Assembly (NCBI RefSeq): GCF_039654945.1
Contig: NW_027361699.1
Coordinates: 7,564,001 to 7,628,000 of the forward strand
Direction of reading: 5' to 3'
DNA from: Dendrobates tinctorius
Lineage: Eukaryota
DNA: 64,000 bases
In this document: positions 1 to 64,000 of the stretch, piece by piece
How positions within the stretch are numbered: position 1 is the first letter of the stretch
Layout of the letters: each line of letters begins with the position of its first letter
Program-made: the position numbers and the translations under genes
Notes under the pieces: model-generated
What the model was told of the DNA's origin: nothing
What the model saw: the letters and a program-made list of their open reading frames with translations, nothing else
Database searches by the model: none

Positions 1-450
1 CCCCTAGAAACTAATATTTTTCCCTCAAGATTTACAAAATGCCCTTATCTTTTGAGGGGTTTTTACATGAAACAGCTTTTGATTTTTGTTATGGGTATTT
101 ATATACTTGTACAAGTTAATCCTGATTTCCAATAGTAGTCTCATCTCAAGACTAAATACATTTAATTTTTTTACTCTTTCTTCATAACCAGGATCTGTTA
201 TGCCCCTTTTCAGTTTTGTGGCTCTTTTTCTTTTCCAACTACAGGACATCCTTTCTCTGAACTGGTGCTCAGAACTGAACTGCATATTCCAGATGAGTTT
301 GTAATAACCCTTTGGAAAGTGGCAATATTACATCCCTATCCCACAAGTCCATCCTTCCTTTAATACATAATAATATCCTGTTGGCCTTAGAGCCTTAGAC
401 TTACATAGCATAATTGTGTTTAGTCTGTGATATACAATTACACAAGATAC
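1..450 (-). mobile_element. CR1-type LINE, degenerate 3' ORF2 fragment
   Basis: ORF 25..285 reads GYEERVKKLNVFSLEMRLL..INLYKYIN, resembling the CR1 ORF2 C-terminal motif YEERL..L.LFSLE.RRL.GD.I..YKY. Right boundary approximate. Confidence 0.7.
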
Positions 451-807
451 GAAATTCTAAGTGGGCAACTTTTGTCACAATGGGATCCACCCTGGAACTC
501 ATGCTTCAATTGTGTATATGCCTTCACAGGAGAATGAAAGTTGTTACAGCTGCAAAGTGTAGTCGAACTCCAAATAAATGCCTATGGATTTAGAATGGAA
601 TATCATCAAAGTTCATGTAGGTATAATATGTAGCCGTCCCAATATTTTTATCCATAAGTAAACAAAAAAGTAAATCCGATGCATGTGCAACAGGATTCCA
701 ATTTTTGCTATTCAAATAATGTGGGTTGTACGTTAAGGAGGGTGAGATTATATCTGTCTCAAGTTATAGGTTAGACTGAACACGCACACTGTGCAGCAGG
801 TAGTATA

Positions 808-2270
808 CAGCTCTAACAAAAATTAAGAGACCACTCCACAGTTTTATAAAAATCAGCTTCTCTACATGTCTGACAGCCATTCCAGAGTTGAATTCCAACC
901 AGAGTACACCTCATTCTACTTAATGTGCTTCTGATTAGGGGATCACCTGAACCAAATCTTATTTAATGAAGGAAAGTATAAAAAATCCCTGTTGTGGTGT
1001 TTATAATCATCTTGCAATAGGACAAGCTAGATAGCAAAACAAGTGCTAGTAACATCTCAAAAGTAATAGGAATGAAAAAATTACTTTTAACCATGCCAAA
1101 GGAGTTTAAAAGAAAAGTCTTGAGTGAGGAAAAGAAGAGCTCAATTCTGGCTTTACTAGCAGAGGGATACAGTGAGCATCATGTTGCCTCCATCCTTAAA
1201 ATTTCTAAGATGGCAGTCCATTACAATGAGGTCTAGCAGCAGACATTGGGGACAACAAAGCTACAGACCGGCAGAGGGTGAAAATGACTCTCCACTGACA
1301 GGGATGACCGTCATCTTATTCAAATGTCACTCAGCAACCGCAGGATGATATCAAGTGACCTACAAAAGTAATGGCAAATGGCAGCTGGGGTGAAGTGCAC
1401 GGCAAGAACAGTTCATAACAGGCTCCTAGAGGCAGCGCTCAAGTCATGTGAAGCTTGAAAAAAGCCTTTCATCATTGAGAAGCAAAGGAGAGCCAGGCTG
1501 AGGTTTGCCAAAGACAATAAGGATTGGACCATAGAGGACTAGAGTAAGGTAATCTTCTCTGATGAGTCTAATTTTCAGCTTTGCCCAACACCTAGTCGTC
1601 TAATGGTTAGACGGAGACCTGGAGAGGTGTGCAAGCCACAGTGTCTTGCACCCACTGTGAAATTTGGTGGAGGCTCAGTGATGATCTGGGAATGCTTCAG
1701 CAAGGCTGGAATTGGGCAGGTTAATCTTTGCGAAGGACGTATGAATCAAACTGCACACGAGGTTATCCTGTAAAAATAGTTGATTCCTTCTGCTCAGGCA
1801 ATGTTCCCCATCTCTGAGGACTGGTTTTTCCAGCAGGACAATGAACATCAAACAAAGAATGGCTTAAATTTTTGTACCAGGAGTGGCATAAGGTCACCCA
1901 AAAGCAGTGCAAAAGACTGGTGGAAAGCATGCCAAGACGCATGAAAGCTGTGATTAAAAATCATGGTTATTCATATTGATTTCTGGACTTTTCCTGAGTT
2001 AAAACATTAGTATTATTGTTTCTAAATGATTATGAACTTGTTTTCTTAGCATTATTTGAGGACTGCAAGCACTGTGTTTTTTTGTTATTTATTTATTTCT
2101 CATTTTCTGAAAATAAATACAAAATTTAGTGCTTGGAAATTCGGAGACAGGTTGTCAGTAGTTTACAGAATAAAAGAGCAATTTACATTTTACTCAAAAA
2201 TATACCTATAACGAGAAAAATCAGACAAACTGAACATTTTGCAGTGGTCTTTTAGTTTTTTCCAGAGCTG
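808..2270 (+). mobile_element. Degenerate Tc1-like DNA transposon
   Basis: TA-flanked TIRs (cagctct..aaaattaagagaccac / gtggtct..agagctg). Broken transposase remnants: FSDESNF at ~1555, TVKFGGG at ~1655, QQDN at ~1831. Confidence 0.85.
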
Positions 2271-2360
2271 TATATCACCATTCAGAAAATAGCTTAGTGG
2301 TGGATATCAGTATCTGGTGATGGATGTGTAAATGGCAGACCATTTGGATCAAAATAGTGG

Positions 2361-3305
2361 AGAAAAGGAGGAACAATGCCGAATAAATGGTCCAAAAATG
2401 TACGTAGACATAGCTTTAGAAAGGTATAAAAGATTTTTATTGGACAAAAAAGGTAAAAAATGGCACTACACGAAAAAAAGAACTCACTCCAAAATGTGCA
2501 TCGGGGTGTGCGTCGCTCTTTCATCCAGGACCACCCAGGTAACCCCATATGCATTCTGGCATTCTCTTTATCACTCCATGTTGTCTGAAGCATAGACTGT
2601 TTGGAGTATTACCTTGTTTGATCGATTGATCTATTTATACACTCATATCTATATACTTTGGATATTTTTCTATTGTATACTCCACCACTGTATCTTAAGA
2701 TGGATTGATTTATTCACATTATACTTACTGGCCATTACCTGTACAGGGTATCTCTATTTTTTTATCCTAATTATTATTTTATCTTCCTACCCACAGACAA
2801 TTCTTTTTCTCCCTGTCTTCACCATATGCCTCTCCTCTCAACTAGGGATACATCATAATATATACCATATCTTTATTATTTTTATACATCAGTCATAAGT
2901 GCCTTTGATTGAGGGGTACTCTGATATGCCACAGGTGGGATCTGCTATAAAATATATGCTATGTGCTCATCCACCCCTAGGCATAACAGATCACATGCCT
3001 CGCCACATTTATTTACACTAGCTATGATTTATGATATATAATATTTGAGATTGCCTATTCAATATTGAACATTAACATTGCCGCTGCAATTATATATAAT
3101 ATTTAAGGCTCATTAATAAACGCACACAGTATTATCTTTGTCCTTGATGTACCACTAGATTTTTGTACATGAGTGTGGGCACTCTTTTTTTTCGTGCAGT
3201 GACATTTTTTACCTTGTTTGCCCAATAAAAACTTTTCTACCTTTCTGATGCTACGTCTATGTACATTTTTGGACCATTTATTTGGCGTTGTTCCTTCTTT
3301 ACTCC
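2361..3305. repeat. Diverged inverted-repeat (foldback) element, possibly a Penelope pLTR relic
   Basis: ~2361-2495 is the reverse complement of ~3170-3305 (aataaatggtccaaaaatgtac..ttttattgg..cacgaaaaaaa). Each arm carries an outward-reading AATAAA. The Penelope assignment is inference. Confidence 0.5.
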
Positions 3306-3885
3306 TCAAGTTATAGGTTGTGCAGCTTTGAAAAGCAAGGAGTCCAGCATTCCTGCAGGTGGGTTCAGTAATCAATACTGCATCTTGCTGTTAGCAGCTT
3401 ATTCCCCTCTCCCCACCCTATAAGAATAACTCCAGATCCCTAAATTTCTAAGCTATCAAAAGTGTTGTCCTTACATCCGTAATAATAAGGCTGGGACTTC
3501 ACATTGCTGTTACGGGACTTTTTTTTACAGTTGTGATTTGGCTGTAAGCAAAAATGGTCAAGTCACAGATAAATGCACCCAAGTTGCAGTAGCATGTGAC
3601 TTGCATTGAAATGAGTAGTGTGCAACATTTGGCTCGTATCAAAAAAATCCAACATATTTGGAAACATTGGAGCCAGAGGCGGAGCTAGGGTTTTGGTTCG
3701 GAGGGGCGAAACTTCTGAGTGGGCCCCTAGCCAGGTAACCTTGATTATACTGGGTGACGCACCCTAATAGTGGAGGAGAACCTCAGCAGATGACTGCGCT
3801 GTTGCTGAAAATAATCTCTATACAAAGACCACTATTGATATTACCTCCATATGGTCAGTGGTAGATACCAGTCCTACAGAACATA

Positions 3886-5095
3886 CAGCTCTGTCAAAAA
3901 TTAAGAGACCACTGCAAAATTTTCAGTTTGTCTGATTTTTCTCTTTATAGGTATATTTTTGAGTAAAATTTAAATTGTTCTTTTATTCTATAAACTACTG
4001 ACAACATGTCTTCGAATTTCCACGCACTAAAATTTTCAGAAAATGAGAAATGGTCAAAATAACAAAAAAATTCAGTGCTTGCAGACCTCAAATAATGCAA
4101 CTTTATAATCATTTAGAAACAACAATACTAATGTTTTAACTCAGGAAGAGTTCAGAAATCAATATTTTGTGAAATAACCATGATTTTTAACCACATCTTT
4201 CATGCGTCTTGGCATTTTTTCCACTAGTCTTTCATCCTGCTTTTGGGTGACCTTACGCCACTCCAGGTATAAAAATGTAAGCAGTTCTTCTTTGTCTGAT
4301 AGCTTGTGACTATCCATCTTCCTCTTGACTACCTTCCAGAGGTTTTCAATGGGCTTCAGGTATGGAGACTGGGCTGTCCATGACAGGGATTTGATGTGAT
4401 GGTCCTTCATCCACACATTGATTGACCTAGCTGTGTGGTATGGCGCATTGTCCTGCTGGAAAAAACAGTCCTCAGAGTTGGGGAACATTGCCTGAGCAGA
4501 AGGAATCAACTGTTTTTCCAGAATAACCTTGCATGTGGCTTGATTCATACATCCTTCGCAAAGATTAACCTGCCCAATTCCAGATCATCACCGATCCTCC
4601 ACCATATTTCACAGTGGGTTCAAGACACTGTGGCTTGTACGCCTCTCCAGGTCTCTGTCTAGCCATTAGACAACCAAAGCTGAAAATTAGACTCATCAGA
4701 GAAGATTACCTTACACCATTCCTCTATGGTCCAATCCTTATGGTCTTTGGCAAACTTCAGCCTGGTTCTACTTTGCTTCTCATTGATGAAATTCTTTTTT
4801 CTAGCTTTGCATGACTTGAGCCCTGCCTCTAGGAGCCTGTTATGAACTGTTTTTGCCGTGCACTTCACCCCAGCTGCCATTTGCCATTTCTTTGGTAGGT
4901 CACTTGATGTCATCCTGCGGTTGATGAGTGACATTCAAATAAGATGACAGTCATCCTGGTTAGTAGAGAGTCGTTTTCGCCCTCTGCTGGTCTGTAGATT
5001 TGTTGTCTCAAATGTCTGCTGCTTGACCTTGTTGTAATGGACTGCCATCTTAGAAATTTTAAGGATGGAGGCAACATGACACTCACTTTATACCT
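3886..5095 (-). mobile_element. 5'-truncated Tc1-like transposon, same family as 808-2270
   Basis: TA + cagctctgtcaaaaattaagagaccac TIR. ORFs 4159..4548 and 4659..4934 carry FSDESNF, FQQDNAP and KPIENLW. Confidence 0.85.
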
Positions 5096-5239
5096 CACAT
5101 TTTCAGCACTGTCACCATCTATTCCCATCCTGCACAAACTCCTCATCCTGCAGATATCCCAATGCTGAGCCGCTGCTGCCGTATGTGCCCCTATTACTTC
5201 ACCTATTGTGTGGTTCTGTTTGACCTCTAAATTCTAAAG

Positions 5240-5780
5240 CAACCATCTAGAACCTTTCTGATCTTGAGAGCCACATTCAGTTCAGTGAGAAGGCCGCGAG
5301 CCACATCCAGCTCCTAGAGTGGGTTGCGAACCACATCCAGCTCCTGACCTAATCACAGTAATGCAACCAAAGCCCTCATTATGGGAATAATCAATATAAC
5401 CAAAGCTTTTCAACAGAAATCACCCTGAAGCAGTATACCAAGATTCAGGGGTTCCAACAATACCCCTATTCAGCACCCTCCCATCCAGCACTCCCAGAAC
5501 GATGTCACATCCAGCTTCAGGCACCTCCTCTGACAGGTAGTATCATCCTGTGTCAGCATACCATACCTAAATTTTCTCTAAACCTCAAGACCAGTATATG
5601 TGCATCCAGGTCTGCTCTTCTGTGCAGGGCTACTCACAAAATTCGCCATTTTGAGATGTGCTCTTCATGCCTGTTTGTTAGACATGGAGCTAATGCACCA
5701 AGATGGCAGACAGCCATGAGCCACAATTGACGGGATCACGAGCCACATGTGGCTCCCGAGCTACAGGTTGGGGACCCCTG
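5240..5780. mobile_element. hAT (Buster/Charlie-like) MITE
   Basis: Right end gagccacatgtggctc..caggttggggacccctg, repeated gagccac motifs, flanks ttctaaag / ctctagaa with central TA. Left end is degenerate. Confidence 0.55.
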
Positions 5781-6305
5781 CTCTAGAAAATAGTAATGCC
5801 GGGTGCAAGTGCCATAGAAAACAGTGACCATATTTTGTCCCCTCATAGGCTGCCTATGTAGTGCAATGTAGCCCCATAAACTAAATACTCACCTCTCTTC
5901 CTTCTGGTTCCTGTGCTGCTCCCGTGCGTAAAGCTCCCTCTCTCATCACTGCGGTCAGCTGTATTGGCATCTAGCTGATACAACTGAATTTGCAATGACC
6001 GGCAGGGGTCCACTGCTGGCACCGGCCCCCCACCGCCAGCTCAGGGGCCCATAGTGGCCGGGCGGCAGTGCAAGGATATTGATTCTCCCTGCTCTGCCGC
6101 ATAATGTAACTGTATGGGCGGCCTGTGCAAGCCGATACAGTTACTGCAGGGTAGCTCTGGGTGGGCCCCCTCAGAGCATGGGGCCCTGGGCGACCTCCTC
6201 CTCTGCCCCCCGGTAGCTACGCTACTGATTGGAGCAATGAGGTATTTAAATAATAAGTAATAGTTATACTTTATAAAATTCTCTACTTTTGGTCAAATAT
6301 CTTAA

Positions 6306-6915
6306 AGGGAACCTGCCACCTGTTTTGGCTGCTATAAGATGCCGCCACTGCCTTTCAGGGCTTTTCTACAGCAAGATAAGAAAAATAACTTTTATTATAC
6401 TCACCCGGGGAAGCGGTCCTATGTGGTCCGGTCCGATGGGTGTCGCAGGTCTGGGTCTGGCACCTCCCATCTTCTTGCGATGCCGCCCTCCTGCTTGCTT
6501 CATCATTCCCTGGCATCATGCTCCCATGCAGGCGTACTTATATGCCCTGTTGAGGGCAGAGCAAAGCACTGCAATGCACAGGTGCTGGGAAAGGCCAGAG
6601 AGGCCCAGCGCCTGTGCACTGCAGGAATTTGCTCAGCCCTCAACAGGGCAGATAAGTACACCTGAGCAGGAGTGCAATGACGGGGAGCGATGAAGCAACA
6701 GGAGGGCAGCATCGCAAGAAGACGGGAGGTGCCGGACCCAGACCTGTGGCACCCATGGGACCGGACTGCCCCCCCGGGTGAGTATAATAAAAGTTTTTTC
6801 TCTTATCTTTCGGGTTGGATCGGGGGCTTATCTACAGCATTATAGAATGCTATAGATAAGCCCTGAAAGGCAGTGGCCGCAACTAATAGTGGCCAAAACA
6901 GGTGACAGGTTCACT
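6306..6915. mobile_element. Kolobok/T2-type palindromic MITE
   Basis: TTAA on both sides (6302-6305, 6916-6919). TIR agggaacctgccacctgttttggc / gccaaaacaggtgacaggttcact. Self-complementary along most of its length. Confidence 0.85.
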
Positions 6916-6954
6916 TTAAAATTCCCGATAGCCCCTTTAGCATTATATTTTACC

Positions 6955-7225
6955 ATACACACTTGAAAAAAATTGTTGGTACCTTTCTAAGAGCCCTGAT
7001 CAAAATCCTACTGAACATCTGTGTAAGGAGCGGAAACATGCAGTCTCACACCTGAGACAGCGGGTGAAGTTTGATCATGAGGAGTGGGACAAAATGCCTG
7101 TCCACAGGTGCAAAAGTGTCTTTGAAAATTACTTTTCTCAGGGTCAGGTTATTTCAGTCATCATTGTGGAGTTTCCTCACATTAACAGATGGATACCAAC
7201 ATTTCTTTCCATGAGTATGCTAGAA
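6955..7225 (+). mobile_element. Highly degenerate, internally deleted Tc1 fragment
   Basis: cctgatcaaaatcctactgaacatctg resembles PDLNPIEHL; EEWDKMP follows. Confidence 0.45.
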
Positions 7226-8934
7226 AAGTCAATGGCTGGATCCTGAAGAGCGAAACATTGTTGTTACGTAGTCATTGAATGGAGTGACGTTTATGCTCAC
7301 ATGACTTGTACAGTAGATCATTAAATTTTCATAAATACATTTGCACGGTAGGTTAAGCTAACCTTATATCAAACGTCTTCTCTTTTAAGCCAGTTTCCTT
7401 TACTTTCCAGAATTGACTTAATCAGGTAATGGCATTTAATAGGAAAACATATAAGAAGCTTTGAATTTCATCTCCCCTGTGCCGAGGACTGAGGAAGTAA
7501 TAATGGTTGTTTCTAACTAATAAAGTAAAGGCATGAGTTGGCTGCTGTATGAAAGTTCCAGATTTCTTTCTTACACAGCTACTTTTTGTAGTATTTAAGC
7601 CCTTTCATTTTTCTCATGAGCCTGTTTTGGAATATCAATAACTCGACACAATACACACACATTCAAATCTCATTTCCTAATGGGATTATCCAGAGCCACA
7701 AAAGGGTTTGTCTACAGAGGGGGAGAGCAAAAACGGATTACATTTCCAAAATCTTGTACCATTGCCTAAGTTCTGTCCATAAAGGTTTATAAAGCGCAAC
7801 TTTATGGGAAAAAGAAAACAGTGCTCAGCATTGTGTATTATGTTCAGCAAGAGAAACGACTCAGTGTCTGCATTTGCCTATAGAGGGTAGAGAAAATCAC
7901 TCTCTTAATTTCACATGCCATAGACAATAAGTGCCTCTCGTTCTCAAACTACCACACATTTAACCCCAGCTCAACCAAGGGGTCTTGAAGGGTCGGTGCA
8001 CTAGTGTAGAGATAGGCTTTTTGTCTCTACTCTACTTCCAATGCTGAGGTTAAAATTAAAGCAAAGAGAACATGACAGTCTGTCTCTTTCTTATTGTTCT
8101 CCGCTTGTTGCTAACAGTGAGTGGTGTTTAAAATAATGTCAGCTAGTGCCAAGCAATTCTGAAGAAGCTTTATATTGCATGCACTCAGCTGGAAGACAGA
8201 ATGACACATAGTAGAGATCTCATCTTGAAGATGTCAACATCTACTTTGCTCAATATGCCATGAATACTTTTAAAACAATAATCCTAAAACCACTGGATAA
8301 AAAAATTAACCTGGTGGTGCATGGCCATAAGCCAAAGGCAGCAGACACCTAACTCCCAAGGTCAGTAGTACCAGCCTAAATGAGCTTCAAAATAGTAACC
8401 ATCCACCACTTTATAGTGAGAAAGCGCTTGGGAAAGAGTCACTTACTCTGGTCATAAGCTTTGCTTGTGACATGGGCAACATTTTGGGGCCACCTGCATC
8501 ACGTCTGTCTCCAACCTCACTGCATCCACCATCACTCAATAACATACTCATCATTGCCCTCAGATCAGGACATCTCATCCTCCACTAGCTCCCTTAAACT
8601 TCCACACTTGTCCTAAGTTAATCCAGAGAGTAAAACTGTTCCAAGAGTCTGGGACCCGCAATCTTTAACACAGTGTTAGAAATTGAGCAGGAGCCACTAC
8701 TTTAGCACAGTTACCCTCATACGCACCAGAATAATGCCTCATCTTCTTCTCAAGAGGGTACTTGGAATCAGAGCCGGATTTAAGAGGTGGGTGACCCCTT
8801 AGGCCCCTATTTTGGTCGAAGGCCCATTTTTCAAGGTGTTGCAATATGTAATGCAAAAACACAAAATGAAACGAACACAAGTATATTTTCAAAAATCATT
8901 TACACAGAGTAATTCAGGTAAAATCATTCATGTT

Positions 8935-11875
8935 TTACAATCCAGGCACTTTCCTTGATTTTCGTGCTGCAAAATCACTAATAATGCCACTAAAGTCCAA
9001 TTCACGCAGTATATCTGACTCGATGCTCATGATAGCCAAATTTACAAGTCGTTCCTGCTTCATGGATTTCCTTAATCGATTTTCAACTAATTTGAGATTT
9101 GAGAAGGAACGCTCACCACTACAGTTTGTTACCATCAAAATTAGCTATATCCTTAACGCTATCTCAATATTTGGGAAAGTGACCTGCACACGCTTTTACA
9201 TGATAAGCTTGTACATGAAAAGTTCAGTGCTGATATATTTTGGCTCCTCGTCTGTGAATAAATTGGCAAATGTTGCAAACTGACACAGTTCATCAATAAA
9301 TGTAATGTCCAAGTCATCTGAATAAGACCTGACGAGTTGCTCTGCTGTGGCCTTAAGCTCATCTGAAGACAGTTCTTTCAAATGGCTAAAAAAAAGCTAA
9401 ATTTGCTTGATATATCTTTATATGCTTGAAGACATTGGTTAAGAGAAGCGATAAACTGATCAATGATAGGCAAGAAAGTTTCTGTTCTGTATTTTTCAGA
9501 AGGGCTGAGTTGTGCGTCTTCCGTATGGCCATAATCCAATGGATTGAGCCACACGTTTCGGCGCCTGTGTCGAGTTATCGCCTGAACATACTCAAAAGAA
9601 CCAGACAGCTCTTCGCCTTGCTTCTCATAAATTTTGAAGGAGTCACGCTTTGATGCGACATAGTTTTTTAAGCTGGTCAGTGACGCCACAGCAGTGTTTA
9701 GATCGAGTTTTGCGTGTTGTAGATTTTTACTAGTAGCATCTGTTCTTTGCAGGATTTTATTCCAGAAGGTGGTGTTAAAACCAATTTCAAGCTGATTCAT
9801 TTGTCTTAACAGTCCTTCTGCCTCACACCATACACAGCTTTTTTCTTCAAAGTCATCAGCAATCTGTTTAAGTACATGTTTAATCTGCTGATAGTCATGC
9901 TTAAGGGCCTTAGTAACGTCTGCTCTGCAGGACCAATGCGTTGTTGTGACACGATTGAGAGTCAATGCTGTTGCAGAGTCAATATTTTTCAAAGCCTCAG
10001 TCAGGAGATGATGCCTATGCATTGAAACTGTGAAGAAGAGGAACAGCTTTTCAAGGAAGTCAAAAAAATGTACAGCACTCGAGCAGCTTTCTACAGCATT
10101 TTTAGCAACCAGATTTAAAGAGAGTGCTGTACTAGGAATCCAGGATGCAAGATTTTTCTTCTCTCTCACTTTGGCTTGCAGGCCGTTGGATTTGCCACTC
10201 ATTGCAGATGCATTGTCATAACTTTGACCACGGCAATTTCCCAGGTCTAGGTCATGTCTCTTCAAAAATTCCAACAAGGCATTGAACATGTCTTGAGCGC
10301 CATGGCCTTTGTTTGCCATGAATGTTACAAGAGTTCTACAGGGCCATCTTTCTCCATATACCTCAATACAAGGGTTAGTTGGTCAACGTGAGCTGCATCG
10401 GGTGTGGAGTCCAAAGAGATGGAGTAGTATTTTGATTTGTTAACTCGAGAAATAATTTCTCTGAGGACTTGTTCGCCCATTACATTGATCATTTCTTCCA
10501 TAATTGTAGATAACAGGTAGTTTGTATGACCCTTGCCGCGATTGTCTTGAGTTTTGATATGCTGTGCAAGAAAGTCGTCGTACTGGGTGATGAGTTCAAG
10601 AATGCCCAGAAAGTTTCCATTTCTAGATGATCCATCCAATTCGTTATCTCCTCTAAATGCTACCAATCAGTAGATTTGGTTTCCAGTACCATCGCTATGC
10701 TGATGACACCCAATTATACGCTTCTTCTCCTGACATCACGCCAGCCTTTCTAGAAAACACCAGCGATTGTCTAAACGCTGTGTCTAACGTCATGTCCTCG
10801 CTATATCTGAAACTGAACCTGTCAAAGACTGAAGTCCTTGTGTTTCCTCCCTCTACTAATGTACCTATACCCGACATTGCCATTTCTGTGTGTGGTTTCA
10901 CTATTACTCCCCAGCAACATGCCCGCTGTATTGGGGTCATACTTGACTCCGAGCTTTCCTTTGCCCCCCACATTCGATCACTGGCTCGCTCTTGTCATCT
11001 GCACTTTAAAAACATTTCTAGAATTTGACCTTTTCTTACTTTTGACTCCACAAAAACTCTTACTGTTTCTCTTATTCATTCTCATCTCGACTATTGTAAC
11101 TCTCTTCTAATCGGCCTCCCTCTTACCAAACTCTCCCCTCTCCAATCTGTCTTGAATGCTGCAGCCAGGATCATATTCCTCACCAATCGTTACACCGATG
11201 CCTCTACCTTGTGCCAGTCATTACACTGGCTACCCATCCACTCAGTATAAACTTATTACCCTCACCCATAAAGCCCTCCATGGCTCAGCATCACCCTACA
11301 TCTCCTCCCTTGTTTCAGTATGCCACCCTACCCGCGCCCTCCGTTCTGGTGATGACCTGAGGTTAGCATCCTCAATAATCAGAACCTCCCACTCCCGTCT
11401 CCAAGACTTTACACGTGCTGCACCAATTCTTTGGAATGCACTTCCCAGGTCAATACGATTAGTCCCCAATCCCCACAGTTTTAAGCGTGCCCTGAAAACG
11501 CATTTATTCAGACTGGCCTACCGCTTCAACACATTAACCTAATCTATCCCTGTGTGGCACAGCCAAAAGTTTTACTATAACCAGTTTCCCCGCATCATGT
11601 TCCCACATGCTTTATGCATCCATTAGCCCTCTGTGTCTGTACTGTTACACACTTAACATTATGGCTGTTCCAAATAATCAGGGCAACTGTTACCACCCAC
11701 CTTTCATGTCTACCTCTTTCCTCATAGACTGTAAGCTTGCGAGCAGGGCCCTCATTCCTCTTGGTATTTGTTATAATCTATGTGATTATTGTTATGCTGT
11801 AATGTCTATTGTCTGTACAAATCCCCTCTGAAATGTAAAGTGCTGCGGAATGTGTCGGCGCTATAGAAATAAAAC

Positions 11876-11912
<37 letters not shown>

Positions 11913-12773
11913 GCCACACTCGGCAATAAACTGAATAACATTTACTACTCGTTTCAATGCTGACCTGACCTCCAATAATGCTCCTGAGCCTCGACCTGTT
12001 GTGTTAGCTCCGTATCAATTTGCCCAATCGCTTTTAACCTCATATTGAAAGCAATTGTAGAGTTCAGATGTTCCGATGACTTTTTATACAATCTTGTGAA
12101 TGTTTCCAACCACAGAATCCATTAGACGAAAGCTGAGAAGACTCAGATGCTGTAATAAAGCACATCAATTTGCACGTGAAGCAGTAAATGCGTCTTTAAA
12201 GGGAGAGAAGCATAACCAATTCCTCGTTATGACTTCTCCATTATGATTTTGACGACGGAAAAGCCCAAGTGTGCACATCCTTGGAATATTGCTGTCCTTT
12301 CTAGGTTGCTGAACCGAGTGTGCAATGAACAAACTTTCATCACAGTGCTGGATTGTTGATACACCCCTTTTCAGCCAGTAATCTCGCATCTGTTCCGAAA
12401 TCATGGATGGCCATAGTCCAATGTCATCGCCCCCTGGTGGGCCCTCATCTTTACCTTCTTCATAAGATGTGCCACTAGCAGTCTCCTTTTCTTTGTGTTC
12501 TTCAGTTGCACACATTACTACTTCAGCCTTTTCTTTGCCAGGATCAACAACCATTTCCACTGAAGCATTGTCAGGTTGATCAGATTCTACAAGGTCATTA
12601 CTCCTTTCCGACACTTGCCTTGAATGAACAGTGAAGAACTTGTCCAATTTTGTTGTCTTCGCTATCTCTTCTGTAGATTTCATTGTTGCTTCTTTTGCCT
12701 TACGTCTTTTAGAAGCCCCAGACTCCCAAATTCTTGTGGGATGTCTGTGCCTATCTCCTTCAAGATTGTCCAT
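8935..12773 (-). pseudogene. hAT transposase pseudogene, copy 1
   Basis: Fragments 12165..12773, ..CGL/AFRG..GNFL, SISLDSTPD (D), GQSYDNAS (D), TTHWS, and dimerisation domain NCSGERSFSNLK..ERL.NLA (E). Frameshifts, lost CxxH motif (PSTALSLNL), and an L2 insertion. Confidence 0.9.
10661..11909 (+). mobile_element. 5'-truncated L2-clade LINE inserted in hAT transposase (copy 1)
   Basis: HRYADDTQLY RT motif, LDYCNSLL, FKRALKTHLF. 3' end gcgctatagaaataaaa+(TTA)n. Splits hAT CGL|AFRG. Confidence 0.9.
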
Positions 12774-12884
12774 GATGGTAATCTAAAAGTAACAAAATGA
12801 CCTTGTCAAACCTTGAAGTCCTGAAAGGGAATTAAAGATAAAAATATGTACATATGTATGTATGTATGTATGTATATTGTAGAA

Positions 12885-13058
12885 ATTTGGGCTGTCTATA
12901 TCAAACACTGCTGCGGGGCTCTGTATGTCAGACACTGCTGCTGGGCTGTATAGTGTATGTATGAGAGGCTTTTGCTGGGCTGTATATGTATGAGAGGCTT
13001 CTGCTGGGCTGTATATATATGGGGTTGCTGCTGGGCTGTATATATATATATATATATC
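12885..13058. repeat. Minisatellite (gctgctgggctgtatata-like), continuing at 14668-14850
   Basis: Repeated gctgctgggctgtatat units on both sides of the Tc1 insertion. Confidence 0.7.
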
Positions 13059-13060
13059 TA

Positions 13061-14665
13061 CAGTGGGGCAAAAAAGTATTTAGTCAGTCAGCAATAGTGC
13101 AAGTTCCACCACTTAAAAAGATGAGAGGCGTCTGTAATTTACATCATAGGTAGACCTCAACTATGGGAGACAAACTGAGAAAAAAAAATCCAGAAAATCA
13201 CATTGTCTGTTTTTTTTTCATTTTATTTGCATATTATGGTGGAAAATAAGTATTTGGTCAGAAACAAAATTTCATCTCAATACTTTGTGATATATCCTTT
13301 GTTGGCAATGACAGAGGTCAAACGTTTTCTGTAAGTCTTCACAAGGTTGCCACACACTGTTGTTGGTATGTTGGCCCATTCCTCCATGCAGATCTCCTCT
13401 AGAGCAGTGATGTTTTTGGCTTTTCGCTTGGCAACACGGACTTTCAACTTCCTCCAAAGGTTTTCTATAGGGTTGAGATCTGGAGACTGGCTAGGCCACT
13501 CCAGGACCTTGAAATGCTTCTTACGAAGCCACTCCTTCGTTGCCCTGGCGGTGTGCTTTGGATCATTGTCATGTTGAAAGACCCAGCCACGTTTCATCAT
13601 CAATGCCCTTGCTGATGGAAGGAGGTTTGCACTCAAAATCTCACGATACATGGCCCCATTCATTCTTTCATGTACCCGGATCAGTCGTCCTGGCCCCTTT
13701 GCAGAGAAACAGCCCCAAAGCATGATGTTTCCACCACCATGCTTTACAGTAGGTATGGTGTTTGATGGATGCAACTCAGTATTCTTTTTCCTCCAAACAC
13801 GACAAGTTGTGTTTCTACCAAACAGTTCCAGTTTGGTTTCATCAGACCATAGGACATTCTCCCAAAACTCCTCTGGATCATCCAAATGCTCTCTAGCAAA
13901 CTTCAGACGGGCCCGGACATGTACAGGCTTAAGCAGTGGGACACGTCTGGCACTGCAGGATCTGAGTCCATGGTGGCGTAGTGTGTTACTTATGGTAGGC
14001 CTTGTTACATTGGTCCCAGCTCTCTGCAGTTCATTCACTAGGTCCCCCCGCGTGGTTCTGGGATTTTTGCACACCGTTCTTGTGATCATTCTGACCCCAC
14101 GGGGTGGGATTTTGCGTGGAGCACCAGATCGAGGGAGATTATCAGTGGTCTTGTATGTCTTCCATTTTCTAATTATTGCTCCCACAGTTGATTTCTTCAC
14201 TCCAAGCTGGTTGGCTATTGCAGATTCAGTCTTCCCAGCCTGGTGCAGGGCTACAATTTTGTTTCTGGTGTCCTTTGACAGCTCTTTGGTCTTCACCATA
14301 GTGGAGTTTGGAGTCAGACTGTTTGAGGGTGTGCACAGGTGTCTTTTTATACTGATAACAAGTTTAAACAGGTGCCATTACTACAGGTAATGAGTGGAGG
14401 AAAGAGGAGACTCTTAAAGAAGAAGTTACAGGTCTGTGAGAGCCAGAAATCTTGATTGCTTGTTTCTGACCAAATACTTATTTTCCACCATAATATGCAA
14501 ATAAAATGAAAAAAAACAGACAATGTGATTTTCTGGATTTTTTTTTCTCAGTTTGTCTCCCATAGTTGAGGTCTACCTATGATGTAAATTACAGACGCCT
14601 CTCATCTTTTTAAGTGGTGGAACTTGCACTATTGCTGACTGACTAAATACTTTTTTGCCCCACTG
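13061..14665 (-). mobile_element. Full-length Tc1/DD34E transposon (IR/DR type), copy A
   Basis: TA flanks. ~205-bp near-perfect TIRs starting cagtggggcaaaaaagtatttagtca, with inner direct repeat aataagtatttggtca. Confidence 0.97.
13277..14299 (-). CDS. Tc1 DD34E transposase, 340 aa (LWRKLK variant)
   Basis: Paired-like HTH N-terminus, GAPRK linker, [14 protein letters not shown], 34 residues to NPIE. Confidence 0.95.
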
Positions 14666-15226
14666 TATATATGAGGGGCTGCTGCTGGGCTGTATATATT
14701 AGAAGCTGCTGCTGGGCTAGTGGGCTGTATATATGTGGGGCTGCTGCCAGGCTGTAATATATCAGAGGCTGTTTACCTGGCTGTATATATCAGATGCTGT
14801 TGCTGTGCTGGCTGTATATAGAATAGACGTTGAGGGGCTGTATAAAGTGTATACACTGCACTATACTGTAAACAGGTCCACACTATATACATACAGTATA
14901 CACAGACACACTGTAATGCAGGATATAGTGTGGACCTGTATATACAGTATGGTACTGTGTAGGACAGGAGCTGCAAGAAAGATACACAGACAGACACACA
15001 CACACAGACAGACAGAGATCATACTCACCCACCGTGACACTGGGAAGACTGAACCACATCATTCTGGATCTTCAGTGACTGAAGATCCAGAGTGAAGTCC
15101 TGCCACGCTCCGCAGTGGAGAAACCTCTTCCCGTGCCGACATTGTGGCTCCGCCTCCTTCCTCGAAGGTAGCTGAACTGAACAAACTCTCATCTGATCTA
15201 ATCCAAGGGAGCGATATAGCTGAATA

Positions 15227-17515
15227 CAGTTAGGTCCATATATATTTGGACAGAGACAACATTTTTCTAATTTTGGTTCTAGACATTACCACAATGAATT
15301 TTAAACAAAACAATTCAGATGCAGTTGAAGCTCAGACTTTCAGCTTTCATTTGAGGGTATCCACATTAAAATTGGATGAAGGGTTTAGGAGTTTCAGCTC
15401 CTTAACATGTGCCACCCTGTTTTTAAAGGGACCAAAAGTAATTTGACAGATTAAATAATTGTAAATAAAATGTTCATTTCTAGTATTTGGCTGAAAACCC
15501 TTTGTTGGCAATGACTGCCTGAAGTCTTGAACTCATGGACATCACCAGACGCTGTGTTTCCTCCTTTTTGATGCTCTGCCAGGCCTTCACTGCGGTGGTT
15601 TTCAGTTGTTGTTTGTTTGTGGGCCTTTCTGTCTGAAGTTTAGTCTTTAACAAGTGAAATGTGTCATGATCCAGGACGGGGTTTCGCTTTGGCCCGTCCT
15701 GGTCAGACAGGGGGTTAATTGTTTCTGCCTCTCTCTGGCAGAGGGCGGCTATTTAATGCTCACTGGACCTGGGTCTGGTGTCAGTTATACTACTGCCCTC
15801 GGCTGAGTTAGGTGACCTCTTGTATACGTGTGCCTTGTGCCTGATAACTTGTTGCTTGTTTGGTTGTGATCTGGTTCTGTCCCTGTTACGAGTTCTGCCT
15901 GACCCTCTTGTACCGCACCGTCCTCTTGTGTATGACCCTCTGCTTGTTACTCAACTGCTCTCTGCTCGGCCCTTTTGTACCACACCGCCCTCTTGAGTAT
16001 GACCTTTGGCTTCGTCTGACCTCCCATCTGCTTGTCCCTCCTGTACCTCGTTCGCCTGTATTGTGTATGATCTCTGGTTTGCCCGACTCTGAGTGTTCTT
16101 CCATCTCAGTAAGCAGGATGCTAAGCCCCGCCCCCTTGAGGTCACATGACCGTAGGTCCCGTGCCTGCTTGCTAATACTTCAGCGTTCAGGTCCTGTGCG
16201 TCTGTACTTTCCAGCTGTTACTGTCCCCGGGACCCCTACAGCACTGGTGAGTCCCTGCTCAGCGAGGGCTGTACGCCGGCGCTGTCAGGATCCTGACAAA
16301 ATGCATGCTCAATAGGGTTGAGATCAGGTGACTGACTTGGCCATTCAAGAATATTCCACTTCTTTGCTTTAATAAACTCCTGGGTTGCTTTGGCTTTATG
16401 TTTTGGGTCATTGTCCATCTGTAGTATGAAACGACGACCAATCAGTTTGGCTGCATTTGGCTGGATCTGAGCACACAGTATGACTCTGAATACCTCAGAA
16501 TTCATTCGGCTGCTTCTGTCCTGTGTCACATCATCAATAAACACTAGTGACCCATTGCCACTGGCAGCCATGCATGCCCAAGCCATCACACTGCCTCCGC
16601 TGTGTTTTACAGATGATGTGGTATGCTTTGGATCATGAGCTGTACCACGCCTTCGCCATACTTTTCTCTTTCCATCATTCTGGTAGAGGTTGATCTTGGT
16701 TTCATCTGTCCAAAGAATGTTCTTCCAGAACTGTGTTGGCTTTTTTAGATTTTTTTAGCAAAGTCCAGTCTAGCCTTTTTATTCTTGATGCTTATGAGTG
16801 GCTTGCACCGTGCAGTGAACCCTCTGTATTTACTTTCATTCAGTCTTCTCTTAATGGTAGATTTGGATATTGATATGCCTACCTCCTGGAGAGTGTTGTT
16901 CACTTGGTTGGCTGTTGTGATGGGGTTTCTCTTCACCGTGGAGATTATTCTGCGATCATCCACCACTGTTGTCTTCCGTGGGCGCCCAGGTCTTTTTGCA
17001 TTGATGAGTTCACCAGTGCTTTCTTTCTTTCTTAGGATGTACCAAACTGTAGATTTTGCCACTCCTAATGTTGTAGCAATTTCTCAGATGGGTTTTTTCT
17101 GTTTTTGCAGCTTAAGGATGGCTTGTTTCACCTGCATGGAGAGCTCCTTTGACCGAATGTTTCCTTCACAGCAAAACCTTCCAAATACAAGCACCACACC
17201 TCAAATCAACTCCAGGTCTTTTATCTGCTTAATTGAGAATGATATAACAAAGGGATTTCCCACACTTGTCCATGAAATAGCCTTGGAGTCAATTGTCCAA
17301 TTACTTTTTGTCCCTTTAAAAACTGGTTGGCTCATGTTAAGGAGCTGAAACTCCCAAACCCTTCATCCAATTTTAATGTGGATACCCTCAAATGAAAGCT
17401 GAAAGTCTGAACTTCAACTGCATCTGAATTGTTTTGTTTAAAATTCATTGTCGTAATGTCTAGAACTAAAATTAGAAAAATGTTGTCTCTGTCAAAATAT
17501 ATATGGACCTAACTG
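15227..17515 (-). mobile_element. Second Tc1 family element (frameshifted) nested in hAT copy 1
   Basis: TA-flanked ~210-bp TIRs cagttaggtccatatatattt. Fragments [23 protein letters not shown]. Confidence 0.92.
15662..16298. mobile_element. Solo LTR (637 bp) inserted in Tc1
   Basis: TG..CA ends tgtcatgatcc / ggatcctgaca. 5-bp TSD AAATG. Interrupts the transposase after NPIEH. Confidence 0.88.
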
Positions 17516-17962
17516 TAGGTAGCGCGGAGCGCCTAAAAGCTTCTGTTTAGGACCTGAGAAGGCTGCAGCATGCCATAAGCTAAGCATTAGGTACAGGTAC
17601 TAAGGAAGTCTGGCTAGCCAGGTCAGTGGATGCTGACGCAGGTGCCACGACTCTGCCATTCTGCACCACCCACTGAGATGTAGGCCCGTAGCCAGGTCCC
17701 TACACTTTCAATAGTTTCTCTTTTGCTTCTTATCCTTAGAAACGGTTCACAGCAAAGAGAGACGTGTATTTTACATGTTTTGAGATATTTATCCCCATAT
17801 TGTGGGAGGCCCCCACTTGGTGGGTGGCCCAGGCCCCTTGGGCCCCCCTAAATCTGGGCCTGCTTGGAATACAAACCTGCCTCAACAGCTGGCAGTCCCC
17901 TCCCCAATGAAAGCACAACCTATGTTTACAGAAATTTACTGCCAATCATCAAGAAAACATTA

Positions 17963-20347
17963 CAGCATTTGAAATAATTTTTGAAGATGTCACCAATTTT
18001 CTAAGTAAATATATTTCTACAGGTACAATTGACATTAAATTTTCACCAGATGTCATTAACAACCCATCCAAATTCAAACAGGCAAAAATATCAAACCATA
18101 AATGTCCATAAATTAAGTTATGTATAATAATGAGAAATGGCATGAGGAAAAAGTATTGCACACAGAAAGAAAGAGAGTTGAAAAAAGTCATGGAAAGTCA
18201 TGACATCAGCTGAAATCTATCAGCAATTAGAAAGCAATCCAGCCACTTAGTGAAAAATAATGCTGGTTCAACTAATGGCGTATAAAAAGGCATCTCATTA
18301 CTAAGGTGTCACACAAGGAACTTCTAATAATGGGTAAAACTACAGACCTTCTCAACCTCATTGTTGCAAAAATATACTGATGGCACTGATCCAGAAGAAT
18401 TTCTAAACTACTGAAGATTCCAGTGAGCAATGTTGGGCCATAATCCAGAAGTGGAAAGAACACTATTTAACTATACACCCGTCACGACCAGGTGCTCCCT
18501 CACACAGAAGAGGGAAATTAATTATCAAGAGTTATCCGAGAACCAAAGACCACCTGTGGAGAGCTACAGAAAGACCTAGAATCATCAGGTAGAATTGTTT
18601 CAAAGAAAACACATTCACTCAATTTCTATGCCCTGTATGCACACAGACCATGCAAGACTCCATTGCTGAACAAAAAGCATTATCAAGCGTGTTTAAAGTT
18701 TGCTATACAACATTTAGACAATACTGTGAAATACTGGGAGACTATAATATTGTCAGATGAGATCAAAAGTAAACTCTTTGGATGTCATAATGCACACCAT
18801 GTTTGGAGGCCAAAAGGCACTGAATATCACCTGTTATGATATTCCGAAGGAGGAAAAAACAAAATACCAGCTAAGTCCAGAAAAACCAGAGAGGTTGGCA
18901 GCTATCGGATTGCAGACCCCTGAACCTATCCACAACAACTAGCAGTAGCCGTGGGGGGTTCCTACGGTGCCCTAGACCCCTCGATCACAGCCGAAGAGCT
19001 ACATAGCCTAAAGACAGAAAGGGGGAAAAACTAAACTGCCCCAGAGCAGACCCCAAAGCAATAGGCAGCCCCCAACATATAATGACGGTGAAGCAAGATG
19101 AAAACACTAACGCAGATAGAAAGATAGGTTGAGCAAATGATGGGGCCCAAGCTAACTACATAGGACAGGATTGGAAAGCCGCTGTCTGCCATCCACAAAA
19201 ACGCTATCAAAATGAGCCAACCGACTGATAGGAAAAACAGGCCCTGAAGTCGCTAGGCTTCAAAAGACTATATCAGCACTCAGGTATATTCTGCAGACAG
19301 AGCAAAAGATCAACAGATCAGAGACAAAAATGGAATTCAGCTCACCCCCGGCCGGGGATGGCAGAACTCCCAAAAAACAAGGCAAAACAAAAACAAAACT
19401 GAAGAGTACAAAGCAGAGCAGAAAAACTTAGCTTTGAGACGCAGGAATCAGACTGGTCTCCAAGAATCCAGCAGGAAAATCACCAGCCAGGAAGAAGGGC
19501 GTCGGCAGCCTTATATCCGGTCCTCAATTCCAGCCACCCAGTTATCATCTAGCTGCCCAGGTGTTTGGTAATCAGTCTCACTACCTTCCTTCACCAGAGG
19601 AGGGAGTTCATCAGACCTCAATGGTGAAGGGAAAAATGAATTCACAACAATCACCCCAATTACACCATACAAACAGTGAAGTTTGGATTGGGGGGGTGTG
19701 GGGCTCTTTTTCATCAAACATCACTGGCAAACTTCATATAATTGAAGGAAGGATAAATGGATAAATGTACAGAGATATTCTTGATAAAAATCTGCTACCA
19801 TCTACCAGGATGATGACGATGAAACAAGGGTGGACATTTCAGCAAGACAATGATCCCAAACACACAGCCAAGGAAACACTGACTTGGTTTCAGAAAAAGA
19901 AAATAAAACTGCTAGAATGGCCCAGCCAATCACCTGACCTGAATCCCATAGAAAATTTATGGCGGGAACTAAAGCTCAGAGTTCATAGAAGGAGCCCATG
20001 GAAACTTCAGGATTTGAAGTGATTGTGTGGAAAAATGGGAAAATATCACACCTGAGCAATGCAACTAACTTCTCCATACAGGAGATGTCTTGAAGCTGTC
20101 CTCACCAAAAAAGGCTTTTGTACAAAGTATTAAATAAACTTCAGTATGTGTGTTCAATAATTTTTCCTTGTGTCATTTCTCATTATTACACATAACTTAA
20201 TTTATTTACATTGATGGTTTGATATATTTGTCTGTGTGGATTTGATGAGTCGTTACCAACATCTGGTGATAATTTCATGGCAATAGCACCTTTAGAAATA
20301 TATTTACTTAGAAAATAGGTGATGTGTTCAATACTTATTACCCACTG
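17963..20347 (+). mobile_element. Degenerate Tc1 transposon (third family), unit 1
   Basis: TA-flanked diverged TIRs. ORF 19765..20022 has [20 protein letters not shown]. Confidence 0.85.
18832..19649. mobile_element. Solo LTR (~820 bp) inserted in Tc1, unit 1
   Basis: tgttatga..tcacaaca ends, flanked by direct ATCACC. Confidence 0.8.
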
Positions 20348-21094
20348 TATATTGGAAAACTCAGAGTGTGTTTAAAGAGATATGGTTCTACATGAAAGGC
20401 TTCCTCACCAACCTTTCCCCCCCAAAAAAAAAAACAGATGTTCAATGACCAATCACGCAGTTGAGAATTAATATGGACTATTAAGAAAAAACACAAATTT
20501 TGTGTTCAAGCAGAAGCTTCAGCCCCTGTTCTACATCTTCATCTCAATATCAGAGCCGGATTTAAGAGGTGGGTGACCCCTTAGGCCCCTATTTTGGTCG
20601 AAGGCCCATTTTTCAAGGTGTTGCAATATGTAATGCAAAAACACAAAATGAAACGAACACAAGTATATTTTCAAAAATCATTTACACAGAGTAATTCAGG
20701 TAAAATCATTCATGTTTTACAATCCAGGCACTTTCCTTGATTTTCGTGCTGCAAAATCACTAATAATGCCACTAAAGTCCAATTCACGCAGTATATCTGA
20801 CTCGATGCTCATGATAGCCAAATTTACAAGTCGTTCCTGCTTCATGGATTTCCTTAATCGATTTTCAACTAATTTGAGATTTGAGAAGGAACGCTCACCA
20901 CTACAGTTTGTTACCATCAAAATTAGCTATATCCTTAACGCTATCTCAATATTTGGGAAAGTGTCCTGCACACGCTTTTACATGATAAGCTTGTACATGA
21001 AAAGTTCAGTGCTGATATATTTTGGCTCCTCGTCTGTGAATAAATTGGCAAATGTTGCAAACTGACACAGTTCATCAATAAATGTAATGTCCAA

Positions 21095-21501
21095 AGGGGG
21101 TTTTACACTAAGCGATATCGCTAGCAATATCGCTAAAACGTCACTGGTTTTGTGACGTTATAGCGATATTGCTAGCGATATCGCTATGTGTGATACTTAC
21201 CAGCGGCCGGCTCCCCCGCTGTCCATCGCTGATCGCGCGAGAATGTCCGGCTCCATTTCTCGTCGGGCGCTTCCTGCTGAGACTTCCTGCTGTGACGACG
21301 AGCGACGCGTGGAGGCGGGCGGGAGGACGTCAGGATCGCTGTGTGTGAAAGGTGAGTATCGTGCGCTGCGTCGCTGCTGCATCGCTGTGAGGTCTTTCTG
21401 TATGAAAGCTCACTAGCGATCATTTAGCGATGAACCAGCGATCCTGACCGGGTCGGATCGCTGGTCGGATCGCTGGTGCATCCCTACATGTAAAAGGGCC
21501 T
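21095..21501. mobile_element. Harbinger/PIF-like MITE present only in duplication unit 2
   Basis: Ends agg-ggg-ttttaca / tgtaaaa-ggg-cct, internal agcgatatcgct palindromes, CpG-rich. Empty site is at 9308-9315 in unit 1. Superfamily call is inference. Confidence 0.8.
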
Positions 21502-22852
21502 TTAGTCATCTGAATAAGACCTGACGAGTTGCTCTGCTGTGGCCTTAAGCTCATCTGAAGACAGTTCTTTCAAATGGCTAAAAAAAAGCTAAATTTGCTT
21601 GATATATCTTTATATGCTTGAAGACATTGGTTAAGAGAAGCGATAAACTGATCAATGATAGGCAAGAAAGTTTCTGTTCTGTATTTTTCAGAAGGGCTGA
21701 GTTGTGCGTCTTCCGTATGGCCATAATCCAATGGATTGAGCCACACGTTTCGGCGCCTGTGTCGAGTTATCGCCTGAACATACTCAAAAGAACCAGACAG
21801 CTCTTCGCCTTGCTTCTCATAAATTTTGAAGGAGTCACGCTTTGATGCGACATAGTTTTTTAAGCTGGTCAGTGACGCCACAGCAGTGTTTAGATCGAGT
21901 TTTGCGTGTTGTAGATTTTTACTAGTAGCATCTGTTCTTTGCAGGATTTTATTCCAGAAGGTGGTGTTAAAACCAATTTCAAGCTGATTCATTTGTCTTA
22001 ACAGTCCTTCTGCCTCACACCATACACAGCTTTTTTCTTCAAAGTCATCAGCAATCTGTTTAAGTACATGTTTAATCTGCTGATAGTCATGCTTAAGGGC
22101 CTTAGTAACGTCTGCTCTGCAGGACCAATGCGTTGTTGTGACACGATTGAGAGTCAATGCTGTTGCAGAGTCAATATTTTTCAAAGCCTCAGTCAGGAGA
22201 TGATGCCTATGCATTGAAACTGTGAAGAAGAGGAACAGCTTTTCAAGGAAGTCAAAAAAATGTACAGCACTCGAGCAGCTTTCTACAGCATTTTTAGCAA
22301 CCAGATTTAAAGAGAGTGCTGTACTAGGAATCCAGGATGCAAGATTTTTCTTCTCTCTCACTTTGGCTTGCAGGTCGTTGGATTTGCCACTCATTGCAGA
22401 TGCATTGTCATAACTTTGACCACGGCAATTTCCCAGGTCTAGGTCATGTCTCTTCAAAAATTCCAACAAGGCATTGAACATGTCTTGAGCGCCATGGCCT
22501 TTGTTTGCCATGAATGTTACAAGAGTTCTACAGGGCCATCTTTCTCCATATACCTCAATACAAGGGTTAGTTGGTCAACGTGAGCTGCATTGGGTGTGGA
22601 GTCCAAAGAGATGGAGTAGTGTTTTGATTTGTTAACTCGAGAAATAATTTCTCTGAGGACTTGTTCGCCCATTACATTGATCATTTCTTCCATAATTGTA
22701 GATAACAGGTAGTTTGTATGACCCTTGCCGCGATTGTCTTGAGTTTTGATATGCTGTGCAAGAAAGTCGTCGTACTGGGTGATGAGTTCAAGAATGCCCA
22801 GAAAGTTTCCATTTCTAGATGATCCATCCAATTCGTTATCTCCTCTAAATGC

Positions 22853-24067
22853 TACCAATCAGTAGATTTGGTTTCCAGTACCATCGCTATGCTGATGACA
22901 CCCAATTATACGCTTCTTCTCCTGACATCACACCAGCCTTTCTAGAAAACACCAGCGATTGTCTAAACGCTGTGTCTAACATCATGTCCTCGCTATATCT
23001 GAAACTGAACCTGTCAAAGACTGAAGTCCTTGTGTTTCCTCCCTCTTCTAATGTACCTATACCCGACATTGCCATTTCTGTGTGTGGTTTCACTATTACT
23101 CCCCAGCAACATGCCTGCTGTATTGGGGTCATACTTGACTCCGAGCTTTCCTTTGCTCCCGACATTCGATCACTGGCTCGCTCTTGTCATCTGCACTTTA
23201 AAAACATTTCTAGAATTTGACCTTTTCTTACTTTTGACTCCACAAAAACTCTTACTGTTTCTCTTATTCATTCTCATCTCGACTATTGTAACTCTCTTCT
23301 AATCGGCCTCCCTCTTACCAAACTCTCCCCTCTCCAATCTGTCTTGAATGCTGCAGCCAGGATCATATTCCTCACCAATCGTTACACCGATGCCTCTACC
23401 TTGTGCCAGTCATTACACTGGCTACCCATCCACTCAGTATAAACTTATTACCCTCACCCATAAAGCCCTCCATGGCTCAGCATCACCCTACATCTCCTCC
23501 CTTGTTTCAGTATGCCACCCTACCCGCGCCCTCCGTTCTGGTGATGACCTGAGGTTAGCATCCTCAATAATCAGAACCTCCCACTCCCGTCTCCAAGACT
23601 TTACACGTGCTGCGCCAATTCTTTGGAATGCACTTCCCAGGTCAATACGATTAGTCCCCAATCCCCACAGTTTTAAGCGTGCCCTGAAAACGCATTTATT
23701 CAGACTGGCCTACCGCTTCAACACATTAACCTAATCTATCCCTGTGTGGCACAGCCAAAAGTTTTACTATAACCAGTTTCCCCGCATCATGTTCCCACAT
23801 GCTTTATGCATCCATTAGCCCTCTGTGTCTGTACTGTTACACACTTAACATTATGGCTGGTCCAAATAATCAGGGCAACTGTTACCACCCACCTTTCGTG
23901 TCTACCTCTTTCCTCATAGACTGTAAGCTTGCGAGCAGGGCCCTCATTCCTCTTGGTATTTGTTATAATCTATGTGATTATTGTTATGCTGTAATGTCTA
24001 TTGTCTGTACAAATCCCCTCTGAAATGTAAAGTGCTGCGGAATGTGTCGGCGCTATAGAAATAAAAC

Positions 24068-24095
<28 letters not shown>
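22853..24095 (+). mobile_element. L2 LINE fragment, copy 2
   Basis: Duplicate of 10661-11909, with YADD motif and (TTA)n tail. Confidence 0.9.
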
Positions 24096-24098
<3 letters not shown>

Positions 24099-25244
24099 GC
24101 CACACTCGGCAATAAACTGAATAACATTTACTACTCGTTTCAATGCTGACCTGACCTCCAATAATGCTCCTGAGCCTCGACCTGTTGTGTTAGCTCCGTA
24201 TCAATTTGCCCAATCGCTTTTAACCTCATATTGAAAGCAATTGTAGAGTTCAGATGTTCCGATGACTTTTTATACAATCTTGTGAATGTTTCCAACCACA
24301 GAATCCATTAGACGAAAGCTGAGAAGACTCAGATGCTGTAATAAAGCACATCAATTTGCACGTGAAGCAGTAAATGCGTCTTTAGAGGGAGAGAAGCATA
24401 ACCAATTCCTCGTTATGACTTCTCCATTATGATTTTGACGACGGAAAAGCCCAAGTGTGCACATCCTTGGAATATTGCTGTCCTTTCTAGGTTGCTGAAC
24501 CGAGTGTGCAATGAACAAACTTTCATCACAGTGCTGGATTGTTGATACACCCCTTTTCAGCCAGTAATCTCGCATCTGTTCCGAAATCATGGATGGCCAT
24601 AGTCCAATGTCATCGCCCCCTGGTGGGCCCTCATCTTTACCTTCTTCATAAGATGTGCCACTAGCAGTCTCCTTTTCTTTGTGTTCTTCAGTTGCACACA
24701 TTACTACTTCAGCCTTTTCTTTGCCAGGATCAACAACCATTTCCACTGAAGCATTGTCAGGTTGATCAGATTCTACAAGGTCATTACTCCTTTCCGACAC
24801 TTGCCTTGAATGAACAGTAAAGAACTTGTCCAATTTTGTTGTCTTCGCTATCTCTTCTGTAGATTTCATTGTTGCTTCTTTTGCCTTACGTCTTTTAGAA
24901 GCCCCAGACTCCCAAATTCTTGTGGGATGTCTGTGCCTATCTCCTTCAAGATTGTCCATGATGGTAATCTAAAAGTAACAAAATGACCTTGTCAAACCTT
25001 GAAGTCCTGAAAGGGAATTAAAGATAAAAATATGTACATATGTATGTATGTATGTATATTGTAGAAATTTGGGCTGTCTATATCAAACACTGCTGCGGGG
25101 CTCTGTATGTCAGACACTGCTGCTGGGCTGTATAGTGTATGTATGAGAGGCTTTTGCTGGGCTGTATATGTATGAGAGGCTTCTGCTGGGCTGTATATAT
25201 ATGGGGTTGCTGCTGGGCTGTATATATATATATATATATATCTA

Positions 25245-26848
25245 CAGTGGGGCAAAAAAGTATTTAGTCAGTCAGCAATAGTGCAAGTTCCACCACTTAA
25301 AAAGATGAGAGGCGTCTGTAATTTACATCATAGGTAGACCTCAACTATGGGAGACAAACTGAGAAAAAAAAATCCAGAAAATCACATTGTCTGTTTTTTT
25401 TCATTTTATTTGCATATTATGGTGGAAAATAAGTATTTGGTCAGAAACAAAATTTCATCTCAATACTTTGTGATATATCCTTTGTTGGCAATGACAGAGG
25501 TCAAACGTTTTCTGTAAGTCTTCACAAGGTTGCCACACACTGTTGTTGGTATGTTGGCCCATTCCTCCATGCAGATCTCCTCTAGAGCAGTGATGTTTTT
25601 GGCTTTTCGCTTGGCAACACGGACTTTCAACTCCCTCCAAAGGTTTTCTATAGGGTTGAGATCTGGAGACTGGCTAGGCCACTCCAGGACCTTGAAATGC
25701 TTCTTACGAAGCCACTCCTTCGTTGCCCTGGCGGTGTGCTTTGGATCATTGTCATGTTGAAAGACCCAGCCACGTTTCATCATCAATGCCCTTGCTGATG
25801 GAAGGAGGTTTGCACTCAAAATCTCACGATACATGGCCCCATTCATTCTTTCATGTACCCGGATCAGTCGTCCTGGCCCCTTTGCAGAGAAACAGCCCCA
25901 AAGCATGATGTTTCCACCACCATGCTTTACAGTAGGTATGGTGTTTGATGGATGCAACTCAGTATTCTTTTTCCTCCAAACACGACAAGTTGTGTTTCTA
26001 CCAAACAGTTCCAGTTTGGTTTCATCAGACCATAGGACATTCTCCCAAAACTCCTCTGGATCATCCAAATGCTCTCTAGCAAACTTCAGACGGGCCCGGA
26101 CATGTACAGGCTTAAGCAGTGGGACACGTCTGGCACTGCAGGATCTGAGTCCATGGTGGCGTAGTGTGTTACTTATGGTAGGCCTTGTTACATTGGTCCC
26201 AGCTCTCTGCAGTTCATTCACTAGGTCCCCCCGCGTGGTTCTGGGATTTTTGCACACCGTTCTTGTGATCATTCTGACCCCACGGGGTGGGATTTTGCGT
26301 GGAGCACCAGATCGAGGGAGATTATCAGTGGTCTTGTATGTCTTCCATTTTCTAATTATTGCTCCCACAGTTGATTTCTTCACTCCAAGCTGGTTGGCTA
26401 TTGCAGATTCAGTCTTCCCAGCCTGGTGCAGGGCTACAATTTTGTTTCTGGTGTCCTTTGACAGCTCTTTGGTCTTCACCATAGTGGAGTTTGGAGTCAG
26501 ACTGTTTGAGGGTGTGCACAGGTGTCTTTTTATACTGATAACAAGTTTAAACAGGTGCCATTACTACAGGTAATGAGTGGAGGAAAGAGGAGACTCTTAA
26601 AGAAGAAGTTACAGGTCTGTGAGAGCCAGAAATCTTGATTGCTTGTTTCTGACCAAATACTTATTTTCCACCATAATATGCAAATAAAATGAAAAAAAAC
26701 AGACAATGTGATTTTCTGGATTTTTTTTTCTCAGTTTGTCTCCCATAGTTGAGGTCTACCTATGATGTAAATTACAGACGCCTCTCATCTTTTTAAGTGG
26801 TGGAACTTGCACTATTGCTGACTGACTAAATACTTTTTTGCCCCACTG
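25245..26848 (-). mobile_element. Full-length Tc1/DD34E transposon, copy B
   Basis: TA flanks, ~205-bp TIRs; duplicate of 13061-14665. Confidence 0.97.
25460..26482 (-). CDS. Tc1 DD34E transposase, 340 aa, apparently intact
   Basis: Open ORF with all motifs canonical ([29 protein letters not shown]). Confidence 0.96.
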
Positions 26849-27409
26849 TATATATGAGGGGCTGCTGCTGGGCTGTATATATTAGAAGCTGCTGCTGGGC
26901 TAGTGGGCTGTATATATGTGGGGCTGCTGCCAGGCTGTAATATATCAGAGGCTGTTTACCTGGCTGTATATATCAGATGCTGTTGCTGTGCTGGCTGTAT
27001 ATAGAATAGACGCTGAGGGGCTGTATAAAGTGTATACACTGCACTATACTGTAAACAGGTCCACACTATATACATACAGTATACACAGACACACTGTAAT
27101 GCAGGATATAGTGTGGACCTGTATATACAGTATGGTACTGTGTAGGACAGGAGCTGCAAGAAAGATACACAGACAGACACACACACACAGACAGACAGAG
27201 ATCATACTCACCCACCGTGACACTGGGAAGACTGAACCACATCATTCTGGATCTTCAGTGACTGAAGATCCAGAGTGAAGTCCTGCCACGCTCCGCAGTG
27301 GAGAAACCTCTTCCCGTGCCGACATTGTGGCTCCGCCTCCTTCCTCGAAGGTAGCTGAACTGAACAAACTCTCATCTGATCTAATCCAAGGGAGCGATAT
27401 AGCTGAATA

Positions 27410-29698
27410 CAGTTAGGTCCATATATATTTGGACAGAGACAACATTTTTCTAATTTTGGTTCTAGACATTACCACAATGAATTTTAAACAAAACAATTCA
27501 GATGCAGTTGAAGCTCAGACTTTCAGCTTTCATTTGAGGGTATCCACATTAAAATTGGATGAAGGGTTTAGGAGTTTCAGCTCCTTAACATGTGCCACCC
27601 TGTTTTTAAAGGGACCAAAAGTAATTTGACAGATTAAATAATTGTAAATAAAATGTTCATTTCTAGTATTTGGCTGAAAACCCTTTGTTGGCAATGACTG
27701 CCTGAAGTCTTGAACTCATGGACATCACCAGACGCTGTGTTTCCTCCTTTTTGATGCTCTGCCAGGCCTTCACTGCGGTGGTTTTCAGTTGTTATTTGTT
27801 TGTGGGCCTTTCTGTCTGAAGTTTAGTCTTTAACAAGTGAAATGTGTCATGATCCAGGACGGGGTTTCGCTTTGGCCCGTCCTGGTCAGACAGGGGGTTA
27901 ATTGTTTCTGCCTCTCTCTGGCAGAGGGCGGCTATTTAATGCTCACTGGACCTGGGTCTGGTGTCAGTTATACTCCTGCCCTCGGCTGAGTTAAGTGACC
28001 TCTTGTATACGTGTGCCTTGTGCCTGATAACTTGTTGCTTGTTTGGTTGTGATCTGGTTCTGTCCCTGTTACGAGTTCTGCCTGACCCTCTTGTACCGCA
28101 CCGTCCTCTTGTGTATGACCCTCTGCTTGTTACTCAACTGCTCTCTGCTCGGCCCTTTTGTACCACACCGCCCTCTTGAGTATGACCTTTGGCTTCGTCT
28201 GACCTCCCATCTGCTTGTCCCTCCTGTACCTCGTTCGCCTGTATTGTGTATGATCTCTGGTTTGCCCGACTCTGAGTGTTCTTCCATCTCAGTAAGCAGG
28301 CTGCTAAGCCCCGCCCCCTTGTGGTCACATGACCGTAGGTCCCGTGCCTGCTTGCTAATACTTCAGCGTTCAGGTCCTGTGCGTCTGTACTTTCCAGCTG
28401 TTACTGTCCCCGGGACCCCTACAGCACTGGTGAGTCCATGCTCAGCGAGGGCTGTACGCCGGCGCTGTCAGGATCCTGACAAAATGCATGCTCAATAGGG
28501 TTGAGATCAGGTGACTGACTTGGCCATTCAAGAATATTCCACTTCTTTGCTTTAATAAACTCCTGGGTTGCTTTGGCTTTATGTTTTGGGTCATTGTCCA
28601 TCTGTAGTATGAAACGACGACCAATCAGTTTGGCTGCATTTGGCTGGATCTGAGCACACAGTATGACTCTGAATACCTCAGAATTCATTCGGCTGCTTCT
28701 GTCCTGTGTCACATCATCAATAAACACTAGTGACCCATTGCCACTGGCAGCCATGCATGCCCAAGCCATCACACTGCCTCCGCTGTGTTTTACAGATGAT
28801 GTGGTATGCATTGGATCATGAGCTGTACCACGCCTTCGCCATACTTTTCTCTTTCCATCATTCTGGTAGAGGTTGATCTTGGTTTCATCTGTCCAAAGAA
28901 TGTTCTTCCAGAACTGTGTTGGCTTTTTTAGATTTTTTTAGCAAAGTCCAGTCTAGCCTTTTTATTCTTGATGCTTATGAGTGGCTTGCACCGTGCAGTG
29001 AACCCTCTGTATTTACTTTCATTCAGTCTTCTCTTAATGGTAGATTTGGATATTGATACGCCTACCTCCTGGAGAGTGTTGTTCACTTGGTTGGCTGTTG
29101 TGATGGGGTTTCTCTTCACCGTGGAGATTATTCTGCGATCATCCACCACTGTTGTCTTCCGTGGGCGCCCAGGTCTTTTTGCATTGATGAGTTCACCAGT
29201 GCTTTCTTTCTTTCTCAGGATGTACCAAACTGTAGATTTTGCCACTCCTAATGTTGTAGCAATTTCTCAGATGGGTTTTTTCTGTTTTTGCAGCTTAAGT
29301 ATGGCTTGTTTCACCTGCATGGAGAGCTCCTTTGACCGAATGTTTCCTTCACAGCAAAACCTTGCAAATACAAGCACCACACCTCAAATCAACTCCAGGT
29401 CTTTTATCTGCTTAATTGAGAATGATATAACAAAGGGATTTCCCACACTTGTCCATGAAATAGCCTTGGAGTCAATTGTCCAATTACTTTTTGTCCCTTT
29501 AAAAACAGGTTGGCTCATGTTAAGGAGCTGAAACTCCCAAACCCTTCATCCAATTTTAATGTGGATACCCTCAAATGAAAGCTGAAAGTCTGAACTTCAA
29601 CTGCATCTGAATTGTTTTGTTTAAAATTCATTGTCGTAATGTCTAGAACTAAAATTAGAAAAATGTTGTCTCTGTCAAAATATATATGGACCTAACTG
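27410..29698 (-). mobile_element. Second Tc1 family element, copy 2
   Basis: Duplicate of 15227-17515. Confidence 0.92.
27845..28481. mobile_element. Solo LTR, copy 2
   Basis: Duplicate of 15662-16298, TSD AAATG. Confidence 0.88.
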
Positions 29699-30145
29699 TA
29701 GGTAGCGCGGAGCGCCTAGAAGCTTCTGTTTAGGACCTGAGAAGGCTGCAGCATGCCATAAGCTAAGCATTAGGTACAGGTACTAAGGAAGTCTGGCTAG
29801 CCAGGTCAGTGGATGCTGACGCAGGTGCCACGACTCTGCCATTCTGCACCACCCACTGAGATGTAGGCCCGTAGCCAGGTCCCTACACTTTCAATAGTTT
29901 CTCTTTTGCTTCTTATCCTTAGAAACGATTCACAGCAAAGAGAGACGTGTATTTTACATGTTTTGAGATATTTATCCCCATATTGTGGGAGGCCCCCACT
30001 TGGTGGGTGGCCCAGGCCCCTTGGGCCCCCCTAAATCTGGGCCTGCTTGGAATACAAACCTGCCTCAACAGCTGGCAGTCCCCTCCCCAATGAAAGCACA
30101 ACCTATGTTTACAGAAATTTACTGCCAATCATCAAGAAAACATTA

Positions 30146-32533
30146 CAGCATTTGAAATAATTTTTGAAGATGTCACCAATTTTCTAAGTAAATATATTTC
30201 TACAGGTACAATTGACATTAAATTTTCACCAGATGTCATTAACAACCCATCCAAATTCAAACAGGCAAAAATATCAAACCATAAATGTCCATAAATTAAG
30301 TTATGTATAATAATGAGAAATGGCATGAGGAAAAAGTATTGCACACAGAAAGAAAGAGAGTTGAAAAAAGTCATGGAAAGTCATGACATCAGCTGAAATC
30401 TATCAGCAATTAGAAAGCAATCCAGCCACTTAGTGAAAAATAATGCTGGTTCAACTAATGGCGTATAAAAAGGCATCTCATTACTAAGGTGTCACACAAG
30501 AAACTTCTAATAATGGGTAAAACTACAGACCTTCTCAACCTCATTGTTGAAAAAATATACTGATGGCACTGATCCAGAAGAATTTCTAAACTACTGAAGA
30601 TTCCAGTGAGCAATGTTGGGCCATAATCCAGAAGTGGAAAGAACACTATTTAATTATACACCCGTCACGACCAGGTGCTCCCTCACACAGAAGAGGGAAA
30701 ATAATTATCAAGAGTTATCCGAGAACCAAAGACCACCTGTGGAGAGCTACAGAAAGACCTAGAATCATCAGGTAGAATTGTTTCAAAGAAAACACATTCA
30801 CTCAATTTCTATGCCCTGTATGCACACAGACCATGCAAGACTCCATTGCTGAACAAAAAGCATTATCAAGCGTGTTTAAAGTTTGCTATACAACATTTAG
30901 ACAATACTGTGAAATACTGGGAGACTATAATATTGTCAGATGAGATCAAAAGTAAACTCTTTGGATGTCATAATGCACACCATGTTTGGAGGCCAAAAGG
31001 CACTGAATATCACCTGTTATGATGAGTCACCGAAGGAGGAAAAAACAAAATACCAGCTAAGTCCAGAAAAACCAGAGAGGTTGGCAGCTATCGGATTGCA
31101 GACCCCTGAACCTATCCACAACAACTAGCAGTAGCCGTGGGGGGTTCCTACGGTGCCCTAGACCCCTCGATCACAGCCGAAGAGCTACATAGCCTAAAGA
31201 CAGAAAGGGGGAAAAACTAAACTGCCCCAGAGCAGACCCCAAAGCAATAGGCAGCCCCCAACATATAATGACGATGAAGCAAGATGAAAACACTAACGCA
31301 GATAGAAAGATAGGTTGAGCAAATGATGGGGCCCAAGCTAACTACATAGGACAGGATAGGAAAGCCGCTGTCTGCCATCCACAAAAACACTATCAAAATG
31401 AGCCAACCGACTGATAGGAAAAACAGGCCCTGAAGTCGCTAGGCTTCAAAAGACTATATCAGCACTCAGGTATATTCTGCAGACAGAGCAAAAGATCAAC
31501 AGATCAGAGACAAAAATGGAATTCAGCTCACCCCCGGCCGGGGATGGCAGAACTCCCAAAAAACAAGGCAAAACAAAAACAAAACTGAAGAGTACAAAGC
31601 AGAGCAGAAAAACTTAGCTTTGAGACGCAGGAATCAGACTGGTCTCCAAGAATCCAGCAGGAAAATCACCAGCCAGGAAGAAGGGCGTCGGCAGCCTTAT
31701 ATCCGGTCCTCAATTCCAGCCACCCAGTTATCATCTAGCTGCCCAGGTGTTTGGTAATCAGTCTCACTACCTTCCTTCACCAGAGGAGGGAGTTCATCAG
31801 ACCTCAATGGTGAAGGGAAAAATGAATTCACAACAATCACCCCAATTACACCATACAAACAGTGAAGTTTGGATTGGGGGGGTGTGGGGCTCTTTTTCAT
31901 CAAACATCACTGGCAAACTTCATATAATTGAAGGAAGGATAAATGGATAAATGTACAGAGATATTCTTGATAAAAATCTGCTACCATCTACCAGGATGAT
32001 GACGATGAAACAAGGGTGGACATTTCAGCAAGACAATGATCCCAAACACACAGCCAAGGAAACACTGACTTGGTTTCAGAAAAAGAAAATAAAACTGCTA
32101 GAATGGCCCAGCCAATCACCTGACCTGAATCCCATAGAAAATTTATGGCGGGAACTAAAGCTCAGAGTTCATAGAAGGAGCCCATGGAAACTTCAGGATT
32201 TGAAGTGATTGTGTGGAAAAATGGGAAAATATCACACCTGAACAATGCAACTAACTTCTCCATACAGGAGATGTCTTGAAGCTGTCCTCACCAAAAAAGG
32301 CTTTTGTACAAAGTATTAAATAAACTTCAGTATGTGTGTTCAATAATTTTTCCTTGTGTCATTTCTCATTATTACACATAACTTAATTTATTTACATTGA
32401 TGGTTTGATATATTTGTCTGTGTGGATTTGATGAGTCGTTACCAACATCTGGTGATAATTTCATGGCAATAGCACCTTTAGAAATATATTTACTTAGAAA
32501 ATAGGTGATGTGTTCAATACTTATTACCCGCTG
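30146..32533 (+). mobile_element. Degenerate Tc1 (third family), unit 2
   Basis: Duplicate of 17963-20347. Confidence 0.85.
31015..31835. mobile_element. Solo LTR, unit 2
   Basis: Duplicate of 18832-19649. Confidence 0.8.
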
Positions 32534-33690
32534 TATATTGGAAAACTCAGAGTGTGTTTAAAGAGATATGGTTCTACATGAAAGGCTTCCTCACCAACCT
32601 TTCCCCCCCCAAAAAAAAACAGATGTTCAATGACCAATCACGCAGTTGAGAATTAATATGGACTATTAAGAAAAAACACAAATTTTGTGTTCAAGCAGAA
32701 GCTTCAGCCCCTGTTCTACATCTTCATCTCAATATCAGCAAATTCTGCCCCATCACATACTGTGTGCCCTGAATATTGAAAAAGTAAAAAAATATATAAA
32801 TATTAAATAAAAACACTCTGTGCCTTCCTTTTTCCATACCAGTTCCAGTGATGTCGGCAACGGTTCTTCCAAGGCTGACGTGACATTTCTATGCCACACG
32901 AGATCTGCAACCAATCAGTGGCTGCTAATGGGCTGCTATGCTCTCAATTCCTTTGTGAATTCAAGGTTTGTTGAAATGAAGTGAAAGCATAACAGAAAAC
33001 AGATCAATAAAAGCCACTATTGTCACTTGAGCTTCGGGAAACCCGGTGTCATACAAGAGGTGAGGAGGTCTGTATGAAAAAGAAGTAAAACATAAAAAAG
33101 TATATATTTGATATAAACCTAACCATATCAATTAGCAAATAAAGATAACATGTCATTGATATTGTACTGCACGGAGAACTCTGTAAAACTCCGTAAAACA
33201 AAAAATTTTAAAACAATTCTTAATGTTTTTTGTTTATGCCTACTCTCAAAAAAAGAATTAAGCAGTGTTGAAAAATTAAAATGTACCCAAAATATGGTCT
33301 GTAAAAACTACAGCTTGTTCCACAAAAAACAAGCTTTCATACAGCATGGGTATCATAATTTTTAGTGAAAAGTAGCAAAATATAAAAAAATTTGGTGTTG
33401 GCGTAATCGTTTCATCCCACAGAATAACAAAAATGTGACAGTTATACATAGCGATGAATGGTGCGTTGAAGTAAATAAACAAAAGAAATAACTACTGTTT
33501 TTTGTTCATTTTGCCTCCCAAAGAGTTAATGAAAAGTGATCGAAAATGCATATGTGCCACAAAACAGCACCACTGAAAACTACACTTCGCCACACAAAAA
33601 CAAAGTCCTCATACAGCTCTGCTGATAAAAAAAATATATGTTCCAGACCGGCCCTGGTCTCACTCTGGTTTGCTGCAGTCCCACAGCCGT

Positions 33691-35716
33691 AGGCCACTTC
33701 ACACATCCGCTTAAAAAAACATACGTGTGAGGCAGTCCATTTTTATTATCAGTGTGGTTTTCTGCTGGACATCCATGTGTACATGTGTACAGTACAATTC
33801 GTGTTCCATCTATGTGTACCATTAGTTTGACATCTGTGTGACATCCTCGTGGCGTTCGTGTGCCGTCTGTGTGCCACGTACCGGAATATAAAGCAGAATA
33901 GAAATTACAAATTTTTATGTGTTAAAGATCTGCAAAGTGACAAATAAATAGATAGATAAATAGATACATTATGTGTTAGATATACAATGAGAGCTTTGCA
34001 TGTGTAGTGTAATGTACATGTATTAACCTAATAGATAAATTAATCAATGGAAAAAAATAACATGGGGTCCCCCTCATTTCTGGTAACCAGCAAAGTTAAA
34101 ACAGACAGCAGAGAGCTAATATTATCATACTAGGGAAATCCAAGGTTATTGAGCCCTTCCCAGCCTAAAAATGCAAAGGATTCGCTGGATTCCCTAGGAC
34201 TATATCGGATTCATTGGACTACGTCGGACCTGAGTGGGATTTTTTTTAAGTGGTGAATGAGGGAAAGTGTCTTTGTTTTATTTTTTTGTATTTTGTATGC
34301 TCTTTTCAGGTTTCTAGTCACTGGATTACGTAATATTCGCTGGACTATGTCGGACTATGTGCGTTAGTAATGGAGGTGTCTGAAAGAAACCTCTCCATTA
34401 CTAACACCAGGGCTTGATGTCAGCTGTGTTTTTGGACACATCCCAGCTACCATCAACCCCAAGCCTTATTACCCTGATTGCCGACACACTAGGGCATTGG
34501 TAAGAGCCAAAGTGAAGCGCCAGAATTGGGGTATCCCATGTGATGTTTCACTTCTGGGGCAGCCGTGGGCTGGTATTGTTAGATTGGGAAGTGCCCAGTA
34601 ACCAAGGATCTTCCCATCCTGATAATATCAGCTCTCAGCTGTGTGCTTTGCCTTTGCTGGTTACCAAAAAAGTCAACAAAAATAAATGGCGTTTATTAAG
34701 TTAATACATGTACAGTAGCCTATACATGCAATGCACAAATTATATATCTCACAGATATCTATCTATATTTTTGTACACTTTTAACACAAAAATCTGCAAT
34801 TTCTGCATTCTATTCCTATATGTGTCTCACGGACGCAACACGTATGTCACACAGATGTCATCCATGTGCTGTACGTGTTTACACGGACTCATAGACTTTT
34901 ATTGGGTCTTGTTGTTACGGGAACGGTGGAACCATTGTGCTGATGTCGGAGGAGGAGAGCCTGGAAGAGTGTGACTAGGTGAGCACCTGACTCTTCACTA
35001 GAGCCCACAATGGTGGTGTTAGGCTTTGCTCCCGAAGGACATCAGATGTCACACCAGGACAGACCTCGGAAGCATAGCAACTGACCTCTGAGGGACAGGT
35101 AGCTAGAATGGCTGGTATACAGACAGGCACTGGCACATGCAGGCTGGTATGGTTGGTATACAGATAGACACTGGCAGGTGTAAACTGGTACAGCTGGTAA
35201 GCCGATAAACACAGACAGGTGCTGGTTGGTAAGGCTGGTATACAGATAAACACTGGCAGGTATGTACTGGTATGGCTGCTATACAGGGAGACAAAGCAAG
35301 TACTGGCAGAGAGGTACTGGATAGGTAGACTGTCTGACAGGGAACTAACTTTAAACAGGCACTTCCATTTAGGTAAAGGTGACTTAAATAGTAAGTATCT
35401 CCTAGCCATTCACTGGGGACACTTTAGGATGGCACGCGTGGCCACTTTAAGGAGGGAGCGCGGGCGCTCGAGTCCTAAACACAGTGCCCAGCGATCTGAG
35501 CGTCATGCCGGCAGCAGCCGGAGAAGGAGGAGAAAGTGCGGGACAGGGGGCCGTGGTGGTGAGTCAGCCGTCGTCCATGCCAGGGGAGGAGAGAAGGATG
35601 CAGGGATGCCAGTGCTACACTTGTCATCTGTGCTGCCAGAATAAAATGGACATGTCTATGTGTGGGTCACATGGACATACAGTCCGTGTGAAAACACGGA
35701 CATGTGAGCAGCCCCT
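33691..35716. mobile_element. Long non-autonomous Harbinger-like element
   Basis: Ends aggccacttcacacatccg / cggacatgtgagcagcccct. Subterminal ccgtgt/acacgg motifs on both arms. Confidence 0.55.
34913..35619. mobile_element. Solo LTR (707 bp)
   Basis: tgttac..gctaca ends, 5-bp TSD CTTGT, internal ctggtatacaga tandem units. Confidence 0.8.
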
Positions 35717-36779
35717 TAGGCTTGGCTTTGTAACTTTTTCCAGACCACTAGAGACTTTGTTTCACTGAATTTGAGTCTATTAAGAAAGCGGCATAGGGTG
35801 CATCTTTTTCAGACCTTTGCCAGACAAGTTTTATTTAAGTTTTGTTTAGATTCATCAGGTCTGGCAGTGGCAGTAATCATGACTGGATGTGACTAGTAAA
35901 ACTGAGACCAGTTGTTAACTGGTTGATTTAGTAGCTAAGGGGGCAATTACTTTTCCACAAAGGACCTGGTAGGGCCACACAGCATTTTTCCTTCAATAAA
36001 AGAAATAATCACTTAAAAACTGCATTTGATGTTTACTTGGGTTATCTTTGCATAACAGTACAATAAGTTTGATCTGAAATGTTAAAGTGACAAATATGGG
36101 AAAAAGAAGTTAGGAAAGAGAAAATACTTTTTCATAGGATAGTATTTATCAGATATTGGTTACATTAAGAGGGTTAGTGTGCATTTACACTAACTAATAA
36201 TTAGGAATTAGTGTTCCCAATTATCATTCTGTCTAAACAAATCATCGTCCTCAGCAGCATATTGTCCTTTGTAAAGAGTACAAATCCTGCCGAGAAAAAT
36301 TATATTCTATGGACGCAGATTGATCATATTAACAATCTGTATAAATAAAAGTGTGGTCGCCCTGTCTAAACAAGCTGTTAACTCCTTTCCTGACCTGATG
36401 ATTTTCCATTATGTACTTTCAATTTTTCCTCCACTTCTACAATGAGCCAGAACGTCTTTATTTTTCTGTTGATATGTACGAGGGTTTGTTCTTTTTGCTG
36501 GATGTGCGGTACTTTTGAATGGCACCATTCATTGTACCCTTCTATGTACTGGAAATGAGGAAATAAATCCAAGTGATGTGAAATTGTGGGAAAAAATGTA
36601 ATTCTGCAATTGTTTATAGTTTTTACACTATTCATTGCTGGGTAATGACTTGTGAACATAATTCTCCAGGTCAGTACGATTACAGATATACAGGTGCTTC
36701 TCACTAAATCAGAATATCATCAAAAAGTTAATTTATTTCAGTTCTTCAATACAAAAAGTGAAACTCCTATTATATAGAG

Positions 36780-37225
36780 CAGGTGTGGGGAACCTCAGGC
36801 ACCAGGGCCATTTACTGCCCTCGATGACCTTTTTGTCCGGCCCCCGGGCAGATTCTTAGGGACTGCAGTGCTTTGGCAGGGAGTTGTATTTTGATTGCCA
36901 CCAGCTCATTAATTTCTTCTTGCTCTGTCATATTACAAGACTCGTTAAAGGGTTGCTTGTGACTTGTAGGATCGCTACTACCAACAGGTGGCGCTATAGA
37001 GTTCAAGTCCTCTTTTTCTCTGAAGAGGCAATTTGCATATTCTTGCTCTGTGAGCACACACACGCAGTATTCACTACAGAACACTGAAGGGCATGCAATG
37101 AAAGATTACGTCTTGACACCAGAGCCAGAGTCAGGATGTACTTTGTGGGCGGAGTTTGTACGGCCCCAGAAGGATGGTATAAATATCCAAATGGCCCTTG
37201 GCAGAAAAAAGATTCCCCACCCCTG
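36780..37225. mobile_element. hAT Buster/Charlie-type MITE
   Basis: 8-bp TSD ATATAGAG with central TA. TIRs caggtgtggggaa / ttccccacccctg. Confidence 0.88.
36980..36996 (+). promoter_or_regulatory. CTCF-like motif inside MITE
   Basis: ACCAACAGGTGGCGCTA versus consensus CCASYAGRKGGCRC (one mismatch). Motif match only. Confidence 0.4.
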
Positions 37226-39131
37226 ATATAGAGTCATTACAAACAGTGACCTATTTCAAGTGTTTATTTCTGTTAATGTTGTTGATTATGGCTTACAGAG
37301 AAAAAAAAACAAAAGTTACCAAGAAAACCAATGGTAACACATTATGCCATAAAGGTTTAAAATCCTGTAGTGCCCGCCAGGTCTCCCTGCTCAAGAAGGC
37401 ACATTTTCATGCCCACCTGAAGTTTGCCAATGAACACCTGGATGATTCTGTGAGTGATTGGGAGAAGGTGCTTTGGTCAGATGAGACAAAAATTGAGTTC
37501 TTTGACATTAACTAAACTAGCCGTGTTTGGAGGAAGGGAAATGCTGCCTATGACCCAAAGAACACCATCCCCACTGTTAAGCATGGAGGTGGAAACATTA
37601 TGTTTTGGGAGTGTTTCTCTGCTAAGGGCACAGGACTACTTCACCGCATCAATGGGAGAATGGATTGAGCCATGTACTGTAAAATCCTGAGTGACAACCT
37701 CCTTTCCTCCATCAGGACATTAAAAATGGGTCATGGCTGGATCTTCCAGCAAGACAATGACCCAAAACATGCCACCAAGGAAACAAAGGAGTGTCTCAAA
37801 AAGAACCACATTAAGGTCATGGAGTGGCCTAGCAAGTCTCCAGACCTTAATCACATAGAAAATTTATGGAGGGAGTTGAAGCTCCGAGTTGCCAAGCAAC
37901 AGCCTCAAAATCTTAATGATTTAGAGATGATCTGCAAAGAGGAGTGGACCAAAATTCCTCCTGACATGTGCACAAAGCTCATCAACTACAAAAAAAAATG
38001 TCTGACTGCTGTGCTTGCCAACAAGGGTTTTGATTTTGACACCAAGTATTAAGTCTTGTTTGCCAGAGGGATCAAATACGCATTTCTCACTGCAAAATAC
38101 AAATATATTTATATAATTTATACAGTGTGATTTTCAGGATTTTTTTTTATATTCTATCTCTCAATGTTAAAATTAACCTACCCTTAAAATTACAAACTGT
38201 TCATGACTTTGTCAGTGGGCAAACTTACAAAATCAGCAAGGGATCAAATACTTATTTCCTCCACTGTACATATACTTTATATTTTTTTAATGGGGATAAA
38301 GGAGTGTGACTTGAACTTTTAGATTAAAAAACACATTATATTAACTGTATTGATTAGTTTTCTTAGGGGACTTGAATTTTAAATCATCCAATTGCTTGCA
38401 ATATTTACTGCAATATCGCAGTATATAGTCAACATCATGGTCTTCTATAAAGGCCAGCCACAAAAAAGAGCGACATCATGCAAAGGCGTCTGCTGTCATG
38501 GCAGCCCATTCGCATCCTGCAATCAAATTGTGGGGGAGTCGATGGGCATATGGAATGGTGTGCCGCCAGTCCGCATGCTTTAAATGCCACTATCTGACAA
38601 AGCAGCTTAGCTCGACTCCACCCTCTGTTGTTAGAGGCAGATCCTGACTGTGTATCCCAGCCATACTGGGAGAATGTGGTCTGGTCAAATGAGACCAAAA
38701 TTAAACTCTTTGGATGTCACAATACACACCATGTTTGGAGGCCAAAAAACACTGCATATCACCCCAAAAACAAAACACCATACCAACAGTGAAGTTTGGA
38801 CTTGGGAACATCATGGTGTGGGGCTGTTTTTCAGCATATAGCATTGGAAAACTTCATATTATTTAAGGAAGGATGAATGGATAAATGTACCAAGACATTC
38901 TTAATTAAAAAAAAACTGCTGCCATATATGAGGATGATTAAGATGAAGTTAGGCTGGAAATTTCAGAAAAGCAGTGATTCCAAACATATAGTCAAGTAAA
39001 CTGTCAATAAGTTTCAGAGAAAGAAAATAAAGCTGCAAGAATGACTCAGTCAATTACTTGACCTGAATCCAATAGAAAATGTGTGAAGGCACTAAACCTC
39101 AGAGTTCATACAGGAGTCCACAGAACCTTCA

Positions 39132-41016
39132 TGCCATGATTCCTTCCCTGTCCCTAACACTAGGAGGCATCTTAGCTCACCCTGTTTCCAGGGTTATTTC
39201 TGTAGGTGAAGATAACCGGACAACGTTCCTTGCCTTAGCTCCTGAATCCACCCTCAGCCTGTACCCTTTCCCTCACACAGGGGAGAGTAGTAGTGCACCA
39301 TAGTATACCAACCAGACTCACATGTTAATAAGAACAGGGGTAACGGAAAATACCAAACACGGGGGAGTGAAGGAGGGGGTTAAACCAAGGTAGGAGAAGA
39401 AAGGGAATTATCAAATTCACAAAGCCAAATGGAGCACCCCACAGGTCCTTAGGTTACTTGGTACCGGGTCGGTCAGGTTCTTAAAGGGGATGCCATGGTA
39501 GCAGTGACTTGGTCCATGGCCCTGGGCGTCCAGTAACAATGGTTAAGTTGTTAAATGAAGGATGATGATAATGGGGAAAATGATACGGAAATTGTAGGGA
39601 AATTAAGTCGTGATGCCACCTGCGGTTTCCAGTCAGGGCTGACCAGCACTGCATAGCAGATCCTCTGGGACTGATGATGATGCAGCTGAGTTGTTATAGC
39701 TCTTCATAGGCAGAGCTTTTGTCCTGGGGCAGTAAAGATGCTATCAGTTCAGACAGTGACTGTGGTGGTGCGAGCAGTGCAGGGCAGGTTAGGCGCAAAT
39801 GACACAGAGGACACAGTGGTGTGCAGTTTCAGAGTTTTACTCACAGTTCACTTGTGCACAGGTGCCCGCTTAGTGCCATGTCCTTCAGGTGATGGGTCCA
39901 GCAAAATCCCAGGTAGATCAGGAAGCACTTTTTCAGGACTCCCTTTGATGTTTGCTTTTCCTCTCGCCATCTCACTGTGCTGGTTGTCACTTCTTCTACT
40001 TAGCGCCTTCACAACCAGTGTCCCTAAGCCAGCAGCTGTAGACCTTGTCGGGCGACGTTGGTCAGGCCCCGGGATCCTATATGGCTCCCTTTTTAAGGAA
40101 TGGTTGTGGTGGTGGCAGAAGTACTTGCAGTTACTTCAGCCTCCGGCTTGCTAGCTGAGCCTTGTTGTTCTCCACTAGTCTTAGGGGCCGGCTCCCCCGC
40201 TGCAACCTGTTCCTTCCACTTCTGGATACGGGCCCCACGTGTGGCTTCCACACTTCCTGTGCCCCAAGGACCCCTTCTCACTGTCTAGGAGCTTCCTTCA
40301 GATGTTCCTCACTACTTTCTGACCCTTGCTCTTCCTACGCCAGTCCTGCTCCTCCGCTGTCCTGTCACCGACTCGCTGACTGACTGACTCCTTCTAGAAC
40401 AATTTTATCACCTCAGCACTAACTCCTCCCACTAACTGTCATGTATTGGTTGTCATCTCTCACACCACTCACAAAGCTCAGCCTCTTCTCTATCCTTCCC
40501 CACTCACATACCAAAACCCTTTCCTAGCCAGCTTGGAATGAGGCCATCCTCCTGTAGAGTACACCCAGATGCCCTGACTGAACTGGTGTGTGTTGGGTGC
40601 AAGTGTTAGAGTCTTGGGTGGTGATCCCTCTTTACCTGAGGGTGGGATACCACACCTCTGGATGAGGTGCAATACCTCTGTGGCAACTGGACCCTCAGGG
40701 GTGCCCCACAAGCAACTGTCACAGATATATCCACCAACTGACTACTTGAATAACCACTAACACCTCTCCTCATAGCCATGCATCATAAGCTATCTCTGAC
40801 AATATATGTTAGACAAGACCCAGATCATATAGGAGATGCGAGTGGCTAGCAGTGCACAGCTGAGAGCCTTAGCTCCAAGAGCTCTCAACAGAGCAGATTA
40901 ACCCCTGCTCTGCCCAAAGAAATTTACACCATTTAATAAGAAGGTGAAGTGCAGGGGTAGGAGAACTCAGAAGCTGTGGTCTTCTGGCTCCTATCTGTCG
41001 CAGTAACCCCATGACA
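39132..41016. mobile_element. Solo LTR containing a nested LTR
   Basis: tgccatg..catgaca ends, 5-bp TSD CTTCA. Confidence 0.78.
39430..40708. mobile_element. Nested solo LTR (~1.28 kb)
   Basis: tggagcacccc / ggggtgcccca ends, flanks caaa / caag. Confidence 0.65.
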
Positions 41017-43284
41017 CTTCAGTATTTGAATCATGTTTGTGTGGAACAATGGCAATAATCAGACCTAAGCAATGCATGCAATTAGTTTCTTTATACAAGA
41101 GGCATCTTGAAGCTGTCATCACCAACAAAGATTTTTGTGTGAAGTGTTAAACAAATTTCAGTATGCATGTTCAATACTTTTTCCCTGTGTCATTTCTCAT
41201 TATCACACATAACTTAATTTATGGACATCTTTGGTTTGATTTATTTGCCTTTATGGTTTGAATGGATTGTTACTGACATCTGATGAGAATTTAATGGCAG
41301 TAGCACCTTTAGAAATATATTTACTTAGAAAATTGGTGAAGTGTTCAATACTTATTTCACCCTCTGTACATAGTTAGGGAGTGGGAGGACTGCTAAATTG
41401 CACATAGGTATCAATGAGAGAGGTCCCTCCACTCGTCCTGTTTACTAGGGTGATGAAAAATCCTAATTACTAAAGAAATCTATGTTAGGTCTTTGGGTCA
41501 TTTCGACAAGGGGTGGAGAGGAGTTCTTGGAATTGGTGACAAAATTGTGGTGGGAGGGCTGCACATTGAGTAGATGGTAACGTCCTATTATCTTTTAAAT
41601 TTTGGCATCTGCTTGGAGAAGTTTGGGACTGTTCAGAGTGGGAGCGATTTGGTCAGTTTAATACAAATGACTCTTCTGTTTGTTTTTTAGGGAAAGATTT
41701 TGAAAAAGGATTTGTAGAAATGGGGAATTAAAAACAGATAGTTAAAGGGGAGGCCTCTACAATACTGCAGTCATACTGTGTAGCAAAAATCATAGTCTCC
41801 TATGAAAGCCACGGGCTGACTTTCATAGAACAGGCATAGGGGTCTTCAGCAGACCTCAACCATTAAGGCAACTAAGAAGGCAGTTAGAACTGTGCACCCC
41901 GATGTAATAAGGGAGCAGTGCTTTTTAACTAAATTTGGGGAATATTGCCAGGGTTCCTTTAATTAAGATAAAGCCAAAGTAGAGGTAACAACATAGATTG
42001 TTAAATGGCTGCGTATACAAGTTTTGAAACACCACGCACACTTCTCTTCAGTGAGATTTGGCCATCATATTGGCACTTGATATAATTAGAGTTTGACAAG
42101 CCAGCTTCAGATGATGACGCTGGCATATTTGTGACCGCTGCCATTGCTGTCACGTAACTGGCAACATCGCAAGGCAATTTTTTTCTTTCCATGCCAGTGA
42201 TCCTCTGACTCATGTTTTAATTCTTTGTTGATTCCAAAGTGTAGAAATGCTAATCTGACATCACCCAGGTCCGCAATCTGCTTCTTGTATTTCACTGTGG
42301 TATGCAAATAATAAAAAAATTATTCTCAATATAAACATGTAAAACATAAATGCATTAGCACAGCAGCGTAGGCCTCAGTTGGAGTGTGACAAAATAATCC
42401 CCTTTCAAAGGCTTACTTCTTAAGCATTAATGTATTTATTTAGAGGAGCTGATTAATAAGCAAATTGTAAGCAACTTATTGTGTTCAGCGTCTTGAGCCA
42501 GCTTCCAAGGTTTTTGGCACTTGGAGTGAGGGTTTACTTGGACGAGTGCATGCCCTGTGCCGGAATGGATCTGGCTAGGTTTAGAATAGCTTAATCTCAT
42601 TAAATGTGTGCAGCTTGGATGAAGACTGCTGCTTAAGTGAACTTCAGGACAAGTGCAGTGGTGTCAAGTCTACAATTTGCTGATGGAATATATCTGCCAA
42701 AAAAGACATTGGGTTATTTGGAACAACAAAATGGGCTGTTACATAAAGTAGTATACAGTCATTTGTTACCAGGGCCGGACTGGGACTAAAATTCAGCCCT
42801 GGCATTTGAAGTTACACAGGCCCACTAGTCACATGGTGACTGTATAATATCTTTGTACACTTGTAGGTTACAAGAAGTGAGAGAAGATTAACACGACTAT
42901 ATAACATGTAGTCACAGCTGTGCCCAGTATTTCAGCTCAGTCCTATTTATTGCTTTTAGGTACAGTACTCCTCCCAAAGCTCTGTCCCCTTTTGTACGCA
43001 CGGTGACAGAATTCCTGGCAGAACTGCTATCCATTGGGCAACCAGACCCCCTGGTCACAGCTGCCCCTATCATACCTCCCAACTTATAAAGAAGGGAAAG
43101 AGGGAGAAAGACAGCGGCGTGCGCAGCGCGCCGCTGCAAATTTTAGGCCACGCCCCAGCTAAATCCATTTCACAACTAGTCACACCCATGTCCACGCCCA
43201 ACCCCACCCACTTAGCACTGCTGATCACACTGACTGGTACTGAGGGCACAGTGGCTGGCATTATGGGCATACTGACTGGCACTA

Positions 43285-43650
43285 AGGAAGAGAGAAAACA
43301 GAGAGAGAGAGAAAAAAAAAACAGAGAGAAAGAAAGGAGAGCGAGAGAGAAAGAAAGAACAGAGAGAGAAAAAAAGCGGGGAAAGAAAGAAAGAACAGAG
43401 AGAGTCAGAGAAAGAACAGAGAGAGAAAGAAAGAAGTAAAGAAAAGAAAGAAAGAACATAGAGAAAGAAAGAGAGGAAAGAAAAAGAAATAAAGAGGGGA
43501 AGAAAGAACAGAGAGAGAAAGAAAAAGGAAAGATTAGAGAGAGAAAGAAAGAACAGAGAGAGAGAAAGAAAATGAGGGAAAGACAGAACAGAGAATGAGA
43601 AAGAAATAACAGAGAAAGAAAGAAAAAGATCGAAAGAAATAAAGAAAGAT
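43285..43650. repeat. GA-rich low-complexity tract
   Basis: Almost pure purine (agaa/agag)n. Confidence 0.9.
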
Positions 43651-43969
43651 TCTATAAAGATACTATAGCAGCCCGGCTCCCATTGTAGTGCCCACCTGAG
43701 CCTACCAGTGCAGGACATATCATGATCCGCTCACATGGCCGGCATCCCCGATTCCAAGGCGATCCTGCTGTCTGCGCTGTCGGAGGAGGACATGGTGATG
43801 GAACTGAAGCATTCCTAGTTCCGTCACAATCTCCCATGAAATTATCTTATTTTCGGTCAGCTTCCAGCATATCACTTCCGGTGGAACGTCATGTGTGAGT
43901 TTTAAAATGCTCCTCGGGGCTCCGCCGTGTACTCCTGTGTCCGTGGGAAAAGCCCGCTTTGTATGCTTC

Positions 43970-44243
43970 ATACACACTTGGCTCCGCTCCGTACATCCCG
44001 TACACATATGGCTCCACTCCGTACACATGTGGCTCCTCTCCGTACACCTCGTACACACACGGCTCCGCTCCGTACACCTCATACATGCGGCTCCGTTCCG
44101 TACGCCTCGTACACGCGGCTCCGTTCTGTACACCTCATACACACACGGCTCCGCTCCGTACACCTCGTACACACGCGGCTCCGCTCTGTACACCTCATAC
44201 ACACGCAGCTCCGCTCCGTACACCTCATACACACACAGCTCTG
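43970..44243. repeat. ~30-bp minisatellite
   Basis: Units ggctccgctccgtacacctcRtacacac. Confidence 0.9.
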
Positions 44244-44304
44244 CAACATCTATCCTGTAAACCCCTCCTGACCCCACACATATCAGGCACATTGCATCTC
44301 CCCT

Positions 44305-44740
44305 GCCAGCCTCAGCTCAGGGCCTCAGGCAGATTGCGACCCCCCATCCAGCCTCAGCTCAGGGCCTCAGGCAGATTGCGGCCCCCCCAACCAGCCTCAG
44401 CTCAGGGCCTTAGGCAGATTGCGGCCCCCCAGCCAGCCTCAGGCAGATTGCGGCCCCCAGCCAGCCTCAGCTCAGGGCCTCAGGCAGATTGCGACCCCCC
44501 ATCCAGCCTCAGCTCAGGGTCTCAGGCAGATTGCGGCCCCCCAGCCAGCCTCAGCTCAGGGCCTCACACAGATTGTGGCCCCCCAGCCAGCCTCAGCTCA
44601 GGGCCTCAGGCAGATTGCGGCCCCCAAGCCAGCCTCAGCTCAGGGCCTCAGGCAGATTGCGGCCCCCCAGCCAGCCTCAGCTCAGGGCCTCAGGCAGATT
44701 GCGGCCCCCCCAGCCAACCTCAGCTCAGCCTTAGGCAGAT
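44305..44740. repeat. ~43-bp GC-rich minisatellite
   Basis: Units cagcctcagctcagggcctcaggcagattgcggcccccc. Confidence 0.9.
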
Positions 44741-45374
44741 GGCGCCCACCGCCCGACCTCCCCACCCCCAGGCCCTCTTTATAACTAAACTCACCCCCGC
44801 CCCGTCCAACTTACTGGAGTCAGGACCTGTCCTGAAGCCTGCCCTGAACCAACGCGTGGGGGTAGGAGACTAACAGCAGCAGCCGCTCCTGGATTTCTGC
44901 TGCTGCCCTGGACGCCGTCGCCGATGATAGGACGCGACACAGTGAGACATGAGTAGGCGCTGCCTGCCCTGCAGGCAACCATTGACGTCACAGCGTGCGC
45001 TCTCCTGCTCCGCCCTCAAAGAACGCGCTGCTATGTGCAGTTTCACGTCGCCGCGCGTTCTTAACCCCTAGGGTGCAAGAGCCACCCCAAAATCTGCAGT
45101 GCGAGCCGCGCACCTTTGAAACCACCGCCATGACCGCAAATTTAAAGGGCCAGCGGCGGGTAAAAGAGGCCGGTGGCCGCCGCATTAGCCTGCGGCCCAC
45201 AACGGGCTAATAAATAGCGGCCCACCAGGAAAATGCCCGGTTGGGCAGATTACCAATCTGGGCCTGTTTGTTACCTTCATTCTCTAATAATTATTATGCA
45301 AAATCATTTTTATAACAGGTGAAAAAATTATTAAAAAGTGTAATGGAATATTTTGTTTTATGTTGTGTTAGTTA

Positions 45375-45701
45375 ATATGCTGTAGATCTAGCAGTTCTCT
45401 GAATGCTGAGCTCTGTATAACTCCACCCACATTACTGATTGGCAGATTTCTGTGTACACTGTGCATTGGCCGAAAACAGCCAATCAGTTGTGTGGGCGGA
45501 GTTTTTACAGACCTCATTAATATGGAGAACTATATGGCAGAATGTATACTAGTCATCTAGTGATAATCTCCAGCTGATAAAAACAGTGATTTTATCAAAA
45601 CTACACTGGCCCAGTAGGTGATACATAGCAGGAATCAGGGTCTCTGTCTCTAAATTATGCTGTTCTGAGATTAGGTGGCAAAAACCTGTGGCGGGTTCCC
45701 T
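45375..45701. mobile_element. Kolobok/T2-type MITE fragment
   Basis: Right end aaaacctg..ggttccct+TTAA. Left boundary approximate. Confidence 0.55.
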
Positions 45702-46724
45702 TTAATGTAGCAAACATGATGTGTAAGGGGACCTCTAGACTCCTTCACAAAAAAAAAACTGCTATCAAGCATCTTAGATTTCAGGAAGTCCAATCCTTTG
45801 TTCTGGTGACAGATAGACCACTGTCAGAGATATCGGGCAGAAACTTTTCTCTTTCGCTTCATTATAGAATAAACATGTAAAATGATCAGGGAGGCATCTA
45901 TGAAGGATGTAAGTGCACCCAAGATCATCTCATCAGCATAAACAGTTGCCATGAACTCTAAGATAGTCACAAAAAGGAATTCTGGAATCTTCTCAAATCC
46001 GCTGCACTCTTTGTGGTCAAGCTTAAAGGTGTGCATAAAAGGGAGTGTTATCACAAAGCACCCGGTGGGAGACATAGCCCATGTAAAAGTTACGCTGTTT
46101 GTGTTCTAATCCTTTGCTGCATTTGTTCTAATGAGGCGCTCAGTACACCATTGGAATAAAAGACAATTTCTAGCAAATGCAAGAACAGATTTGGACACTA
46201 AAGTCTGCAATGTGTTTGTATTGTATATACAATATGTGTTTTACTACAGTAACTGGAAAGCACAAGTATGGGCTTACAATGTGTGACACAGTAAATGTGC
46301 CCACATACATTAGATGAAACTTGTTGGATCTTCCTATTTCACTAGAACAGGACAACAATCACATTTTTTGGGGGGCCACTTGATTCTTTCCCAATGTCTC
46401 CTATCATATATATTTTATCCTTTGGTTTGAAAGAGTATAAGCCATTGATAGATTTGTCTGTCAGAAGCTTTAATTATCTTCTGTTTCGCAACAAAGAAGA
46501 TTACAGCTCAGGACAAGACTTTACAATCGTTTTTCAGACTCATTGTATCAGAGCATGTTGCTGTTTAACTGCAGCACGGACCAGCAAGAGATCTGTGGGT
46601 TGGGATATGCTTAACTAGACAACATCCTGCTCTGGCTTCTCAGACACTATCTTTATCCCGCCACTGCCTGCCATCTGCTGATTTGAAGTTACTGTACAGG
46701 TTTCCTTATAGTCAAAAAATTTAA

Positions 46725-47103
46725 AGGGAATGTGTCAGCAGGATTTTGCTACTTCATCTGAGAGCAGCATGTTATTGGCAAAGAGAAGCTGAACCCAATT
46801 ATGTATCAGTTAGATTACTGGGCGTAACCGTACTGATAGAATCAGAGCTTTTAGATTTAGAATGAAGCAGAGCTGAGAAAGCTAACCCCGCCCACACCAG
46901 GCTTTCCATGTATAAAGTCGATAGACAGTGAGGTGCTTAGTTGTGCACTAGTCTGCCAATGTTAATCTCTTAGTGATAAATCTTTCACAGTTAGTAAATA
47001 ACTGCACACACTTTGACAAGTGACGTATCCCTGAATTCTGTGTTTCAGCCTCTATCTCCTGCTGTCCTCAGTTTACATAGCAAAAAGCTGCTGACAGATT
47101 CTC
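46725..47103. mobile_element. Kolobok/T2-type MITE
   Basis: TTAA+agggaatgtgtcagcagg / ctgctgacagattc. Confidence 0.7.
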
Positions 47104-47197
47104 AGAACAATAACCATAATATAAAGCCAGATGATGAAATCAGAACTAGAAAAACTGTGGATATGAGATAACAGTAAGAATATTGATGCCAAGTCAT

Positions 47198-47562
47198 AGG
47201 GTATGTTTCCACGTGGCGTAATTCATCCTGATTTGCTGCGGATTGAACACTGCATACAGCCGCAGCGTTTAATCCGCAGCGTCAAGATGTTACAGCATAG
47301 TGGAGGGGATTTTATGAAATCCCGTCTCCACTATGCGTGCAAGAACGCAGGTGACACACCGCAGCATGTCTATTTATCTTGCATAGATGCTCCGCCTATG
47401 CAAGATAAATTACACAGTCTATGGATATGATGCGGTGATACCGCATGTGTTCAATGAGCACATGCGGTATCACCGTGCATAGAAAGGGGGCGGCGCTTTG
47501 GACGGAGTGGGGTTTCCGCAGCGTCCAAAGCGCCAGCAATCCTGAACGTGGAAACATACCCT
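47198..47562. mobile_element. Harbinger-like MITE
   Basis: Perfect 17-bp TIR agggtatgtttccacgt / acgtggaaacataccct. Confidence 0.8.
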
Positions 47563-48239
47563 AAAAGGAATGTCTACTTTTCAACAATAGGAAGGGCCAC
47601 TAGAAGTTTAGTTAATCATAGGTTGTGCTCCTGCTCAGACCTCAGCATTGGAGACCTGGCACGTGTTCCATAACTTTGCAGCACCACTATAATGTCTACA
47701 CATGATGGATTCTGGAGAGACACTTTCTTAATCCTATAAAATGAAATATTCTTTTTCATGTTATTGCTCATTTTTCTGTAGGACAAGTTGTATCTTTAAT
47801 ACCACAATTCTTTAGCTATAAATTACATATTTAAAAACTGTTATTAATTTTCTGAAAGGAACTATTTCTATTTTTTATTTTTTATAAAAAACAAAATTTC
47901 TGCAATTTCATTTTAGTTTTAGTTTTCTATTTCATAGTGTTTCACCTATCACTAAACATTTATATTTTGGGAGCTATAGCTTTTTATTTTACCATGAACA
48001 GAGCTTTGTAGGGGCTTGCTTTTTTGGGATTAGATGTAGGATTATTTATTGGTGCTATTTTTCTTGTACAACTTTTCCAACAATTTTTAATTTTTTTTTT
48101 TTTTTTTTAAACAGAATAAACAAAAAAAGCATTTTTAATGACATTCAGCTAGCGGGATATACATAACATGTTAGCTTTTATTATTTCATATTTTTATTCA
48201 TATTGAATATTTCTGTAATAAGAAAATATCATTATATTT

Positions 48240-48276
48240 GTTTTTTCAATGTTCTCATATTATAATTATTATTATG

Positions 48277-48313
<37 letters not shown>

Positions 48314-48380
48314 GTAGTAGTAGTAGCATTTATTATGTTTTATTTGCTCTCATATTATTATTAGTAGTAGTAGTAGTATC
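48240..48380. repeat. (TTA)n/(TAG)n compound minisatellite, left of Penelope
   Basis: Unit gcatttattatgttttatttgctctcata(tta)n(gta)n. Confidence 0.85.
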
Positions 48381-48795
48381 AAACCCCTCTGTTCCATATT
48401 ATTATTTGTTGAACAGACACAAGCACAATATTTGAACAATTTATAAATATGTTTTTATTATTCCACATGGAAATTTTTTTAATACATAATAACAAAAAGA
48501 AAAATATACAAGCTAAAATGACCTCTGTGGCAGAACTGAAAAAGGCTACAGACCACTTTCAACACATGATTGTATAGATACAATTATAAACCAGTACTGG
48601 CCCTTTAATGTTAATAATAAAGTGTTAAAAATTCATTAACCTCCAATAAATGTATTAAGCCCGGCAAAGCCATAGCTAATAAACACCAAAAAAGATGGAG
48701 TAATACTAATGTAATTCCCCACAGCAAGGAACCAGTAACCGCAATAAAGATACAATATGAACTCACATGTATAGAGCCTTGTGCCACGTCCCTCA

Positions 48796-48829
48796 CCCCG
48801 ACGCGCGTTTCATCCTCTTCATCAGGGGG
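48796..48829 (-). ncRNA. Minimal type I hammerhead ribozyme motif in Penelope terminal repeat
   Basis: Minus strand reads CCCC CUGAUGA AGAGGAU GAAAC GCGC GUC GGGG: intact core boxes, 1-bp stem II, palindromic stem III, GUC triplet. Confidence 0.8.
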
Positions 48830-49140
48830 CGTATCGGGGAAGAGGGAGAGCGTGTTTTTAAATTGTACGCCAATCAAAATGCACTAAATGTGATCACATG
48901 TGTTCATTAGAAAAAGCCGAACTAAATGCAGCGCGCCGTATCATATCACCGCTGCCTCACAAATGACCCGTCATCTCCGGCTAGTGAGACGCAAACACCC
49001 AGGTTGCCATAGTATCAGGCACACGTGTGTGTCAGCCGACTCTGAATTGCCGGGGATATCAGAGTCCCAGCGCTGGTGAATGGAACTGTGTGCTCAATAG
49101 TAGCTATTCCAATATAGCTTCACAAACTGAATACCATATA

Positions 49141-50746
49141 CAGTGGGGCAAAAAAGTATTTAGTCAGTCAGCAATAGTGCAAGTTCCACCACTTATAAAG
49201 ATGAGAGGCGTCTGTAATTTACATCATAGGTAGACCTCAACTATGGGAGACAAACTGAGAAAAAAAAATCCAGAAAATCACATTGTCTGTTTTTTTTTCA
49301 TTTTATTTGCATATTATGGTGGAAAATAAGTATTTGGTCAGAAACAAGCAATCAAGATTTCTGGCTCTCACAGACCTGTAACTTCTTCTTTAAGAGTCTC
49401 CTCTTTCCTCCACTCATTACCTGTAGTAATGGCACCTGTTTAAACTTGTTATCAGTATAAAAAGACACCTGTGCACACCCTCAAACAGTCTGACTCCAAA
49501 CTCCACTATGGTGAAGACCAAAGAGCTGTCAAAGGACACCAGAAACAAAATTGTAGCCCTGCACCAGGCTGGGAAGACTGAATCTGCAATAGCCAACCAG
49601 CTTGGAGTGAAGAAATCAACTGTAGGAGCAATAATTAGAAAATGGAAGACATACAAGACCACTGATAATCTCCCTCGATCTGGTGCTCCACGCAAAATCC
49701 CACCCCGTGGGGTCAGAATGATCACAAGAATGGTGAGCAAAAATCCCAGAACCACGCGGGGGGACCTAGTGAATGAACTGCAGAGAGCTGGGACCAATGT
49801 AACAAGGCCTACCATAAGTAACACACTACGCCACCATGGACTCAGATCCTGCAGTGCCAGACGTGTCCCACTGCTTAAGCTTGTACATGTCCGGGCCCGT
49901 CTGAAGTTTGCTAGAGAGCATTTGGATGATCCAGAGGAGTTTTGGGAGAATGTCCTATGGTCTGATGAAACCAAACTGGAACTGTTTGGTAGAAACACAA
50001 CTTGTCGTGTTTGGAGGAAAAAGAATAATGAGTTGCATCCATCAAACACCATACCTACTGTAAAGCATGGTGGTGGAAACATCATGCTTTGGGGCTGTTT
50101 CTCTGCAAAGGGGCCAGGACGACTGATCTGGGTACATGAAAGAATGAATGGGGCCATGTATCGTGAGATTTTGAGTGCAAACCTCCTTCCATCAGCAAGG
50201 GCATTGAATATGAAACGTGGCTGGGTCTTTCAACATGACAATGATCCAAAGCACACCACCAGGGCAATGAAGGAGTGGCTTCATAAGAAGCATTTCAAGG
50301 TCTTGGAGTGGCCTAGCCAGTCTCCAGATCTCAACCCTATAGAAAACCTTTGGAGGGAGTTGAAAGTCCGTGTTGCCAAGCGAAAAGCCAAAAACATCAC
50401 TGCTCTAGAGGAGATCTGCATGGAGGAATGGGCCAACATACCAACAACAGTGTGTGGCAACCTTGTGAAGACTTACAGAAAACGTTTGACCTCTGTCATT
50501 GCCAACAAAGGATATATCACAAAGTATTGAGATGAAATTTTGTTTCTGACCAAATACTTATTTTCCACCATAATATGCAAATAAAATGAAAAAAAAACAG
50601 ACAATGTGATTTTCTGGATTTTTTTTTCTCAGTTTGTCTCCCATAGTTGAGGTCTACCTATGATGTAAATTACAAACGCCTCTCATCTTTTTAAGTGGTG
50701 GAACTTGCACTATTGCTGACTGACTAAATCCTTTTTGGCCCCACTG
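49141..50746 (+). mobile_element. Full-length Tc1/DD34E transposon, copy C, inserted in Penelope left arm
   Basis: TA TSD confirmed by the empty site in the right arm (55741-55760). ~205-bp TIRs. Confidence 0.97.
49508..50530 (+). CDS. Tc1 DD34E transposase, 340 aa
   Basis: Open ORF with DD34E intact; 9 aa differences from the 25460 copy. Confidence 0.95.
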
Positions 50747-51372
50747 TAAAAGGGACTATGTGCTTATTACATACCGAAAGTGCATAGAATATTTAGATCA
50801 TATTAATTTATACACTAGATAACGTAAAAAAGTGACAATGTGCATTAGTCATACAATAACAGAGCATAATTGCTCATATCATTATACAAGTCATCATAAA
50901 TCTAAAGTGCTTAAATTTTTATGTTCAAATAATACCAAATATATTTTACCATATAAGACAATATACTCAAATAATTAAATATATATTTTAACAGTGTTCA
51001 TTAATTTATAATAGTAATTTATAATAAAATTAAATAATTACAGTGCAGAAAAATATACAGTAATTTACAATATACAGTACGTGAATTATAATGTGCAAAT
51101 TATGAGATACAAAACAGATATATAGAACAATAATTTTTTATATATGTATTCTTCATAAATTATATATATGAATAATTGATGGACGTGTAGATCGCAGTAG
51201 TATATTCTTTAGCAATTATTCTTGATGGTTTCCAGACAACACAATTATATGACAAAAAAGCGCCAAACAACTAAAATAAATAAATAAAAACAATGATTAG
51301 TACAATAAAAACACCCTATTTCTCCCCAACCCCTTAAAAAACAATAGCAATAATAACAAGGAACAATCCCTT

Positions 51373-52796
51373 TTACAAATATGCACTAAATCCAAAGCTT
51401 TCATTTAACCCATTTGGCACCATTGTTCCCAACCTATATATCCATTTACATTCAAGTTTGGCCAGGTTCTTACCCAAATCACCCCCTCTAGATCCTAATT
51501 GCAGAACATCAATGCCTTTAGCAAAAAATAAACTCGAATCACTATTGTGATAATGGAAAAAATGTCTAGGAATCGTTTTGAGAAGAGACGGATCTGTAGC
51601 ATTCCGCCCCTTCTCAATATCCCGCACATGCTCCCTAATTCGTACACGCAACTCTCATGTCGTAAGCCCATCATATAGCTTGCCACAGGGGCATTGTAAG
51701 CTGTAAATAACCCCTTTTGTTGTGCATGTTATAAAGTGCCTAAGGAGAAAATTCCGTGTACCAGCAGCATTTGAAAATTCTTTTGTGTTTACCATATTGG
51801 CACACCCTTTACAGTGTCCACATGGAAAGAATCCTTTAATTTCCAGCCACGTATTATTGCTGGGTACCGATGATTCATAGTGGCTATGTACCAGACAATC
51901 GTTGAGATTCTTAGATCTCCGAGCTGTAATCAATGGTGAAGATGGCAAGCACTTTTTCAAAACAGGATCTGATAGTAAAATAGGCCAGTGTTTTTAAATA
52001 ATATCCTTAAATTCAAACCACTGGCTATTGAATGTTGAAATTAAGAGAACATCATTTTCCTTGTCTTTAACAAAAGCATTCTTATAGAGCAATTCATTTC
52101 TAGAAGTATATTTAGCCCGATGGTAACCTCGTGTAATCATTTTTTTTAGCGTAACCTCTATCACTGAACCTCTTTCTTAGTATCTTAGATTGTAGTTCAA
52201 ATGAGAAATCATCAGAACAGATGCATTTTATCCTCAGGAATTGACCTACAGGTATGCCACCTATGGTAGATCGAGGATGAGATGAAGTAGCGTGCAACAA
52301 AGTATTAGTTGCCGTAGGTTTCCTATATACTTCTGTCATGAGGCAACCATTAGAAGAGGTTTTAATCAATATGTCCAAAAAATCCAGTTCCCTACCAGCT
52401 TTGTAGGTCAATTTAATATTCAAATTATTTTGATTCAATTTGGTCATCAAAACATCCAAGTCCTGTTTGGGGCCCTCCCATATGAACCACACATCATCGA
52501 TATATCTCATCCAATGATGTGTGTTCTCAATACCAGGGACAGGGTTACTAATAAATATCTCCCTCTCCCACGCACCCAAAAATAAATTCGCATATGACGG
52601 TGCGCAGGAAGCCCCCATGGCAGTCCCCTGCTTTTGTAAAAAAATTTTTATTAAAAATAAAACAATTATGTGTTAAAATGAACTCCAAAAGGACTAGGAG
52701 CAGTTTAACCAATTCTGAATCAAGATTACTCGTTTGGAGATACCAAGACACAGAGGCCAACCCATCCTTATGTCTTTTAGACATATATAGGGATTC
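51373..52796 (-). pseudogene. Penelope RT C-terminal half plus complete GIY-YIG endonuclease (disrupted)
   Basis: MGASCAPSYANLF, RYIDD, PCGHCKGC, TCTTKGVIYSLQCPCGKLYDGLTT*, RIREH, LECKWIYRLGTMVPNGLN. Confidence 0.9.
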
Positions 52797-52829
52797 ATAA
52801 AATCACTTGATGAAGAGATTGATAAAACG

Positions 52830-54782
52830 TTGGCATTAATACGTAAAGATATACAAGAGGATGTATTAGAGCGGTGTCTTAAGGATATTGAAAAGGATTT
52901 AGAAATATGTGAACAAAATATTAGTGATGGCAAGAAAAAGAAATTTGCCAGGGATTTGTCTGATTACGAGTCTAAAAAAATATTTCGGTGGCAAAATTTG
53001 GATAAAAATAAAAATCAGCCAAAAAGAAGTGAGTCCATGAATTCTCTCTCTTCATCGGTTGGAGCTTATGGGTCAGAGAGCAACAGAGAATCCTCTTATG
53101 TATCAGGACCTGTCACAAGATATGCCTATCATAATAAAAAAACATCTCAACCGTTTAAAAACCAAAGAAAAGAGAGAAATTATGAGAATGACAAGAGCAA
53201 GGTAATTAATTTGTCATCGCATGTACTTACTTTGCCTCAAATTGAAGTTCTAGGAAAAGGTTTAACCTTTTCACCATCCTGTTCTATAGATCCGTATCTA
53301 ACGATTAAGGATGTCCACTTGTTTTCCCACAAAATCCTCTTGAGAAAATTTCATTTCAAAACAGCAGAGGGTCTCAACACTAGAGAGGAGCAAGAGGCCC
53401 TTGAAGTGTTGGAATCCTTGGCAGAGGAAAATGACAATTCTTCTGAGGTAAGCAATTTTCCAAAAAAATTGTTTTGTAAATCCAAAAAATTCCCTGCACT
53501 GAGTGTTGGTCTGGCAGTGGAATTTTTTACAAAAATTGTGTCTAATGATGTTGAGAAATTGGCTGAGACTAAAAGAAAAAAAATTAATCTAACATATGAT
53601 CAGCAAAAGGCCTTAGAAGAAATGCAAAAGTGGAATGATGTGGTCTTTAAGGCCGCAGATAAAGGGGGTAACCTAGTGATATGGCCAAATGAGCTATATG
53701 AAAATCAGGCATATAGACTCTTAAATGATTTCAATTTCTATCGCAGGTTGCCCTCCAATCCTTTGCCAGCATATCAGGAGGAATTGATCTCTATTTTGGA
53801 AGAGGCTGTTATTGCAGGAACTATCCCTAAACAAGTGTTGAAAACTATACAAAAATTTAGTCTAAAACTTCCAACTTTTTATTTAATCCCTAAAATTCAC
53901 AATGATCCCCTTAATCCCCCTGGGAGACCTATTGTGGCGGGCAATGATCGTCTCTGTGAAATCATTTGTGATACTTTGGATTATCATTTGAGACCTTTGG
54001 TGACGAGCTTACCATCTTATATTAGGGATACCACGTCTGCCTTGCAAAGATTGGATGGAATGCATTTGACTGATGACATGATAATGGTCACAGCAGACGT
54101 GGAATCCCTATATACGTCTATAAGACATAAGGATGGGTTGGCCTCTGTGTCTTGGTATCTCCAAACCAGTAATCTTGATTCAGAATTGGTTAAACTGCTC
54201 CTAGTCCTATTGGAGTTCATTTTAACACATAATTGTTTTATTTTTAATAAAAAAATTTTTTTACAAAAACAGGGGACTGCCATGGGGGCTTCCTGTGCAC
54301 CGTCATTTGCGAATTTATTTTTGGGTGCGTGGGAGAGGGAGATTTTTATTAGTAACCCTGTCCCTGGTATTGAGAACACACATCATTGGATGAGATATAT
54401 CGATGATGTGTGGTTCATATGGGAGGGCCCCAAACAGGATGTTTTGATGCCCAAATTGAATCAAAATAATTTGAATATTAAATTGACCTACAAAGCTGGT
54501 AGGGAACTGGAGTTTTTGGACATATTGATTAAAACCTCTTCTAATGGTTGCCTCATGACAGAAGTATATAGGAAACCTACGGCAACTAATACTTTGTTGC
54601 ACGCTACTTCATCTCATCCTCGATCTACCATAGGTGGCATACCTGTAGGTCAATTCCTGAGGATAAAACACATCTGTTCTGATGATTTCTCGTTTGAACA
54701 ACAATCTAAGATGCTAAGAAAGAGGTTCAATGATAGACGTTACCCTAAAAAAAATGATTACACAAGGTTACCATCGGGCTAA
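52830..54782 (+). CDS. Penelope-like reverse transcriptase ORF (650 aa, probably 5'-truncated, frameshifted at 3' end)
   Basis: KKFARD..DY, VINLS, ADKGGNLVIW, FYLIPKIH, PGRPIV, TADVESLYT, GTAMG, RYIDD, YRKPT..SSHP. Confidence 0.9.
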   Translation: MALIRKDIQEDVLERCLKDIEKDLEICEQNISDGKKKKFARDLSDYESKKIFRWQNLDKNKNQPKRSESMNSLSSSVGAYGSESNRESSYVSGPVTRYAYHNKKTSQPFKNQRKERNYENDKSKVINLSSHVLTLPQIEVLGKGLTFSPSCSIDPYLTIKDVHLFSHKILLRKFHFKTAEGLNTREEQEALEVLESLAEENDNSSEVSNFPKKLFCKSKKFPALSVGLAVEFFTKIVSNDVEKLAETKRKKINLTYDQQKALEEMQKWNDVVFKAADKGGNLVIWPNELYENQAYRLLNDFNFYRRLPSNPLPAYQEELISILEEAVIAGTIPKQVLKTIQKFSLKLPTFYLIPKIHNDPLNPPGRPIVAGNDRLCEIICDTLDYHLRPLVTSLPSYIRDTTSALQRLDGMHLTDDMIMVTADVESLYTSIRHKDGLASVSWYLQTSNLDSELVKLLLVLLEFILTHNCFIFNKKIFLQKQGTAMGASCAPSFANLFLGAWEREIFISNPVPGIENTHHWMRYIDDVWFIWEGPKQDVLMPKLNQNNLNIKLTYKAGRELEFLDILIKTSSNGCLMTEVYRKPTATNTLLHATSSHPRSTIGGIPVGQFLRIKHICSDDFSFEQQSKMLRKRFNDRRYPKKNDYTRLPSG

Positions 54783-55194
54783 ATATACTTCTAGAAATGA
54801 ATTGCTCTATAAGAATGCTTTTGTTAAAGAAAAGGAAAATGATGTTCGCTTAATTTCAACATTCAATAGCCAGTGGTTTGAATTTAAGGATATTATTCAA
54901 AAACACTGGCCTATTTTACTATCAGATCCTGTTTTGAAAAAGTGCTTGCCATCTTCACCATTGATTACAGCTCGGAGATCTAAGAATCTCAAAGATTTTC
55001 TGGTACATAGCCACTATGAATCATCGGTACCAAGCAATAATACGTGGCTGGAAATTAAAGGATGCTTTCCATGTGGACACTGTAAAGGGTGTGCCAATAT
55101 GGTAAAGACAAAAGAATTTTCAAATGCTGCTGGTACACTGAATTTTCTCCTTAGGCACTTTATAACATGCTCAACAAAAGGTGCAATTTACAGC
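54755..55194 (+). pseudogene. Penelope linker/Zn-knuckle and truncated GIY-YIG start
   Basis: MITQGYHRA..PCGHCKGC..TCSTKGAIY, then a ~0.4-kb deletion relative to the left arm. Confidence 0.85.
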
Positions 55195-56064
55195 GCACTA
55201 ATCATTATTTTTATTTATTTATTTTAGTTGTTTGGCGCTTTTTTGGCATATAATTGTGTTGTCTGGAAATCATCAAGAATAATTGCTAAAGAATATACTA
55301 CTGCAATCTACACGTCCATCAATTATTCATATATATAATTTATGAAGAATACATATATAAAAAATTATTGTTCTATATATCTGTTTTGTATCTCATAATT
55401 TGCACATTATAATTCACGTACTGTATATTGTATATTACTGTATATTTTTTTGCACTGTAATTATTTAATTATATTATAAATTACTATTATAAATTAATGA
55501 ACACTGTTAAAATATATATTTAATTATTTGAGTATATTGTCTTATATGGTAAAATATATTTGGTATTATTTGAACATAAAAATTTAAGCACTTTAGATTT
55601 ATGATGACTTGTATAATGATCTGAGCAATTATGCTCTGTTATTTTATGACTAATGCACATTGTCACTTTTTTACGTTATCTAGTGTATAAATTAATATGA
55701 TCTAAATATTCTATGCACTTTCGGTTTGTAATAAGCACATAGTCCCTTTTATATGGTATTCAGTTTGTGAAGCTATATTGGAATAGCCACTATTGAGCGC
55801 ACAGTTTCATTCACCAGCGCTGGGACTCTGATATCCCCGGCAATTCAGAGTCGGCTGACACACACGTGTGCCTGATACTATTGCAACCTGGGTGTTTGCG
55901 TCTCACTAGCTGGAGATGACGGGTCATTTGTGAGGCAGCGGTGATATGATACGGCGTGCCGCATTTAGTTCGGCTTTTTCTAATGAACACATGTGATCGC
56001 ATTTAGCGCATTTTGATTGGCACACAGACAATTTAAAAACCCGCTCTCCCTCTTCCCCGATATG

Positions 56065-56098
56065 CCCCCTGATGAAGAGGGCAAAACGCGCATTGGGG
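56065..56098 (+). ncRNA. Decayed hammerhead ribozyme copy in right Penelope arm
   Basis: CCCC CTGATGA AGAGGGC AAAAC GCGC ATT GGGG. GAAA box changed to AAAA and GUC to AUU, consistent with CpG decay. Confidence 0.65.
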
Positions 56099-56539
56099 TG
56101 AGGGACGTGGCACAAGGCTCTATACATGTGAGTTCATATTGTATCTTTATTGAGCTTACTGGTTCCTTGCTGTGGGGAATTACATTAGTATTACTCCATC
56201 TTTTTTGGTGTTTATTAGCTATGGCTTTGCCGGTCTTACTACATTTATTGGAGGTTAATGAATTTTTAACCCTTTATTATTAACATTAAAGGGCCAGTAC
56301 TGGTTTACAATTGTATCTATACAATCATGTGTTGAAAGTGGTCTGTAGCCTTTTTCAGTCCTGCCACAGAGGTCATTTTAGCTTGTATATTTTTCTTTTT
56401 CTTTTTGTTATTATGTATTAAAAAATTTTCCATGTGGAATAACAAAAATATTTTTATAAATTTTCAAATATTGTGCTTGTTTGATAATATTACTGTGTAA
56501 GGCACATTAAAATATTGTTTGTTGGATCTTTTGGTTAAT

Positions 56540-57120
56540 TATAGTAGTAGTAGTAGTAGTAGTAGTAGTAGCATTTATGTTTTTTTCTCTCATATTATTA
56601 TTATTATTATTATTAGCAGTAGCATTTATTATGCTTTATTTGCTCTCATATTATTATTATTAGTAGTAGTAGTAGCATTTATTATGTTTTATTTGCTCTC
56701 ATATTATTATTATTAGTAGTAGTAGTAGTAGTAGTAGCATTTATTATGTTTTATTTCTTCTCATATTATTAGTAGTAGCATTTATTATGTTTTATTTCTT
56801 CTCATGTAATTATTATTAGTAGTAGTAGTAGAAGCATTTATTATGTTGTATTTGTTCTCATATAATTATTATTAGTAGTAGTAGTCACATTTATTATTTT
56901 TTATTTGTTCTCATATTAATATTAGTAGCAGTAATAGCATATACTAGGTTTTATTTGATCTCATATTATTATTATTAGTAGTAGTAGTAGTAGTAGCATT
57001 TACTAGGTTTTATTTGATCTCATATTATTATTATTAGTAGTAATATTATTGTTTTATTTGTCCTCATATTATCATTTGTTCTCATTTTTTTATTATTATT
57101 ATTACTTTTCTTCTTATTAT
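56540..57120. repeat. (TTA)n/(TAG)n compound minisatellite, right of Penelope
   Basis: About 10 units of the same motif as 48240-48380. Confidence 0.9.
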
Positions 57121-58925
57121 TAACTGTTTACATTATTTTTAGTCCTACTAAGGGTCTTGTCACTATTATTACTTGTTGGCTGACGAAATACACTGATATT
57201 TCTGCGGCGTACTATGGCTGTTGGACGAGCATCTGGTTAGGTCCTGCCTCTGGATCCATGAGCCAGTGGGTGGGTACCAAATAGTAATTATACTATAATG
57301 TTACTATCTAACCACTATATGCAGAATTTGAATGAAAGAAGAATGATACTTAAACCTATACTTATTAAATAATGACTCCCATATCATTCCTCAAGGTTTA
57401 GATGCTAGCGCTAATACTATTATATATTCTTGACACCGCTAGCCCAATGTGTGGGCGACAAGCTTTAAAGGGCTACATCTGTCTAGCGCTTCTGATTTGG
57501 AGTGTCACATTTGTAGTGACCTAAGCAGTGATGTTAATGAACACGTACTGCGATTCCGCTACTGTTAATTAATTTCCCATGTGTTATCAGTTCACTGAGA
57601 TACCATTTCTAAGAAATGACACGTGCCCAGTTCTTTCAATTCCAAGCTTTCTTTAACTCCTTAAGCAGATCTTATTTTCAATTAGGAACAGTGGAAAACA
57701 ACGCAGTAAACTAATAACACAAGTGTCTTACTGTGGCTGGGGAAGTCGGAGGCTAGCTCGCCATCCTTTGTAACTCAGTTGCAATACCATATGTCTCTGT
57801 TGACATTAAAGTGCTTAGTTCCAAATGAGTTGGCTTCATTCAGGCATCTTAATTCAAGAGTGGATGATTGGATCTTAAGCTAAAAACCTATTAAACAGTA
57901 AGTACTTATGTATCTGGGAGGTATTAAAGGAACATCATAGTGTGATGCCAATAAATCCTCCATCTAGTACTGCTTGGATAAAGCTTACTTGATCTCCAGA
58001 TATCATTAAGGACAAGCTTATAACATGGACTTTAAACCCAGGGGTCATTGTATACATTGGAGTGATTTTCAGCACAAAGATCCCTTATCTTAGCTGTTTG
58101 CAAAATAATTTGTTCTTAGTAGTGTTGTGATCTTATAGATAGACATTATAACCCATCTATTTTTTAAGCACTGTAGGCAAAAACTTGATGTAATGTTACT
58201 TATCACACAATTTGGTGTCTTCTGTAATGACTACCCCTAATATACTGTTGCTACATTGGATAGAGATATAATTAGTATTGTAGGTTTCTTCCGCTATTGG
58301 GAAAACATAATAAATCCTGATCTAGAAAAGCGCTCATCCCAGGGAAGAAAAGTGTCAGAATATTGATTCATTATTGATTTATTATTAAGACAGACAGATT
58401 GTCCAGTGATTTCACAAAATATGCTTCAGTCACTGTCCTAGTTTGGCCTCTTAGTTTAGAATATCACATTTATTTTCTAGAACCCGCAAGCTGAACATTG
58501 AGAAATAAAGTCATTACTTTTTTCTGATACAAAAAAAAAAAAAGGAATGATCAAGCAAGTAGCCTAAGATGGAAACATTTATGTATTTTCTCTTCTATGG
58601 ATGAAAAAAAATCATCCAACACTCACTGATATCTGTGACATCATTATCTCAACGCCTATTTGTCCGAAACTGTTGCTAACATTATGTTTTTTCTTTTTTT
58701 TTTCCTTGCAAAATACATTTTTATTCAATGAAAATTTTATGTCGATTTACACATTATTTTAAACATTTAATGTAGAATGTTTGTACATGTTCAAAAGATT
58801 TGTAGTGATCCGTTTTTCTTGTTCTCAAATAAGAAAGGGAAACATGTCACCTATGAAAATTACAAATCTGCTCTGCCAATGGTCCAGAATGGAGTGAGAG
58901 ATTAGAATGGTTTAAATGCATTTTG

Positions 58926-59811
58926 TATTTGTGAACACGTTTCGAAGCAAATATTATTATTATTATTTATTTATATAGCGCCATTAATTCCATGGTGCTG
59001 TACATGAGAAGGGGGATTACATACAAAGTTATAGACGTCGTTAACAGTAAACACATTTACAATGACAGACTGGTACAGAGGGGAGGGGACCCTGTCCTTG
59101 CAGACTTACATTCTATGGGATAGTGGGGAAGAAACAGAAGGTCGGAGGTGCAGCAGCTCTGGTGGTGATGAGGCGGCGGCTCGAGCGATAGTGAGGCGGC
59201 AGAATGGTTATTGCAGGCTGTAAGCTTTCCTGAAAAGATGGGTTTTCAGGTTCCGTTTGAAGGATCCGAGGGTGGTGAATAATCGGACGTGTTGAGGCAT
59301 GGAATTCCAGAGGATAGGGGATATTCGGGAGAAATCTTGGAGGTGGTTGTGTGAGGAATGAATAAGTGTGGAGGAGAGTAGGAGGTCTTGGGAGGATTGA
59401 AGATTACGTGAGGGAAGATATTGGGAGATTAATTCAGAGATATAGGGAGGGGACAGGTTGTGGATGGTTTTGTAGGTCAGTGTTAGTAGTTTGAACTGGA
59501 TTCGTTGATGAATTGGGAGCCAGTGGAGGGATTTGCAGAGGGGAGAGACAGGGGAGTAGCGAGGAGAGAGGTGGATTAGTCGGGCAGCAGAGTTGAGGAC
59601 AGACTGGAGTGGTGCAAGCGAGTTAGCAGGGAGGCCACAGAGGAGAGTGTTGCAGTAGTCAAGGCGGGAGTTAATGAGGGCATGTACAAGAGTTTTAGTA
59701 GATTGAGAGCTGAAGAAGGGACGGATTCTGGAAATATTTTTGAGAATATGCTTCTTCATAAGGATTTTGCTAATGAAGAAGCATATTTACTTCGAAACGC
59801 GTTCACAAATA
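58926..59811. repeat. Palindrome of two hammerhead-like motifs, interrupted by L2
   Basis: Removing the L2 and one AATAT restores 39-bp arms with 2 mismatches around a 13-nt spacer. Confidence 0.65.
58955..59744 (-). mobile_element. 5'-truncated L2 LINE
   Basis: ORF 59208..59759 with SRLDYCNTLL, LHWLP, FKRNLKTHLF. (TAA)n tail, TSD AATAT (58950-58954, 59745-59749). Confidence 0.92.
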
Positions 59812-60329
59812 TGTTTACTGCAATGATCATTCTATTTCAGCACTTAGGGATCTTTGTCCTCATGACTCTCACTTTCCATTACTTTTGCCATTTCATTTCA
59901 TAGCCCCTTATAGCTACTGAGTGGGATTTCCCCCAATTTGTGCCTTTTTATTTAGACAGAAAACAGGAGAGGATCCCCTTCACTGTTTTTTTTAAAAGAG
60001 TAACATTACTCCTTCAGTTTTCTGAGTGAACAAATATTAAGATAGGCATCCCGAACAGCACCTTGTTCCTTATCATACATGCTGTTTTATGTTTTTTAAA
60101 CATTATTTTTTGACCATGCACTGTAAAAAAAACATTACATACGAGGTCATAGATATAAATCATGGAGCTCCATAGCAGAAGGCTTATTTGGGCCCCAAAC
60201 CTCCTTAGTAAAATAGTATTGGTAAAGTATACATAGTTTTGGCACAGGCATAATCACAGAAGGCCATATCTCCCAACTTTCAAAACTTCAATTGAAGCCT
60301 CTTAGTATGCTCTCCCACTTTGATGCTAG

Positions 60330-62770
60330 TTTCATGGCCCCCATAAAGTATGATGCCAACAAAAAGCCCCTCAAACACAGCATTCTACCCCCACACTGAA
60401 TTCCACAGCAGTACCACACACACGTACAGTATGATGTCCCCATAGCACCCTCATGCAGTAATGTCTGAACAGTTCCCCCACATGCGTTATGAGAGCAACC
60501 AGTGACCCCAACAAAGTATGATGGCACCAACAGTTCCACAACATGGTATGATGTCCTCACAGTCCCATAACACATTATGATGGCCTCCACATTCCTAAAA
60601 CATATTATGAGGCCCCCACATCCCTCCACACAATATTATGACCCACACACAGTTCTCCACAGAGTATAAAGGCCCATACACAGTATAATGGTCCTACACA
60701 GCCCTCCACTCAGTATAATGGCCCCATATAGTACTCCACACAGTAGGATGGCCCACACAAAGCCCTCCACACAGTATAATAGCCCCCACACAATATAATG
60801 GTCCCCCACAACCCTTCACATACAATAGCTTGTGAAAGTATTCATCCCCCTTTGCTTTTTACCTATTTTGTTACATTACAACCTTTGTTTAAATATATTT
60901 GTAATCCGATTTGTGTGTGAGGCATCAGCACTAAATATTTTAAGTTGGTGAAGTGAAGTGAGAAAAATATAGGCATACATTAAATTTATGGGATCAAATA
61001 ACTAAAAATTGGCATGTACATATGTATTCAACCTTTCTGCTATGAAGCCCCTAAAAATTTCTTGAGCCAGCAATTACCTTCTTAAGTCACATGCTTAGTG
61101 AATGGAAGTTCACCGGTGTGCAATCTAAGTGTCAAATGTCTGTCAGTATATACAAACCTTTTTGAAGCCCACAGAGGCTGCAACACCATCAAGCAAGAGG
61201 CACCATTAACCAAAAAACACCATGAAGAACAAAGAGATCTCCAAACAAGTCAGGGAAAAAGTTGTTGAGAAGTACAAGTCAGGGTTGGGCTATAAAAAAA
61301 TCCCAATCTCTGATGATCCCCCGGAGCACCATCAAATCCATTATCATCAAAAGGAAAGAACATAGTAGCACAACAAACCTGCCAAGAGAGGGCCGCCCAC
61401 CAAAACTCTCAGCTAGGGCAAGGAGGGCATTAATCAGAGAGGCAGCACAGAGACCAAATGCAGCCTTAAAGGAGCGGCAGAGTTCCCAAGCATAGACTGG
61501 AGTATCTGTACATACAACCACAATAAGCCATACACTCCCTAGAGGAGGCCTTTATTTAAGAGTGGGCACAAAAAAGCTTTTACTTACACAAAGAAAAATT
61601 GTAAGGCTCATTTCTAGTTTGCCAAAAGACATGTGGGAGACCAAAATAAAACTTTCTGATACAACCCCTTAAAAAAACAGTGAAATTCCATTTGGTGAGT
61701 TAACAAAACACGAAAAATGACAAAGGGGGTGAATACTTACCCAAGCCACTGTAGTATAAATACCCCCCACACACACACACACACACATCCTTGCACACAG
61801 TATAATGGCCCCTATAGTACTCTACACAGTATAAAAGCCTTCCATAGCCCTTCACATATACATAGTATAATGCCCCACCCACAGTCCTCTGCAAAGTATA
61901 ATGGTCCCCACAGTTCTCTACACAGTAATGATTCCCACACAGCCCTCCGCACAGCATAATGGCCCTCACAACTATAATGGCTGCCACACAGCATAATATC
62001 CCTCACATAGTTTAATGGCCACCACAGCCCTCCACACAGTATAATGACCCCACATAGCTCTCCATAGAGTATAAAGGCCCACAAACAGTATAATGGTCAT
62101 CTACTGCTATCAACATGTTATAATAGACCCTAATAGCCCTCCACACAGTATAATCCCCCACACACAGTTTAATGTCCCACAAACATTCACACAGTATAAT
62201 GACCCCCAAACAGCCATCCACACAGTGCAATGGAATTTCATCCACACAGTATAATGATCCAGTGCAACATCCACACAGCACAATGGACCCCACACAATAT
62301 ATTGCTCCCACACACCCCTGCACATAGTATAATGAAATCTCCAAAAATCTCCACACAGTATAATTGCCCCAGCACAATATAATGCCCTCCCCACAACATC
62401 CACAGAGTATATTGGCCCCCAAACAGTGTAATGGTCTTCCAGAGGCATCCACAAAGTACCACAAAGTACAATGGCCCCTACACAATTTAATTGTTTTGCA
62501 CAACCCTCCACATAGTATGACTTGCCCACAGTATAATAGCCCTTCACAGCCCTCCATACAATATAGTACCAGTGCACAGCCCTCCACAGCATTTAATGGC
62601 TCACATACAGTAGAGTGCCTCACCACAGTCCTCTACGCAGAATAATGACCCCCACACATTATAATGGCTTGCACACACAGGATGAGCTCCACTACAGCCC
62701 TACACACAGTTTGATCACCACAATTCCCCCACATACAGTTAATGTCCCCCAAAGCTCCCAACACTTTATG
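60330..62770. repeat. Degenerate minisatellite (cacacagtataatggcccc-like), split by Tc1
   Basis: Many diverged ccacacagtataatg units at 60330-60820 and 61752-62770. Confidence 0.8.
60823..61751 (+). mobile_element. Internally deleted Tc1 (Passport-like N-terminus)
   Basis: TA-flanked TIR remnants. MKNKEISKQVREKVVEKYKSGLGYKK from 61222, then GRPPKL. Confidence 0.8.
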
Positions 62771-62834
62771 ATGGGGAAACAGGAGCAAGGTGAATATGTG
62801 TTGTTTTGGATATTTTTCATATGTGTGTCTGTAT

Positions 62835-63190
62835 GCCTGTATATAGGAGTTCTGTGTGAAGGCTCATACTGTATATAGAGGGGAAGTGTGAGAGCTCATA
62901 CTATGTATAGGAAGGCTATTTGGGGCCCATAGTGTATATAGGAGGTATTTTTGGATCACATACTGTATATAGGAGATCTCATATTTTATATAGGGGCTGC
63001 TTGGGGCTCATTCTTGATATAAGGAGTGCTTTGTGTGGCATTATACTGTATATAGGGGTGCTGTGTGTGGGCTCATACTGTATATAGGAGTGCTTTGTGG
63101 GGGCTCAATGTATGTAGAGGGCTGTGTCAGATCTCATACTGTATATAAAGGGCTTGTATGTTGGCTCCTATGTCATAAAGGGGGGTATCA
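62835..63190. repeat. Minisatellite (ctcatactgtatatagg)
   Basis: Repeated ~32-bp units. Confidence 0.75.
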
Positions 63191-64000
63191 GTATAATTAA
63201 TTATGCTCAATTAAGTGATGCAATTAAAACTAATATAAAATAATAATTACAATTAATATGCTAATATTAATATTGAGCAGAATTCATTTCAGACTTTGAG
63301 AGAATTAATTGCCCACCCCTGCAACAGGCGATGTCACCTCTGACCCTGTTCCCCCTCCCTTTACAATGACTTTTGCCCAAGCTCATCAAATGTTAAAATA
63401 CAAACAGGGTTGAAGTCTGTTCATTGCTGCTAATGTAAATGTAAATCTCCTGGAATAACAGAAAGTTAAAAAAGTCCCAATGGCCAAAGTGAGAATTGGC
63501 AGATTTGTATTTAGAAACTCATTAAAAATTAGGAAATAGAAAAAAAACATTGGAATAAGGGCCCGGTGACCGCCCTACAGACAATTAAGGATTGTCCAGT
63601 CCTGTTGAAATCTGTATGATAGGTTAACATTTACTTTACTAGTGTGAATCGGGGATTCACAAAGTAACTAAGAGGATATTGCTTGGACAACTAGGGCAAG
63701 GAATGTCTGAGAAGACAGGAATGCAATGGATCGCCATCATTTCTAAGCTCTTTGGAAGACTTTCATGGTTCTGCAAGTCATGGAAGTACTTTTCATATTA
63801 ACCATGTAATAATTTATGCCCTACTGCTCCAAACTTGCCCTTGTTACCGCTGAACAAATAAGATATAAGAAACAAAATAAAAAAATGGTTCATGTAGTCC
63901 TCCTAAAGAGGAACTGTTATATTGTCCATGTGTAAGGAGAAGACCCGGACCAGGCCTACCTACTCTGTGATGGATCCGGAACTGTTGGTGCTATCACACA

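Follow-up and report, generated by a model that had tools for sequence, protein, structure and literature searches.

Within a 64-kb window of Dendrobates tinctorius contig NW_027361699.1 (the window being the whole stretch of DNA that was analysed), a segment of about 12 kb is present in exactly two head-to-tail copies with no spacer separating them, and the terminus of a hAT transposon is the precise first base of both. This tandem duplication of 11.8 kb is real and young: the two copies differ by 44 substitutions over 11,770 bases (0.37%), by small indels, and by one 409-bp element in copy 2. The two breakpoints share a 5-bp microhomology, ATCAG. With a probability of about 0.5, we favour a microhomology-mediated duplication that abuts the hAT end by chance; the odds of a transposase role of any kind we put at about one in three. 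One case is not enough to decide between these mechanisms, and taken alone the locus counts as no more than a candidate for transposase-made duplication.

Structure of the duplicated segment

The locus has the layout A-[hAT]-B-[hAT]-B-C (Table 1), as the first-pass annotation had proposed. The two copies align in two blocks, 8767–9312 with 20549–21094 (99.8% identity) and 9312–20553 with 21504–32738 (99.5% identity), and their limits are exact to the base. The range assigned to the duplication in that annotation, 8761–32738, takes in the CAG of the microhomology at its end; the end based on the TIR is 32735. Also in agreement with the annotation, copy 2 begins at the first TIR base, 20551, directly after the last 8 bp of B, CTCAATAT, which is found at 20543–20550 and again at 32728–32735.

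The element at 8769–17862 is a genuine member of the hAT superfamily, with an 8-bp TSD, short TIRs and a C-terminal dimerisation domain. The matched TSDs claimed for copy 1 are present, with CTTGGAAT at 8761–8768 and 17863–17870 identical at 8/8 positions. The same 8-mer occurs again at 30046–30053, and the second (middle) hAT has just this one TSD in common with the first. The left end, CAGAGCCGGATTTAAGAGG, has just two occurrences in the window, at 8769 and at 20551, and it shares 14/19 positions with the right end at 17862; both ends start with CAG. The transposase gene of copy 1 lies on the minus strand in two parts, 12804–11910 and 10662–8938; nested insertions and two frameshifts interrupt it. 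The 3' end of the element, distal to the transposase, lies at 8769. The Dimer_Tnp_hAT domain was recognized at the cut-off score (21.4 bits) in the ORF at 8935–9138, and DUF4371 in the ORF at 10325–10666. The transposase remnants are 80–94% identical to P0001, which carries DUF4371 and hAT dimerisation domains. Relatives of this transposase are labelled DUF4371 and PF27073 (FAM200-ZBED5 RNase-like), which are names of Buster type, and these domain labels suggest Buster-type kin. Searches of solved structures with the ORFs and with P0001 yielded no relative, and no solved structure matched in sequence at E values up to 10.

The intact Tc1 that had been described as cargo is indeed carried by both copies of the duplication, in each case with an open 340-aa ORF containing the full domain set; a third Tc1 copy, 98.9% identical, is located at 49136–50748. 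Because the 409-bp element is found only in copy 2, where it divides the transposase remnant, this difference arose after the duplication, either by insertion into copy 2 or by excision from copy 1.

Table 1 Features of the duplicated locus and of neighbouring hAT-type elements (positions in the window)
Feature	Positions	Strand	Details
Upstream hAT-like element, different family	3674–6227	+	TSD ATTGGAGC; TIR 11/14
Left TSD of hAT copy 1	8761–8768	+	CTTGGAAT; last two bases, AT, belong to the ATCAG microhomology (8767–8771)
hAT copy 1	8769–17862	-	9,094 bp; left end CAGAGCCGGATTTAAGAGG
Duplication copy 1	8769–20550		11,782 bp; TIR-based definition
Nested insertion with reverse-transcriptase fragment	10663–11909	+	Divides the transposase gene; missing from the arthropod-associated relative L001
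Nested Tc1	13054–14672	-	214-nt TIRs; open 340-aa transposase ORF; copy 2 equivalent 25238–26855
Nested Tc1/mariner-like element	15225–17517	.	TIRs of 224 nt that are 96% alike; in copy 2 at 27408–29700
Right TSD of hAT copy 1	17863–17870	+	CTTGGAAT
Flank B, copy 1	17871–20550	+	2,680 bp; mostly an old Tc1-like element (about 17973–20348); ends in CTCAATAT
Duplication junction	20549–20553	+	ATCAG, common to left breakpoint (8767–8771) and right breakpoint (32734–32738)
hAT copy 2	20551–30045	-	Bordered on the left by the end of B instead of a TSD of its own; right flank CTTGGAAT, 30046–30053
Duplication copy 2	20551–32735		12,185 bp; TIR-based definition
TIR-bounded 409-bp element	21095–21503	.	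Copy 2 only; divides the transposase remnant
Flank B, copy 2	30054–32735	+	The original junction of B with C comes next, with CAG at 32736–32738
Lone hAT-type left end	33640–33656	-	CAGGGCCGGTCTGGAAC, flanked by GTCTCACT; 921 bp beyond the right breakpoint
Related hAT-type element	42770–45266	+	TSD TTTGTTAC on both sides; same left/right end asymmetry

Junction sequence and candidate partner ends

Alignment of the breakpoints (GGAAT/CAGAGCC and ATAT/CAGCAAA) upholds the 5-bp ATCAG microhomology that had been noted across the junction, with no filler. Among 200,000 random breakpoint pairs from the window, 0.62% had a microhomology of at least 5 bp. The breakpoints share nothing longer than 5 bp, and neither the tail of B nor the start of C has a further copy elsewhere in the window.

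The first-pass annotation had also treated the 8-mer preceding copy 2 as a hAT target site, on the grounds that CTTGGAAT, CTCAATAT and TTTGTTAC (the TSD of the element at 42770) all conform to nTnnnnAn. All three do, but the argument carries less weight than this agreement implies. A7 of the junction 8-mer lies inside ATCAG, so the fit of CTCAATAT is largely forced and adds almost nothing; T2 alone is independent of the microhomology, and its chance is 32%. Moreover, the target rule of Buster-type hAT elements is nnnTAnnn. Given relatives with Buster-type labels, the Ac/Hermes rule is an assumption for the duplicated hAT, and an Ac-type rule may be inapplicable to it. CTTGGAAT, the sole true TSD of its family at hand, fits nTnnnnAn and not the Buster rule.

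Published alternative transposition requires a second terminus. The right end at 6227 faces the left end of the duplicated hAT over 2.5 kb, which is the geometry required for a reversed-ends event. It is the sole upstream candidate and belongs to another family, matching the right end of the duplicated hAT at 5/12 positions, which weakens the argument for a transposase. No terminus of the same family was found in positions 1–8768, either with 2–3 mismatches allowed or with blastn-short. On the other side, the lone left end at 33640–33656 is a possible partner in a sister-chromatid model. The element at 42770–45266 matches the duplicated hAT at 9/10 bases of the left end and has an identical right-end 12-mer; judged by these ends, the left/right asymmetry is a feature of the family and not the result of decay.

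Origin of the duplication

Repair and replication template switching typically leave a short microhomology. In the microhomology-mediated duplication that we favour, a free 3' end within the ATCAG that straddles the left border of the hAT would pair with the sister chromatid at the ATCAG 11.8 kb farther downstream, and extension of the paired end would copy the hAT and 2.7 kb of flank a second time; the position of the break at a transposon end would be a coincidence. We infer both the pathway of repair and the cause of the break, and we consider the chances about even that the breakpoints were joined by repair through microhomology or by replication template switching and not by transposase strand transfer. 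The observations that argue for this reading are the 5 bp without filler at a chance of 0.62%, the absence of any longer homology at the breakpoints, the lack of a same-family partner terminus in the 8.7 kb upstream, the broken transposase gene of the hAT copy, and an nTnnnnAn fit that is mostly a product of the microhomology. Of the proximal repair-mediated duplications in hominid genomes, 31/39 carried microhomology of 2–9 nt (Pace et al. 2009, PMC2671141). The exact position of the breakpoint argues against it. Intact DNA-transposon ends occur about once per 2–5 kb in the window, and a breakpoint exactly at one of them would be expected in roughly 0.25–0.5% of duplications, with both breakpoints combined and six microhomology-allowed positions counted, which makes chance abutment itself unlikely. 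In addition, the layout equals the published signature of reversed-ends transposition.

Both the terminal-base breakpoint and a microhomology that includes the terminal CAG are covered by one reading only, in which a transposase makes the break and repair makes the join. Transposases of the hAT superfamily cut at the terminal CAG or one base outside it, as established for Hermes. Acting in trans, such an enzyme would nick or cut the hAT at its left end alone, a replication fork or processing would turn the cut into a one-ended break beginning at (T)CAG, and this end would anneal to the next (A)TCAG available on the sister chromatid and prime the copying of B, the hAT and beyond. The intact ends and TSDs of the hAT are consistent with this course of events, as are the family-wide rather than decay-related asymmetry of the ends and a transposase reading frame that is just lightly damaged. 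We nevertheless regard it as rather unlikely: it would need, like alternative transposition, a family that was active at a per-lineage divergence of about 0.2%, for which direct evidence is lacking, the normal hAT reaction pairs two ends and does not cleave one alone, and a break with 9 kb of perfect homology on the sister would as a rule be mended faithfully. Furthermore, AT, two of the five microhomology bases, lies outside the element, so the match would still be partly due to chance.

Alternative transposition proper, in which strand transfer by the transposase makes the join, could take three forms: the right end at 6227 would pair with the left end at 8769 and insert at CTCAATAT on the sister chromatid (reversed ends); 8769 would pair with the lone end at 33656, with loss of a 0.9-kb circle (sister-chromatid transposition); or strand transfer would be one-ended. 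Worked through on paper, each of these yields A-[hAT]-B-[hAT]-B-C. Two copies that start at the first base of the hAT, with matched TSDs at the first and a single one at the second, constitute the published signature; the junction 8-mer agrees with nTnnnnAn, as do two true TSDs, and candidate partner ends are available at 6227 and 33656 in the required orientations. However, strand transfer predicts no microhomology, yet 5 bp are present at the junction, and even if A7 is granted to the target rule, the coincidence of T8 and CAG has a probability of about 0.3–0.6%. The partner ends come from other families, the one at 33656 being a second left-type end, and the kin of the duplicated hAT look Buster-like. 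The prior is low as well, with 3 such cases among 7,611 hAT insertions in maize. We therefore consider the three forms together improbable. The same low credence applies to the specific scenario of a hAT transposase that acted in trans on the insertion-laden 9-kb element in the frog germline, by reversed-ends or sister-chromatid transposition, with an open Tc1 as cargo. Of the trans-acting origin proposed at first pass, the structural premise is right, in that the layout matches the maize signature; the microhomology, the forced A7, the Buster-type labels and the lack of an upstream end of the same family make the case for it weaker than it was put. The reciprocal allele predicted with it, [hAT]-CTCAATAT-C, does not belong to these forms but to single-element sister-chromatid transposition (left end on one chromatid, right end on the other), whose geometry gives A-B-[hAT]-B-C and A-[hAT]-C; the former is not the layout observed, and this model was rejected.

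Three other readings were discarded. Unequal homologous recombination is excluded because there is no long repeat at the breakpoints. A composite [hAT+B] that hopped beside itself does not agree with the flanks, as neither copy is bordered as a unit by an 8-bp duplication and the end of B has no TIR-like CTG. An old hAT end at the start of C would explain the CAG and the 8-mer, but the matching TSD and second end were not found. As for an assembly artefact, two haplotypes of one locus could have been placed end to end, or a real heterozygous duplication could be represented by this haplotype alone; 0.37% divergence and one 409-bp insertion polymorphism are within the allelic range. This is very improbable, given that the window contains no N and the joint at 20550/20551 no gap, that the end of copy 1 and the start of copy 2 are base-exact without overlap or filler, and that a false join at an arbitrary place would have to combine two coincidences, that of the microhomology (0.6%) and that of the transposon end (0.25–0.5%).

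Relation to known duplication systems

A literature search found no natural vertebrate case of a reversed-ends or sister-chromatid duplication made by a transposase; if the frog duplication was made in this way, it would apparently be the first. If transposases generate tandem duplications in the germline of vertebrates, some of the copy-number change and segmental duplication in genomes rich in transposons would be enzymatic in origin and could be looked for as such, with giant-genome frogs as an obvious example. Such a search needs two controls, as the published signature can coincide with the mark of ordinary repair at the same junction, and an apparent target-site fit may be a by-product of microhomology.

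Hybrid element insertion by P elements depends on an active transposase and on two complementary ends that belong to one family. The frog element is of a different superfamily, and for its locus both would have to be assumed. In Drosophila, P-element ends on different chromatids are paired, giving rise to deletions as well as duplications with their limits at element termini (reviewed in PMC3744419).

The reversed-ends duplications of maize, which are 8 kb to 5.3 Mb long when formed de novo, are called by their layout, with matched TSDs at the first element and one shared TSD at the second, and three were found among 7,611 hAT insertions (Zhang, Zuo and Peterson, PMC3744419). The frog locus resembles them in its two head-to-tail copies, both of which begin exactly with a hAT, in a size inside the reported range, and in having a first element with matched 8-bp TSDs and a middle element sharing one. 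It differs in the facing terminus of another family, the 5 bp of junction microhomology and the vertebrate host, whereas the de novo maize events came from a proven pair of same-family termini, and for one of them the reciprocal deletion was also recovered and its TSD matched (PMC3744419). The re-replication and composite insertions of maize, in which alternative transposition is coupled to replication and break repair, offer another parallel: re-replicated segments are flanked by transposon termini, with the other joint made by repair. Composite insertions are bounded by transposon termini on both sides, whereas in the frog one joint is both terminus and microhomology site (Zhang et al. 2014, PMC4270019).

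In comparison with the repair-mediated duplications of Pace et al. 2009, which reach 619 bp, the frog duplication is far longer at 11.8 kb, and one of its breakpoints falls on a transposon terminus (PMC2671141). It shares with them, and with FoSTeS/MMBIR events, a local character, short microhomology (2–9 nt in theirs) and breakpoints without a long repeat (PMC2671141).

Organization of the duplication and its hAT element

A repeat scan and blastn of the region against itself revealed two head-to-tail copies (8767–9312 versus 20549–21094, 99.8% identity; 9312–20553 versus 21504–32738, 99.5% identity) in a window with zero N. With the copy limits set by the first base of hAT, global alignment of the copies yielded 44 substitutions in 11,770 aligned bases (0.37%; 27 transitions, 10 at CpG), a few 1–6-bp indels, and a 409/410-bp block present in copy 2 only. 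The first-pass annotation had described a tandem duplication starting exactly at a hAT end, and each copy indeed aligns from the element's first base; the duplication is real, but the proposed span to 32738 included the CAG of the junction microhomology. Between copies, the nested Tc1 (13054–14672 versus 25238–26855) shows 1 substitution in 1,619 bp, with ~6 expected at the overall rate (Poisson p ~0.02), and the first 1.4 kb of both copies is also near-identical. Both observations may be explained by gene conversion between copy 1 and copy 2.

Coordinates of the duplication and of elements in the window
Feature	Position	Strand	Details
hAT-like element	3674–6227		perfect 8-bp TSD ATTGGAGC; TIR 11/14
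Copy 1	8769–20550
Duplicated hAT (copy 1)	8769–17862
hAT dimerisation domain	8935–9138	minus	scoring at the domain's cut-off
DUF4371	10325–10666	minus
Transposase gene	12804–11910 + 10662–8935	minus	from DNA comparison with the P0001-encoding contig
Nested Tc1	13054–14672		open 340-aa ORF
Nested Tc1-like element	15225–17517		224-nt TIRs, 96% alike
Copy 2	20551–32735
409-bp element	21095–21503		16-nt inverted ends (AAAGGSSSTTTTACAY)
Lone left-type hAT end	33656		921 bp past the right breakpoint
hAT-type MITE	36780–37225		446 bp; TSD ATATAGAG; TIRs 11/12 matching (CAGGTGTGGGGA / CAGGGGTGGGGA)
hAT relative	42770–45266		TSD TTTGTTAC at both sides
Large inverted repeat	48488–56406		arms 48488–52796 and 54102–56406, 95–98% complementary; looks like a head-to-head retroelement pair
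Third Tc1 copy	49136–50748		in the left arm of the inverted repeat
Reverse-transcriptase ORF	52830–54782		650 aa; spacer into the right arm
CTG+CTCAATAT	63270–63280	minus	exact 11-mer

The duplicated element is a genuine hAT whose gene is broken but whose ends and TSDs are intact on either side, as its TSDs, TIRs, transposase remnants and nested insertions attest. The matched TSDs reported for copy 1 were recovered (CTTGGAAT on both sides, and again after the second element, at 30046), as was the insertion-riddled body with its Tc1 cargo. The left end, CAGAGCCGGATTTAAGAGG, occurs at 8769 and 20551 only, and the right end (17862) resembles it at 14 of 19 positions. This mismatch is not decay: the relative at 42770–45266 has a left end alike at 9/10 bases and an identical right-end 12-mer. 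The best relative of a 313-aa ORF of the element is P0001 (80% identity), a 512-aa protein carrying DUF4371 and the hAT dimerisation domain; by tblastn, its residues 1–512 align over 10480–8938 with two frameshifts. A 1.25-kb insertion that carries a fragment of a reverse transcriptase interrupts the gene, and the junction end (8769) is the transposase-distal end of the element. The frog hAT (8935–12804, and copy 2) is also 84–88% identical in DNA over ~2.7 kb to positions 332–2922 of L001, a contig of a crab-labelled metagenome assembly (Meta.Cpag.2018), and its protein shares 75–80% identity with proteins from Penaeus, Macrobrachium, Palaemon and a sea spider. The family is a candidate for horizontal transfer between arthropods and frog.

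Compared with the 0.37% between the duplication copies, the nested Tc1 diverges from its third copy by 1.1%, and the two TIRs of the Tc1-like element nested in the same hAT are 4% apart. These insertions need not have been made at the present locus; the laden hAT may have arrived as one unit, so that its ends would be less 'dead' than was first assumed. The 409-bp element is a change later than the duplication. It lacks a clear target duplication, and the 'empty' copy-1 site (9311–9312) has one A above what precise removal would leave; the element could have inserted into copy 2, or could have been excised from copy 1 and left a footprint there.

Junction sequence and target-site pattern

The left breakpoint reads GGAAT/CAGAGCC, the right ATAT/CAGCAAA, and the new joint ATAT/CAGAGCC. 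Five bases, ATCAG, are common to both breakpoints, and crossover is therefore possible at any of six positions. This microhomology, already noted at first pass, is uncommon by chance: at least 5 bp is shared by 0.62% of 200,000 random breakpoint pairs drawn from the window's unduplicated part. The exact match to CTG+CTCAATAT, 30 kb from the right breakpoint (~0.03 expected per window), is treated as chance, and no connection to the duplication is made.

The first-pass annotation had also read an Ac/Hermes-type target pattern, nTnnnnAn, in the junction 8-mer (the last 8 bp of the duplicated right flank), a pattern matched by 8.7% of all 8-mers here. Because the microhomology includes A7 and T8 of the 8-mer at the junction, and T2, the sole independent position, has a 32% chance of matching, the fit adds almost nothing to the transposase case. 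Whether the Ac rule applies to this family is itself in doubt, because relatives of the transposase bear DUF4371 and FAM200-ZBED5-type labels. FAM200 and ZBED5 are Buster-derived genes. The Buster target rule is nnnTAnnn, and Tip, the third hAT group, was without a known rule. The sole true TSD of the duplicated element does fit the Ac rule and departs from the Buster one, but a single site (n = 1) proves nothing.

Partner ends and competing origins

Two Ac termini that face each other can insert together into a sister chromatid, and in the maize product each copy begins with the element, the first keeping its TSDs and the middle one sharing one only; by this signature, three old cases were recognised in a set of 7,611 maize hAT insertions (Zhang, Zuo and Peterson, PMC3744419). 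The frog locus shows the same arrangement, with both copies starting with hAT and TSDs matched on the first only. Under this model another terminus must face the end at the junction, and no same-family hAT end was found in 1–8768. A scan for 8-bp direct repeats adjoining inverted termini identified the element at 3674–6227, whose right end points towards 8769 from 2.5 kb away; this end and the right end of the duplicated hAT are alike at only 5 of 12 positions, and the element is of another family. Like the duplicated element, it has GC-rich subterminal regions that contain GGGCCCC motifs. The lone end at 33656 would permit a sister-chromatid variant with a small circle lost, one that pairs two left-type ends. 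The window holds ~1 hAT-like end per 5 kb, so neighbouring ends at such distances are expected by chance. By our working-through, a single-element sister-chromatid event yields A-B-[hAT]-B-C (A, left flank; B, duplicated right flank; C, DNA beyond), and the reciprocal deletion allele first proposed belongs to that event; it is therefore not tied to the observed A-[hAT]-B-[hAT]-B-C.

We give a probability of about one half to a break at random, which microhomology repair would then have joined. Such a break would place one of its two breakpoints within 6 positions of an intact DNA-transposon end with a chance of ~0.25–0.5%, based on the transposon ends countable in the window. This coincidence and that of the microhomology roughly cancel, and therefore priors decide; microhomology is a common mark of vertebrate local duplications (31 of 39 proximal cases; PMC2671141). 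Both coincidences would be disposed of if transposase cut or nicked the end and repair then used the terminal CAG, an explanation we rate as less probable than the random break, as it relies on single-end cleavage and on an enzyme active at the right time, both assumed. It is unlikely that transposase strand transfer made the join itself, as in true alternative transposition: despite the maize-like structure, this leaves the microhomology to chance (~0.3–0.6% even with A7 granted to the target rule), invokes a signature rare even in maize, and has no same-family partner end in 1–8768. The trans-acting transposase of the first-pass annotation keeps the maize signature in its favour, against the microhomology at the join, an almost uninformative target fit and a facing end of another family only. 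We rate it very improbable that the assembly was falsely joined at an arbitrary point, because both coincidences would be needed at once and the joint is gap-free; other explanations take the remainder.

A single locus cannot establish a transposase origin. If that origin holds, the case would be a first for vertebrates, since no vertebrate example of hAT-mediated tandem duplication was found in the literature searched. Both readings are of known kinds: microhomology-mediated tandem duplication, or hAT-mediated duplication as in maize.
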